Positions 1 through 64,000 of a stretch of DNA of 64,000 nucleotides are shown here, piece by piece. This stretch comes from Mytilus californianus. Lineage: Eukaryota. The DNA lies in NCBI RefSeq assembly GCF_021869535.1, contig NW_026262695.1, positions 310,001-374,000 on the forward strand, in the 5' to 3' direction. The position numbers and the translations under genes were made by a program. Every line of letters starts with the position of its first letter. The first letter of the stretch is position 1. The notes beneath the pieces are model-generated. The model had not been told where the DNA came from and did no database searches. It was given only the letters and a program-made list of their open reading frames with translations.

Positions 1-269
1 CATTTTTAAGTATTTGTGACAATAACCGAATAATTTCGTGATCTGCTTTGTCCATTGGAGACTTTGGACAAATATCCTGCCTTTTGTTGGCAAAACAACA
101 AATCAGCTAACTTGATGTGGTTTGCTTGTTCTACGTTTACGTCTTACATCAAATTGTTTTTGTTGTTGCATATGTCTTTGCCTTCCATTATTATAATCTA
201 ATTTTTAACCTTACTGGATGTGTACCTTCTTAAGTTTATCTCATAAGTAGTTAGTAGTCTAGATATATT

Positions 270-490
270 GTAATGGCCGCCTTGGCGCTTTTCCGGGTTC
301 GGTTGGCGGCAAGACCAGTCATTATACAGACTTGATAATTGGTATTTGATACTTTTTTGCAAAATACGCAGAATATTTGTCTAAATAGGATGATATATGT
401 TCCTGTGAACTGCTTTCTCATTAACTAACAAGTTATTAAATCAAATGTTAAAATGTATGCTACAAGTATATCATGATATTAGATTGGTTA
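270..490 (+). repeat. Degenerate SINE-like fragment
   Basis: gacttgataattggtatttgatacttttttgcaaaatacgcag resembles, from memory, the central domain of molluscan tRNA-derived SINEs. A related piece lies on the - strand at about 45310-45385. Confidence 0.3.
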
Positions 491-616
491 AAAATTAATT
501 GTGTGTTTTTTTGTGTACATATTTTCAAGGAATATATATTTGTCTTGCTTGCACATCACCATTCTCCTTTTAACTTAAAATGATATGTATAAATGAAATG
601 TATTTTTTCATTGTAG

Positions 617-742
617 TTGACACGACATCTGTACCTAAATTTTGCCAATCTGCAAACATTTCTGATAATAAAGGGGAAAAGATGTTAGATATACATTGGC
701 AGAAATGCTCTATAAAACTAGAATGGTTTGTTTGCAAAAATG
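617..742 (+). CDS. Receptor gene 1, internal exon: C-terminal half of a C-type-lectin-like domain (VDTTSVPKFCQSANISDNKGEKMLDIHWQKCSIKLEWFVCKN)
   Basis: ttttttcattgtAG acceptor (615-616) and GTaaat donor (743). 126 bp, phase 1-1, open. The P-x-x-C...W-x-x-C...FVC pattern resembles the end of a CTLD. Paralogous to 25001-25122. Upstream exons lie outside the window. Confidence 0.8.
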
Positions 743-1129
743 GTAAATATGTTGTTATATCCTTCTATATAAATTTACTTGATGATTCTTTTTTTTTTGT
801 TATATGCAGATGCCTTTTTCTATTTGCTGAGGCATATTAAAAGAACCAGATAAAACGTCCATAATACACAACCTAAAAAATCAAAAATTCACATTACATA
901 TATACAGATATGTTCCAATCGTCGTTCCCCAAATGTAACCTACCGAATTAGACTTATCTCAGGGATTGTACTAAAATGATCAACACGACAGGTGCTGTTG
1001 AGAAACACACGAACTTTAAGGAGACGTTATGTGGACGTTGATAGGGATAGTTAGGAGTTACTCATTACCTCAATGTGACTACCGTAATACAACTTTTGTT
1101 TCGTTTTCTTTACAATATAATGATGTCGT

Positions 1130-2620
1130 GACTGCTGGAAAATGTCTACAAAATTTAAAGAAACACGTTCGAGACACAGTTGTGCTCTAACAAAGCTTTT
1201 TGCTGAGAACTAAAAATGTGCAATCTCACGACAAATTGACAGAGATGATTTTGGCTATTTTGGAAAAGGTATTTATCAGCCGACAAAAATGTCTAAACAA
1301 AAACAAAACCATACGTACTTGCGTTTTACTCCCATTAACAAACAGTTAATTTAACCCTTAAGTGGAGAGTTTTTATTCAATAAAAACCAAACAGCATCAT
1401 TTAATCCGCAGCATATGTACGCTCGTATAACAGCATTTAATATCTTCACAAGTTGCCCAAGTTATAACTTTCGAAATTAGAAGGCAACATTTACGCTTTT
1501 GAACAGAGGTATACTACTGTTGCATGTTATTAACTGGCAATTATTGGAATCGTACAACACAGCTATTCATAGCAATACCTAAAAAAACAGACGTCCAACT
1601 ACTTCAAATCACTGCTTAAAAACGAGGCTTTGACTACGTTTCGGGATTTGCACATACACATTTGAAATACAGTAAAGCTATAGATGCATCAAATGGTCAG
1701 CGATTTGGGAAAAAATAGAGAAAAACATACACAGGTGCATGAGGACAACACAGTACATTCATGCCGCAGATTTTATGACAAGTCAGAAATGCTCATTGAG
1801 GACTAGGATCAATAGGTCAGAGTCAGGAATCGTATTGTGCATTACTTATACTTATTATTCTAAACAAACATACATGCACAAAAGTAATTGATCAAACAAC
1901 CCGCCTTGAAATTCTTAAGCAGAAGAAATAAATCGTGTTTTAATTGTCTTAGCAACCACCGAGTATTGGGCGTATAAACAGTGCGGACAAAAACGCCATA
2001 CCAGTATTTGTCCCGTAAGTAAGAATCAGTTTTCGTATTCGGGTACTTCGAATTATGATTCTTATGATAACAAATCTACCTCATCAGATCAGCAAAGTGT
2101 AGCTAAAACCGCATCAGTAATGACTGTTCTACAGATTCATAAGTTCTACTCAAATCTCAAAAGCCACAATGTCTTCGAAAGCTCAAGCGAGTATGGACGC
2201 ACACATACTTTTCGATGAAGGGGTTCAGCGCTCGTTTAGGTTGAGGGTGTAGCGAGGCCACTAGAGGTAAAACCTTAAGAGGCAAAAGTAATATCCATTT
2301 CTGGGTTTGGAGGAGGTATAGAGTCAATACTCCATTTGAAAAACGCTCAAATATTTGAAAACTCGGATAACGAAAACCGCATAAATTAATGTGCTTGGTG
2401 TTCTTGAAATAATTTCACCAAAACGGACACATATTACCGAGACAACTAATTTACCATACTTGAGCGGATTGAGATTTTAAGACATGAAGGTTTCTCTGTA
2501 AATTTGTTGATAAGCGGACAGTTAATGGGATTTTATTGAGGATAAGACAAATTAAATATAATAACAGTCAAACTGCGTTCAAGTCAGAAATAGGTCTTGT
2601 GCTATCAGTTAATATCAGTG
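1130..2620 (+). mobile_element. Decayed BEL/Pao LTR retrotransposon (gag zinc knuckles plus aspartic protease) in an intron of gene 1
   Basis: Frameshifted translation gives CFNCLSNHRV (1936-1965) and KQCGQKRHTSIC (to 2011), then ILFDEGVQRSF (2205-2237) and LPYLSGLRF, in BEL/Pao order. Many stops and frameshifts. No LTRs recognised. Confidence 0.8.
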
Positions 2621-3317
2621 CTATCAGGCACAGAGATTAGACGAAGGAACGTAGTCTTTGATGCCAGGCTTAAAGATGAAGAGCATTGATGACACAAAGC
2701 CATGGCCAGGGATGTGTATTTGAACAGCATTTCAAAGCTATGGAAAAATAAGTACAAACTAACATTAATCTTCGATCTGTTTTTTAATTTTTAAATATAT
2801 ATGTCTGAAGCAATAGTTTTAAAAGAAATGCATATTCGTATAGAATGTAGAACTGGTGTCGTTGCCATGTTGGATTTTAAAATAGCAGAACTCAAATAAG
2901 TCTAGATCTTTGATAAAAAGGTTAAAACAATCTAGAGAGGAATTTTATTCATTTGTAGATAAACTTGCCGTGATGTGAGATGTTTTTGCTCCGTGTAGAA
3001 AGCTTCACTGTGATTATGAGATGAAGAACAGAAATTACAGCGCTGTGCTTCTCCTCTTTGTGTATTTATTACTGTGCATGTATTGATTTTGTGTCATGGT
3101 TGTATACCCCATATCCTTTGATTTTTGTTTTTCTATTTTCATTACAGAATAAAGAAATGATGTGTTTTTGTGTTTTATCTTATTATTTCCACTTACTTTT
3201 AACATTTTTTGTGCTATTATTTTATTTTCATTTTTGTAATGAGAGGATAGATACGTCAGATAACCTATATATAAAGTGTATTGTCAAGTAAGTTTATACA
3301 TTCTTTATTTCCTTTAG

Positions 3318-3374
3318 ATACCTCTACAGTTGAAAACACATACCACATGGAAGTAGCAACAGATGCAAATTACG
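3318..3374 (+). CDS. Receptor gene 1, stalk exon (DTSTVENTYHMEVATDANY)
   Basis: tttatttcctttAG acceptor and GTaaat donor. 57 bp, phase 1-1, open, in frame with the flanking exons. Confidence 0.7.
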
Positions 3375-5787
3375 GTAAATGTCTTGTTATATGTTTTCTC
3401 TATTTGCATATTTAGGCGCCCTTCCCCGTTTAACACATTTTTAAATAGTTGTTTCTTGCTTGTCAATGGAGATTGTTATCATTCATTCAAACGAATCTGT
3501 CGACTTCCTGAAACTGTCTGTTTAACGAATTATAATTTAGATCTTCACATATGATTTTGCAATTTCTAAATTGATAGAAGATGTAAAGACTTTAAATAAA
3601 TATCAATAGCATTCTAAAGTGATAATTTGTTGTGTTATGTCAAACATTGATATTTACTGCTTATTCGTCCAGTTATCCTGATTTCATTTCGCCTCATTGT
3701 TAAAGACAGAACATGAACATATAGTTTGGCAATTACTGAGTTGTCGAATTGGCAATCTTTAAGTTATTGTGCTTTTCAAACTCACTTTTCAACTTGAAAG
3801 ATATATCCCCGTGTACAATTTTCTTGTCATCGCAACTTCTCAGGAACTGTAAAAGATATTGTATATCATGTTTCCCTAAAATACTAGTTACTTCCTCAAC
3901 ATGATCTACTAAATTCGAACTAAGGAGATTTGGCAACATGTTATAAAAATTCCGTTTTTGTGCTCGGCATAATTGATGTGTTGATACTACTCATTCAAAG
4001 ACAGTTAACGAGACCTAGGGTCTTTTGATTTAAAATCATTGATCCCTATATAAAAAATGATCCAGGTCAGAGCTCAAGGCCATGTTTAAATTTTGACAGT
4101 TATAGAAATCGACGAAAAAGTTACCAAATTGTAAGTCGCGACTTGTCGTAACTGGAAAAAAGTTCGATCCATATGCTACCGTAACACCTATTGAAATATA
4201 TACATTTTAAAAAAAATAATCGATAAAAGTGTTGTTTAATTCCACCAGATTAAATATCTATTAAACATTGCTCGTATTCTTTGATCAAACGTCAATTAAC
4301 TGAAATTAAAAAAAATCAATAGTTAGCGCGTTAGTCTGTCGATACACATGTGGTCTGTTCAAAGTCCTAACTTGGAAAGGAATAAATAAACTAAGTGTTC
4401 GCCAGTATAGTTAAACCTTGTGACGAGAATTGCGCAAGCCCTGAAATATAATTAAACAAAATCAAGTTCAAGTAAAGTAATTAGAGCAAAATAAAGGACC
4501 AAATTAAACCAACTGCATACACAACAAATCAATAAAACATAAATTCCTTGGTTTCATAGACAAAAAAGGAAAACTTGTAAAGGAGGATTCAATGATGCTA
4601 TTATAGGGTAGGGTGTTTCAAGCCTTGCACGTTTCAAGCAAGACACAACATTATTTTAAATACAAGATAAACTTGTTGCAAGGAGCAGAAACGAGACATA
4701 AGCCCTCCCTCTTTCTTCTTCGCTTGTTCCTAGATATCATATTCTATGCATTAAGTAAAAAAAAACTGCCCCCACTACTGCGTGTCTAGTTTGGTGAGAA
4801 GGGAGGGGATGTGTTAATCTGTTTCTTTAGGTACAATATGTGTTAAATATGTGCAATTTGACGTCTTACATACATTCAATCCAGCAAGGTAGCATCAAAG
4901 AAATAATTCAACTAATAAATGAAAGAATCAATAATTAATCAATCAATCAATCGATAACGCAATCAATCAATTCTATTAACAAAACCAATCATCGATTATT
5001 GAATGTGAAACTTGTGAAACCTGATAATATGCCAGTATGCAAAATTTTGATCAATAAATCAACCCTTCATTCGAACAAGACACCAAGACACATACACACC
5101 TATTAACTATCAAAACAAACCAACCAACCAATTGATATGCATCTAAAGTAAGTTGTTTGGTTGTTTTGTACATCTAACAAAACCAACGACCCCAAAAAAT
5201 AAGTTATGAAAATGCAGAAAGACCTCAAAATTACAAAAAAACAATTGATTTTTAATTGTAATTTTATCTGTTTTTTCAGTGGATTTTTATCGAATTCTCC
5301 GCCTAAATGTTATTTCTCTGCATTGCAGTTTTGTTATGTAGGGGTAAAAAATAGAACCATTTAAATAAAATTTGTAGTTTTAAGTTGTCTAATTCATTTT
5401 TGAATTAAAGCTTTGATTTAAAGTTTGGCCTGACTCCTTTTTTTGTTTTTTTTTTCTTCAGTTCTTTAAAGATGTATGAATGTTTCAAACTTCCAATAAT
5501 TCTCGATTTGCCCATTATTACATTTAAAAAGGCTACCAAATATTTGTTGTAACTCTAATATGATTCATAAACAAAGGCTCTGTTTGATCTGAAATATATA
5601 TTCTCTTTCACAATTTGTTTTTTTCTGTAGTTCTCTTTCATGCTAACAGACGATTTTTATTAAATAATAATTTGCATTTACCATTTCCAAATAGTTCCTT
5701 AAATGTAGCATTGAAATAAAAAGTGTATTTCGCAATTAAATCAGAATTATGTGTTTCTGTACTTTTTTTTTACTATTTTTGATCCAG

Positions 5788-5863
5788 GGGCCATTGTAGG
5801 TGGATCTGTCGGAGTTGTCATTGTTTTACTGATAGGTGTTACTGTTATTCTGTGCAAAGTGAG
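5788..5863 (+). CDS. Receptor gene 1, transmembrane exon (GAIVGGSVGVVIVLLIGVTVILCKVR)
   Basis: Poly-T tract with ccAG acceptor and GTaaaa donor. 76 bp, phase 1-2. Hydrophobic run of about 22 residues followed by K/R. Same length and phase as the paralogous exon 27521-27596. Confidence 0.88.
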
Positions 5864-6303
5864 GTAAAATCTATACGATATAAATACAAATAGATACAAG
5901 GTTAACCTCAAAGTGAAAGCAATTTCTGATACAAATCTATGCAATGAAATAAACAGAAGTTTAATAATTTCTATGACTTAGTATCTAACTGATATGCACC
6001 TGACACTTTGAGGGTTCACCTGAGGTAAAAAGGGGCTTATCCTCATATTTTTTACTTAAAAATTAAACAAATGTATATATACGAGAAAGATTCTTAGATC
6101 ATGAAGGGAAGCAATTGATATCCTTAAATTGACATAGTTGGTACATATTCGATTTTGTTCGGTCTGGCAATCTATAATTGCTAATAGAAATCTTAAATTG
6201 AAAACATATGCAAGTAAGATAAGTTAAAAAATGTTCTATGTCACGCTCTTTGTTTGAATGTTTGTTGTGTTTCAAATTACACGGATTAAATATTGTTTTG
6301 TAG

Positions 6304-6772
6304 ACTAATTGGAATTTTTAAAAGTAATAATTCAGCGAATATGGCAACAATAGTTTTTACGAAATCAGTGCGTGATGACAAAACCAATCTTGGAGTACAG
6401 ACGCAACAGCAAGTCCATGAAAGTTATGGTTTGGTAAATCAAGTTCCTGAGAAAAACAACAAAACAAACGATTTATATACACATGTGCAGAAGGGAAAAC
6501 GTACGGAGGATACTTATACAGAGAGTTCAAATGGAGAGTATGATCATTTACATAACTTTGGTGAACGAAAACCAAAAGCTGGTGAAAATACCTACGATAG
6601 CAATGCAGGAGTTCGAAACTGTAATGATCCCACCTATGACACTGCTACAAGTTCTACTAGAGTAGATATGGATAATACGTACGATCATTCTTTTTCAAAA
6701 TTGAAAGCTTATTCAGAATATGACGTTTCAGATTCATGTATGCAAATCGATACAACAAACTATAGCGTATAA
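6304..6772 (+). CDS. Receptor gene 1, terminal exon: tyrosine-rich cytoplasmic tail
   Basis: ttgttttgtAG acceptor (6302-6303). Phase 2 matches the TM exon. Open to TAA at 6770-6772 (ORF 6293-6772). Ten Tyr, including YGLV, YTHV, YDHL, YDSN, YDTA, YDHS. AATAAA at 6878-6883. Confidence 0.88.
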
Positions 6773-7007
6773 GGTCAGGCTTGTTAACTATATTTGGACC
6801 TTAGCTACACCCCAGAAAACCTGATAATATTATTTTGTTCTTATATTCATTAATTCGTTCAAAAATATTCTCAATCGAATAAATAGATGACAACGGAAAA
6901 TTTCTATTTCTCATATATACAATGTGTTTCTGTTTCCTCGTGTGTGACCTCACCAAATGCCACTTATCAACATACATGTTCTTTCCAATGACAAAAGTGG
7001 ATCAAAT

Positions 7008-7121
7008 AGATATAAGAAGATGTGGTATGAGTGCCAATGAGACAACTCTCCATCCGAGTCAAAATTTATAAAAGTAAACCATTATAGGTCAAAGTACGGT
7101 CTCCAACATGAAGCCTTGGCT
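7008..7121 (+). repeat. Abundant interspersed repeat (agatataagaagatgtggtatgagtgccaatgagacaactctccat family)
   Basis: Near-identical copy at 58862-59021. Diverged copies at about 34220-34370, 49915-50075 and 54346-54506, and inverted at about 45810-45845. Confidence 0.75.
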
Positions 7122-8060
7122 GTTTCCCATTCTGGATTACTTGAGTCTAATTTTAGATTCTACATTAAGTTTCTGTTGCTTTTGAGTTCAGTGTTGTATT
7201 TCTCAATACTTTATTGTTATGTGTCTTGTCTGTCTATGTTTAATCGGTGTAGGTCTTTACCATTTAAACTAATTTCTAAATCTTTTCAAACATTATCATA
7301 CTGTCTTCCTTTATGTTTAGCCATTAGTCTGGATGTTTGGCGATTTTGGTTAAGGTCTAAAGGTAAGACAAGAGTCATCATACAATGATGTGAAGCCTTG
7401 TTGCCGAAAAATCCTAATCATATTTAAGCATTATTTCAATACGGATGAACTGATAACCCTTCCACATCAGTCTGTGTAGTTGTTGGTGATGTCCTCGGAT
7501 ATATTTCTTTTGCCTTTGCGTAGATTATCTACCTTCGACACATTGTTCTTTTTTATTTTCCCTGCGAGTTGTTAAGGTGTAACTCTTTAGATAATTCCCT
7601 TTCGGCTGCTTTAACACCAAGGAATAATGTCCGAAGTATAAAACAACTAACACCATTTTATGGCTATTGTTAGTTTACTTATTACGTGCAGCTACACAGA
7701 AAACAATTATTAACCATATCGGTGGTATTGATAAAGCGATTAAAATTCAGTTGCAGCCAGTGACTTTACAAGTTTGAATTGCTTCCTTGCGAATCTAAAG
7801 AATGTCTTTTTTGTGATGTAACGCGTACTGTTACGGAGTGCTATATGTAACTTTAATTCTGGTACATATACACTACCTCAATGACATCCCTTTATTTGTG
7901 ACTAATATCAACACATTGTAGCAACCTCTCGGCTACAAATGGGTTGCAATTTAAATATCTATTTTATATATATAAATGAACATATGGTACATATCGGTAC
8001 AACGGGCACAGAGGGCTTTTAACTTTATATGTTCATAAAAGAAAATCGTATAATAAAAAT

Positions 8061-8124
8061 TGGTAGCCGCGCGGTTAATATCAATAAGTTAGAGGTAAAG
8101 ACTTGTCGGTTAAGGTTCGAATCC
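8061..8124 (+). repeat. tRNA-derived Pol III promoter-like segment (SINE head)
   Basis: A-box-like tagccgcgcgg and B-box ggttcgaatcc (8114-8124). No convincing cloverleaf. A similar B-box (gagttcgaatcccgg) occurs at about 19829. Confidence 0.35.
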
Positions 8125-8838
8125 TAGTTTTCTCTTTGTCATCCCTTTTTGTTAGTTTTTCCGTTTTTCTTATTTTTTATGTTACTGTGGATTTATTTGT
8201 AATAAAAGCGGGTTTTCCCGTTTATTATAAGATTATTATTGCTATTTCAGGTATATGAAAAGAAAAGTATTACATTTAATTTGTCCATTTTTGTTTTATA
8301 AATGTAGTATGATTTCATCCGTTTTACTATCATTACAAATGTGTTTTTTTCTCGCAAATCCCCATGCGAGTAAATCATGATGTGCCTTTAATAAGGTTTC
8401 TTGCTAGAAATTTCGCTAACATTCTTATTATATATACTTAGAAATAAGTTTGAACATGTCTTATTTTGTAAATTACGGATAATATTGAGATGCATAATAA
8501 TTCAAAGACAGACGTATTATGTTATATTTGTATTTATCTAACCAATTAATTGTGAGCTTTATTTATCAATTCATCGTTGAAAATGATAACAGGGTTATTT
8601 AAACTCACTTGCAATACCTTCTACTTAAGAAAAGTATTTCGTTGTGAAAAAACACCATCACAATTTTTTAAAAGAGAGGGGAAAGATACCAAAAGGACAT
8701 TCAAATTAATAAGTCGAACATAAACTGACAACCCCATGGCTAAAAAACAAAAGACAAACAGACAAATAATAGTACACAAAACAAAACATAGAAAATTGAA
8801 GACTGAGCAACAAGAACTTACTTTTAAGTTACAGACAA

Positions 8839-8923
8839 AATGGATAAGCGTTGATTCATGAAAAACAAAACATTTGCCATTGGGGCTCATTGGGGATTTT
8901 TCATGAATCGACGCTTATCCATT
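8839..8923. repeat. Short hairpin, about 27-bp stem and 31-nt loop
   Basis: aatggataagcgttgattcatgaaaaa (8839-8865) pairs with tttttcatgaatcgacgcttatccatt (8897-8923), with one T-G mismatch. Confidence 0.85.
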
Positions 8924-9784
8924 GTATCTATAATACTTTATTGATAACAAGCAAATGTTCTGATAAGTAATACATTTACTGCAAGAAATAAGTCGAAAAC
9001 TGAACATGCCTTAAAAATTTATAATTCGGTCTTTTAAAAGCTCTTTAAATCAAAATAGGTTAACTAATGAAAATTCTACAAAACACTACTTAGAAAACCT
9101 AAGATCGAGTAACACGGACACCTTCAAATTCCGTTGGTTGTCGCAGGTGCTCCGAAGGATAAATAACATCTATAATTTCTTTCTTAAGGAAATAAATTAC
9201 AAATACCTTGGCCGATATGAATGACTATTATGTTCAGGGTTAATTCTCTAAGTTAACTGTTTAAATCAATAATGTCTAGACATTTGTAACACAAAAGGGC
9301 CTAATAACTACCCCAAACTTATCACCTACAGTAACATGTTTTATACAGTTAAAGTTATTCTGACAGTGTACTCGTGGTAAAACTTATATCATTCAAGCAC
9401 TTTCTATTGTGCCTGTTCAGTGTTTCTGTCGTTCTGTTGTTTTCCTCTTATAGTTGATGTGTTTCCCTTGGTTTTGTTTTGTGACCCAGATTTGTTTTCA
9501 CTTAATCGATTTAGTACTATTGAGCAGTGGTATACTACTATTGCCTTTATCTCAAGGCGGGAATTTCTACATTATTTGTGTTATGTTAAATCTCAGTATT
9601 TTTTTGTTATTTTAAAACTTAAGTGTTAATGACAGATTTTGATTGTGCCTGTTGAACATGGTGAAGGTATTCACAACTTTTATTGAGACGATTTGTATAC
9701 CAACCTGTCGACAGCTCTAAGTACTATGTGTGTCGATTCGATTCAAATAAGCCGACATTGGACTGTACGAAAAAAAAACCAGTT

Positions 9785-12650
9785 GAATTTATAAATATGA
9801 CAATATCAATGATAATTCATGTAAAGGCAATGTTTCCTCCATATTCATGGCTCTAATCCCGTTTCCATATTTGGCAATACGTATTGTCCTTTTTGATTAA
9901 ATTGGGTCTTCTCTATTTCTAATCGGTTTTGAATTTGATATTATGGACTCGGGCAACCCCGAAGAGACATTAATTGCTGAAATGTGCATCTGAATTAGTA
10001 ACATTAGTTCTATCTAAAATACTTGAACTTACATTAAAAAACGGATGTTACGAATATGTAAACTAGCTAAAATATAAATCTGTTCATCTTTAAAATGTGT
10101 AAACTTTGTCATTCGTTATGCTACAATGTACAATAAAAAAGCATGATATTTATGGGCTTGCTTTTACTATAATAAAATCCTTGATAGAGCGCTAATGCTT
10201 ACAAGACAGCTATTGTTACTAGTGTCATAATGGTAAAGTTGAAGTTTTTCCTCCAAAACTTTAACGGGCGACGTCATCATTTGATTGACATTTACAAATT
10301 ATCTGTGTCGTAGATAACCACTGATAGATTCCACTTGTCTTGACCATAATCAATCCTCTTTTACTTGATTTTGATGTTATCAATGCAACCTATCATCGTA
10401 ATTTTACATCCAATGAGTAACATAATAGATGTCACTACTGTAGCAGGAATTATATACCTTTAAGGATGACCAGCGTTCAATCCCAGTTTCCATTAGGTTT
10501 GAGATGCTCAGTCGTTACCTTTTTATATTTGTATATTTTTTATTTAATGTGCATTACAGGTTAAAGATACCGAAAAATTATGTTAGGGAAACAGTAAATC
10601 GAAATCAAGATAAATCTTTACACGGAGGGACAACAAAGATTGATATTTTTAATGATTGCCATCGTCCAACTCGTTTTTATGTTTCGAGTTTATAAAGTTA
10701 TGAATTGTTTTATAAGTCAGGTTACAAATGTTATTTTGCACAGTTTACCGTAGACGATCTTATTATGTTTAGACTCTTTTAACTATTGTGCCTCACATCG
10801 AAAAACATACACAACGTTAACCACGGATGTGTTTCAGTTGCTGTAGCCACAATTCAGACATGATTTCCTCTAGTGTGACCAATTAATCATAACCGAATTT
10901 GTACTTGCCATGAACACACGACGGATGGAACATGAGGAACAAGATCTGCTCGCTCCTTCCACCTGAGGTCATCATCACCTGTTGGTTAAGTTCATGTTGT
11001 TCAATCTTTATTTTTCTATGTCTATGTTTTGTAGACATTTGTCTTATCTTTTCCTCTGTTAATAACACGGTGTTATCGGTTTTATCAACTCATATTTTTT
11101 GGGTTTTATCTCTTTGGTATATTTGTCTCCTTTTAATGGACTTTGCCAACAAACACATTTCTTGTATAAACGATTAAATACTTCACATAAATTAAAAATG
11201 TTTAATGCGTTTATTAATTTCGTTTTTTTAAATACAGCAGTAAATTCAGTAACTATTGCGTGCATTATTTTTTATTGAGACTTTATATTTTGGTCTCGAG
11301 GATCTCTGAAGATAAACATTTATTGTCCAAATGCACATGAAGGTCATAATAGCTGTAACATAGACTACGTGAAAAGTATGCACAGACGCTGGCTTAATGA
11401 TGTGTACTCTATACTTTTATATTTGGTTTATTTATTCTTACATTACTTCATCAGCGTTGATGTTCTCTCTTTTGTTCATATCCTTTGACATGTGACCATG
11501 AATGAAATTCTTATGCCGAAAATTCATACAGTAATTTCTGCCAAGTTATCTAAATTTTATCTCGATGGGTCACGTGTTGAATCATCATTCATGTTTATTG
11601 CTTCTGTATTTTCTGTGACAAAATCGGTCATTTGGTGGCAATATCTGCTTGTGAATATGGTGTTATTAAAATGCAAATACATTATACAAGAAAAACTTAA
11701 TCTATGATTCCCCAAGATATTTGTAAAAACCCAACAATCCGTCGTCATTTCGTAGTTTATCACATGTAATACCTGTCACAAGAATGCTATTTATAACAAG
11801 ATGTTGTCTAGTTATCGACTGCATGAATAGTGCAGTAAGTAGAACACGAAATCTTTATCGTTTTGTCATGAAGCAAAATGCTTCATAGAAAGTTTGCATT
11901 GTCGTCGTTTTTTTTTTTTTCATTTGGCCACAACCTATTGTCTATCTTTTTTTGCACATAGTATTTCCCATTTGGTATATTTAAGCATATATGCGAATAT
12001 AAGTTCATATGTGGGCGCATGTAAAAAGAAGATCATTGTTGTTTCTTAAGACAGTAATTCAGGTCATATTTGATTTGAAAAAGGGTATATAAGAACAGCA
12101 AACGAGATGCCGTCGATAACTAAAAACCGTCGATGGAACTGTAACCATGGGCAACATATTAATCTAATTTGTTTAAGTAAAATAGGCATAAATAAGATAA
12201 TAGATACTATCGTGGAGTATAATACTTATTGAAGTTCATACAGTGTTAAGGCGTAGGTATATAATACAATTTAATATGAAAAATGTTAAAATGATACTGA
12301 GAATGTTTTTGTTTTTGAGAAGAAAAATGTTAATCAAGTATCATTGATATCTAGAGAAGTTTAATTTCAGAAACAATACAAACTATTCTGTTCTGGTAGT
12401 TTCATTATTTCTTCTAAACGCTTGAACTTGTATGACGGCACTTTCGATTCGTTTTTTACTTGTTTTTCCTCACAGGCGCATACATTCTTTTATACTTGTC
12501 CTGCGTTCAATTTTATTTTATTACCTTTATGTGCCTTCTGTGAATGTAAATAGGCATGCACCGTAAGGATATTTTGACCGTGTTCAGTAATGGTGAGGAA
12601 AAAATACGAACAGTGATAATCATTCAATAATTAAATTTGCCATTATATAA
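9785..12650 (+). repeat. Non-coding segmental duplication block, copy A (collinear with 30005-33310)
   Basis: Ordered alignable blocks, e.g. 11385-11710 vs 32030-32360 and 12430-12640 vs 33140-33310. Roughly 75-80% identity by eye. Confidence 0.8.
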
Positions 12651-12864
12651 AGTTACATCAGTTATCAATTTTCGAAAACTTCTTGCATAATCAAATTATC
12701 TGGTGTCTCAACATTTAAAAGTTATAATGTACTCTTATCGACTTTGGTCATTTGAATATGTTTTTGGAATGTTGTAACGTCGTTTATTTTTCTAAATTTA
12801 ACTTCATCACGGTGTGTTTGGATTGTTATGAAGGTCACAAATTTGTGTTGTTTAACTCAGTAAA

Positions 12865-13504
12865 CAAAAGGTGAATATTAAAACGCCCCGGAAGAACGAC
12901 GTCACAGAGTTGCCCGGCTTCAATGGTGTCGCACACATGTAATATTGAACCGTTCAACATGATTGAATGTTTTTTTTTTTTGATGAATCAAATTTTTTTT
13001 TTGAAATTTTGTGATGGAAGGGCGCATGTTTACCGTCGCTGTGGAGAATGGTTGTCTGATCATGGTGGTAGTTAGATGGAATCCGTTATACTGGCTGCAC
13101 ATGATTGAAAGTCGGTGCTAATAATCTCAACGCTGTTCGTTAGACAAGCTATAACAGCCAGTAGTTCTGCCGTTCCCTCGTAGGATTTCAATCATGTGTT
13201 TCAACGAGACAATGTTCGTTGTCATGTTGCTCAATTGACATGAATTTTCTAAATTTCACCACATCCGGGTTCTTTCAGGGCCAGCATTGTCGACCGACTT
13301 CAACCCTATTGAGTACTTGTGCGATGAACTTGACCTTCGTATTTACAGCCGCAAAAATCCACTGGCAACACTTCATCAGCTCAGCAGGGTACTTGTTGCC
13401 GAATGAACAAATATCTCCAAGCCTTAATCATGAACATCGTTGGTTCTATGCGCCGTATGTGATAATCTGCCATCAATGCTAGAAGAGGACATACCTTATA
13501 TTGA
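12865..13504 (+). mobile_element. Decayed Tc1/mariner (Tc1-type DDE) transposase
   Basis: RRHRVARLQWCRTHV...VFFFDESNF...DGRAHVYRR, then QRDNVRCHVA and PALSTDFNPIEYLCDEL, ending GHTLY* at 13504. These match the Tc1 FSDESRF, QQDNA and SPDLNPIE motifs. Stops and frameshifts present. TIRs not identified. Confidence 0.88.
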
Positions 13505-14324
13505 TTACCAAACTCTTTATCTCTATTAAATTATGATGTTTTTAAACAGACACAATAGGCATTTGATGAATGTTGTTGACATTTTTGATTCTTCAAAGAG
13601 GTTGGATTTTGAAATATTTATTCAGCGTTATTAAACAATGTTGTTATCTTATAATTTATAGGACATGAAGCTAGTGTAACTGTATTATTTTGATTTGTAA
13701 ATGTGAAAATTCAATTTAATGAAAGATAAAAAAAACCAAGTTAGGAGCCTCTGGCCTTTGTTAGTCTAGTATTTTTTTTTTAATTCTAGTTCATTTATAT
13801 GTTTTGGAGTTCAGTGTGACGTCCATTTTCACGGAACTAGTACACAATTTTATTTAGGGGCAAGCTGAGGACCACCTCCGGGTGCGGGATTTTCTTGCTG
13901 CGTTGAAGATCCATTGGTGGTCTTCGGCTGTTGTCTGTTCTTTGGTCGGGTTGTTGACATATTCCCCATTTCCATTCTCAATTTTATTACACTTATTATA
14001 TAATTAGCATAGGCAACACATCAGATGTTGTGACAGTTGAATTGTCCTATAACAAAGAAGATGATCAAGGTTAATTAGAATGTCAAAATCTATATCACTA
14101 AGTCCATAGCGATCCAAGGATGTCACTTTAAAGTCAATATCTGTTGTGCTTTTTAATAGCGTGTAACAAGTAGTTTTGCACAGTACGTATCGATTACCGA
14201 CTATCTGCTGAAATATCAATTTACCAAGCTCTACAAATGTTTTGTCCTGTAAATTCGTGAGATAACACTACAAAAGTCCAAAAGTCTGAAAAAACCAGTT
14301 TTCGTCTCGATTTGCATGAATTTT

Positions 14325-14765
14325 TACTCGACATTCTCTTTTCGTATGAAATTTTTGTAAAAATTCTCGACAAAGTCTAAATTTGTCTGAAATAAGTATC
14401 TTGATTCTCGACATTGGTCTCGACTATCTGTATTAATACTTGATTATTCTCGACATACGTCCTGACAGTATTAACATTGTCGACACTTTCTTGACAGTCT
14501 GAAAAGTGTCTTGATTTGTCTCGACCTATTCTCGACTGTCTTTGATTTGTCTGGATAAGTCTCGACATATTCTTGACATTCTTAATGATGTCTGAATATG
14601 TCTCGACACATTCTCTACATTCTTAATGATGTATGAATATGTCTCGACACATTCTTGATGGTCTTAATGATGTCTTAATATTGTCTCGACACATTCTCAA
14701 CAGTTTAAATTTCATCTGAATTGTGTATCGACACATTCTTGACAGTCTAAACACTTTCTTGAGCT
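14325..14765 (+). repeat. Degenerate minisatellite, about 39-42-bp unit (tgtctcgacacattcttgacattcttaatgatgtctgaata)
   Basis: Recurrent tctcgaca core. The best adjacent copies are at about 14559-14725. Confidence 0.75.
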
Positions 14766-15201
14766 GTTTTATATTCATTTCTATTGTGGCTTAACTAAAC
14801 CTAGAAGAATTAAAATACAATGACACAATGTAAATTATAAAAACATCAATTTGGTACAATTATTGTTTATTAACCATATAAACAATGATAAACATTGAAT
14901 ATTATGCATGTAAAATGAAATATGTCTACAGTATGATTGATTTCAATTATTAAGCACTTATTTATTATATTTATAAATTAACATTTGTATTTGTAACATT
15001 TTTATACCAATATTTGTTTTTATCAAAATATTTACATATAAACATTTTTAATACAAAAATGTTTAATTGCCAAAATTTTGTTTTAGTAGTAATAAGTGTA
15101 ACTTGAAATAACAGTTAATTCTTGAAAGAGAAATAAAGCAAAATATATATCCTGTACAATGGTCGTGATTTGTAAAGCTCAGAAAATAGGATTCGAAATG
15201 C

Positions 15202-15622
15202 GGCGTTTTACGTTTCCGCATTTTGGCACTACGTTTCCGCATTTTTATAGTACTCTTTTACGTATTGTTTTTACATTGATAATACTGACCTAAAACAAAT
15301 AAGGACATGAAATTGAGTGTCCAAAAAATAAATCAAACATATGCAAATGAATATAAAAGATTTAACCAAATACGGAATTCAACACATATGGGGTGACTTT
15401 CAACATGGTGACTTTTGAAAAGTACTCACAATGTTAAATCTGAATATAATCTACCTGTTGAAGGAATTAATAAAATACAAATTAAGAAAAAATACTATAA
15501 TAAATTCAAGTCTTATATATCATTATTACCATTTTTTTACAGGTGAAATACAGGTAAAAATGCGGAAAGGTGGTATCTATTTATTTTGGACTTTTGCTAA
15601 AAATGCGGAAACGTAATACGCC
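15202..15622. mobile_element. MITE-like element with 23-bp TIRs
   Basis: ggcgttttacgtttccgcatttt (15202-15224) vs the reverse complement of 15600-15622, one mismatch. The core motif is repeated subterminally at both ends. No TSD seen. Confidence 0.7.
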
Positions 15623-15881
15623 CTTCGTAATGAATATCTCATAGAAAATAGCAAACTTGACTTCCATTTAAAAAAAATCTCTTAACGCTTCTGTAAAACC
15701 TTTTATTCACTTATTTTTTCTCTTTTGAACAATTCTATCTATATACAGCCAGAACATACATAACGAAGGAATTTTTGTACCTTTCCAAGTATACAAAAAG
15801 AACTATTTCTCTACTTCATATAAAATATATACATGTATAAATGCATATCTAAACTTTTAAAAACCATATTTTATTGTCTTC

Positions 15882-16427
15882 TTAAGCAAATACAACTGGA
15901 TTGCTTATTTTATCAAAGCTAAATATATGTGTGTCAATTTTTCTGTCATCAGTGACCAAGAATAATCCAGATTGTTCCGGAATAGGAAACATCTCCAATT
16001 TTACCCACATGATAGCTTTATCTTGATGGTTGTGAAGGAAAATTTTATTAATTGTTTCAAAACGAAGGTTTGTCCTATGCAAAACACTAATGCAATAGTC
16101 ATGTGAGCGTGATGCCGTTGTCTGATGATCTGTTGTTGAAAAGAAAATTTGTCGTTTTAACTCCACATCCTGTCTATGACTGACTTTAAGATATGTGACC
16201 ACTGGGTCTATGTCAAATAACTCATAACTTAGGTTATATATACTATTATAATTGTCTCGTAGAATCGATAGTCCGTCACTTTGCAACATGAATCTTTTTG
16301 TAGATGATGTAGATATATCTTGATGGTGAATGGAATTAACTTTTTCTGCCATGCGACACAAACTTGTTTGTCTGCTGCAATTTAAAATTTCACCGCTCAA
16401 AATGTTGTGGGAGCTCCAATCATATAT
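15882..16427 (-). CDS. Orphan protein-coding exon (181 open codons from the acceptor; 156 aa from ATG 16352, MAEKVNSIHHQD...NPVVFA)
   Basis: Strong minus-strand acceptor ttaatttttatttcAG (+ 16428-16429). Open frame to TAA at 15882. AATAAA on the minus strand at 15870-15875 and 15702-15707. Longest non-low-complexity ORF in the window. No family recognised. Confidence 0.55.
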   Translation of the reverse strand: MYDWSSHNILSGEILNCSRQTSLCRMAEKVNSIHHQDISTSSTKRFMLQSDGLSILRDNYNSIYNLSYELFDIDPVVTYLKVSHRQDVELKRQIFFSTTDHQTTASRSHDYCISVLHRTNLRFETINKIFLHNHQDKAIMWVKLEMFPIPEQSGLFLVTDDRKIDTHIFSFDKISNPVVFA

Positions 16428-16700
16428 CTGAAATAAAAATTAAGGAAATTAATTTATGCATACTAGATTAAGTGAGTGATATGTGATAAGTTGTATCTAA
16501 ATAAGTCTGTAGGCCTGAACTCTTGAAAGCCAAATATGAAAATTATAAACAGATATTGTTAAATGCTGAAAACCATCACATGATATAGCTTGCCCATTTG
16601 AACCTCAACTCAAAATTCAAGAAATCCCTCATATGCAGTATCTCAAGAAAAATGTGACAAACATTTACTACTTGGCTATTATATGTTAAAATATGTAAAT

Positions 16701-17990
16701 AAAATGCTTCGCTGGGCGCAGCTTGATATGACCGCAGAGGTCAAACCCTGAACAGTTGGGGCAAGTATGGACACAACATTCAAGCTTGATACAGCACTGA
16801 ATTTGGATTGTGATTAAATATTTGACACATCATAGGCTTCTGACACAGAATGAATGTGGTCTAAGAACTTAAAATATTTTAATTTACCTATTCAAACCAT
16901 ATCATTATTATTTGCTTTTATATATAAATCAGAAATACCCAATTTAAAATGGAAAATTGTAAAGAAAAAAAAAAGGAAAAAAAGAAACCCCCCCCCCAAT
17001 TTTTTTGAACCCCTGTATGATTCAATACCCCCAAACTCAATCCCAGCCTTCCCTTTGTGGTATGGTACCTTGCAGAACAATTTCAAAGAGATGTATACAC
17101 TTGAACACAAGTTATTGTCTGGAAACTAGAAAAATGCTTGTTTTTTGGCCCCAAATTCCTAAACGTTTAGGGCAATTACCCCCAAACTCAAACCCAGCTT
17201 TCCCTTTGTGATATGTAACCTTGTAGTACAATTTCATAAAGGTCCATACATTTACATACAAATTATTGTCCTGAAACTAGAAAAATGCTTGTTTTTTGCC
17301 CCTTTTTGGCCCCTCATTCCTAAAATTTTGAGGCAATTACCCTCAAAATCAATCCCAGCCTTCCTTTTGTGGCATGGTACCTTGGAGTACAATTTCATAG
17401 AGATCCATACAATTAAAGACAAGTTATTGTCTGGAAACTAGAAAAATGCTTATTTTTGGCCCCTTTTTGGCCCCTTATTCGTTTTGGGCAATTACCCCCA
17501 AACTCAATTCCAGCTTTCCCTATGTGATATGGAACCTTGTAGTACAATTTCAGAAAGATCCATACACTTACACACATGTTATTTTCATGAAACTAGAAAA
17601 ATGCTTGTTTGTTGCCCCTTTTTTGGCCCCTAATTCCTAAAATGTTGAGGCAATTACCCCCAAAATCAATCCCAGCATTCCCTTTGTGATATGGAACCTT
17701 GTGGTACAATGTCAGAGAGATCCATACACAAACACACAAGTTATGTCTGGAAGTTACAAAAATGCTTATTTTTGGCCACTTTTTGGCCCCTAAATACCTT
17801 AACTGTTGGTACTATAACCCCCAAAATTAATCCCAACCTTCCTTTTGTGGTATTGAACCTTATAGTAAAATTTCATAGAGATCCATTCACTTAAACTAAA
17901 GTAAACTAAAGTTAGAGTGCGAAAACCAATGTGTCTTCGGACGACGATGCCAACGTCTTACCAATGTACGACCGCAAAATTTATAAAAAG
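16701..17990 (+). mobile_element. Non-autonomous Helentron-associated (HINE-type) element with an internal array of about 151-161-bp satellite units
   Basis: The gaaactagaaaaatgc landmark recurs at 17122, 17273, 17434, 17589 and 17750 (periods 151, 161, 155, 161). Unique left segment. Shared gaccgca motif at both ends (about 16730 and 17970). The HINE assignment is from recalled bivalve repeat structure. Confidence 0.65.
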
Positions 17991-18922
17991 TAAATATTTC
18001 AAGATTTTTGTCTAATATATTCAAACAATTGTCAACAAATTATTTGCGACTTTTTGTCCTACCAAATTTGTGACTTAAATTAACCCAATACACATTCAAC
18101 TTTTATCAAAGAAGTTTAAAATATTTTTTTATCATTAATGACATTTGACACAAAGCAATTCTTACATGTATTGCATAGTTTGATTTAAAATGTTATTCAC
18201 TGTGAAGGAGCATGGACATTTTAATAATAATATTATCATTTCTTTTTATAAAATTGATTAATCCACATAATTGTTTTTCATTTCAGTTAGATCATATAGA
18301 CTATATTAGGTTATCCCTCCTCCCCTTTTAACTCTGCTTTTCCACGAAAAAAAAAAATAAAATAATACTACTGAAATTATATCATGCCTTCATACAATGA
18401 CATAACTGATTTAGATTGATTACTTATAATATGTAATCAAAAGGATCATCTGATAGAAAAAAACAAAAAAGTAGACCATTTATTACAAAAATGCCAACTC
18501 CAAAAAAGAAACTGGAAAATGCATGGTAATTATATAAATATGACATTTGGTGAAATTATTTACTTTTAGATACTATGATGTAAAAAAAAAGATCAAGATA
18601 TAGGTTCGGAGTATATAGTATTTTTTTTTTTTTTTTGTAAATTTATATAACTAGTACATTTGGGTTCATAAGTTTTGCTTGTGATAAAATCTAATAAACT
18701 ACAATGTTTAAATTCACAGCACCTTTCTAATGATGTTTATTAAATTCACAGAGTTTACAAATGTATTTAACAACAGGTGGTATAGTCATGGACCAGTTGT
18801 TAATTACCTGATTGGAGGGATTACAACTACTGATTACTCAACTGTTTGATCTTTATGACTTTACAGTAAAACAGGATGTTACTTACTATATATAGGTGTT
18901 AAAATCTAACTGTTTTAATTAC

Positions 18923-18972
18923 CATGATCAAAAGGTGATACAGATTTACAGTCTTAATCAAAATTTAATTGT
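18923..18972 (-). other. Candidate 50-nt non-coding (5'UTR) exon of the orphan gene
   Basis: ttttttcttttcAG acceptor and catg|GTaatt donor on the minus strand. Stops in all three frames. Confidence 0.35.
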
Positions 18973-19190
18973 CTGAAAAGAAAAAATGGCAACTAGATAT
19001 TATTTAACTTTCCCTAAACATTTCCCCCTTTTTATTTCTTTTTTATCTCAATTTTCTGAAATAACAAATACATAATGTTTCAATTTTACCCGGGACCAAC
19101 ACATTTTACTGATTTCTATTGGATTGAGTAATTTTATTATTATTTAATTAATGACTGCTGACAAGCATCTTTACTAATAAATAGGAGTGG

Positions 19191-19632
19191 TAAATGGACA
19201 GAAAGTCACAGGACACAAATTTGATAGGACAAAAAGTCACAAATACTTTGTTTATAATTGTTTAGATATATAAGAAAAGTTTTTGAAATAATTTCTTTTT
19301 TTCACATATATTTATTTTACAGTTAAGAAAATTGTTTATAAAACTTGATAAATGAAGATTTACAAAATTTTACTCATGCAAAGGATATATTTCTTGGCAC
19401 CATGAGGCCATTTAAGTACATAGCCACTTTGACACATTGTTTTTTTTAACAATTATTTGATTTTTTTAAATACATTTTGTTTACAAAGTTGCTTTATATG
19501 AAAAAGTTCAAGAAAAATACAAAAATATTTTTAAAAGATAAATGTTTTCTTATGCAAAGAAAATTAATATAAAAAGTGAATTGTGACTTTTTGTCCTGTG
19601 ACTTTTTGTCTGTGACTTTCTGTCCTACATTC
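19191..19632. mobile_element. MITE-like element with ggaca(g/a)aaagtcaca motifs in inverted orientation at both ends
   Basis: Left ggacagaaagtcaca...ggacaaaaagtcaca, right tgtgactttttgtcc...tgtgactttctgtcc. A solo fragment lies at about 18045-18075. Confidence 0.7.
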
Positions 19633-19951
19633 ATATGAGTTACCCTCTTTAAAATTGTATTAATTATGTGTGTTGAAGGTTTTGATTACGAATTAAAGTA
19701 ATGCAAAATTATGGATTATGTAGCACCTTTTTTTCTCTTGAAATCTTGGATTCACACCAGAGGCTGAAAATAAGCTTGGTCAATTCAGGCTTTTACACAC
19801 ACACACATATATATATCTCAGTAGCATGAGTTCGAATCCCGGCGAGGGAAGAATATATATATATATATATAAACAAATCTAAATTGAAAACAACGTTCAA
19901 ACCTATGATTGCGTTGGATTAAAACCGCAATTCTTATACGTGTGCATGCAA

Positions 19952-19989
<38 letters not shown>

Positions 19990-20044
19990 AATGCTCAACG
20001 AAGCTTTTGAAAATAGGAATTTGTTTCATTTTGCTCATTTCTAT

Positions 20045-20460
20045 GCTTAGATATTCTCTATTCTTTATATACATGTATATGTTTCCCATTATTCTCTGTT
20101 ATTATATATGTTTCTATTTATCCTTTATTACATTTGTATTTATATATGTTTCTATTAATTCTCAATTCTTTTATATATATTTCTCTATTTATTCTCCATT
20201 CTTTATTCTTTATTCATGTTTCATTATTCTTTATTCTTTATATATGTTTCTATCTATTCTCTATTCTGTATATATATATACCATTATTCTCTATTCTTTG
20301 TACATGTATACTTTTCTATTATTTCTCTATTCTTTATATATATGGTTCCCCTCATACTCTATTCTTTATATTTTTGCCAATATTTCTCTATTTTATTATA
20401 ATTGTTTGCCCTTTGAAATACACTTTTTGTCCATTATTCTCTATACTGTACATTCTTATA
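20045..20460 (+). repeat. Low-complexity (tattctctattctttata-like) pyrimidine-rich tract
   Basis: Degenerate short-period repeat flanked by (AT)n runs at about 19852-19870 and 19957-19983. Explains the spurious I/F/Y/L-rich ORFs. Confidence 0.85.
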
Positions 20461-21323
20461 ACCCACCCAGATCCTCATACAATGACAAAATTTATAACAA
20501 ACAGAAGTGTAAATCCTTCATGCAGTGTGACAATTAACCATACAGCATAGTTACCATAGTAAAGAATCTATAATATATTCTTAGTTAGGCCAGATCACAA
20601 AATTAATTTGAAAGTGCATTTTTTATTAATGCAAATAAAGAAAATTGACCTTCACATCCTAAATGAAATTTATACGGAGTGGTGTACTGCGTTTGGGACA
20701 AAGTATATCTAAATTAGAGAATACTTCATCAGTTCTAACTCAAAATATAGAAATTTAATGCTGAGGGGGTTACAATCAGTATGACGGTTTCAGATTTATA
20801 CTACATTGTAATTTTGTAACTTTTTCAACTGTTAAAAATGTTATTTCATTTCCCTATACATGTATGCTAGTATTACTTGCTTGACATTAACCATAATGAA
20901 ATAAATTTGGAGGGGTGTATGAAGAATATTGGCATGTAATCTGGAAATATTTGTATAATAGTCTGAGATGTAATATATACACTGTCTACTGTGGACTGTA
21001 CTATGTCAGTAAATTGTACATATAGAATGTTATAAATCTAAACACTAAAAATTATATTGAAAGATATCTCATATATTACATGTGTATGTATAAGGTTACT
21101 TAGAAGTCATTGGAAGTGGGACTTGTAAAAGTCCATGCATTAACTTTATACATGTTTGGTATATATACTAGTTTCATTGGGGGGGCATAGGCCTATAGAG
21201 CCTATGAAGAAACACGGTGACAACGCCAACGGTGCATAAACAGAATTGACAAGGGCAGAATGGGAAATGCAAACCATGCGTCTCATACATTTTTACGATA
21301 GTACTTTCACTTTGCGAACTGAC

Positions 21324-21420
21324 CTGTTTACATATCTGTATATATGTATATGACCCACTGTGCGTCACTTCCGTTGGATATAAGTAGTGAGTTGTAGTGG
21401 CGTGTTTTACTAAATCGTTC
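21324..21420 (-). promoter_or_regulatory. Candidate promoter and first exon with ETS motif
   Basis: CACTTCCG (ETS/GABP-type) at 21366-21373 next to tgcgtca, in a locally GC-richer island. Near-consensus minus-strand donor cag|GTCAGT at 21324/21323. Confidence 0.4.
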
Positions 21421-23029
21421 ATGTGTTCAAATGACAAACTGACAGTAATTTGCAAATATCTCGATAATAACAAAACGGAATTTTATCCGTTTTTTTGCAT
21501 TCTTAAACGTTAAATGTGAACTTTAGAATAAGACAAACATGATTTTAGCGTTTTAGTTCCTCTTTAAAAGGCAAATATGTTTTGAATGTTGAATTGTCAC
21601 TTTACTGTTTAATTGTCATCTTAAGAATAAAATTAAATTTCTTTTTGTTGAGAATTGGGGTTTTCCCTGTGTTATTGCGATAGTATTCAGAAGTTCAAAA
21701 TGGGTTAGTGAGAGTAGTTGTACAATGGGTTCTTGTTTTGGGGTAAATATATATATGGGTAATATATGCAAAGAAATACTTTAGCAGTTCAAAAGGTGGG
21801 GTTCAGTTATATTATATAATTTTTGGGTTTCATTTCACAGAAAGTGCTGCAGTGATTTTAGACAGTCAGTTCACATAATAATGTATGATTACAATATCAA
21901 ATATGACTTCAGTCCATTTACATGTATTGGATATTTTGTATTTTGTTTTGTTTGAATATTGTTGTTTTGATATATATGTTGGTTTAAAATCATGTTATTC
22001 AAATTGCTAGCTAAAAAAGAGAAAAGCTACTGCGAGCAACTATATATATATATATTTAAACCTATACCTAGAGTTTTGTTTTATTTATTATACCGAGGCT
22101 TTTAGTAAAGAAATGTTTTAAATTTGGACAAGCAGGGCAAGGGAGATTTTAAAAAGTTTTATTAAATCATATTAAATGTATTTTGACTAGTGTAAAACAA
22201 TCCAAACAGGAAAACCAAGGGTCTAATCTATATAAAAAAATGAGAAACAACAGCAACAAACAACAACCACTGAACAAGAGGTTTTCCACTTAGACATGTG
22301 AAAACAAATGCACCTAGCACAAAAATCTCTATTAGAATTAAAGGGCTTGTCTCAAATTAAAAGCACATAAATGAAATATAAAATTGTTGACATTCATATC
22401 GATATTTGTTTTATATAAGTATGAATTTTTAGACCAAATTTAAACAAAACGGATTGCAATTACAACGTTATACAATCACGAAATATTATGGTATTTTTTA
22501 AAATCTGTTAAAAAATAAAAGAGGCGGACGATACCAAAGGAACAATCAAAGTGGAAATAAACTGACACCACCATGGCAAATAACGAAAAAGACTAAACGA
22601 CAAACTACAGTATACATGTACAAAACACAACATAGAAAACTAAAACCGGAGCAACAAGAAATCAACCAAAACCGAAGGAGATTTCAGGTGTTCCGTAAGG
22701 TTAGAAGAAACTACAACATATCTGAAACAGTAGTATAACTCTTGTTACTTACGTTGAAAATTTATATGAAGTAAGTATGCATCATGCGATAGCTGATTGG
22801 TAACTGATTCTTAATTAACTCTCACTAATTTCGTAAGCCATCAGTCATGTAAATTTTCTAACCCTAAAACTTTACCGAATGAGGATTTTTTTAATAAACT
22901 TTTTTTTCAAGACAAAGGATAGACAATATAAAAACACAGACATTGAAAAATTTAAAGGCATAAAGAACACCACTAAAATCTAGAGCAACATGAACTCCTT
23001 TGCAACAGATCTAGGGGTTATATCATATG

Positions 23030-23335
23030 CTCTATAAGCAGATCATGCTTCCGTGTGGCATTCGTCCATATGTTGCACACGTAAGAACAAATATGCTGAT
23101 AAGTCTAAGTTGGTAAAACACATTTGAGGCAAAGAGGACAAAATTGTTGTCACGATAATAAGAACCTATCTGTCGTCATCTGTGAAACAGATATTCCATA
23201 ACGGTCAACAAACTCGTGGTGGCTTCCGTAAATGTTTCGAATGAATGCCCTCAACTTAACTACTTGGAACTTTCGGTTTAATAGCTTCCTTGTAACCAGA
23301 CATTCTTCATCAAAGATCTTGATTAATATGTTAAG
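23030..23335 (-). mobile_element. Penelope-like element RT C-terminal fragment plus 3' sequence
   Basis: LVTRKLLNRKFQVVKLRAFIRNIYGSHHEFVDRYGISVSQMT matches the recalled C-terminus of mollusc PLE-type RTs. Paralogous to 40930-41230. Confidence 0.7.
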
Positions 23336-23761
23336 CATCACATTCGAAAATTGCAAAAAAAGTAACGAGGATACGCATGTTTTTAAATCATTCATCAAAA
23401 TAAAACAGTGTTTAATTCTTTTACATTACAGCAAGTGTTATGACAGAAGTACTTTAACTATTCAATTCTTGTGTGTGGCATTATAAAAATGGAAAATGGA
23501 AAATGAAAGTTTATTTTGATGAATTATTTAAAAACATGCGTACCCTCGTTACTTATTTTGCAATTTCCAAATGTGATGCTAAAAAGTAGAGCTTCCAAAA
23601 GTGTGTTTATCAGTAAATTACAATTTGAACTTGTTTATATGACAACTTGCATAATCACATACAAATTTGAATTGAATCCCTTCGCATAGTAATAATCTAA
23701 AATCAACAAATTGAATCATGTTGTTCAATAGCTTCGGTGAAAGCAGCACACCTCCATCACG

Positions 23762-24330
23762 TTAATAATAGTACGAAACGCAAGCTCTGATATATCGTAT
23801 CAATTGGAAGATGCGTTCTTCACACACAGCCGCTGCTGGAATGTTGCTATTTAGAAATGGAAAGTTAACAATTTGAAAGCTGAAATTATCCCCTTTGTTG
23901 TAAAAGATGAATAAAGAAGCTGACCGACAAAAAGAGGAACACATTTGGCCCAATCGGTATGTCGATTGTTTCCTGTTAAACCAAGTCCACCAAGTACCAG
24001 ATAGGGATCAATGAAAACATCAAATATCTTGATGATGTCAGTTACAGTGGATTGTTTGGTTTGAATCAGAGTAAAACTTATGCTATTTGACAAATGTATT
24101 CCTTCCTAAAACGACATTTTAATCTACGTTGGCCATTCTTTTCAATGAAACAAATACGGAATATTTCTTTCAAGTTTTCTTTAAGGTTATAGTAAGGAAT
24201 ACTAGTACAAATAAAAGATAATGTTTGTATACTCTTGCAAAATGAAAGAGACTTGGATTTTGAGTACTTCAATTTTAACAGATCTTTGAAACGTTTTAGT
24301 TTCAATATATGATTCACACTTTCACTATGG
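23762..24330 (-). mobile_element. Penelope-like element RT remnant (internally deleted)
   Basis: In RT order across frameshifts: SLSFCKSIQT...IPYYNLKENLKEIFRICFIEKNGQRR, TDIIKIFDVFID, then NFSFQIVNFPFLNSNIPAA...QLIRYIRAC. Confidence 0.75.
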
Positions 24331-25000
24331 CATGTATAGATGGAGTAAGTAGTTTAACATTAACACTTTTATTGTTAATTACATTTATTTAATGTTAATA
24401 GTATGGAGAGAGGTTTATATGAGCACTGTGAAGACCCAGCAATGTAGGGCTACATGTGTAATTTTGGTATCCTGTTCGATGCATGAAGACCAAATTCTTC
24501 ATATTTGGTTGAAATTCCAAAGGAACTTAGAACAGACCTAATATTGTTCAAGATTTCCTTTGTTATGTGCAATGGTTATTAGTATATATTGAGTTTAAAT
24601 TACTTGTCCTCAGCTTATTCCGTTGTCAACAGTTTATCTTATGCAATTTATACACAGAAATGATGTTTTTCGTGGCCTTTATCTGTTATCAAAGTTATTC
24701 CTGGTAATTTGAAATATTTTTGACACAGACCTATGCAGGACAATATAAAAACATTCCACCCTTCTCTGTGAAAATGTTGACTAGGAAATTATAATACCTG
24801 AATCAAGACATTGGAGCAAAAATGTATAAAAAAATGCAGGAATCGTTTGAGTATATATATATGAAAAGACACTTATTTTGATCTATGACGAACATGTTAT
24901 TTACTTTTGAAACCTGAAGGTCATTTCATTTTCCTTTTAATGTTTCATTCTTTTACCACTTATATTCATCTTGTTTTGTGCGTTAATTGACTTTTTTTAG

Positions 25001-25122
25001 AGGATAAAACAGGAGTACCAGTTCGGTGTTTTTCGGCAATATATTTGAATCCGGCCTAAAAGATCTACAGATTAAACAAGAAAACTGTACCTCAAGATTG
25101 AATTGGATTGTCTGCAAAAACA
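25001..25122 (+). pseudogene. Receptor gene 2, CTL C-half exon with a 1-bp frameshift
   Basis: ctttttttAG acceptor and GTaata donor (25123). The 5' frame gives EDKTGVPVRCFSA and the 3' frame gives IFESGLKDLQIKQENCTSRLNWIVCKN. 122 bp; one base missing at about 25039. The uncorrected frame hits TAA at 25057-25059. Confidence 0.78.
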
Positions 25123-26699
25123 GTAATAATCAATTTTTCAAACATGTTAAAGTCAGAGATATACACTCAAAATTGAATGTGATAACAGTAGGCTGATGCA
25201 CTGTTTAAACATTATATTTCATATTTCCAATAAGCATATTCAAGCTATCTGGTAAAGTATGCGTAACCTTTTATGATTAGGTAGTGCAACGCCCAACGTC
25301 TGAATTATAAGGTGAAATACTAGTCATTAATCTAAATATAAATGCAAATAATCATTGTCCAGTAAAACACATAAATGAATTGTGTGGCAAAAACATGCCA
25401 TTTGGTGAGTAATTTATTATATTAAATTTATAAAAGGTTGATTATGTGTTTTTCTTGTTTTATTACAATTCAACCACATAAAATCGTTATCTGGAAACAG
25501 ACTATTTTTAACAACTCTATACGAATTATTCAGTGTATATGATTTTTTCCCTTTTCTTTGGTATTTGTATTTTTTTTCTAAAAATAGATTGAGTAGCTGT
25601 ATAAAATATATATCCCCCATTGCTATTAATTTATTGGCTATTCACCTTTAAACAATGATAATATTTGGTTATTTGATAGTGTTTATACAATTGTAAAAAT
25701 ATCACGAACAGCACATCGTAATGTACTTGTAGCACGGAAAAATGGACATCCGTAGGTGAAAGTACGATTTCTTAAACGTCGTGAATCAACAAGTTTGTAT
25801 AGTTTTTTTTAAATAATCCGACTTGAAAATGATACTATTCGAAAATTAAACTGTGCGTTAACAACGTTGTTTTTTTTTAAATTTCAATAGAAGCATGGAC
25901 TAAATGTAGTTTTTATGAAATTTTACATCATTTCATCACATAGAATTAAGCATTTATTAAATTTGAAGGGAGTATGGGGATACAAGGTTACTTTAAAAAT
26001 AATGACAACAAAATATTACTGGTTTGTTATTTTATACATCTTTGAAAGAATTAGTAATTACAATTATTTAAGCAACATTTGTAATAGTTTTGCGTTACAA
26101 ATTATAAATAACTTCAAGTCTTAATTTTAAGTTTCTATCTATTTATATCTGTTTACCTCAAGATTTTCAAGGAAATGATATTTTAATAGTCCCAAGAGAC
26201 CCATCTTTCAATATAAATGAATGTATGATAACCTACGTAAGGCCAATGCAGGTCTTAAAATTTGGAGTCGACGTTTACCGTTCGCTTCATTTTGTATCAA
26301 ACACACCACAAAGCTTAACTATACTACGCCGGAATACTTTTCAATGCAATTACATTTTAAGAAAGTCCACACTTAAATCTTGTATCGGTTTTGTTATTTA
26401 ACATCAGCGCAGCATTTAAATCCCTTTCCTTTCACGCCCAATATAATACCTGACGAAAAATGCGCACCAGTTATGTCCAATACTGTATCAGAAGTACCCC
26501 CTAACGCAAGATGCAATAGTTGGATATGCTGAATATCAGTATTATTGTACTACAGTTTATGAAGGACAGTTATTGTTTTAATACAAGCTCTTTTGCTAAT
26601 AGCAGACGCAGTTTAAAGTAATTTTCAAATGTTATGGAAATAAAAACATTCAAGAAATTATACAACACAAACTAATTCACTTAAGTAATATAATTTTAG

Positions 26700-26792
26700 A
26701 TCCAACATCTGGACAACTGCTCGTTTCAAGTCATAATACAATAAAGGACAATACAGAAAAGGAACACATATCACCTTCAAAGGTATTAACTG
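26700..26792 (+). pseudogene. Receptor gene 2, stalk exon (PTSGQLLVSSHNTIKDNTEKEHISPSKVLT)
   Basis: aattttAG acceptor and GTATGT donor at 26793. 93 bp, phase 1-1, open. Confidence 0.65.
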
Positions 26793-27520
26793 GTATGTTG
26801 ATTACTAGATTATGGTAAAATGTTAACTGTAGAAATGTTATTATAATATACATAGATTTTTTCCCATCGGGTGGGAGATACCGGAAGTGATGGTGGATTT
26901 TATCTTTAATTGTTTGCCATTTGTGTTTGTTGAAAATATACAGAAAGGAGTTAGTTCACTTACTCATAATTTTGGCCCTCAAAATCTGTAATTTTTAAAC
27001 TGTAGATAAACTACATGTTGTGAATTTTTGATGAAAACATTAGTTTAAATGTCCAATTGTTTCAGTTAAAATATATTTTTTACCAAAAAACTAAAAAGAT
27101 ATTTATTCTTATTCAAGGCTCGTAGATCTATAATATAGGAGGCAGATAAACAGTGTTTCGTATTATGCTTTCAAAAATAACATACTTGGCAATAAATTTA
27201 TATTAGATTTACTCAAACATTAAATGATACTTCTTTTCAGGGCCGTTTATTGTTGTTAGTGGCTCTACTCTTTTTAATAAAAAAAGAATAGCAAGTTTTT
27301 CTTGTTTTTCTCTAAAAACAAAAATCAGGAAAGAGAAATCTACGTTTTTTTCATTATGACCTTATCATTAACTAATGTCTTTATTTCAAAGAAAATATAT
27401 GGAGTATACGCCCTTTTGAAAGCCAACCAAAAAATACATTGTATTGTTAAATTCTATTTTTATTTTAAGCAGTTAAATTTGTTTTTTCTGATTTCATTAT
27501 TCTTTTGATTAATTTTTCAG

Positions 27521-27596
27521 ATGCTATTGCTGGTGGCTGCGTTTCAGCGATCACTATTCTGCTTTTTGTCACATCAGTAGTGGTATGCAGACTAAG
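27521..27596 (+). pseudogene. Receptor gene 2, transmembrane exon (DAIAGGCVSAITILLFVTSVVVCRLR)
   Basis: aatttttcAG acceptor and GTatca donor. 76 bp, phase 1-2, homologous to 5788-5863. Confidence 0.85.
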
Positions 27597-29105
27597 GTAT
27601 CAATTCATTTTCTTTCAAAATGTGTAACAAATCTGCTGAAATTTCTCATATGAAAGGTTGTGTGTAGCAATTTCAAATAATACATTGAAAACAAGGAAAA
27701 TAATATATAAAATTGATTACAAGTCGCTTAACTGTAGGTGTTTTTTTTCTTCTTCCGACTTATTCGCTGCAAGGATCGGAACACAACATTTCAATTGTCT
27801 CCTTAAACTGCATTTGAATGAATCAGTTGCATTCAACTCCTAGTCATATGTTGATATAACTTTGCACTTTCAGCTGAATTTTGAAACTATGATACGAAAT
27901 CATAAAAAATACGGAATGATGTTAAAATGAACATGCATTTAGTATTTGACCATTCCCTATCTGTATTTCTGTTTTAAACCATATTCATTTTAAATCGGTA
28001 CTTTTCTTTTAACATATATATCCTATGATACAACACACCAATAGATGAAATCCAAATCGTTGTTGAAGTTATTCTTTAACCAACGCAGATCGTAAACAAA
28101 TTGCTCGGTAATTAAACGGAAAAATAAGTACATTTGTATTTTAATATAGGATTACTTCTCTTTTTAAAATGCATCAAAGATAATAGTGGTTCTTTTCATT
28201 GAAATATCTTACAACTACAATTGTTGTTAGCAATACTGAAATGTTCGTGACGTACTTTTTTTTCTCGTAAGATATTTGTGATAATAGTTAAAAGCCGATA
28301 ATTTAATAGACCACTGTCGAGTTTGGTGCATTTCCGTTAAAAAGCTTGGTTTTAGTGAACACCATTCGTTCGTTTAGGGGAATCGTGAATAAGTATATAA
28401 GAAACATACATTATTTCTAGTTTATCCTGCGTAATGACGATCATGAAGGCACGCATAATTGACGAACTTGTCTGGTGAAGGACAAGTCTCGAAAGTGGTC
28501 TATTGTTTGAGTTAGAAAATTGCTTGACTATCAATGAAGATTTTCATCATTTTCTCTTTTCTTCCTTACTATTTGTTTTGAAAAAAATCGTATATGCGAC
28601 TATTTGTAATATCTACTAGAAACAACTGATATGTAATCTTTTAGTACGAACATGTCCATATTTTTGTTTTTTTTTTAATTAGTGAAAATAAGAATGTAAC
28701 AAATAAAGTTGGTTTTAAAAATAAATAACCGGTAACTTGAGGAAAACATGGGTGTATACATGAAGTTTTTTCCTAAAATTCAAAAATAATACAGTGTAAT
28801 AAGCATTCGATATCAAACAGTTGATCTTTAAAAATGTAATTACAAATTACTTTACAATACATTTATACGAAAATGATCAAATTATGTTGATTGTTCTGAG
28901 GATTATTTAGCGTATTCACTTCATTGAGAGAAATCAGAAAGATAGAAAGAAAGAATGTTTGCTATTACATGCACATAGATAACAAGATATATCCAACTTT
29001 TTAATTCAATTAGTATTTTCATATACATTTAACCGACAGAAGCACATACATGTTTATTTGAAAAAAAGCTTTGCTTTACCAAACAGAATTTGTGTTTATT
29101 TTTGA

Positions 29106-29583
29106 ACGAATTGGCCCATTTAATGGTAAAAATGATTTGACAAAAAAACCATGTAACAATGAGACAAAGAACGACCAAGAGATAAAACTAAAACAACAAA
29201 TTAACCATACTTATGGAATTGTGAATGACGAGATAGGGAATCTTACTATGGACACAAACAAACAAGGACATACAAATATTTGCTATGTACAAGTGAACAA
29301 AAATCGTAATGTTGAGGACACATATATAGAGTCTGTCGATGGAGAGTATGATCATTTCAATCTAACTGACAGAAGGCGAGAAGAAACCAATCAGAATACC
29401 TATGACAGCAACGTAGGAATTCGAAGCTGTGAGCATCAGACATATGATACAACGTCAAGGTCCAGGAAATCAGATTCAGAAAATGTCTATGACCATTCTT
29501 TTTCAAATATGATACCGGAATAAGACTATGATCGATCTGTATCCGTCATGACAGAAACCAGCATGTATGACAAGGCTTATTGA
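29106..29583 (+). pseudogene. Receptor gene 2, tyrosine-rich tail exon with lost acceptor and premature stop
   Basis: Aligns to the gene 1 tail (EDTY.ES..GEYDH, NTYDSN.G.R.C, TYDT, YDHSFS). The expected acceptor reads GA (29104-29105) instead of AG. TAA at 29521-29523 aligns with gene 1 TCA, and homology continues as DYDRSVSVMTETSMYDKAY to TGA at 29581-29583. Confidence 0.8.
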
Positions 29584-30004
29584 AAACTAAATTTAAACTA
29601 CGCCTTCAAAATGTTAGTACTGCATAGTGGAATATCTTTGTTTTGTTCATTATTGACCTTAAATCTCATATATATCTCATCGCATTAAATCAATCTTAAT
29701 GAATATTAAAACCAGGAACAAGAGACACATTGCGATTTACTAACCTGCAAAATCATTTCAAATCAAAAAAAAAAAATCATCAACGATTCCAGGCTTATAA
29801 TTTTGTACGCCAGTTACAAGTTTCGTCTACATTAGACTCATTGGTGACGCTCGTATCAAAACAGCTAAAAGGCCAAATAAGATACGAGGTTAAAGAGCAT
29901 TAAGGGCCAAAAATTCCGAGTGGAATTAACATATACAATTAAGGTAATCTATTCCTGGGAAAGAAAATCCTTAGTATTTCATACAATTCAAAGTTTTGTA
30001 AAAC

Positions 30005-33000
30005 GTTAAATTTAGAAATATGACAATATCAATGATAGATCATGTCACAGAAACGTTTCCTCCATAATCATGTTGATTATGGCTCTAATCCCGTTTCTCT
30101 ACTTGGCAATTTGTATGGTCCTTTTCGTTTAGATTAGCTCTTTAACATTTCTAACAGGTTTCTTTTTTTGATAATGTGGCCTCGTGCATACCCGTAGAGA
30201 CATCAACTGTTGAAATGCGCATTTTGGATAGTAAAATAAGTTCCGTGTACAATACTTGAACATACAAAAGAACGGCTGTTGTTGATATGTTAACGTGTAA
30301 TAGGTGACCACTGGTAGATTCCATATGTATTGAATATAATCCATCCCCTTTTCGTCTATGGTGACGTTATTTTTTTCATGTGTAACCTATTATCGTATGT
30401 TTACTTCTAATGAGTAACACGTTAGATGCCACTTCTGTAGCAGGAATTGTTTACCCTTCAGGGGCTCCAGCGTTCATTCCCAGTTTCCGTTAGGTTTGTG
30501 TGCTCAATCGTTACCTATTTGTATCTGTATGGATTTTACCTGGCCTAGCTTGTTTTAAGTGCAGTACAGGATAAGGATATCGACAAAATGATTTAAAGGA
30601 ATACATGGAATAGCAAATCGAAATCTTTTATCTGCACAAGGATGGGCAAAACAAGGTAAATATATCCAACTGGGTATATATTCTATGATTTCAATCGTCC
30701 AATGCATAATGCTAATCGCATATTCAGAACAATTGTGTCATATAACAAAACTTATCAATTTGACTGAAGCATTTGTGAAGGGTGTGGATAGAATATGTGC
30801 TCTGAAATAGCTTTTTTACGAACAACTCTGCTATTGGAGTGACGTTTACGATACATTTGGTTTGTAAATTTCAAGTTAATAAAGTAATGAATTTTGATAT
30901 AAGTCAAAATTTTCTTGTATAGTTTAACCTAGACGGTCTTGCTTGTTATGCTTACGCTCTTTTAGCTACTTTGCCTCACATTGAAAAATATGTAAACCAT
31001 GGATATGTTTAAATTGCTGTAGCCACAATCCAGATAGGTTTTCCTCTATAGTGACGAATCTATTATCACCGAATTAGTACTTGCAATGACAGCACGGCGG
31101 ATGGAATATGTAAAAGAAGATCTGCTAACTCCTGCCACCTGTTATCATCATTTACGTTTGGTTGAGTTTATGTTGTTCAAATCTTGAGTTTTCTATGCAG
31201 TGTCTTGTAGACATGTGTCTAGTCTTTTAACGGCAGGGTATTTTCAATTTTCAACTTATAATTTTTGAATTTATCCCTTTGGTAATCTGTCTCTTCTTAA
31301 TAGAGTTTTCCAACAAGCACATGTTTTGAATAAAAGGGTTAAATACTTCGCATTATTCAAATATCTTTAATGCGTGTATGCATTTCGTAACCTTAATATA
31401 GTTGTAAATTCAGAAATTATTGCGTGCGTTTATTTTTGCGATTGTTCACTAACACGTGATTACTCATTGTTATTCTACAAAATGCTACATACAAATAATG
31501 CAATCAAAATTTATTCTGCAAGGTATTAACTTTGTGAAATATATATCTTTCTCGTACAAATCCCTGATTTCTTGTCCATGTTTAGCTATACTTTAGGTCT
31601 TTTGTGGTTTAATCAGCTCTTCATCTTTTATTTTTGGTTTCATCGGTTGCAGTAAAATTGACACTGTTAATGTTATTACTTCCACTGGGTCGATTCATTA
31701 ACTGGTCGACTGTTACCAGTGTTTTGAAAATACGAATGTTTTTTTGATTGATATTTGCCGTTTTCAATTTTAAATTCATTTTCAAAAAAGAAATACGTAT
31801 CCCTCGTGCAGTTCTATGTTTATTTGGCTATATTTTTTGGTCTTTTACCGTTTTATCCCGTTTACAAAGTTTGCATTACTTTTTGGATTTTTAAACATTT
31901 TCGAGTCGAGCTTCACGGAAGATAAACATTAAGTGTTGAAAAATCGAATCTTTACAGGATGTAAGATCATTATAGTTTTAACAAATGGGCAAAATTATTA
32001 AAAAGTATAAACCAAATTGTGACGTGCAAAAACGCTGGCTAAATGATGTATACTATACTTTTACATTTGGTGTATTTATTTTTTACATAACTTATCAGTG
32101 TTGATGTTCTCTCTTTTGCTCAATACTGATCTTCTTTGATTTTTGACCAAAAATGAAGTTTTTATGCCGAAACTTTATACAATAATTCCTGCCAAGTTAT
32201 TTAAATTTTATCTCGATGTGTCCCGTGTTGTGTCTTCAATTTTGTTTATAGTTCCTGTGTTTTGCTGTGACATTATTGGTCATTTGATTGCCATATTTGA
32301 TTGTGAATATGTTGTTTATAAAATGCAATGACATTATACAACGCACACTTGATCTATGATCCCCCCAAATTGGGGGGAAAGATGTCAAGAAGAATGTTAG
32401 CAGTTTTGATGTTACCAAATGTTACGCCCCGTTCATGGTCAAATTAAGACAAATATGTAACTCTGATATTAATTCAACTTTCATATTGTAAACATATATT
32501 TGTAAAACCTAACAATTTGTCATCCTTTCGTAGTTTATCACATGTAACACTAGTCACACCAATGCAATTTATCACAAGACGTGTCTAGTCATCAATTAAA
32601 CGAAAAGTAGGACATGAAAGTTAAATCGTTTGTCAGGAATTATTGTAGCAAAATACTTTATAGAAAATTTGCATTGTCGTTGCTTTGTTTTTTTTTTTAT
32701 TTTTTGCCATACGCTATTGTCTGTCGTTTTCCAACATAGTAGTTCTTAATTTGTATATTTCAGCCTATATGTGCATACATTTTCATATATGGACACACGT
32801 GAAAAAAACATCAGTATTTACTCTTAAGACAGTAACTTAAGCCCATATTTAAGTTGAATTAAAGAATTATATAAGTAAACCAAACGAGATGCCACTGATA
32901 ACTCACGTTCACAAACTCTGATATTAATTTTGAGAAGACACTTCGAAAAAATAGTTCAAGTATCATCGATATCCAGAGTAGTTTAGTTTTCTATACGGTA

Positions 33001-33310
33001 CAAACTGTCCTGTTGAGGCAGTGTTATTATTTCTTGTGAACGCTTGGCCAAATATAAAATTATGAAAGTCATTGATATAAATTAGGAGTAATTCGCTTAT
33101 CAAATCAATTAACATTAAAGTTACATTTTCATTTTTCACAAGCACAGATATTCTTTCACACGTTTTCTGCGTTCAATTTTATTTTGTTACTTTCTGAGCA
33201 TTCTGTGAATGTAAAGAGACATGTGTCGTAAGGATATTTTGACAGTGTTCGGTGATGGTGAGCAAAACATACGAAGGTGATAATCATATAATAATAAAAT
33301 TTGACATTAT
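30005..33310 (+). repeat. Non-coding segmental duplication block, copy B (collinear with 9785-12650)
   Basis: Same ordered blocks as copy A, with extra insertions such as about 31430-31900. Confidence 0.8.
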
Positions 33311-33608
33311 ATATTAAAAACTAATTTAACAAAAGAAAAAGAAAAAAATATTACCAATAGGCAACACCTGAAACGTTATGACAGGTTAATTATCCTGTTT
33401 ACTGGATCACCAGAATTAACAGATCATTGTAACTTCAATTCATCTACCTTCAGTTCTAGTATCAAATTATTACAATTGATAAGCTTTGTTTTTAGATTAA
33501 TTGTTTCTCATTTTTATTAGAATTATGTTGTATAGTACTGTTGTAAGCATTTTACATGCACTTGTGACTTCAGAATTGTTTGAGAGATGTCAAGAAGGTT
33601 AAAATGTT

Positions 33609-34005
33609 TTAAGAAAAACTCATTAGATATCCCGAAAAACTAGATAAGTCATCAAAGGTACAGGTGTTTCCATCCCATGGACCGGTTTTACTTTATCACC
33701 GATGCTTAAATGAATGATTGCAAAATTATTTTCACTGCTATGTTGATGGTATTTTGTGCCAGACATTGACATTCCTTCAACCACTTTATTACTGTTTTTT
33801 ACAAGTTGAGTGAAAAATAACTAGCTGTGGTATCTAACTCTGATAGTAAAAAGAAATGTATACGATCCCAAAACATCCGCAATAAATGTTCCTGAATGGG
33901 GATTGTATCTTTTTCCTTCGCTTGTATAGACACTGTCAAATACAGTTATATGTCCTTTAGGAACATTGGAAAAAAGTTTGTTTTGTACTGTAAATGCTCG
34001 AAAGG
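33609..34005 (-). pseudogene. C1q globular-domain exon of a C1q-domain-containing (C1qDC) pseudogene
   Basis: Minus-strand tttctataattcAG acceptor, phase 1. AFRAF...VFDSVYTSEGKRYNPHSGTFIADVLGSYTFLFTI...AIIHLSIGDKV...DDLSSFSGYLMSFS* carries the gC1q motifs. In-frame TAG at 33821-33823 and a frameshift near 33685. Confidence 0.88.
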
Positions 34006-35344
34006 CTGAATTATAGAAATATAAAAGCTTAGTACAATACATTGTTTGTTTTTATCATTTAGTTATATAATCATAAAGGAATTAAATAGGATCTAGTTTC
34101 GACATTTAGCTTACATGATCCCACTACACATTCTCCGAACAATATTGGGTCATTATTTCTATAGCGAGACTGTTGATCGTAAAATTTTCTATTTTTAAAC
34201 GGCCAATACATATAAAAATAAGGAGATGTAGTATGATTGCACATGAGATAACTATCCACCAAAGTTCAAATGAAGTTGATGTAATCAATTATAGGCAACC
34301 GTACGGCTTTCAACAATGAGAAAATCTCTATACGTATAGTCGGCTATAAAGAGCGCCGACATGAAATATTCAACAATTCAATTGACAAAAAAAAACAAAC
34401 GGCCTTTTCTATAATAAAGTGATTTACGAAAATAAATATGACAGACATGATCCAACGACAACCACTGAACTACAGAAACGGGGAATGAGTCAAAGAGACA
34501 ACACAACTAAAGAGCAATAAACAGCCCAAGGCCAAAAATAGATTTTTAACACAGCGAAAAAAATCCTGCTACAAGAGGCAGACTTCAGCTGACCCCTTAA
34601 CAAAAACGTGTACTAGTTCAGCGCAATTGGACGTCATACTAAACTCCGAAACATATAAATGAACCAAAATTAAAAAAATATACAAGACTAACAAAGGCCA
34701 GAGGCTCCTGACTTGGGACAAGCGATAAATGCATCGAGATTAAATATGTTTTGTGAGATCTCAACCCTCCCCCATACCTCTAGCGAATGTAGAATAAACA
34801 AACATATAGAAATACGCACCGTAAAACTCAGTTCAAAAGAAGTCCGAGTCCGATGTTTGAATAAGTAACAGAAAAAACTAAGCAACATGACAATGATGCA
34901 TACATTAACAAAGGACTACGAACAGCTACTGACATGCCAGCTCCAGACTTCAATTTAACTGATTGAAAGATTATTTCTCCATTATATGAAAATCAAGCAC
35001 AATTCCTCCCGTTAGGGGTATAGTATCATACCATCATAAAATATATGAGAAGAACATAACCCGTATCATGGCAATAACTGTTTTTAGAATAAATGTGTTT
35101 ATTTCCGATGCAAAGACCCTATGAGTGAATCAACATTAATTACCACGTCAGGAATATGGCAGTTGTTATCAAATAGTCCGTCTCTATGTATGTTGACGTT
35201 TGTTTTTGTTGCAGTTCACTGTTTCTGTTGTTCCATTGTTTTCCTCTTATATTTATTGTGTTTCCCCCGGTTTAAGTTTGTAATCCGGATTTGTTTCCGC
35301 TTAATCGATTTATGACTTTTGAACAGCGGTCTACTACTGTTGCC

Positions 35345-36900
35345 TTTATTTATTTCAAAAGAAATGCCATCCTTAATAATCTGACAACATTAGCGTAACT
35401 ATATCCCTTCTGAATAAGTCTGTTTAAAGGTTTGATTAGCTTTTGAGGTAAATGACGATATGTTTGTGCTTTGTATAGAATATTACCATTAAAGATTGGA
35501 TGTGAAATACCTGAACGTATAAGAAGTCTGCACGTTAAAATCAAATACGTTGTTAAATACAAGAGCGAATCGAACAAGTTGAGATATATAAACATCATAA
35601 GATGGCGATAGGGGAACGGCACCATCTAAAAATGGATAATTAACAATAGGAAATGAAAAATCATCTCTTTTATCGTAACTTTTGGTATCAAGCTCCCCGT
35701 TAAAGGTGTAGATATCAAGATCCAGGAAAGGGCAGTGTTCATTGTTAGTATTAGCCTCAGTTCAGCAGGATACATCTCTTTAGTGTACATACTGAAGTCG
35801 TCATTATTGAGAGCCAATATATAAAAGTGTTATTAAATTTTTGTATCAGATGTTGTTTTGATAGTCTCACAAATTGTAACTCGTAACAATACAGAAACAG
35901 GTACGCATCAAGTGGTGCACAGTTATTCCCCATTGGAATTCCGATAATTTGACGTTATACGGACAAAAATGTTATCTAGTAAAAAATCAAGTGCAGTTAT
36001 CGTATGAAAGCAGATCCAATTGACATAGTTCTTTTGTTTGTTGTTACTAAAAAAATGACCTAAAAGAGTTTGAACATATCCATTTGCATTATGACTTTTT
36101 AAATGCCCATTTTATTCAGTGTATGATTTTTTTCTTAATGAGATTATGAGGAAAAGTGGTATCTATGGTAGAAAAATCAAAACTTTGAACAGATGCAAAA
36201 TCACCAATATGAGCATGCAATTTATCAAGTACTTCCATCGAAATTTTGACACTCCAAAAGTAATTATTTTCCACTATTTTCAAATGCCTTATTTATTACC
36301 AGGTGTTTTATTGTACCAAGTGAACTAGTAAGTAGAATAGACAGTTTCGTAGTGGAACAATGGCTTGAAGACGAAATAAATCTACATTTGTAAGGTGTTT
36401 TGTGCAGCTTCGGAAGCCAGTACATAGTTGGAACTTTCATGTTATTCGGTTATGCTTTTAAAGAGGTAGCTAAAATTTAATGTTTGTTACAGATGTCATT
36501 TTCCGAAAATGGAGTCAGGTGGAATGTTTTGGAATTCGTGATTTCCTTTTGCAGAACCTCAATGTAAAATTTACGTCAAACAATAATGATATTATTGGCA
36601 GCCTTTTCAGCAGGGAAAAAACAAATTCCTTGGCGAGTTCTATAGACAGTACTGCTCCGAAAGGAAGATGTTTGGTGATGTTCCGGGTCCCTGCAATTAG
36701 TCCTGGCATATCTGAGCAGCTTAGAGAAACGATTTAACGACTATTTTAAATTAGATTGCTAGGTGTCTTTAATTCTCATGAAACACGCTTAATCATTATA
36801 CAGGATTCGCATGTGCAACTGCCCTAATTTTTCCAATACACCATGCTCATCTTGCGTTACACATGCCTATATAAACTGGTCATGTGTGATCAGCATCAAC
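35345..36900 (-). mobile_element. Penelope-like element RT ORF remnant (largest copy)
   Basis: PTMYWLPKLHKTPYKCRFIS, VQSFDFST, QIIGIPMGNNCAPL, and (Y)DKRDDFSFPIVNYPFLDGAVPLSPSYDVYISQLVRF, in order, with many lesions. Confidence 0.85.
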
Positions 36901-37249
36901 GATAAGAGTTAAAATTTAATTATCGAATATTTTAAATTTTAAATTTGATTATGTGTCAATGTCTCAATAACGCAAATTTTTGAAAAAAAATCATATATGA
37001 AGAAAAAAAAAATGGTTGTTGCATTTTATTTTTTTTGGACAGTATAGTCTACCGATATTCAAATCTCGTAAATCGTTAAAAAAGATTAAAAAAAAAAAAA
37101 CACGTTTACATTAAAAAACTGAGAAAATGCACGAGACCGGGTTCGTCGACAAAGCAGGAGCCTTCTCCTAGTATGCATGTTTCAGCCTCCATGCGATTCC
37201 ACATTCAGTTAAACTGCTCAATCGTGAATAGGAAACAATCTTTTCAGAT

Positions 37250-37960
37250 ACAGTTCAGACAATAACATGAAAACATGTCTTTAAGAAGTCCTTGGATTTA
37301 AGGCACTGACACATCGTCTCGACCAACCAACTCGTGGTGGTGGTGACTTTAAAACTTGTTGGTTCGATTTCAGTAGTACATCTGTTTGAGCAGCTTTTTG
37401 TATAAGGAGCATTACCCAGCTTATGACGTCCGTATAGTGTGAACACATACGAGGGTAATGCATTTACTGATATATGTTAACGCAAAACGATGGATCAGAG
37501 GGAATGTTACTGCTTAGAAATGAGAAGTTGACAATTAAAAAATTGAAATCATCACGTTTGTCATAGATTTTACTCTGAAATCGTCCATCTGTAACAATAT
37601 CGATGAAAATATCAACCTATCAAGCGTACCTTCTACCTTCAGGAGTATCCTTGACCTCAGGATCTGGGATATATAAATGGTAAACATTGATTGAAATGTC
37701 TATTATTTAATGACAGGACATCTTCGATATTGAAATAAAAGATCTATTCAAGATGGCTTTTTATTTTTGTCTTTGAGATTCTGAATGTATTCTGCTTCAT
37801 GTGAGCACAAAAACAGGTAAACCAGTTGTTGTTCACAGTACGTATCCATTAGAATATCAACTATCTGCTTAAATATCAATTCACCAAACTCTAAAAATGT
37901 GTTGTTCGTCAAAACGTCAGACATTTTGATGATATCATTTGGCAAAGTTTGTTGTTGTGT
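37250..37960 (-). mobile_element. Penelope-like element RT remnant
   Basis: DIIKMSDVLTNNTFLEFGELIFKQIVDILMDTYC...FLCSHEAEYIQ, then SKIYDKRDDFNFLIVNFSFLSSNIP, then HHHELVGRDDVSV. Confidence 0.8.
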
Positions 37961-38686
37961 TCCTGTCTTATCAACTTGTAATCTAAATACTCTTTAAGTG
38001 GTGTAAGCATTTCATGAGATGTAAATTGCCTGGTCCCTTTACATCCACAAGTAAATTAGGATTAGTCTGAAACATCTATTTTGAACTGAACAGCTCATTA
38101 AAGACTGAACAATCAACTATGAAGCCATTTTCATTTTTTTCAGTCAATTTTCAGACCTATCCATGGCGGTTAAATCAGCACTGCTCAGACCATTTGCTTG
38201 CAGTCAGTTGAGATCTGTTTAGGCAATGATCAGACTGTTCAGTAGCTGTAATTTAACATGTTTAAAGGAATAGACAAACAATATTTTGGATTGTATGAAA
38301 AGCTATTAACCAGTGCTGAATTGATTGCAAGTTAAGCGAACTCTCTTAACAGTACTGAATTAACTACAATCAAGTAATCTGAATATTGACGGAAAGACTG
38401 AACATAAAGTAAAAATTTATTGTTCAGTCTTTTCATTTGAGGTAAAGGTCAAAATGACCATTTCCCACTAAAACTCGTTTACTAGTGATCATAATTGTAA
38501 TCAATTCAAAGCAAAAAGATGGTACTTTTAATATTTTGTTACTGTGTATAAAATGTTGACGCATTTGAAACACTGAGGTTCTTCTACACCAAGGTGAAGA
38601 TAGCTTTGGCCTAAATAAGCACAACTTTTTAATTTCTAATTTGTAATTTTTTAATGCTCTTCACTTTTGTATTTGATTTGGCTTAA

Positions 38687-38905
38687 CTACCTATCAAGCG
38701 AACCTTCTACTTTCAGGAGTATCCTTGATCTCAAGATCTGGGATATATAATAAATTTATTTCATCGATATTGATACAGATGGACGATTTCAGAGTAAAAT
38801 CTATGACAAACGTGATGATTTCAATTTTTTAATTGTCAACTTCTCATTTCTAAGCAGTAACATTCCCTCTGATCCATTGTTTTGCGTTAACATATATCAG
38901 TAAAT
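38687..38905. repeat. Composite local duplication: direct copy of 37614-37676 followed by an inverted copy of 37462-37609
   Basis: 38687-38749 has 4 mismatches in about 63 bp vs its source. 38757-38905 has 2 mismatches in about 148 bp vs the reverse complement of its source. Confidence 0.9.
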
Positions 38906-40554
38906 AGTATGTGGTCTACATTTATGATATGTGAGAAATATTGAGGTAAAAATATAATACAGTTCATCCTGAGTTATCAAATATACTGATTAAAAACAGT
39001 GGCTCAATTTCAGTCAAATAATATAGAAATGGTTGTTCCATGAAAACGATTGTAGAAATATCAGTGAATTGTCATAGAGTTAATGCAATCTAATTCTGAA
39101 TTAATTTCACATCAGGGCCATATAAAAAAGACTCATTTTTTTCTTAGTGTATCACTGGTCCATGTTTGCATGCTAGCTACACTATGTCAACCAAAATATA
39201 GATGCCTAACTATAGCCCAAAACTGCGATTATGTTTGAGTGTGTCAAAAAAGGATGACAAAAAATACCGAACTCCAAGGTAAATCAAAAAAGGTTAAGTC
39301 AAAGCAATTAATTACGACAAGGACATTCTTAACCAAAACAAAAAGAGATTATAATGTCTTTCATATATAACTATATATATATATATATCATATATATAAT
39401 ACTGTGAATTTTAGAAAAAAAGGTACCTCTTTATCTTGGTTTAAAACATTCTCCGATTCAAAATATAACAGGAACATGTAAATTTTCTAAATTGTATCGC
39501 TTAGTAGCATTTGATTTTATTAAAATATGTAAATCAAATAGTTGAATCAAAATGTTGTATCAGGGTTTTTTTGCTTGAATTCAAAATATTAGTCGTGAAA
39601 AGAGAATAAAGCATTCACAATCTCAGGCTAATGAAAGGGGTCAGAGACCCGTGTGATCATATTACATTGTAGCTTTTGATTGCCATTATTGCGATTATAA
39701 ATAAAAAACCGCACAGCTATGATGAATTAAAATTTAGAAATAGTTTATTATATTAGTTAAGCTGGCTTGCACTCAACACACGTACTCCCATAGTCCTCAA
39801 CTTCAGCATCCACCCTTAACCTGAAGTTTTGTTCAAGTGAAAGGAACTCAATATGTTGGGCTTTAAGCTTACAACTTTTTAAGCTCCACAGTGACCATTA
39901 CCAAGATTTCCAAGAGCCAGCAATTCTTTTTATTTCACAACGTAGTCAACGAATGAAATGCCAGTTAAACTGTTTTATATATTCCAATATCCTCTACGGT
40001 TCATTTGGCTTTATCGGTTTACATATGCTTTGACATTTAAGTTCTGAAAATAACTTTATGCCCTAACTTGACATCGGTAAACTAGCTTCCTATTATTCAA
40101 GAGTGAAATGTCAACCAGCCGAGGCATCAATCTAGTGATTGCAAAGACAGTCATCAAATATAAGAAAGTTTTTACTTGAGAGCACCAGACGCACATGATG
40201 AGCGTTGGCACGCGAGTATTACCATCTAGAAGGCCCAATCAAATACAAAGGTGTCGAGCATTTTAAACCATACATTCAATTATGGTGTACCACATCTTGC
40301 CACATTATTAATTCCGGGACTAGAACCATTTTTTTTGTCTCTTATTTATAGTTAGTAAAAACACACAAGAGATATCACACGTTTCTTTTTAAAATTATCT
40401 ATATAAGAATGTAGCTAACATGGTGTTCGTGTAATGCATTTAACAGTTGTAACCTATGTGACCAATGTTTATCAATATAACTATGTTTCTGTTTGTTTTA
40501 TCAAGTATTTTTTCGACTAACACTGAAATATTAACGTAAAGGTTATTGAGAAGA
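38904..40554 (+). repeat. Left arm of a long inverted repeat (about 1.65 kb)
   Basis: Reverse complement of 41712-43332, about 97% identical by eye with one indel of about 25 bp. The mirrored ORFs 40056-40238(-) and 42004-42186(+) differ by only two residues. Confidence 0.95.
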
Positions 40555-40555
40555 A

Positions 40556-40676
40556 ATGGTATATCTGAAAATATTGTTGCTACTAACAGTTTTGGTAGGA
40601 CCAACCGGAGCAAAACCTTCAAATGTTGATCTGCAGAATCTAAAAAAGGAACTACAACTACTGAAGTTTGAAACAG
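40556..40676 (+). pseudogene. Signal-peptide plus coiled-coil first exon (MVYLKILLLLTVLVGPTGAKPSNVDLQNLKKELQLLKFET), probably exon 1 of the C1qDC gene
   Basis: aaATGg start, hydrophobic signal core, heptad-like LQNLKKELQLL, and acag|GTaatt donor in phase 1, matching the phase of the C1q exon. The link to the C1q exon is inferred. Confidence 0.65.
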
Positions 40677-40929
40677 GTAATTCTAATATTATATCATAGC
40701 TATATTTATCAATGCATATATATATCTAATTCTTTAATTTATTCTATTTTGAAAAATTTGAAAAAGAGTTATTACACTAGTACTTAATCTACTTAATTCT
40801 TATGTGTGGCAATTCAAACATGTAAAGTTGAAAAAAAAAAGTTAAATGTTATGACTTATTTGAAGACATGAGTATCCTCGGGATCTTTACTCATTTTGGA
40901 ATTTCCTAATGTAATGTTTAACAATTTGT

Positions 40930-41230
40930 AACATGATAATCAAGATCCTTGATACAAAGCAGGTGCTTACAAGGAAGTTATTAAACCAAAAGTTCCAAGT
41001 ACTTAAGTTGAGGGCATATATTTAAAGTTTTACGGAAGCCATCACGAGTTGATTGACCGTTATGGCATTTATGTTTCACAGATGACGACAGACAGGTTCT
41101 AATTATCGTATCAACAATTTCGTCCTATTTCCTCGAATGTGACCTACCAACTAAGACTTATCACAACATTTGTACTTACGTGATCAACATGTGGACGAAT
41201 GACACATGTGGAGCATGATCTGCTTACAGA
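40930..41230 (+). mobile_element. Penelope-like RT C-terminal fragment in the inverted-repeat spacer
   Basis: LTRKLLNQKFQVLKLRAYI...HELIDRYGIYVSQMTTDRF. Reverse-complement paralogue of 23030-23335. Confidence 0.7.
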
Positions 41231-41711
41231 GCATATAAACTAACCAGTTTGTGTTTATCTCGTTTTAGGTTTGAGTGGTGTTATTATGCCTTTAAATTTT
41301 TCAATGTCTGTGTAAAATTATTCTCTATCCTTTGTAATAAAAAACGGTTTATTTGAAAAAAAAATCATTCGGTAAAGTTTGAAGGTTAGAAATAGTAACA
41401 TGACCGATGGCTTACAAAATTGGTAAGGGTTAGTTAAGAATCAATTACCAATCCGCTATTGCATGACGCATAATTACTTTATATAACGTTATAACATAAT
41501 TTATAGAAGTAATACGACGGGTGTCACATATGTTGCTGAAGCTACTAACTCTTCTGGAGCACCTGGTATAACTACCAATATTTGGTTGGGTTCGTGTTGC
41601 TCAGTCTTTAGTTTTCTATGTTGTGTTTGGCATGATGTTGTCAGCTTTTGTTTTACTTTTGCGTTTAACTGTCAGTTATCTACTGTCTCTCCTTCACAGG
41701 ACACATAATTA

Positions 41712-43332
41712 TCTCCTCAATAACCTTTACGTTAATATTTCAGTGTTAGTCGAAATAATATTTGATAAAACAAACAGAAACATAGTTATATAGATAAACA
41801 TTGGTCACATAGGTTACAACTGTTAAATGCATTACACGAACACCATGTTAGCTACATTCTTATATAGATAATTTTAAAAAGAAACGTGTTATAAATAAGA
41901 AACAAAAAAAAATGGTTCTAGCCCCGGAATTAATAGATGTAGCAAGATGTGGTACACCATAATTGAATGTATGGTTTAAAATGTTCGACACCTTTGTATT
42001 TGATTGGGCCTTCTAGATGGTAATACTCGCGTGCCAACGCTCAGCATGTGCGTCTGGTGCTCTCAAGTAAAAACCTTCTTATATTTGATGACTGTCTTTG
42101 CAATCACTAGATTGATGCCTCGGCTAGTTGACATGTCACTCTTGAATAATAGGAAGCTAGTTTACCGATGTCAAGTTAGGGCATAAAGTTATTTTCAGAA
42201 CTTAAATGTCAAAGCATATGTAAACCGATAAAGCCAAATGAACCGTAGAGGATATTGGAATATATAAAACAGTTTAACTGGCATTTCATTCGTTGAGTAC
42301 GTTGTGAAATAAAGAATTGCTGGCTCTTGGAAATCTTGGTAATGGTCACTGTGGAGCTTAGAAAGTTGTAAGCTTAAAGCCCAACATATTGAATTCCTTT
42401 CACTTGAACAAAACTTCAGGTTAATGGTGGATGTTGAAGTTGAGGACAATGGGAGTACATGTGTTGAGTGCAAGCTTAACTAATATAATAAACTATTTCT
42501 AAATTTTAATTCATCATAGCTGTGCGGTTTTTTATTTATAATCGCAATAATGGCAATCAAAAGCTACAATGTAATATGATCACACGGGTCTCTGACCCCT
42601 TTCATTAGCCTGAGATTGTGAATGCTTTATTCTCTTTTCACGACTAATATTTTGAATTCAAGCAGAAAAACCCTGATACAACATTTTGATTCAACTATTT
42701 GATTTACATATTTTAATAAAATCAAATGCTACTAAGCGATACAATTTAGAAAATTTACATGTTCCTGTTTTATTTTGAATCGGAGAATGTTTTAAACCAA
42801 GATAAAGAGGTACCTTTTTTTCTAAAATTCACAGTATTATATATATGATATATATATATAGTTATATATGAAAGACATTATAATCTCGTTTTGTTTTGGT
42901 TAAGAATGTCCTTGTCGTGATTAATTGCTTAAACTTTGACTTAACCTTTTTGGATTTACCTTGGAGTTCGGTATTTTTGTCATCCTTTTTTGACACACTC
43001 AATCATAATCGCAGTTTTGGGCTATAGTTAGGCATCTATATTTTGGTTGACATAATGTAGCTAGCATGCAAACATGGACCAGTGATACACTAAGAAAAAA
43101 ATGGGTCTTTTTTATATGGCCCTGATGTGAAATTAATTCAAAATTAGCTTGCATTAACTCTATGACAATTCACTGATATTTCTACAATCGTTTTCATGGA
43201 ACAACCATTTTTATATTATTTGACTGAAATTGAGCCACTGTTTTTAATCAGTATATTTGATAACTCAGGATGAACTGTATTATATTTTACCTCAATATTT
43301 CTCACATATCATAAATGTAGACCACATACTAT
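41712..43332 (-). repeat. Right arm of the long inverted repeat (about 1.62 kb)
   Basis: Reverse complement of 38904-40554. Confidence 0.95.
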
Positions 43333-44246
43333 AAACGATACCACTTTACTATAAAAAAAAATACGCACTTGGACAATAAATGTATTCCTCTGTAATTACG
43401 CTCGACGGGAAATTTTAAAATAACAAAAAGCTTTTATCATAGTTGAAAATTTCATACAAGACTAAAAAAAAAATTGGCATAAAATTATACATGTCCCACC
43501 ATATATTTTATTATTTCCAATGCATTTATATACCATGTGTATGTCTTGGAAATAGTTTAAGAATCATAAATTCTTTTCTTTTTTAAAACATGTACAGTAT
43601 ACATCATCAAATAAAATTATTTTTACCAAGGGTGTTAATTCACGAAAAGAAATTCCAAAATATATGTATTGAGTGTATTATAATATGAGTACAGTTTCTT
43701 AGCAATACACTAATAAATGAATGGATGCACTTATTCTTTATATAAACAAGCACAGAGCCAGCTGGTATCAAAACTTGCTTATCACAATGACCGGTTAAAA
43801 ACCTATATATCCATAAGACTGATTAAAAGCATAACTAGTGGTTTAAGCAGGCATTAACACAGAACTAAAGCAATTTTTTACTGACATATGCAATTGGTTT
43901 GTCTGATCCTTATACATGTCAGCCTCATTACATTTAACATGGTACATTTAACAAAAAAGGAAACCAACAGACAAACAACAGTACACAAAACACAACATAC
44001 AAAACTAAAGACCTAGCAACACAACCCCAAAAACTAGGAGTAATCTGAGGTGCTCCCGATGGGTACGCAATTCCTGCTCCCCAAGTGGCATCCCTCGTGT
44101 TGCTCATGTTAGTACAAACCGGTAATAACTCTAGTTCGGTAGGTCACATTCGGTAAAAAGGGGACGGAATTGTGGTTACGACAAATGGAACATATCCGCT
44201 GTCATCTGTGAAACGGATATTCAATAACGGTATATTTTTCTTTCAG

Positions 44247-44384
44247 GTTATAAGTCCGTGCCAAAACGATTCGTTAATAAAGAAGAAGATATGGAAATAG
44301 TCAATATTTTACCCCGGAAATTGCCAAAATAGATAACCATTCAAAATTATCACAGACATGTTCAGTTTATTGATCACCAATCAG
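44247..44384 (+). pseudogene. Exon-like segment (GYKSVPKRFVNKEEDMEIVNILPRKLPK*ITIQNYHRHVQFIDHQS), possible C1qDC exon 2
   Basis: tatatttttctttcAG acceptor and cag|GTaaaa donor. 138 bp, phase 1-1, with a single in-frame TAG. Confidence 0.4.
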
Positions 44385-46088
44385 GTAAAATATTAACAAT
44401 TTAAGTAAGAAATGTCACTGGTGATGTCATAATGATGGCAAAACATGTCGAAATAGGCTTTACGCATACATTTATTTTTGAATAAGAATACATAAACTAT
44501 GGCCTTAATCTTAACATCATCTCAAGTCTGAATAATAAAATATTCAGTTATGTTCAGTCTTTCTGTAAATTATCAGACTTATCCACTGCGGTAAATGAAC
44601 TATTTAGACAATTTGATTGCAGTTAATCATCCAGTATTGTTCCGTAGCTTTTGAGACAATTCAGTATCATGTTGATGTGCACAAGTAAACAACAACTGTA
44701 AATAGTATGTCCATTGACCGAACAATATAATTTATAGTTCATTCTTTTAAGAGCTGTTCAGACCAAAATGACCGTTTCAGATCAAAATTGAATTATCAGT
44801 GTACAAAACAGAATAAGGATAATAGATAAAAACGTACATTTTAGAACGGAGTACTTCAGATCACCACTGGTTTTCGGTAGGTTCGTGTTGCTTAGTCTTG
44901 AGGTTTCTATGTTGTGTTTGAAGACTATTCGTGTTCTGCCACGGTTTTATCATTTTGTCTTCGACTTATAGATTTGAATATTCCTTAAATATCTTCGACA
45001 TCTCTATTTCAAGAACAATTAAATTGATAATAAACTATACCGTAGCAATGAATGAACTTTAATGATGATTTGCGTTATCAATCAGACTCTTTACACAGCA
45101 AAGCTCAAAAGATAGAGCGGTTAATTGCTGTTTTAAGTCCAGTGGCAAATACTAAACGCATTTCAGGACAGGAATATGTTAATATGTAATATGATTATAA
45201 ACACATCTATTGACAAGTCAATCGCGTTGAGCAGGATATTTCATGTACTAGTTCTTAAGATAACAGTCCACAGGAAGACTTACCTGGAAACGTTATTCAA
45301 AACTCAAGGGGATCAGTTGTTATATTTTAAATCAGAACGCGCTTGCTTAAAAGAGAAGCAGCAAAATCTAATTATTATTTTTTTGTGAGCAGACAAAGGG
45401 TAGAATAACGCTAGCTGTCTCTGCAATTACGCTATCGTTGACCACCGATGCGTATATGCTTCGAGAAATATTTAAAGGACAATTTATAAACGTTGTAAAT
45501 AATTTTACCATATGTATTTTTCGTATTTCAATACAAGGTCTTTGTCTTCGTGAAAACACATAATATACTTCTGAATGAATAAAAATATTGATTGGTTGCT
45601 TGAATGTTGCTAAGAGTCAAGCGACAAATATTGTAATCCTATTTGGGACTATACAAATATATCATAATATTATAATTATATAAGATATATTTTTTTTGGG
45701 ACAAAGCAGAAATGTATAGCCGACTATTCGGAAGGGTTTTTTCTCATTGTTAAAGGCCGCACGGTTGGCTATACTTGCTGAGGATTACTTAATTTGAACT
45801 TTGATGGATAGTTGTCTCATTGGCAATCATACCTCATCTCCTTATATAATAGTAAGCTTATAGGCTTTTATCCTGTAAATATTTTCACAAAAAAAGAACA
45901 AAGCACATTTAAAAAAATAGCGATAATGTGACATACTTAAATACGTCGTAAATGTGTTTAATTAACTCTTTTCTACTTATACTTAATTTCAGCAATGAGA
46001 TGTTACAAATAAGTACATTTTGTAGTTTTTCCCTAATGTATTAGTTTTTTTAACTATTAACTTCCTTGTTTTGTCGTAAGTGTATACA

Positions 46089-46191
46089 ATGATGATTCAG
46101 ATACGTTTTTCCCGTATGCTGTTATCATCAATGGTTGCCGTTGACATGCTCATTTTATATGCTTTAATTGTGATAATTTTGATACATTATG
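46089..46191 (+). CDS. Receptor gene 3, exon 1: signal peptide (…MVAVDMLILYALIVIILIHY)
   Basis: In-frame ATGs at 46089, 46116, 46131 and 46146 (true start uncertain). Hydrophobic core. Consensus donor g|GTAAGT at 46192, phase 1. Confidence 0.72.
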
Positions 46192-47991
46192 GTAAGTATT
46201 TTTTTTTACCATTTTCATTTAGTATCTAATTTCAATATCAAATCATAGTTATAGATAAAGCTTTCTTCCGTATAATCATATTTACATGTATCTGAATTTC
46301 TTCTTTTGTTTAAACGCGTATGCATTCAAATTAAAAACAGAAAATGTCTCAAGAACACTGAGACTCTATTCCGTATGTGTGTTTCAGTGTTCACAGAAAT
46401 TATATATAGTTGTAACATCTTTATTAGAAAAGTGAAATAACAAAAATTCCGAACTCTAATGAAAATACAAAACGAAAAGTTCCTTTACAAAATGCAAAAT
46501 CAAAAGCTCAAACATACGAATGAAGAATAGTTTGACTGTCATCTTCCTGACTTGGTACAGGCATTTCCTTTTGTAGAAAATTGTGGATTAAACCTGGTTT
46601 ATACTTTAAAATCTTTACATGTTATCACCAATGAAAAAGTAGGTATACAAAATGTTCAATTCCTCAGCCCAGTATTTGAAACTGATACAATTAAAAGAGA
46701 ATACAGATCATGATGTTGATCAACTGAAATCAATTCATTTTCGATATTTGGACTTTTGTTATAAATTTAGGTATTTATAATTGTTTCATGTTATTGATGA
46801 TATTTTATTTTAAATCTCAACATTGAACAAATAGGTTTAGACGACATTTTACGATAATATGTGATACATGTATTCTAATTTGGCAAAAATGGGTTCGACT
46901 AAATGTTTTTGGTTTTATAATCTATATTCGCAAATGTGTACTTAAAGTATGAAGGTTTTGTCGTTTTTAAAAAATGTAATATTATGTGAACTTTCGACTT
47001 CCTTGTTTAATGTAACCAATAAGGATAATGATGAATCAACTTTCAATTTCCGATTAATACTTTAATAGTGAATAGTTTCCGACGACAAGCCAATTGTACA
47101 TGTGATCATTGTAATACCTACTCGTTTCACACATTCGTTTTATTACTAATTGATATATATTTTAGTCAGACTTGTTTGTTTATTACCTTCATGTATCTTA
47201 TAATGTGTATATGTATGTATATATGCAAGTCTAAATTGAAAACAACGTTCAAATCTATGATTGCGTTGGTTAAAAACCGCTATTTTTATACGTTTGCATT
47301 TAAAACTCATTTCTTGTTAGAGGGGTCTAAATACAGCACAAACAACATTTTCCAAAAGACCAAAAAGTGAAAAGTATATTTTAACAAAACGCATTTGACT
47401 AACAGGTCGAACAGCTGATGTTATTAACCCCTGCTGACTGCCATTAGCGATTTCCAAATAAAGTGATCACCAGATTTAACATGGATCTTAATTAAAAATT
47501 TAATACCAATTAGAAAACAATAAACTTGCGGAAAAGATGGTATATCACAAAGGTGCAAAACTTTGTACACCATATCCGGATTTCGACAATTAATGTCTCT
47601 TCTGTGATGTTAGGGATATATGTATTCACAATTGACGACAGAAAGGTTTCGATATTGCCTTCTATGTATTAGTCAGTGTTTTGATTTTAAACATGAACTA
47701 CATATAGTTATACTTTTTGTTTAATATTACAGGTTATTTATTGTTCATGGAATTGTATATATACATAAATTCTTAACACACCAGCCGCATCCTTGACACT
47801 GACCAGCTTTGTGTCAATAATGTTAATTTTTATGATTGAAAAAGGGTATTTTTTTTGTGACGTAAAGAGTTGGTTGTGCAGTTTGTTCATGGTATTGCAG
47901 ACGGTATCATGCAAATTAAACTTAAAATATAAAGCTTTTTATATGAATTGATATTGCAAATCTTACTACAATTTATCTTATATTTCTTTAG

Positions 47992-48183
47992 TAAAATCAG
48001 CGCATGAATTATTGCATACTGATTCGAATGGCATAACGTGGGATCGCGCTCAAGATGAATGTAAACCTAATGGCCTAGAAAGCCGAGAAGAATACCTCAG
48101 GGAAAGTGGCATTGCTAATGAACTCGAATTTTGGATAGGAAAGGCTATTTACAGAGTACCAACACGATGGATTGAGATAATTG
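47992..48183 (+). CDS. Receptor gene 3, exon 2: N-terminal half of a C-type-lectin-like domain (…TWDRAQDECKP…LEFWIGKAIYRVPTRWIEII)
   Basis: tatttctttAG acceptor and GTaact donor. 192 bp, phase 1-1, open. W-x-x-A-x-x-x-C and FWIG CTLD motifs. Confidence 0.85.
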
Positions 48184-48486
48184 GTAACTTAAATTTGTTA
48201 GATGAATGAAAAACATATATTTGTGTCAATGATACAAGAAATATAACAAGAAAAATCTTTAAAACATTGTACAGAAATGTGCAAAACATGTTGAGTTTTC
48301 ATTCGTATCAAGCTTAACACGTTAAAATGAATCAAAGACTACCAAAGGTCTGTCATTGTTTAAACAAAAAAGAAGGAATAATAGAAACACTGGCGTGAAC
48401 ATTGAAACAAAAATGAATTAAACTAATTTCTACAGATTGAACATTCAATTTGTATTTTTTTTCTGCATCAAAACTTGTCATCAAGC

Positions 48487-51400
48487 TGACGAAAGTACAG
48501 TATATATTCCATATGATATAAGGGGCATTGGTTTTACAACAATGATATGGTAATTATAACTTGGAAGAATGGATATGTTTTACTTCTACCCTTCTCCAAT
48601 AGCTGACATATCATCTTAATCTTTTTTTTTTAATGATATTTTTCCAAAGTTATTAATTCAACTTTAATATAGCTGCTAAGAGATAAGTTCGTGATATTCA
48701 ATGGTCGTTTATATATACAACTTTGCAAACACGCGCAAGTAATTAAACACATTTTTATCAAAATGAATTGCCAATTATTTGTTAACAACGAAATGGTTTA
48801 ATTTATTAAAATGACAATATTATTTACAAATGTGGTGCGTCAGAAGCGCTTTTTTTATTCTTGTTTTATCAGGATCACTCAAAACCAAACATTTAAGAGC
48901 TAGTGAAGAATGTATAAATATTTTACCCTTAAAATTATTAGTTTGAAAAATGATAAGAGCGCCCTCTACAATATAAATAACAAAGATGGCGGATCGTAAA
49001 CAAACAGCCTATTGTTTATGTGCATTAGCTAGCGCAACGTGTATTGTGAGACAAAGCTCTATTACGTTGTCGTTTCGGCCAACAAAAAAATGGCAAAGTA
49101 TCGTGTTCCATTTCGCGCATTTAGAAAATTTCAATATGGCGTCCTGCATCAAAAGACGTTTTGTTAAAAATACTGAAAAGTCGTGTCGGAAAAAGGTCAG
49201 TGATGATTTACACCAAATGAATATGACTTAAACATCATGTAACAGTTCACGGCAAGCTACAAATATTCCTGAAGTGTGGAGTCCTGGAATCACTATGCAT
49301 TTATCAATTCTGCATTTTATCGAAAATAATCTGACTGAAACATTCGGGAAATTTATTCTTTGTTTCCTTAATAAAACGACAGCAATGAACACGACAGGCA
49401 TGTTAGTTGAAAGTGTTTGTATAAAAATATGGATGATTTAGGGTAATTTGTTCTACCTTTTGTAATTTAAGGTCTAAAAGGTATCGACACTTTACTTGTA
49501 ATAAAACATCGAAAAATGTATTGAAAAAAGTAATAAAATCAATTACATTCTATTATATTTATTATATAAATCATAAAATATTCTTTGCCAAACTGTATGG
49601 TGAGGTTAAAGTAATGCCTGAGTTCAAACAAACATACAATGGTTATTTTAAACGCAGCGTACTTGTATTATTGTTTTATATTGGTCAGTCTATCAATACT
49701 ATTACTGTTTATGTAATAAATTAATTTCACTCTCGAAACTTATTACCTTTACTTTGCAAACGCTATTGATGGAGCATTAACAAATTATATTAAAAATTTG
49801 TTTTATTTTATGAATTGGGTTTTGATTAAAACAGAGTATTTACCCGAAAACTGGATAATGTTTTCGTTGGGATATCGGAATATCTATGAAAATTCATTGA
49901 AATTAGTATTGAAAAACTAAGAGGGTGTGGTACGATTACCAATGCGACAAGTCTCCATCAGGGACCAAATGACGTAGAAGTTAGCAACTATAAGTAATCT
50001 GATAGCCTTTAACAATGAGAAAAACCCATAACTCATTGCAAGCTATAAATGACGCCGAAATGTAAAACAACTCAAATATGATTTTCAGCAACAACCGAAA
50101 TCGGTGTATGACTTTCACATATAAATACATTAAGGACGAACATACATGTTATAAAAATAACGGAGTGACAGCAAAACATGCCATAGATTTTAGGTCAAAT
50201 ATGGTATGCATACAGAAACATATTAGTCACATGCAGAAAATTATGATATTTCACATTTTCGTAGCCGGTATAAGTACTATGAAATTAGTGATAAATATTT
50301 TTAAAAAACTCGGTACATTTAATCCTTTGCTACAAACACAAGATTCATTTGTTCCGTCTCATAACATTGACATTTCAGGACTACAAGTCCTATTCATTCT
50401 CTCATCATCCCTTACATAATCGATAATATTCGTCTGGTTTTGTTACCATCTACATGGTATTAAATTTTAATATAGGAGTCATATAAAGGAGTAGCACATA
50501 CATGTAATTACGATTCATTATACGTTTTTTCAGTGTTTTCGAAAGCCGATTTTGAGCTGCATTTATTAGATCTGTAAAATACAGATATTTACAAATTAGA
50601 TCTCTGGTTTTCTCAAAAAATAAAGTCCATGTTTTTTTTTTTTTATTATTTAAAACTACATTTTTTTTACTTATCAAAATTTACGGCAAACTTGTACTAT
50701 AACGTCAGAGTCATTGTTCTCGGGATAGATAACTATTCTCTTGAAAACAAATGAAAAAATAAATGTAATATAACTCGTAAATTTTTTTAAAAGGTCGGTG
50801 ACATATTTTAATGAGTACAAATTGCTCTTCCGCTCTTGTAATGATTTTGAAAGAAATCAATAGTAGATATTTTTTCACAATGGAAAAATATTTCACTTTG
50901 ACATATAACTTTTGGCGGGAATGATGCTAACCCTAATTTAGAAATTAAAACATATTAGATCATATAGTATAGAGTCTTATTAGATAGATACAAATCATAT
51001 GTTTTGTTTAGAAAAAAAAAAGGTTCTGGCTTTGATATAACTGAATAATAGTTACTTGAAATAATTACGAAATAATCGTCAATTTGGAGAAAAACACGAA
51101 ATTGATGTTGCTATAGTGATAAAACAAAGTCGGTGATCCCCATTTTTTTCATCATATTTTGTTCCCAAAATCATGAATTACCTCGACACAATTTTTTTAG
51201 AAAACAAATCATTAGTAGAATTGAATAGGCTGTTTGATCTTTAAGGAGCTGAAGCCAAAAATAATAAATCAACATTCCCGTGCCAGTTCAATCCTAATTT
51301 TCAAAATAATTTCGAATTTTATCAATGGAGAATTATTCCAACATGGTATTTTATAACCCATTGTCCAATATTTACTATTGCGTTGATGATACAAGCAAGA

Positions 51401-52917
51401 CTAGTATTCAGCAGCAGTATCATATGATATAACGTTACAAGCTGTATGCATCAGAAGCAGTGATCTGGGTTTTTGTTCATCAGGAACGCTCAAACCCAAA
51501 ACTATTAGAGCTAAGGATGTATTAATACTACAGTACTGGAAAAAAAAACTTACCTCATTTGGAGTTGCAACGTTAGTTTCTAATAATTTCGAAATTGACC
51601 AACAGACTATTAAAATAAAGTGTGTTATAACAATGTATAAAGCATGTAGTACTAACTACTGAGCTAATGATATTCTCGTGGACAAGTATTCAGTTTCTAA
51701 AAAAGTCCAATTTCACATCAAGTCACTTTTGCCGGAAGAATTTGGACAGTATTATCATATTATGTACATAACTTGTATCAAGGGCAAACATCTATTCTGA
51801 TTTTATTGGTATTTGAAATTGATGCAAATCAAATCACATTTCATAAAAGTTTTAGGAACGCTTATTTAACTTAAATCATTATTCTTATATTGTAAAATAC
51901 CGTAACCAGTATATCTTTTTATTTTATAACGAACTATAAATTTATAATTCGATTTATGTCAGAATATTTCCTTCTGGGTGTATTTGTTTTTTTTTTTTTT
52001 TTCATTTTTCTTGGTTTTTTTTATTCGAAATAAAGGGGAAATTCGACAATGTTCATTGTTATAATAAAACGTTTCTAGTATAGACTAGTGTCATTTGTAA
52101 TGTATTTAAACAAAATAATACCAAAGAAGGATGACGATACCAAGTGGGCAATACAACCCATAGGGCTAATAAGAACAGATCGCACCCTGACCAAAGAAAT
52201 GAGACACAAAGCAAAACGATACTTAACCAAACACAATTTGAAGACAACGAACGTAACACGAACTCCACAAACACAGGTGCTGAACTCATATACATTGGAA
52301 GGGTAGTCAGTTCACGATCTCTCATGTAAAATATCAATTCGAATTGATATCAAGCTGTACGATTACAGGCATTGTGAGTTTTTCCTAAAAGGTGTTTGTA
52401 AAAAAAAGTAGTAAATTAAAGTTTCAAAAGCCAACCTCTACATGTATATTTTGACAAATCTCTTCTAAATGTCATAAAATTTTGACGTCAGTTTCACTTA
52501 ATTTTCAACTGTTAACACCAGTCGAAAAAATACATACAGAAAACTAAAGATAGAAAAATCGGGGACAATATCAGATGTTTTGAAAGGATCAACGAATAGT
52601 CGAGACTGTTTCGTTAAAGAACATGTGCCGTTGTTAAACATACTAGAAGTGAACAGATTTTTTTATTCAAATTGAAATCTAATAAGTCTACATACTTCTC
52701 TTAAAGGGTGTTTTCAAATTGAGGACGATCATATCCGCTCATTTCCTGCAGTGGCATCGATTGGATATTGTCAACAAAAATGTTATTCTGAAAACATGGG
52801 AAGTTATTTTGGTTACAAACAGCGTATTCGGAATGTAAGTTTAACTCTTAAGAAAATTCTCTTTTGATATTTAAGTAATTTCGTATTTTATAAAGTGTGA
52901 CTATGTCACATTCAGAT
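48487..52917 (+). repeat. Tandem duplication unit 1 (about 4.43 kb)
   Basis: Identical ORF translations at offsets of 4430-4431. Junction ttcaga-t-tgacgaaag at 52911-52926. Confidence 0.95.
52707..52834 (+). CDS. Receptor gene 3, exon 3 copy A: WSC-like N-half (GCFQIEDDHIRSFPAVASIGYCQQKCYSENMGSYFGYKQRIRN)
   Basis: cttctcttaaAG acceptor and GTAAGT donor. 128 bp, phase 1-0. GCF...C-x3-C...YFG WSC signature. Confidence 0.8.
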
Positions 52918-55900
52918 TGACGAAAGTACAGTATATATTCCATATGATATAAGGGGCATTGGTTTTACAACAATGATATGGTAATTATAACTTGGAAGAA
53001 TGGATATGTTTTACTTCTACCCTTCTCCAATAGCTGACATATCATCTTAATCTTTTTTTTAAATGGTATTTTTCCCAAAGTTATTAATTCAACTTTAATA
53101 TAACTGCTAAGAGATAAGTTCGTGATATTCAATGGTCGTTTATACATTCAACTTTGCAAACACGCGCAAGTAATTAAACACAATTTTATCAAAATTAATT
53201 GCCAATTATTTGTTAACAACGAAATGGTTTAATTCATTAAAATGACAATATTATTTACAAATGTGGTGCGTCAGAAGCGCTTTTTTTATTCTTGTTTTAT
53301 CAGGATCACTCAAAACCAAACATTTAAGAGCTAGTGAAGAATGTATAAATATTTTACCCTTAAAATTATTAGTTTGAAAAATGATAAGAGCGCCCTCTAC
53401 AATATAAATAACAAAGATGGCGGATCGTAAACAAACAGCCTATTGTTTATGTGCATTAGCTAGCGCAACGTGTATTGTGAGACAAAGCTCTATTACGTTG
53501 TCGTTTCGGCCAACAAAAAAATGGCAAAGTATCGTGTTCCATTTCGCGCATTTAGAAAATTTCAATATGGCGTCCTGCATCAAAAGACGTTTTGTTAAAA
53601 ATACTGAAAAGTCGTGTCGGAAAAAGGTCAGTGATGATTTACACCAAATGAATATGACTTAAACATCATGTAACAGTTCACGGCAAGCTACAAATATTCC
53701 TGAAGTGTGGAGTCCTGGAATCACTATGCATTTATCAATTCTGCATTTTATCGAAAATAATCTGACTGAAACATTCGGGAAATTTATTCTTTGTTTCCTT
53801 AATAAAACGACAGCAATGAACACGACAGGCATGTTAGTTGAAAGTGTTTGTATAAAAATATGGATGATTTAGGGTAATTTGTTCTACCTTTTGTAATTTA
53901 AGGTCTAAAAGGTATCGACACTTTACTTGTAATAAAACATCGAAAAATGTATTGAAAAAAGTAATAAAATCAATTACATTCTATTATATTTATTATATAA
54001 ATCATAAAATATTCTTTGCCAAACTGTATGGTGAGGTTAAAGTAATGCCTGAGTTCAAACAAACATACAATGGTTATTTTAAACGCAGCGTACTTGTATT
54101 ATTGTTTTATATTGGTCAGTCTATCAATACTATTACTGTTTATGTAATAAATTAATTTCACTCTCGAAACTTATTACCTTTACTTTGCAAACGCTATTGA
54201 TGGAGCATTAACAAATTATATTAAAAATTTGTTTTATTTTATGAATTGGGTTTTGATTAAAACAGAGTATTTACCCGAAAACTGGATAATGTTTTCGTTG
54301 GGATATCGGAATATCTATGAAAATTCATTGAAATTAGTATTGAAAAACTAAGAGGGTGTGGTACGATTACCAATGCGACAAGTCTCCATCAGGGACCAAA
54401 TGACGTAGAAGTTAGCAACTATAAGTAATCTGATAGCCTTTAACAATGAGAAAAACCCATAACTCATTGCAAGCTATAAATGACGCCGAAATGTAAAACA
54501 ACTCAAATATGATTTTCAGCAACAACCGAAATCGGTGTATGACTTTCACATATAAATACATTAAGGACGAACATACATGTTATAAAAATAACGGAGTGAC
54601 AGCAAAACATGCCATAGATTTTAGGTCAAATATGGTATGCATACAGAAACATATTAGTCACATGCAGAAAATTATGATATTTCACATTTTCGTAGCCGGT
54701 ATAAGTACTATGAAATTAGTGATAAATATTTTTAAAAAACTCGGTACATTTAATCCTTTGCTACAAACACAAGATTCATTTGTTCCGTCTCATAACATTG
54801 ACATTTCAGGACTACAAGTCCTATTCATTCTCTCATCATCCCTTACATAATCGATAATATTCGTCTGGTTTTGTTACCATCTACATGGTATTAAATTTTA
54901 ATATAGGAGTCATATAAAGGAGTAGCACATACATGTAATTACGATTCATTATACGTTTTTTCAGTGTTTTCGAAAGCCGATTTTGAGCTGCATTTATTAG
55001 ATCTGTAAAATACAGATATTTACAAATTAGATCTCTGGTTTTCTCAAAAAATAAAGTCCATGTTTTTTTTTTTTTATTATTTAAAACTACATTTTTTTTA
55101 CTTATCAAAATTTACGGCAAACTTGTACTATAACGTCAGAGTCATTGTTCTCGGGATAGATAACTATTCTCTTGAAAACAAATGAAAAAATAAATGTAAT
55201 ATAACTCGTAAATTTTTTTAAAAGGTCGGTGACATATTTTAATGAGTACAAATTGCTCTTCCGCTCTTGTAATGATTTTGAAAGAAATCAATAGTAGATA
55301 TTTTTTCACAATGGAAAAATATTTCACTTTGACATATAACTTTTGGCGGGAATGATGCTAACCCTAATTTAGAAATTAAAACATATTAGATCATATAGTA
55401 TAGAGTCTTATTAGATAGATACAAATCATATGTTTTGTTTAGAAAAAAAAAAGGTTCTGGCTTTGATATAACTGAATAATAGTTACTTGAAATAATTACG
55501 AAATAATCGTCAATTTGGAGAAAAACACGAAATTGATGTTGCTATAGTGATAAAACAAAGTCGGTGATCCCCATTTTTTTCATCATATTTTGTTCCCAAA
55601 ATCATGAATTACCTCGACACAATTTTTTTAGAAAACAAATCATTAGTAGAATTGAATAGGCTGTTTGATCTTTAAGGAGCTGAAGCCAAAAATAATAAAT
55701 CAACATTCCCGTGCCAGTTCAATCCTAATTTTCAAAATAATTTCGAATTTTATCAATGGAGAATTATTCCAACATGGTATTTTATAACCCATTGTCCAAT
55801 ATTTACTATTGCGTTGATGATACAAGCAAGACTAGTATTCAGCAGCAGTATCATATGATATAACGTTACAAGCTGTATGCATCAGAAGCAGTGATCTGGG

Positions 55901-57346
55901 TTTTTGTTCATCAGGAACGCTCAAACCCAAAACTATTAGAGCTAAGGATGTATTAATACTACAGTACTGGAAAAAAAACTTACCTCATTTGGAGTTGCAA
56001 CGTTAGTTTCTAATAATTTCGAAATTGACCAACAGACTATTAAAATAAAGTGTGTTATAACAATGTATAAAGCATGTAGTACTAACTACTGAGCTAATGA
56101 TATTCTCGTGGACAAGTATTCAGTTTCTAAAAAAGTCCAATTTCACATCAAGTCACTTTTGCCGGAAGAATTTGGACAGTATTATCATATTATGTACATA
56201 ACTTGTATCAAGGGCAAACATCTATTCTGATTTTATTGGTATTTGAAATTGATGCAAATCAAATCACATTTCATAAAAGTTTTAGGAACGCTTATTTAAC
56301 TTAAATCATTATTCTTATATTGTAAAATACCGTAACCAGTATATCTTTTTATTTTATAACGAACTATAAATTTATAATTCGATTTATGTCAGAATATTTC
56401 CTTCTGGGTGTATTTGTTTTTTTTTTTTTTTTCATTTTTCTTGGTTTTTTTTATTCGAAATAAAGGGGAAATTCGACAATGTTCATTGTTATAATAAAAC
56501 GTTTCTAGTATAGACTAGTGTCATTTGTAATGTATTTAAACAAAATAATACCAAAGAAGGATGACGATACCAAGTGGGCAATACAACCCATAGGGCTAAT
56601 AAGAACAGATCGCACCCTGACCAAAGAAATGAGACACAAAGCAAAACGATACTTAACCAAACACAATTTGAAGACAACGAACGTAACACGAACTCCACAA
56701 ACACAGGTGCTGAACTCATATACATTGGAAGGGTAGTCAGTTCACGATCTCTCATGTAAAATATCAATTCGAATTGATATCAAGCTGTACGATTACAGGC
56801 ATTGTGAGTTTTTCCTAAAAGGTGTTTGTAAAAAAAAGTAGTAAATTAAAGTTTCAAAAGCCAACCTCTACATGTATATTTTGACAAATCTCTTCTAAAT
56901 GTCATAAAATTTTGACGTCAGTTTCACTTAATTTTCAACTGTTAACACCAGTCGAAAAAATACATACAGAAAACTAAAGATAGAAAAATCGGGGACAATA
57001 TCAGATGTTTTGAAAGGATCAACGAATAGTCGAGACTGTTTCGTTAAAGAACATGTGCCGTTGTTAAACATACTAGAAGTGAACAGATTTTTTTATTCAA
57101 ATTGAAATCTAATAAGTCTACATACTTCTCTTAAAGGGTGTTTTCAAATTGAGGACGATCATATCCGCTCATTTCCTGCAGTGGCATCGATTGGATATTG
57201 TCAACAAAAATGTTATTCTGAAAACATGGGAAGTTATTTTGGTTACAAACAGCGTATTCGGAATGTAAGTTTAACTCTTAAGAAAATTCTCTTTTGATAT
57301 TTAAGTAATTTCGTATTTTATAAAGTGTGACTATGTCACATTCAGA
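52918..57346 (+). repeat. Tandem duplication unit 2 (about 4.43 kb)
   Basis: About 10 differences from unit 1 within 48620-48805/53050-53236. Elsewhere only a 1-nt homopolymer difference was spotted by eye. Confidence 0.95.
57137..57264 (+). CDS. Receptor gene 3, exon 3 copy B (identical to 52707-52834)
   Basis: Same sequence and splice sites, offset 4430. Confidence 0.75.
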
Positions 57347-57477
57347 ATTGATTTTACTAGACATATGCATTAACACTTTGAACAATTTTCCTTCTGCATA
57401 TGTAAAAGATCAAGAGTAAGCTTATTTCAAAGTCTCTTCAGTCAAACTAAAATATATTGTACTTATTTCTTTTACAG

Positions 57478-57580
57478 ACGAAAACACACAATTGTGTCTG
57501 CCTTCCTAATAGAATCGATGCAATACAAGAACAAGACATACAGTATTGTCTCAATTCAACACATTTCTTTGTTTATAGAG
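57478..57580 (+). CDS. Receptor gene 3, exon 4: WSC-like C-half (TKTHNCVCLPNRIDAIQEQDIQYCLNSTHFFVYR)
   Basis: tttcttttacAG acceptor and GTaatt donor. 103 bp, phase 0-1. C-x-C...C...VY WSC signature, in frame with exon 3. Confidence 0.85.
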
Positions 57581-59019
57581 GTAATTTGCTTTGATTAGGC
57601 TAATAATCATGTTTGGTTTTTATGGACACAAGCAGGATATTCGCTCTCTTCCATAGCACCTTATTTCATCCCCAGTGTTTTGATGGGGTTTTTGTTGCTC
57701 CATCTTTAGTTTTCTATGTTGTGTCATGTAAATTGTTGGTTTTTCTTTTCGTCGTTTTAGTTTTCTGCCATGGCATTGTCATTTTGATTTTGACTTATAA
57801 GGTTAATTATCCCTTTAGTTTCTTTCTCCGCTCTTCTACCGTACAAATTAATCCTTTACGAATAACACCATGTTTGTTTTTTTTTTTGTTTTGATTATTA
57901 ATAACATCCTTGTCCTTTGGTCTCTGGTGGATAATTCGCTAACTTGCAATTATAGCATATATATTTTGTATATTGAGATGCCAGTTTGAATCTTTCTGTG
58001 CTCAACTTATAAGGTCAGAAATTGACATTTTTGTTTTGTGGTGTTTTTTAACCTTTATATAAATGTTATATGTTGAAAGTGTAAAAATCGAGAAATAACA
58101 TACATTTTCTAACAGGTTCACTACAGCTAAAGACAAACATAACCGTGATAATGTAAAAGAAATCTGTCTTATACAGACGTTACCTAATCATGCTAATAGA
58201 GTGTTATTAAAGGAGGATAAACTTTGAATGTGCTGCATTGTTGTGTTACTTTTATAGTCCGCTTTGTTGTACATTTCAATAAATATTATTCTAACGCGTT
58301 TTTTAAACATGACAAAGTTAGCATGTTGTTACAAAAATGAAATCCAAACCTTTCAACGTGATGCAAAAAATTCTTTATTTCTATTTCGATGGACAATGAT
58401 GGAACAGCACATAAATTCTAGGTTTAATTGTATTGTATAAATGTTGTAAATAGATGTGCAGTGCACGTTTCCTAGGTCAAAGGTAAACAGGATAGATAAT
58501 TTAGTTAGATATAGTAAATAGCATCAAATGAGATCACAGATTAAAATGTCATCACTTAGTTAAAACATTGAGGCATTGCAACGTCTAACCAATGTTTGAA
58601 ACCATAGGTGAACATTTGACTTGGTTATTTAAGCTGTTCCTTCTCATAACTGTGCTCAAGAGGTTTTTGACTTGTGGGTATTCCATTGTAATTGAAACCG
58701 CTGTATCGTTTTGATTGAAACAAACACTAGTGTTTTTTCAGTGAATGCTACACGGCACTGGCAAATATACCACATCACCTTAGTTTATACTGTCATTGCT
58801 CATGAATGAAGGCACATGAAAACGCAATATCTAGATAAAATGATATTTGACTTCTGTTATTAGATATAAGAAGATGTGGTATGAGTGCCAATGAGACAAC
58901 TCTCCATTCAAGTCAAAATTTAAAACAAGTAAACCATTATAGGTCAAAGTACGATCTTCAACACGGAGCCTTGGCTCACACCGGACAGTAAGCTATAAAG
59001 GGCCCAAAAAATTACTAGT

Positions 59020-59125
59020 GTTAACCTGGAAGTTAAAAATGAAAAAAATAATGTATTGGGTTTGCCATAGAGCCTTGTTGCAAATTGTCCTTCAGTATCA
59101 ATTTTCAGATATAGGAGTAAATATG
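59020..59125 (-). mobile_element. Small Penelope-like RT fragment
   Basis: LLYLKIDTEGQFATRLYGK resembles the LEIDxEGRLxTKLYDK segment seen in the other copies. Confidence 0.5.
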
Positions 59126-60680
59126 ACTTTCTAGTCTCTGTCAACCTTATAACCAATCTAACTTTCTAAATTAAGGAGTACTTTCCTCGCGTATGATTTT
59201 TTCTTATATTTACACATATGAAAGGGTAGAGGCCAATTCATCATCTGCCAAAGTCACCTTTGAATTTTATGTTCATGTTGTATTGAATATGACAAATTTT
59301 TGTTAACTATAACAAAATTACAAACGCTAGTAGTCACATGTTTTTATCATTTTTTCGCAAATGTTCTCATCAGGAATACCCATAACTGTTAGAAATTTTG
59401 TGTAGTAGAAACATATTTTAAAGTAAATTTGAAATATCATTGAAATTATTGTAGCTTGAATGTTAATAAACGGCTTAAAACTACTGAACAAAAAACAAAC
59501 TGTTTTAATTCCTTCAAACATTTCTGAAACAATTATAGGTTATAAATCTTGAAAATCACAAACTTATATTGAATTTGATCGTTTTAAATTTACAAAAAAA
59601 TTTCAAACAATTCGGCTAACAGACATTAGAACATTTTTCTTTTGGGATTTTCTACAAAACCTTTTACAGTCTCTTTTGCATTGTTTTTGTGTGTTTAAGT
59701 GAAAATTATATGGTCCCAACAATGACTGTGGTTAAGTTTATAAGGAAATTCAGTACCTCCCCAAGACTACTAAATGCCCATCTCATCGGTCGAGCATACG
59801 CTAAAAAGTGAAATAGCAAAACTCCAAGGAAAGTTCAAAACGGAATGTTCCTTATCAAATGGAAAAACCAAAAGCTGAAGCACTTCAAACGAATGGAAAA
59901 CATGTGTCATATTCCTGACTCGTTGTAGGCATTTTCTTATGTAGAAATATGCAGATTAAACCTGGTGTTATAGCTAGCTAAACCTCTATCTTGTATGACA
60001 GTCGCATACAATTCCATTATATAGACAACAATGTATGAACAAAACAAACAGACATAAAAGGTCAAAATGTCAAAAATTAGAGGAATATTGTGTTATAATC
60101 TTAATCACTATAAAAACAAACAACTATGTCAACAAAGAAAAACAAAATGTCATATAGGCACTCTATAGAAAAAGCACATACGTAAAAAAGAAAGACAAGA
60201 ATACAGAAATTGACCATAGCACAATAACACAATGGCAGGATGTATAAATGCCGAGCCAAGCCAAAAGGATATTACTTGACTAGAAAAAATGGACTAAACA
60301 GTATACATAAAGATTAACAATATACAACATTTTTTTGTACAAAGACAAATAAAAAGAACAATTTAACATGCAATTAAAATGATAAACAACGGCAGTACTT
60401 ACAATCCATACCACAAGACCATCATGTATAATTTGTGAAGTTGATACGGAATATTGTGATATCTTCCTATGAGAACGAGACTGTCATACAAGTGAGAGGT
60501 TTAGCTAGCTGTAAAAGCAGGTTTAATCCACCATTTTCAACATTTGTAAGGAAATGCCTGTACCAAGTTAGGAATATGACGGTTGTTTCCCATTATGTGT
60601 TTGAACTTTTGATTTTGCCATTTGATAAGGGACTTTCCGATTTTCCTTGGAGTTAGGTATTTTTATTATTTCACTTTTTA

Positions 60681-60985
60681 GTCATAACCCTGGTTCGTCA
60701 ACTTTCTACTCAGCCACTGGTGACGTTTTATATAGTCAGAGTAGCAGCTGCAAGCTCTCGAATACCGAATGAGTTGCGAAATGTATATCCCATATGCAGG
60801 TGAAGTTGGTATATTGCTCGTAAGGTTGGGGAAATTGATAATTTTAAAATGAAATCGTCTCGTTTGTCATACATTCTGAATGTGAATTTAAATTATCTGA
60901 ATTCCTTAATCTTCTGTCAGTGTCTGAAGGATCTCTGACTCATATGAAAATAAGAAGAGGTCGACAAGGAGAGGCACACAGATCA
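60681..60985 (-). mobile_element. Penelope-like RT fragment
   Basis: CVPLLVDLFLFSYESE, then MYDKRDDF.FKIINFPNLTSNIPTSPAYGIYISQLIRYSRACSCYSDYIKRHQWLSRKLTNQGY. Confidence 0.85.
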
Positions 60986-61280
60986 GTTGAATTAAATGTT
61001 ATGACAGTCTGTCACTATCTAAGTACTATGTTTATGCCAATATATTTGTTAGAATTAGGTTGTACTAGGATAGATGTTCATATCATTTCTTCTAGAATAT
61101 TGCCGTGTGTATTCTCTGCTTTTTCTATAAAATTATTTATTCTATAGTTAATATTGTCGTGTTTCCGTTTCTTTGTCGATATTCTCATGTATTCAGTTTT
61201 TTTTTATTTCAATTTTGTATATTTGAAGTGTGTAATTACAAAAAGCAGGGTTTAGAATTATACTTTTTGGTTACTTTAAG

Positions 61281-61421
61281 ATTATAATGGTTCAGTCCGT
61301 CAATCATCAGACCCTGGAAACTGCACAACAATTTGTTGCGGTAGTTGTAATGGGGTAAACGGTAATCACTTGGAAGGAAGATGTTGCAGTTCAGTGGACA
61401 TTCCTATAGTTGGTAGATGTG
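61281..61421 (+). CDS. Receptor gene 3, exon 5: Cys-rich CTL C-half-like (DYNGSVRQSSDPGNCTTICCGSCNGVNGNHLEGRCCSSVDIPIVGRC)
   Basis: ttactttaAG acceptor and GTaata donor. 141 bp, phase 1-1, open. P-x-x-C-x19/20-C-x10-C spacing is similar to exons 617-742 and 25001-25122. Confidence 0.8.
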
Positions 61422-61970
61422 GTAATACTTAAATTATTAAATAAGCAATGTAAAACCTTCTTTGTTCAGTATGAAATATTGGTGTATTCCTGTACATATT
61501 ATTCTTACGACATTTGAAATAGAACATTTTTTGTCGAGGTTATTTTTATTCAGCTTTCATATGTAAACTCACAATAGACCAACAGGATATTTTTGTGAGC
61601 GTTTACAAAAACTTTTTTATTTCTACCATACTAACGCATTGGACAAGCGAACGTATGTATACTGCAATTTAAAGCAGGAAACCCACCCGGTCTTGTTCCT
61701 TAAGAATTTCATGCGAATCCAATAGTTTCTGTTTGTTACCTTAATATGTAAATTCCTAATGCTTTTTTGAGCTTTTTACATCGATAAACTACTGTCGCCT
61801 CTATTTAAACTTATTTGAATTGTTTTTAGATATAAGAAACATCAAGAGTGCAATTGAAAGAAAAGTAGATTCCATTTCGAATCTACTTTTTTGCGTTTTC
61901 GTTGGTTGTAAGAAACTTCTTAGACCTGAAGTTCATTAAAACACGTTTTCTTTGCAACGTATTTGTTACT

Positions 61971-62096
61971 TAAGGAATGACTGTAATATGATTTCTGTCT
62001 ATGAAGAAATAACATCAAAAATGTTGTGCACACTGAATAACCCACGTATTTTTGAGGTATTTCAAAAAAGACAGAAAAAATATTAGTCATTCCTTA
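61971..62096. mobile_element. Short non-autonomous element with about 30-bp imperfect TIRs
   Basis: taaggaatgactgtaatatgatttctgtct vs the reverse complement of agacagaaaaaatattagtcattcctta. Confidence 0.6.
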
Positions 62097-64000
62097 TAAT
62101 CTAACTCTAAATAACATTTTTAAGGAGTAAACTACGAAAAAACGTTTATGACGTCACGGCTATATGAGAATATTATGTCTATGAGCTGATAGACAAATTA
62201 CTTTCAGCCATACAGAAGACGTGTTACATCCAAAATTGAATTATTTCCCTATGAATGAAAAAAGTGTAGCACCTTTCCTGTAAACGTCTGATGATCAATA
62301 TATAATTTTAAAAGAATAGGCGGAAGCTACCAAAAAGATATTTAAAACCATGAAAACTGAAAGATCGGAAAGTGAACAACAGAATCATGGTAAACAAAAA
62401 AACGACAAAGAGATATATAACAAATACAAGACACTACATAGAAAAATTAACAACAGAATAAACAAATTGAAAACAACACGTTTAACAATTTCATGCGTCC
62501 GAAGCGCTTTTCTAGATTTACCTTCATCAGGAACGCTCAAAGCCAAACATTTGAAATCCGAGGGATGTATAAGTACCGAATTAACAGTTGAAGAGCTATA
62601 TGACAAAAAAACATAAAACAAATAGCCAAATCGATCTAAGGTCAACTTTGCCAGAGGGAGTTGAAACCTTAGTTTCTTTATAATTTCAAAATTTATAAAC
62701 GGGCAATTTTAGAATTGTTTATTACACGAGGATTGTGCCCAATTACGACATATACGGCGTTAATGGTTTAAACCTCTAAACCTCTAAAAACCAGTTCCTC
62801 ATTGACAAAACAGAGGTTGTGATTACTAGGAACAAGCTGAAAACAAAACGAAGGGCCTAGATCCCTTTAAATTACATTGCTTTTAGATCAGTTTGTATTT
62901 AGATCATGGCATTTCTAGGGACGTGCAAAGATTTAACACCCTTCTCATTTTCCACTTCCAAAAAAATATTTATTTGTTGTGTGTGCATTTTGTTTTCATT
63001 GGTATCAAAATCTTTTTTTTACGACCTTTGTATTAACCGAGGAATCAGTTTTTTGTTCATGTAGAATATTTGAAATAGCAATATCTATAATAATTGCAAC
63101 AATGCGGCACGTAGAGGGAATGAGTGGTAATAATAACGGGAATTTCATGGTTCTCTTCACATAGTTAATTTGGGTACAATAAAGGTATGGTATGGAAAGC
63201 AATACGAATGTGCTTGTTCCACAAAAATTTTAGAAATGTAAAATAACAGACAAGCAAAAGACACTTTGAACTTCAATTAGTCTGTTTTTGCGACGGTCGT
63301 GACTTTTCTTACGGAGCGACAGTTCGTTTATGTATTCTGCGAAAAAAAACGTAATCGTTAAAGCAGTAAAAAAATGTCAAAACCAATGGCATGAAGCTTA
63401 AACGAATTCAAAATTTGCCATGGACTTTTTGTGTGTGTACGTTCCTTTTTGTTGCTTGTAACCTTCCGGGTGTTACAGTAAGATATTTTACAACATTGTA
63501 ACAACGTGGAATTTTGACCGTCTAAATCTAAAAGTATTAAATCCTTTGAATATGTAAAATACGGGGATTGTGATTTTGTCAACATTTCATACCGAATGTG
63601 TGTACACAAAACAAGAAGGAAGATCTACCATGGGAGCAGATACTACTAGATTGTAGCTGGAATAACTTCACTTTTTTTTTTAACTCAAGATAAACAGTTT
63701 TTTAGAGCTAAATAATGAAAGTTTTGAGGTGATAACAAATCTAAATAGAACCCCAGTAAGTTTATATCTAAAGTAATAATATTTTATTTTATTTTATTCA
63801 TAAAATTTGATTTAAGTGTAAGAGTATATTTTAACATTGTCATTGTCATATAAGATTGATACATTTGATAACGAGAAACGTATACATAAATGATATGAGC
63901 TAGTTATTTGATATTTTATAGAGTTTGTTATTGTATTGTGCCGTTGCACCACTGTCCCTGGTTAGGACGAGGGTAGGAGCCTTCTACCATGTTTAACACT

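What the first reader, a model, noticed from the sequence alone, without database searches (positions are those of the whole stretch)
617..61421. Tandem cluster of lectin-like single-pass receptors with multi-tyrosine tails: candidate uncharacterised bivalve immune or recognition receptor family
Seen: three same-strand gene models. Genes 1 and 2 share exon order and phases (CTL C-half 1-1, stalk 1-1, a 76-bp TM exon 1-2, Tyr tail). Gene 3 supplies signal peptide, CTL N-half, WSC and CTL C-half. Known: CTLD and WSC are carbohydrate-binding folds, and Tyr-motif tails recruit SH2 proteins. Inference: a birth-and-death receptor array with the architecture SP-CTL/WSC-CTL-stalk-TM-pTyr tail. Gene 3 shares no directly orthologous exon with genes 1 and 2 inside the window, so its membership is inferred.
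Basis: partly seen in the sequence, partly recalled or inferred. Interest (0 to 1): 0.7.

Follow-up and report, generated by a model that had tools for sequence, protein, structure and literature searches.

The report
Mussel lectin-like tyrosine-tail receptor array
The window holds two intact genes and one dead copy from a mussel-only family of about fifty clustered surface-receptor genes, each with a lectin-like head and a tail carrying eight or nine conserved tyrosines; the family is real, at least partly expressed and uncharacterised, but its immune role is still a guess.

Summary
The core of the finding holds. The window (Mytilus californianus, scaffold C115:310001-374000) cuts through a same-strand array of type I membrane-protein genes.

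- **Gene 1** is intact, with 10 exons and 501 codons. Six exons lie upstream of the window. RNA reads show its four in-window exons spliced exactly as modelled.
- **Gene 3** is intact. It runs about 10 kb past the window end, where it has the C-half exon, a 76-nt TM exon and a tyrosine tail.
- **Gene 2** is a dead 3' relic. It has no 5' exons, a frameshifted 122-nt exon, a tail acceptor changed from AG to CG, and an early stop.
- **One mislabelled exon:** gene 3's last in-window exon (61281-61421) is a Cys-rich hairpin exon, not the CTL C-half.

Pfam sees no lectin or WSC domain. An AlphaFold model of a close homologue matches C-type lectin-like domains (Z about 10), apparently using both chain ends, with a WSC/PAN-like module nested between them.

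Eight tail tyrosines are invariant across the family. I counted at least 48 tail exons in two arrays. Every named homologue is from Mytilus and is labelled uncharacterised.

Ligand, phosphorylation and immune role are untested. This scan already noted the same family on other DNA of this genome (s1-302522).

The parts
617..742 (+). Gene 1 exon 7: C-terminal strands of the lectin-like domain (three conserved Cys, ends ..WFVCKN); 126 nt, phase 1-1
   Evidence: AG/GT sites and an open frame. Family HMM E 1e-12. Spliced to 3318 in RNA runs X4, X1 and X5.
3318..3374 (+). Gene 1 exon 8: short stalk, 57 nt, phase 1-1
   Evidence: RNA joints 742|3318 and 3374|5788 have GT..AG ends and are absent from DNA-like run X2. 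tblastn to the stalk of P0002/P0001.
5788..5863 (+). Gene 1 exon 9: transmembrane helix, 76 nt, phase 1-2
   Evidence: Hydrophobic stretch of 23 residues followed by K-V-R. RNA joint 5863|6304.
6304..6772 (+). Gene 1 exon 10: cytoplasmic tail with conserved tyrosines 1-8. A stop at 6770-6772 replaces conserved Tyr 9, four codons before the family's usual end
   Evidence: phmmer hits at 61-67% identity to Mytilus proteins. Alignments. Tyr columns. RNA contigs cover 6302-6609.
25001..25122 (+). Gene 2 relic: C-half exon, 122 nt, frameshifted, with stops in all three frames
   Evidence: HMM match only to the second half, 25029-25118.
27521..27596 (+). Gene 2 relic: TM exon, 76 nt, phase 1-2
29107..29523 (+). 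Gene 2 relic: tail reading frame. The homologous acceptor reads CG, not AG. A stop at 29521-29523 falls just before conserved Tyr 8, and the conserved motifs continue in frame after it
46131..46191 (+). Gene 3 exon 1: start codon and signal peptide, 61 nt, the same length and phase as gene 1 exon 1
   Evidence: tblastn to P0055 residues 1-20. Sites and phase.
47992..48183 (+). Gene 3 exon 2: N-terminal half of the lectin-like domain (helix with Cys, then EFWIG strand), 192 nt, phase 1-1
   Evidence: HMM E 2e-19. 75% identity to P0055. Sites.
52707..52834 (+). Gene 3 exon 3: first half of the WSC/PAN-like module, 128 nt, phase 1-0
57137..57264 (+). Identical second copy of gene 3 exon 3, made by the 4.4-kb tandem duplication. 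Only one copy can be used without breaking the frame
   Evidence: The phase argument follows.
57478..57580 (+). Gene 3 exon 4: second half of the WSC/PAN-like module, 103 nt, phase 0-1
   Evidence: 68% identity to P0055 residues 128-161..
61281..61421 (+). Gene 3 exon 5: Cys-rich beta-hairpin exon, 141 nt, phase 1-1.
   Evidence: 67% identity to P0055 residues 157-210. The HMM matches profile positions 132-174, the same positions as gene 1 exon 5.
48487..57351 (.). 4.4-kb direct tandem duplication (two copies, 99.7% identical) inside gene 3 intron 2
   Evidence: Self-BLAST.

Best explanation
**What it is.** The window is a slice of a Mytilus-specific array of type I single-pass membrane receptor genes. 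Each intact gene encodes the following parts, in order:
- a signal peptide;
- a composite head: a C-type-lectin-like fold built from the first ~65 and last ~35 ectodomain residues, with a WSC/PAN-like module, a Cys-rich hairpin and a helical sub-domain nested where ordinary C-type lectins carry their calcium and sugar loop;
- an optional short stalk;
- one transmembrane helix;
- a cytoplasmic tail of about 155-165 residues in which eight tyrosines are invariant and a ninth is nearly so.

**How it most likely works (inferred).** The variable head binds a ligand, which could be a microbial or other foreign surface molecule, glycan or protein. Clustering lets a Src-type kinase phosphorylate the tail tyrosines, among them a hemITAM-like G-E-Y-D-x-L motif. 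SH2 proteins such as a Syk-type kinase or adaptors then dock and activate the cell. This is the mechanism reported for the oyster receptors CgCLec-HTM and CgCLec-TM1.

**Status of the three copies.** Genes 1 and 3 are working copies. Gene 2 is a decayed partial duplicate. The array therefore evolves by birth and death.
For: **Shown**
- Genes 1 and 3 have complete, phase-consistent exon sets of 501 and 500 codons, all with AG/GT sites.
- RNA joints match the gene 1 model exactly, with first mates lying on the minus strand.
- A 547-aa family member sits on a 1931-bp Logan contig, which only an unspliced (cDNA-like) record can hold.
- The AlphaFold2 model of homologue P0041:9-285 has pLDDT 88 and pTM 0.82.
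- All 50 top rows of two structure comparisons are C-type lectin-like domains: Z 10.3-10.6, 90-93 residues aligned, rmsd 2.7-3.1, model range 1..277. The ESM Atlas search gives the same picture.
- The insert modelled alone matches WSC domains: Kremen1 Z 5.8, glyoxal oxidase Z 5.4, yeast Wsc1 Z 4.7. PAN/apple modules fill the next rows. Foldseek probabilities are 0.82-0.90.
- UniProt auto-names some members 'C-type lectin domain-containing' or 'WSC domain-containing'.
- Eight tail Tyr columns are 100% conserved in 14 full-length members, although tails of different subfamilies are only 25-35% identical.
- Within subfamilies the tail is more conserved than the head: 65-93% against 53-63%.
- Basic residues follow the TM helix, which places the tail in the cytoplasm.
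- There are at least 48 tail-exon loci, all but one on the plus strand, on only two contigs.
- Gene 2's defects are documented.

**From the literature**
- The oyster transmembrane C-type lectins CgCLec-TM1 and CgCLec-HTM are reported to signal through a hemITAM, Syk and ERK to IL-17 (PMC13027682, PMC12842671).
Against: - No experiment or dataset here shows ligand binding, tyrosine phosphorylation, or haemocyte or challenge-induced expression.
- RNA depth on gene 1 is very low, a few reads in about 6% of one run.
- Pfam Lectin_C and WSC models miss even the full-length proteins. A family profile finds no lectin or WSC chain in the PDB by sequence.
- The calcium and sugar motifs of true C-type lectins (EPN/QPD and WND) are absent. 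The C-half reads W-Q-K-C or R-R-N-C.
- The Y-D-x-x motifs match no textbook SH2 consensus.
- The residue at +3 of G-E-Y-D-x-L is L in 12 of the 14 members aligned, but F or S in the other two and F in gene 2 of the window.
- The split topology rests on first and last aligned residues only, because I could not read the model's contacts.
Confidence: 0.6

Rival explanations
1. These are endocytic or scavenger receptors. The head captures ligands, and the tail acts mainly as a sorting signal, with Y-x-x-hydrophobic motifs binding clathrin adaptors as in the mannose receptor or DEC-205. On this view the tail is not a phosphotyrosine signalling platform.
For: Conserved Tyr 2 sits in Y-A-x-V, a Y-x-x-hydrophobic motif, in 13 of the 14 members aligned (P0023 reads Y-C-E-I). 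Tyr 4 sits in Y-D-x-L in 12 of 14. Among the best fold matches are mannose receptor CRD4, DEC-205 and PLA2R lectin-like domains.
Against: Sorting needs one or two motifs, not eight or nine invariant tyrosines spread over about 120 residues, most of them in acidic Y-D contexts. Fold matches to endocytic receptors are no better than those to NK-type receptors.
Confidence: 0.17
2. These are cell-cell or self/non-self recognition or adhesion molecules (for example gamete, larval settlement or allorecognition functions) rather than pathogen sensors. On this view the large polymorphic array reflects diversification of partner specificity.
For: The family is limited to one genus and sits in huge same-strand arrays. 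The head evolves faster than the tail. The lectin-like fold lacks sugar-binding residues, as in NK-cell receptors that bind proteins.
Against: There are no tissue or stage data. No partner genes are known. The same features fit pathogen-driven diversification equally well.
Confidence: 0.13
3. The array is mostly decaying sequence, and the gene models carry no function: low-level transcription of pseudogenes.
For: Gene 2 is dead. Gene 1 has a nonsense codon at conserved Tyr 9. Several tail exons elsewhere match with stops inside the matched stretch. RNA depth is low.
Against: Genes 1 and 3 keep open frames and canonical sites across 9-10 exons spanning 15-28 kb. Cysteines and tyrosines are invariant among five Mytilus species. 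Splicing is precise.
Confidence: 0.05

Closest known systems
Oyster transmembrane C-type lectins CgCLec-HTM and CgCLec-TM1 (Crassostrea/Magallana gigas)
   Same: Both are bivalve membrane proteins with a lectin-like head and a tyrosine motif in the tail. CgCLec-HTM also has its TM helix at the C-terminal side. Both oyster proteins are reported to signal through a hemITAM, Syk and ERK to IL-17 (PMC13027682, PMC12842671). This is the working model I borrow.
   Different: The oyster proteins are described with one ordinary carbohydrate-recognition domain and one hemITAM. Here the lectin-like fold is interrupted by a WSC/PAN-like insert, lacks the sugar and calcium motifs, is invisible to Pfam, and has a tail with eight or nine conserved tyrosines. 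Sequence relatedness to the oyster genes was not tested because their sequences were not on hand.
Vertebrate C-type lectin-like receptors of the NK and myeloid clusters (Dectin-1, CLEC-2, NKR-P1, LLT1, NKp80, KLRG1)
   Same: They share the fold: Z 9.5-10.1 to LLT1, NKp80 and KLRG1. Both are clustered multigene families, both have heads that often lack calcium sites, and both carry tyrosine motifs in the tail.
   Different: The vertebrate receptors are type II (N-terminal tail) and have short tails with one motif. This family is type I, with a signal peptide and a long C-terminal multi-tyrosine tail. No sequence similarity is detectable.
WSC domains (yeast Wsc1, Kremen1, fungal glyoxal oxidase; polycystin-1 carries both WSC and a C-type lectin domain, from my own knowledge)
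   Same: The best structural matches of the insert are WSC domains. Bivalve-specific C-type lectin plus WSC architectures have been noted in a survey (PMC10140915).
   Different: Z is only 4.7-5.8, and the Pfam WSC model does not match. There are six rather than eight conserved cysteines. Here the module appears to be nested inside the lectin-like domain rather than standing beside it.
Molluscan Lectin_C + PAN/apple proteins (ESM Atlas clusters)
   Same: They combine a lectin-like and an apple-like module in molluscs. They are the nearest clusters by language-model features and by shape.
   Different: Those clusters are recognised by Pfam and are 226-236 aa long. This family forms its own Atlas cluster (60 members, Mollusca, no Pfam) and adds the TM helix and tail. 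Scores of about 0.8 are leads only.

Membership tests
C-type lectin-like domain (CTLD) superfamily | CTLD fold (two helices, two sheets, N- and C-terminal strands paired) | tested here: met
   An AlphaFold2 model of homologue P0041:9-285 (pLDDT 88) gives Z 10.3-10.6 with 90-93 residues aligned. All 50 top rows are CTLDs in two searches. This was tested on a homologue, not on the window's own joined protein.
C-type lectin-like domain (CTLD) superfamily | Match to the Pfam Lectin_C profile (PF00059) | tested here: not met
   No match for any exon piece at E up to 10. No match for full-length P0015, P0023, P0001, P0002, P0030, P0041 or P0055.
C-type lectin-like domain (CTLD) superfamily | Conserved helix-1 Cys, WIGL-type strand, and three C-terminal Cys | tested here: met
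   In the 24-member alignment A2, C21, F44-W45-x-G47, C247, C267 and C276 are nearly invariant. Gene 1 and gene 3 exons carry them.
Calcium-dependent carbohydrate-binding C-type lectins (true CRDs) | EPN/QPD and WND motifs of calcium site 2 | tested here: not met
   The long-loop region is replaced by the insert. The WND position reads W-Q-K, R-R-N and similar.
WSC domain (PF01822) | Match to the Pfam WSC profile | tested here: not met
WSC domain (PF01822) | WSC/PAN-apple fold | tested here: inconclusive
   In the insert-only model (pLDDT 79), residues 1-75 match Kremen1 WSC at Z 5.8, glyoxal oxidase WSC at 5.4 and Wsc1 at 4.7 with 24% identity. Rows 1-10 and most of the first 28 are WSC or PAN/apple domains, but Z stays below the tool's caution line of 8. 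Foldseek gives E about 0.1 and probability 0.82-0.90.
hemITAM receptors (Dectin-1, CLEC-2, CgCLec-HTM type) | A single Y-x-x-L with acidic residues just upstream, in the cytoplasmic tail | tested here: inconclusive
   The Tyr of G-E-Y-D-x-L is present in 14 of 14 members. The residue at +3 is L in 12 of those 14 and F or S in the other two, and F in gene 2 of the window. Seven or eight further conserved tyrosines are not part of the hemITAM definition.
hemITAM receptors (Dectin-1, CLEC-2, CgCLec-HTM type) | Phosphorylation-dependent recruitment of a Syk-family kinase | not testable with these tools
   Needs biochemistry.
Orthology with oyster CgCLec-HTM/TM1 | Detectable sequence homology | not tested
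All homologues found were from Mytilus.

The most novel reading that the evidence does not exclude
The two Mytilus arrays may be an invertebrate counterpart of the vertebrate NK-gene and leukocyte-receptor complexes. On this reading they form a fast-evolving, copy-number-variable cluster of paired receptors that share one head type but carry either of two tails. The long tail has nine tyrosines and would be activating. The short tail ends just after Tyr 2 and carries an ITIM-like (I/S)-x-Y-E-D-L motif, so it would be inhibitory. Such a system could be used for non-self, pathogen or even transmissible-cancer recognition.
Probability: 0.15. Interest if true: 0.8.

Novelty: new variant of a known kind. 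Interest (0 to 1): 0.55.

Why it matters
- **A hidden receptor class.** Bivalves rely on innate immunity and are known for huge lectin expansions. Very few of their membrane-anchored, signalling-competent receptors are characterised. This family is invisible to Pfam, so domain-based censuses of immune genes are likely to miss it. Even so, it has about fifty loci and a tail whose tyrosines are invariant across five Mytilus species.
- **A testable entry point.** If the tail is a phosphotyrosine platform, it opens ligand-to-kinase signalling in mussel haemocytes to direct experiment.
- **An unusual domain design.** It would also be a clear case of a domain nested inside a C-type lectin-like fold.
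- **Limits on the surprise.** Lectin-type receptor expansions in bivalves are expected. Members are already annotated as 'uncharacterized'. The function is still unknown.

Tried and rejected
- **Motif regex scans.** Scans for WIGL and W-x-D-x-x-C over six frames found nothing useful.
- **Pfam scans.** Exon pieces and full-length homologues gave no lectin or WSC hit, only noise such as FAM163, Syndecan and TM_ErbB1 around the TM helix.
- **Family profile against PDB sequences.** The only hit was a 39-aa venom peptide at E 0.11, which I rejected as chance.
- **A false 'stalk' pair.** tblastx similarity between 1358-1405 and 27255-27302 looked like a stalk exon pair. RNA shows the real stalk exon of gene 1 at 3318-3374, so that pair is intronic similarity left by the duplication.
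- **Gene 2 upstream and stalk exons.** tblastn and a family HMM found none.
- **Gene 3 stalk exon.** There is only a weak candidate at window 71100-71198 (E 0.76). I left it out of the model, and exon 7 joins the TM exon in frame without it.
- **Internal duplication of the two lectin-like N-halves.** hhalign gives E 0.14 and probability 0.4%, so this is not supported.
- **Bacterial hit P0005.** This T9SS protein with 28 matched stretches is compositional and I rejected it.
- **The look-up of encoding contigs for P0030.** Nothing is on record.
- **Joined spliced proteins.** All searches were exon by exon or used database homologues.

Full report
**Source**

The window is G000:C115:310001-374000 on the plus strand, in a 1.65-Gb genome of 175 contigs. 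Two RefSeq proteins of Mytilus californianus sit on a contig of exactly the same length, 1,936,133 bp. The published reference genome of that species is 1.65 Gb (PMC9710001). I therefore take the organism to be M. californianus. The window has no N runs and is about 31% G+C.

**Gene 1**

The exon at 617-742 is flanked by AG and GT and is read in phase 1-1. A hydrophobic 76-nt exon lies at 5788-5863 (phase 1-2), and the tail exon starts at 6304.

Laying public reads on 610-6609 gave GT..AG joints at 742|3318, 3374|5788 and 5863|6304. These appear in a raw RNA-seq run and in two transcript-like contig sets, but not in a DNA-like run of the same species. First mates lie on the minus strand, which in most stranded libraries means the RNA is plus-strand. 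Depth is low. The stalk exon is therefore 3318-3374.

With 30 kb of upstream flank, tblastn with Mytilus homologues and a family HMM found six further exons at window coordinates -8651 to -125. In order they are the signal peptide, N-half, two WSC-like exons, a Cys-rich exon and a 'WTNVFREE' exon. All ten exons have canonical sites and open frames, and their phases chain. The total is 501 codons plus a stop. The only blemish is a nonsense codon at the position of the family's ninth conserved tyrosine, four codons before the usual end.

**Gene 3**

The in-window exons are:

| Exon | Coordinates | Content |
|---|---|---|
| 1 | 46131-46191 | ATG and signal peptide, 61 nt as in gene 1 |
| 2 | 47992-48183 | N-half |
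| 3 | 52707-52834 | first WSC-like exon |
| 4 | 57478-57580 | second WSC-like exon |
| 5 | 61281-61421 | Cys-rich hairpin |

It aligns instead to the Cys-rich exon 5 of gene 1 and to residues 157-210 of the M. edulis protein P0055.

In the downstream flank the gene continues:

| Exon | Window coordinates | Content |
|---|---|---|
| 6 | 64468-64659 | 'WTNVFREE' exon |
| 7 | 65943-66065 | true C-half |
| TM | 72268-72343 | 76-nt TM exon |
| tail | 73461-73947 | tail with all conserved tyrosine motifs |

A 4.4-kb tandem duplication at 99.7% identity (48487-52920 / 52918-57351) gives a second, identical exon 3 at 57137-57264. Exon 3 is 128 nt and goes from phase 1 to phase 0, so a productive mRNA can use only one copy.

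**Gene 2**

Only three family pieces exist here: 25001-25122, 27521-27596 and the tail frame ending at 29523. A family HMM finds no other exon between 7000 and 25000. The copy has four defects:

- The first piece is 122 nt against gene 1's 126. Its two conserved halves lie in different frames, and all frames contain stops.
- Where genes 1 and 3 have the tail acceptor AG, gene 2 reads CG. The nearest AG gives the wrong phase.
- The tail stops just before conserved Tyr 8, and the conserved motifs continue in frame beyond the stop.
- No 5' exons are present.

Gene 2 is a dead partial duplicate. Collinear 72-83% DNA similarity downstream of both tails (9400-13970 against 30000-35350) shows that the duplicated unit reached past the 3' end of the gene.

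**What the head is**

Pfam finds nothing in the exon pieces or in the full-length homologues. A family profile finds no lectin or WSC chain in the PDB by sequence.

Instead I modelled the ectodomain of the closest full-length homologue of gene 1. This was P0041 from M. galloprovincialis, residues 9-285, with a 24-sequence family alignment. The model has pLDDT 88.2 and pTM 0.82.

- **Lectin-like fold.** An exhaustive structural comparison returned only C-type lectin-like domains in the top 50: tetranectin Z 10.3, eosinophil MBP 10.2, LLT1 10.1, NKp80 10.0. A second look gave mannose-receptor CRD4 at Z 10.6.
- **Split topology.** In every row but one the aligned part runs from model residue 1 to 277 (one row starts at residue 2), with about 90 residues aligned, and it covers almost the whole target domain. 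ESM Atlas lectin clusters align in the same way. The simplest reading is that the first ~65 and last ~35 residues form one lectin-like domain and the ~175 residues between are an insert. I could not inspect model contacts, so this topology is inferred from ranges.
- **The insert.** Modelled alone (pLDDT 79), its residues 1-75 match WSC domains best: Kremen1 Z 5.8, glyoxal oxidase 5.4, Wsc1 4.7 at 24% identity. PAN/apple modules follow. Residues 117-170 match lectin or Link N-halves only weakly, at Z 2.1-2.5.
- **Internal duplication.** A profile-profile test for duplication of the two N-half-like pieces was negative.
- **No sugar-binding site.** The calcium and sugar motifs of true C-type lectins are absent.

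So 'lectin-like' describes the fold, not a shown activity.

**The tail**

In 14 full-length members from several subfamilies, eight tyrosine columns are 100% conserved and a ninth is 92% conserved. The overall tail identity between subfamilies is only 25-35%. The motifs are Y-A-x-V, D-T-Y-x-E, G-E-Y-D-x-L, N-x-Y-D-S, P-T-Y-D, Y-D-H-S, E-Y-D and, at the ninth position, Y-D-x-A. A further S-Y-G-L tyrosine near the membrane is conserved in 79% of members. Within subfamilies the tail is more conserved than the head: 65-93% against 53-63%.

Basic residues after the TM helix place the tail in the cytoplasm. This pattern argues for function at the tyrosines themselves. Phosphorylation and SH2 docking are the obvious reading, but they remain inference.

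**Family size and range**

Searches of the whole genome with two family proteins, plus my own flank search, give at least 24 tail-exon loci on C115 and 24 on C35:29.18-31.77 Mb. All but one are on the plus strand, and none lies on another contig. Several matches contain stops inside the matched stretch, which I did not inspect.

The window block recurs 611-621 kb further along C115 at 91-99% identity. This is either a large segmental duplication or a second haplotype placed in series, so copy counts are provisional.

Every named homologue in three word searches and one exhaustive search is from Mytilus: californianus, coruscus, edulis, galloprovincialis and trossulus. All are labelled uncharacterised, unnamed or hypothetical. 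A few carry automatic 'C-type lectin domain' or 'WSC domain' names. I found no RefSeq protein corresponding to gene 1 or gene 3 of the window, but the tools may hide records of this genome.

**Literature**

- A survey of bivalve C-type lectins notes bivalve-specific architectures that include WSC (PMC10140915).
- Reviews describe the oyster receptors CgCLec-TM1 and CgCLec-HTM as transmembrane lectins that signal through a hemITAM, Syk and ERK to IL-17. They call the C-terminal TM position of CgCLec-HTM unusual (PMC13027682, PMC12842671).
- I found no paper on this Mytilus family.
- Earlier notes of this scan describe the same family on another piece of this genome (s1-302522) and the split-domain idea on this window (s1-288079). 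They agree with what I found independently.

**Verdict**

The window holds part of a real, birth-and-death array of type I lectin-like/WSC-like receptors with multi-tyrosine tails.

Function is inferred by analogy to the oyster hemITAM lectin receptors. Endocytic and cell-recognition roles remain open. In novelty terms this is a new variant of a known kind.

Noticed in passing
window 33824-34042 (- strand); 38904-40554 and 41712-43332: A C1q-domain piece lies on the minus strand between genes 2 and 3 (Pfam C1q, E 1.5e-8). A 1.65-kb inverted repeat at 95% identity lies nearby. Another first-stage note (s1-288036) reads this as a C1qDC gene broken by an inversion.
   Followed up: partly
window 48487-57351: A 4.4-kb tandem duplication at 99.7% identity inside intron 2 of gene 3 doubles exon 3. 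It could be a very recent event or an assembly artefact. Using both exon copies would shift the frame.
   Followed up: partly
G000:C115:921149-988727 against the window: The whole window block recurs 611-621 kb downstream on the same scaffold at 91-99% identity, with indels. This is either a large segmental duplication or a second haplotype assembled in series, and it inflates paralogue counts.
   Followed up: partly
L003 (C115:280061-280279 = window -29940..-29721); proteins P0036, P0040, C-end of P0009: Some family members carry a short tail that ends just after conserved Tyr 2. It has an ITIM-like (I/S/A)-T-Y-E-D-L motif and a P-V-Y-E-E-V motif. A similar exon lies upstream of the window, split over two frames. 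This may mean paired long-tail and short-tail receptors.
   Followed up: no
window 764 to 5236: A DNA-like run (X2) and one or two RNA reads join 764 to 5236 with about 32 other letters between. This could be an allele or paralogue lacking 4.5 kb of intron, including the stalk exon. The shorter side is only 21 letters, so the joint is unreliable.
   Followed up: no
window 9400-13970 and 30000-35350: Collinear 72-83% DNA similarity lies downstream of the tails of genes 1 and 2. The nucleotide match within the coding tail itself is only 67%.
   Followed up: no
L004/L005 (window about -18636 to -10376): Pieces of another family member lie upstream of gene 1: a weak C-half-like match with a stop, and a TM exon at -10456..-10376. 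The array therefore continues upstream.
   Followed up: no
window 17026-17896: There is a tandem array of units about 155-160 bp long at 77-84% identity between copies, in the spacer between genes 1 and 2.
   Followed up: no
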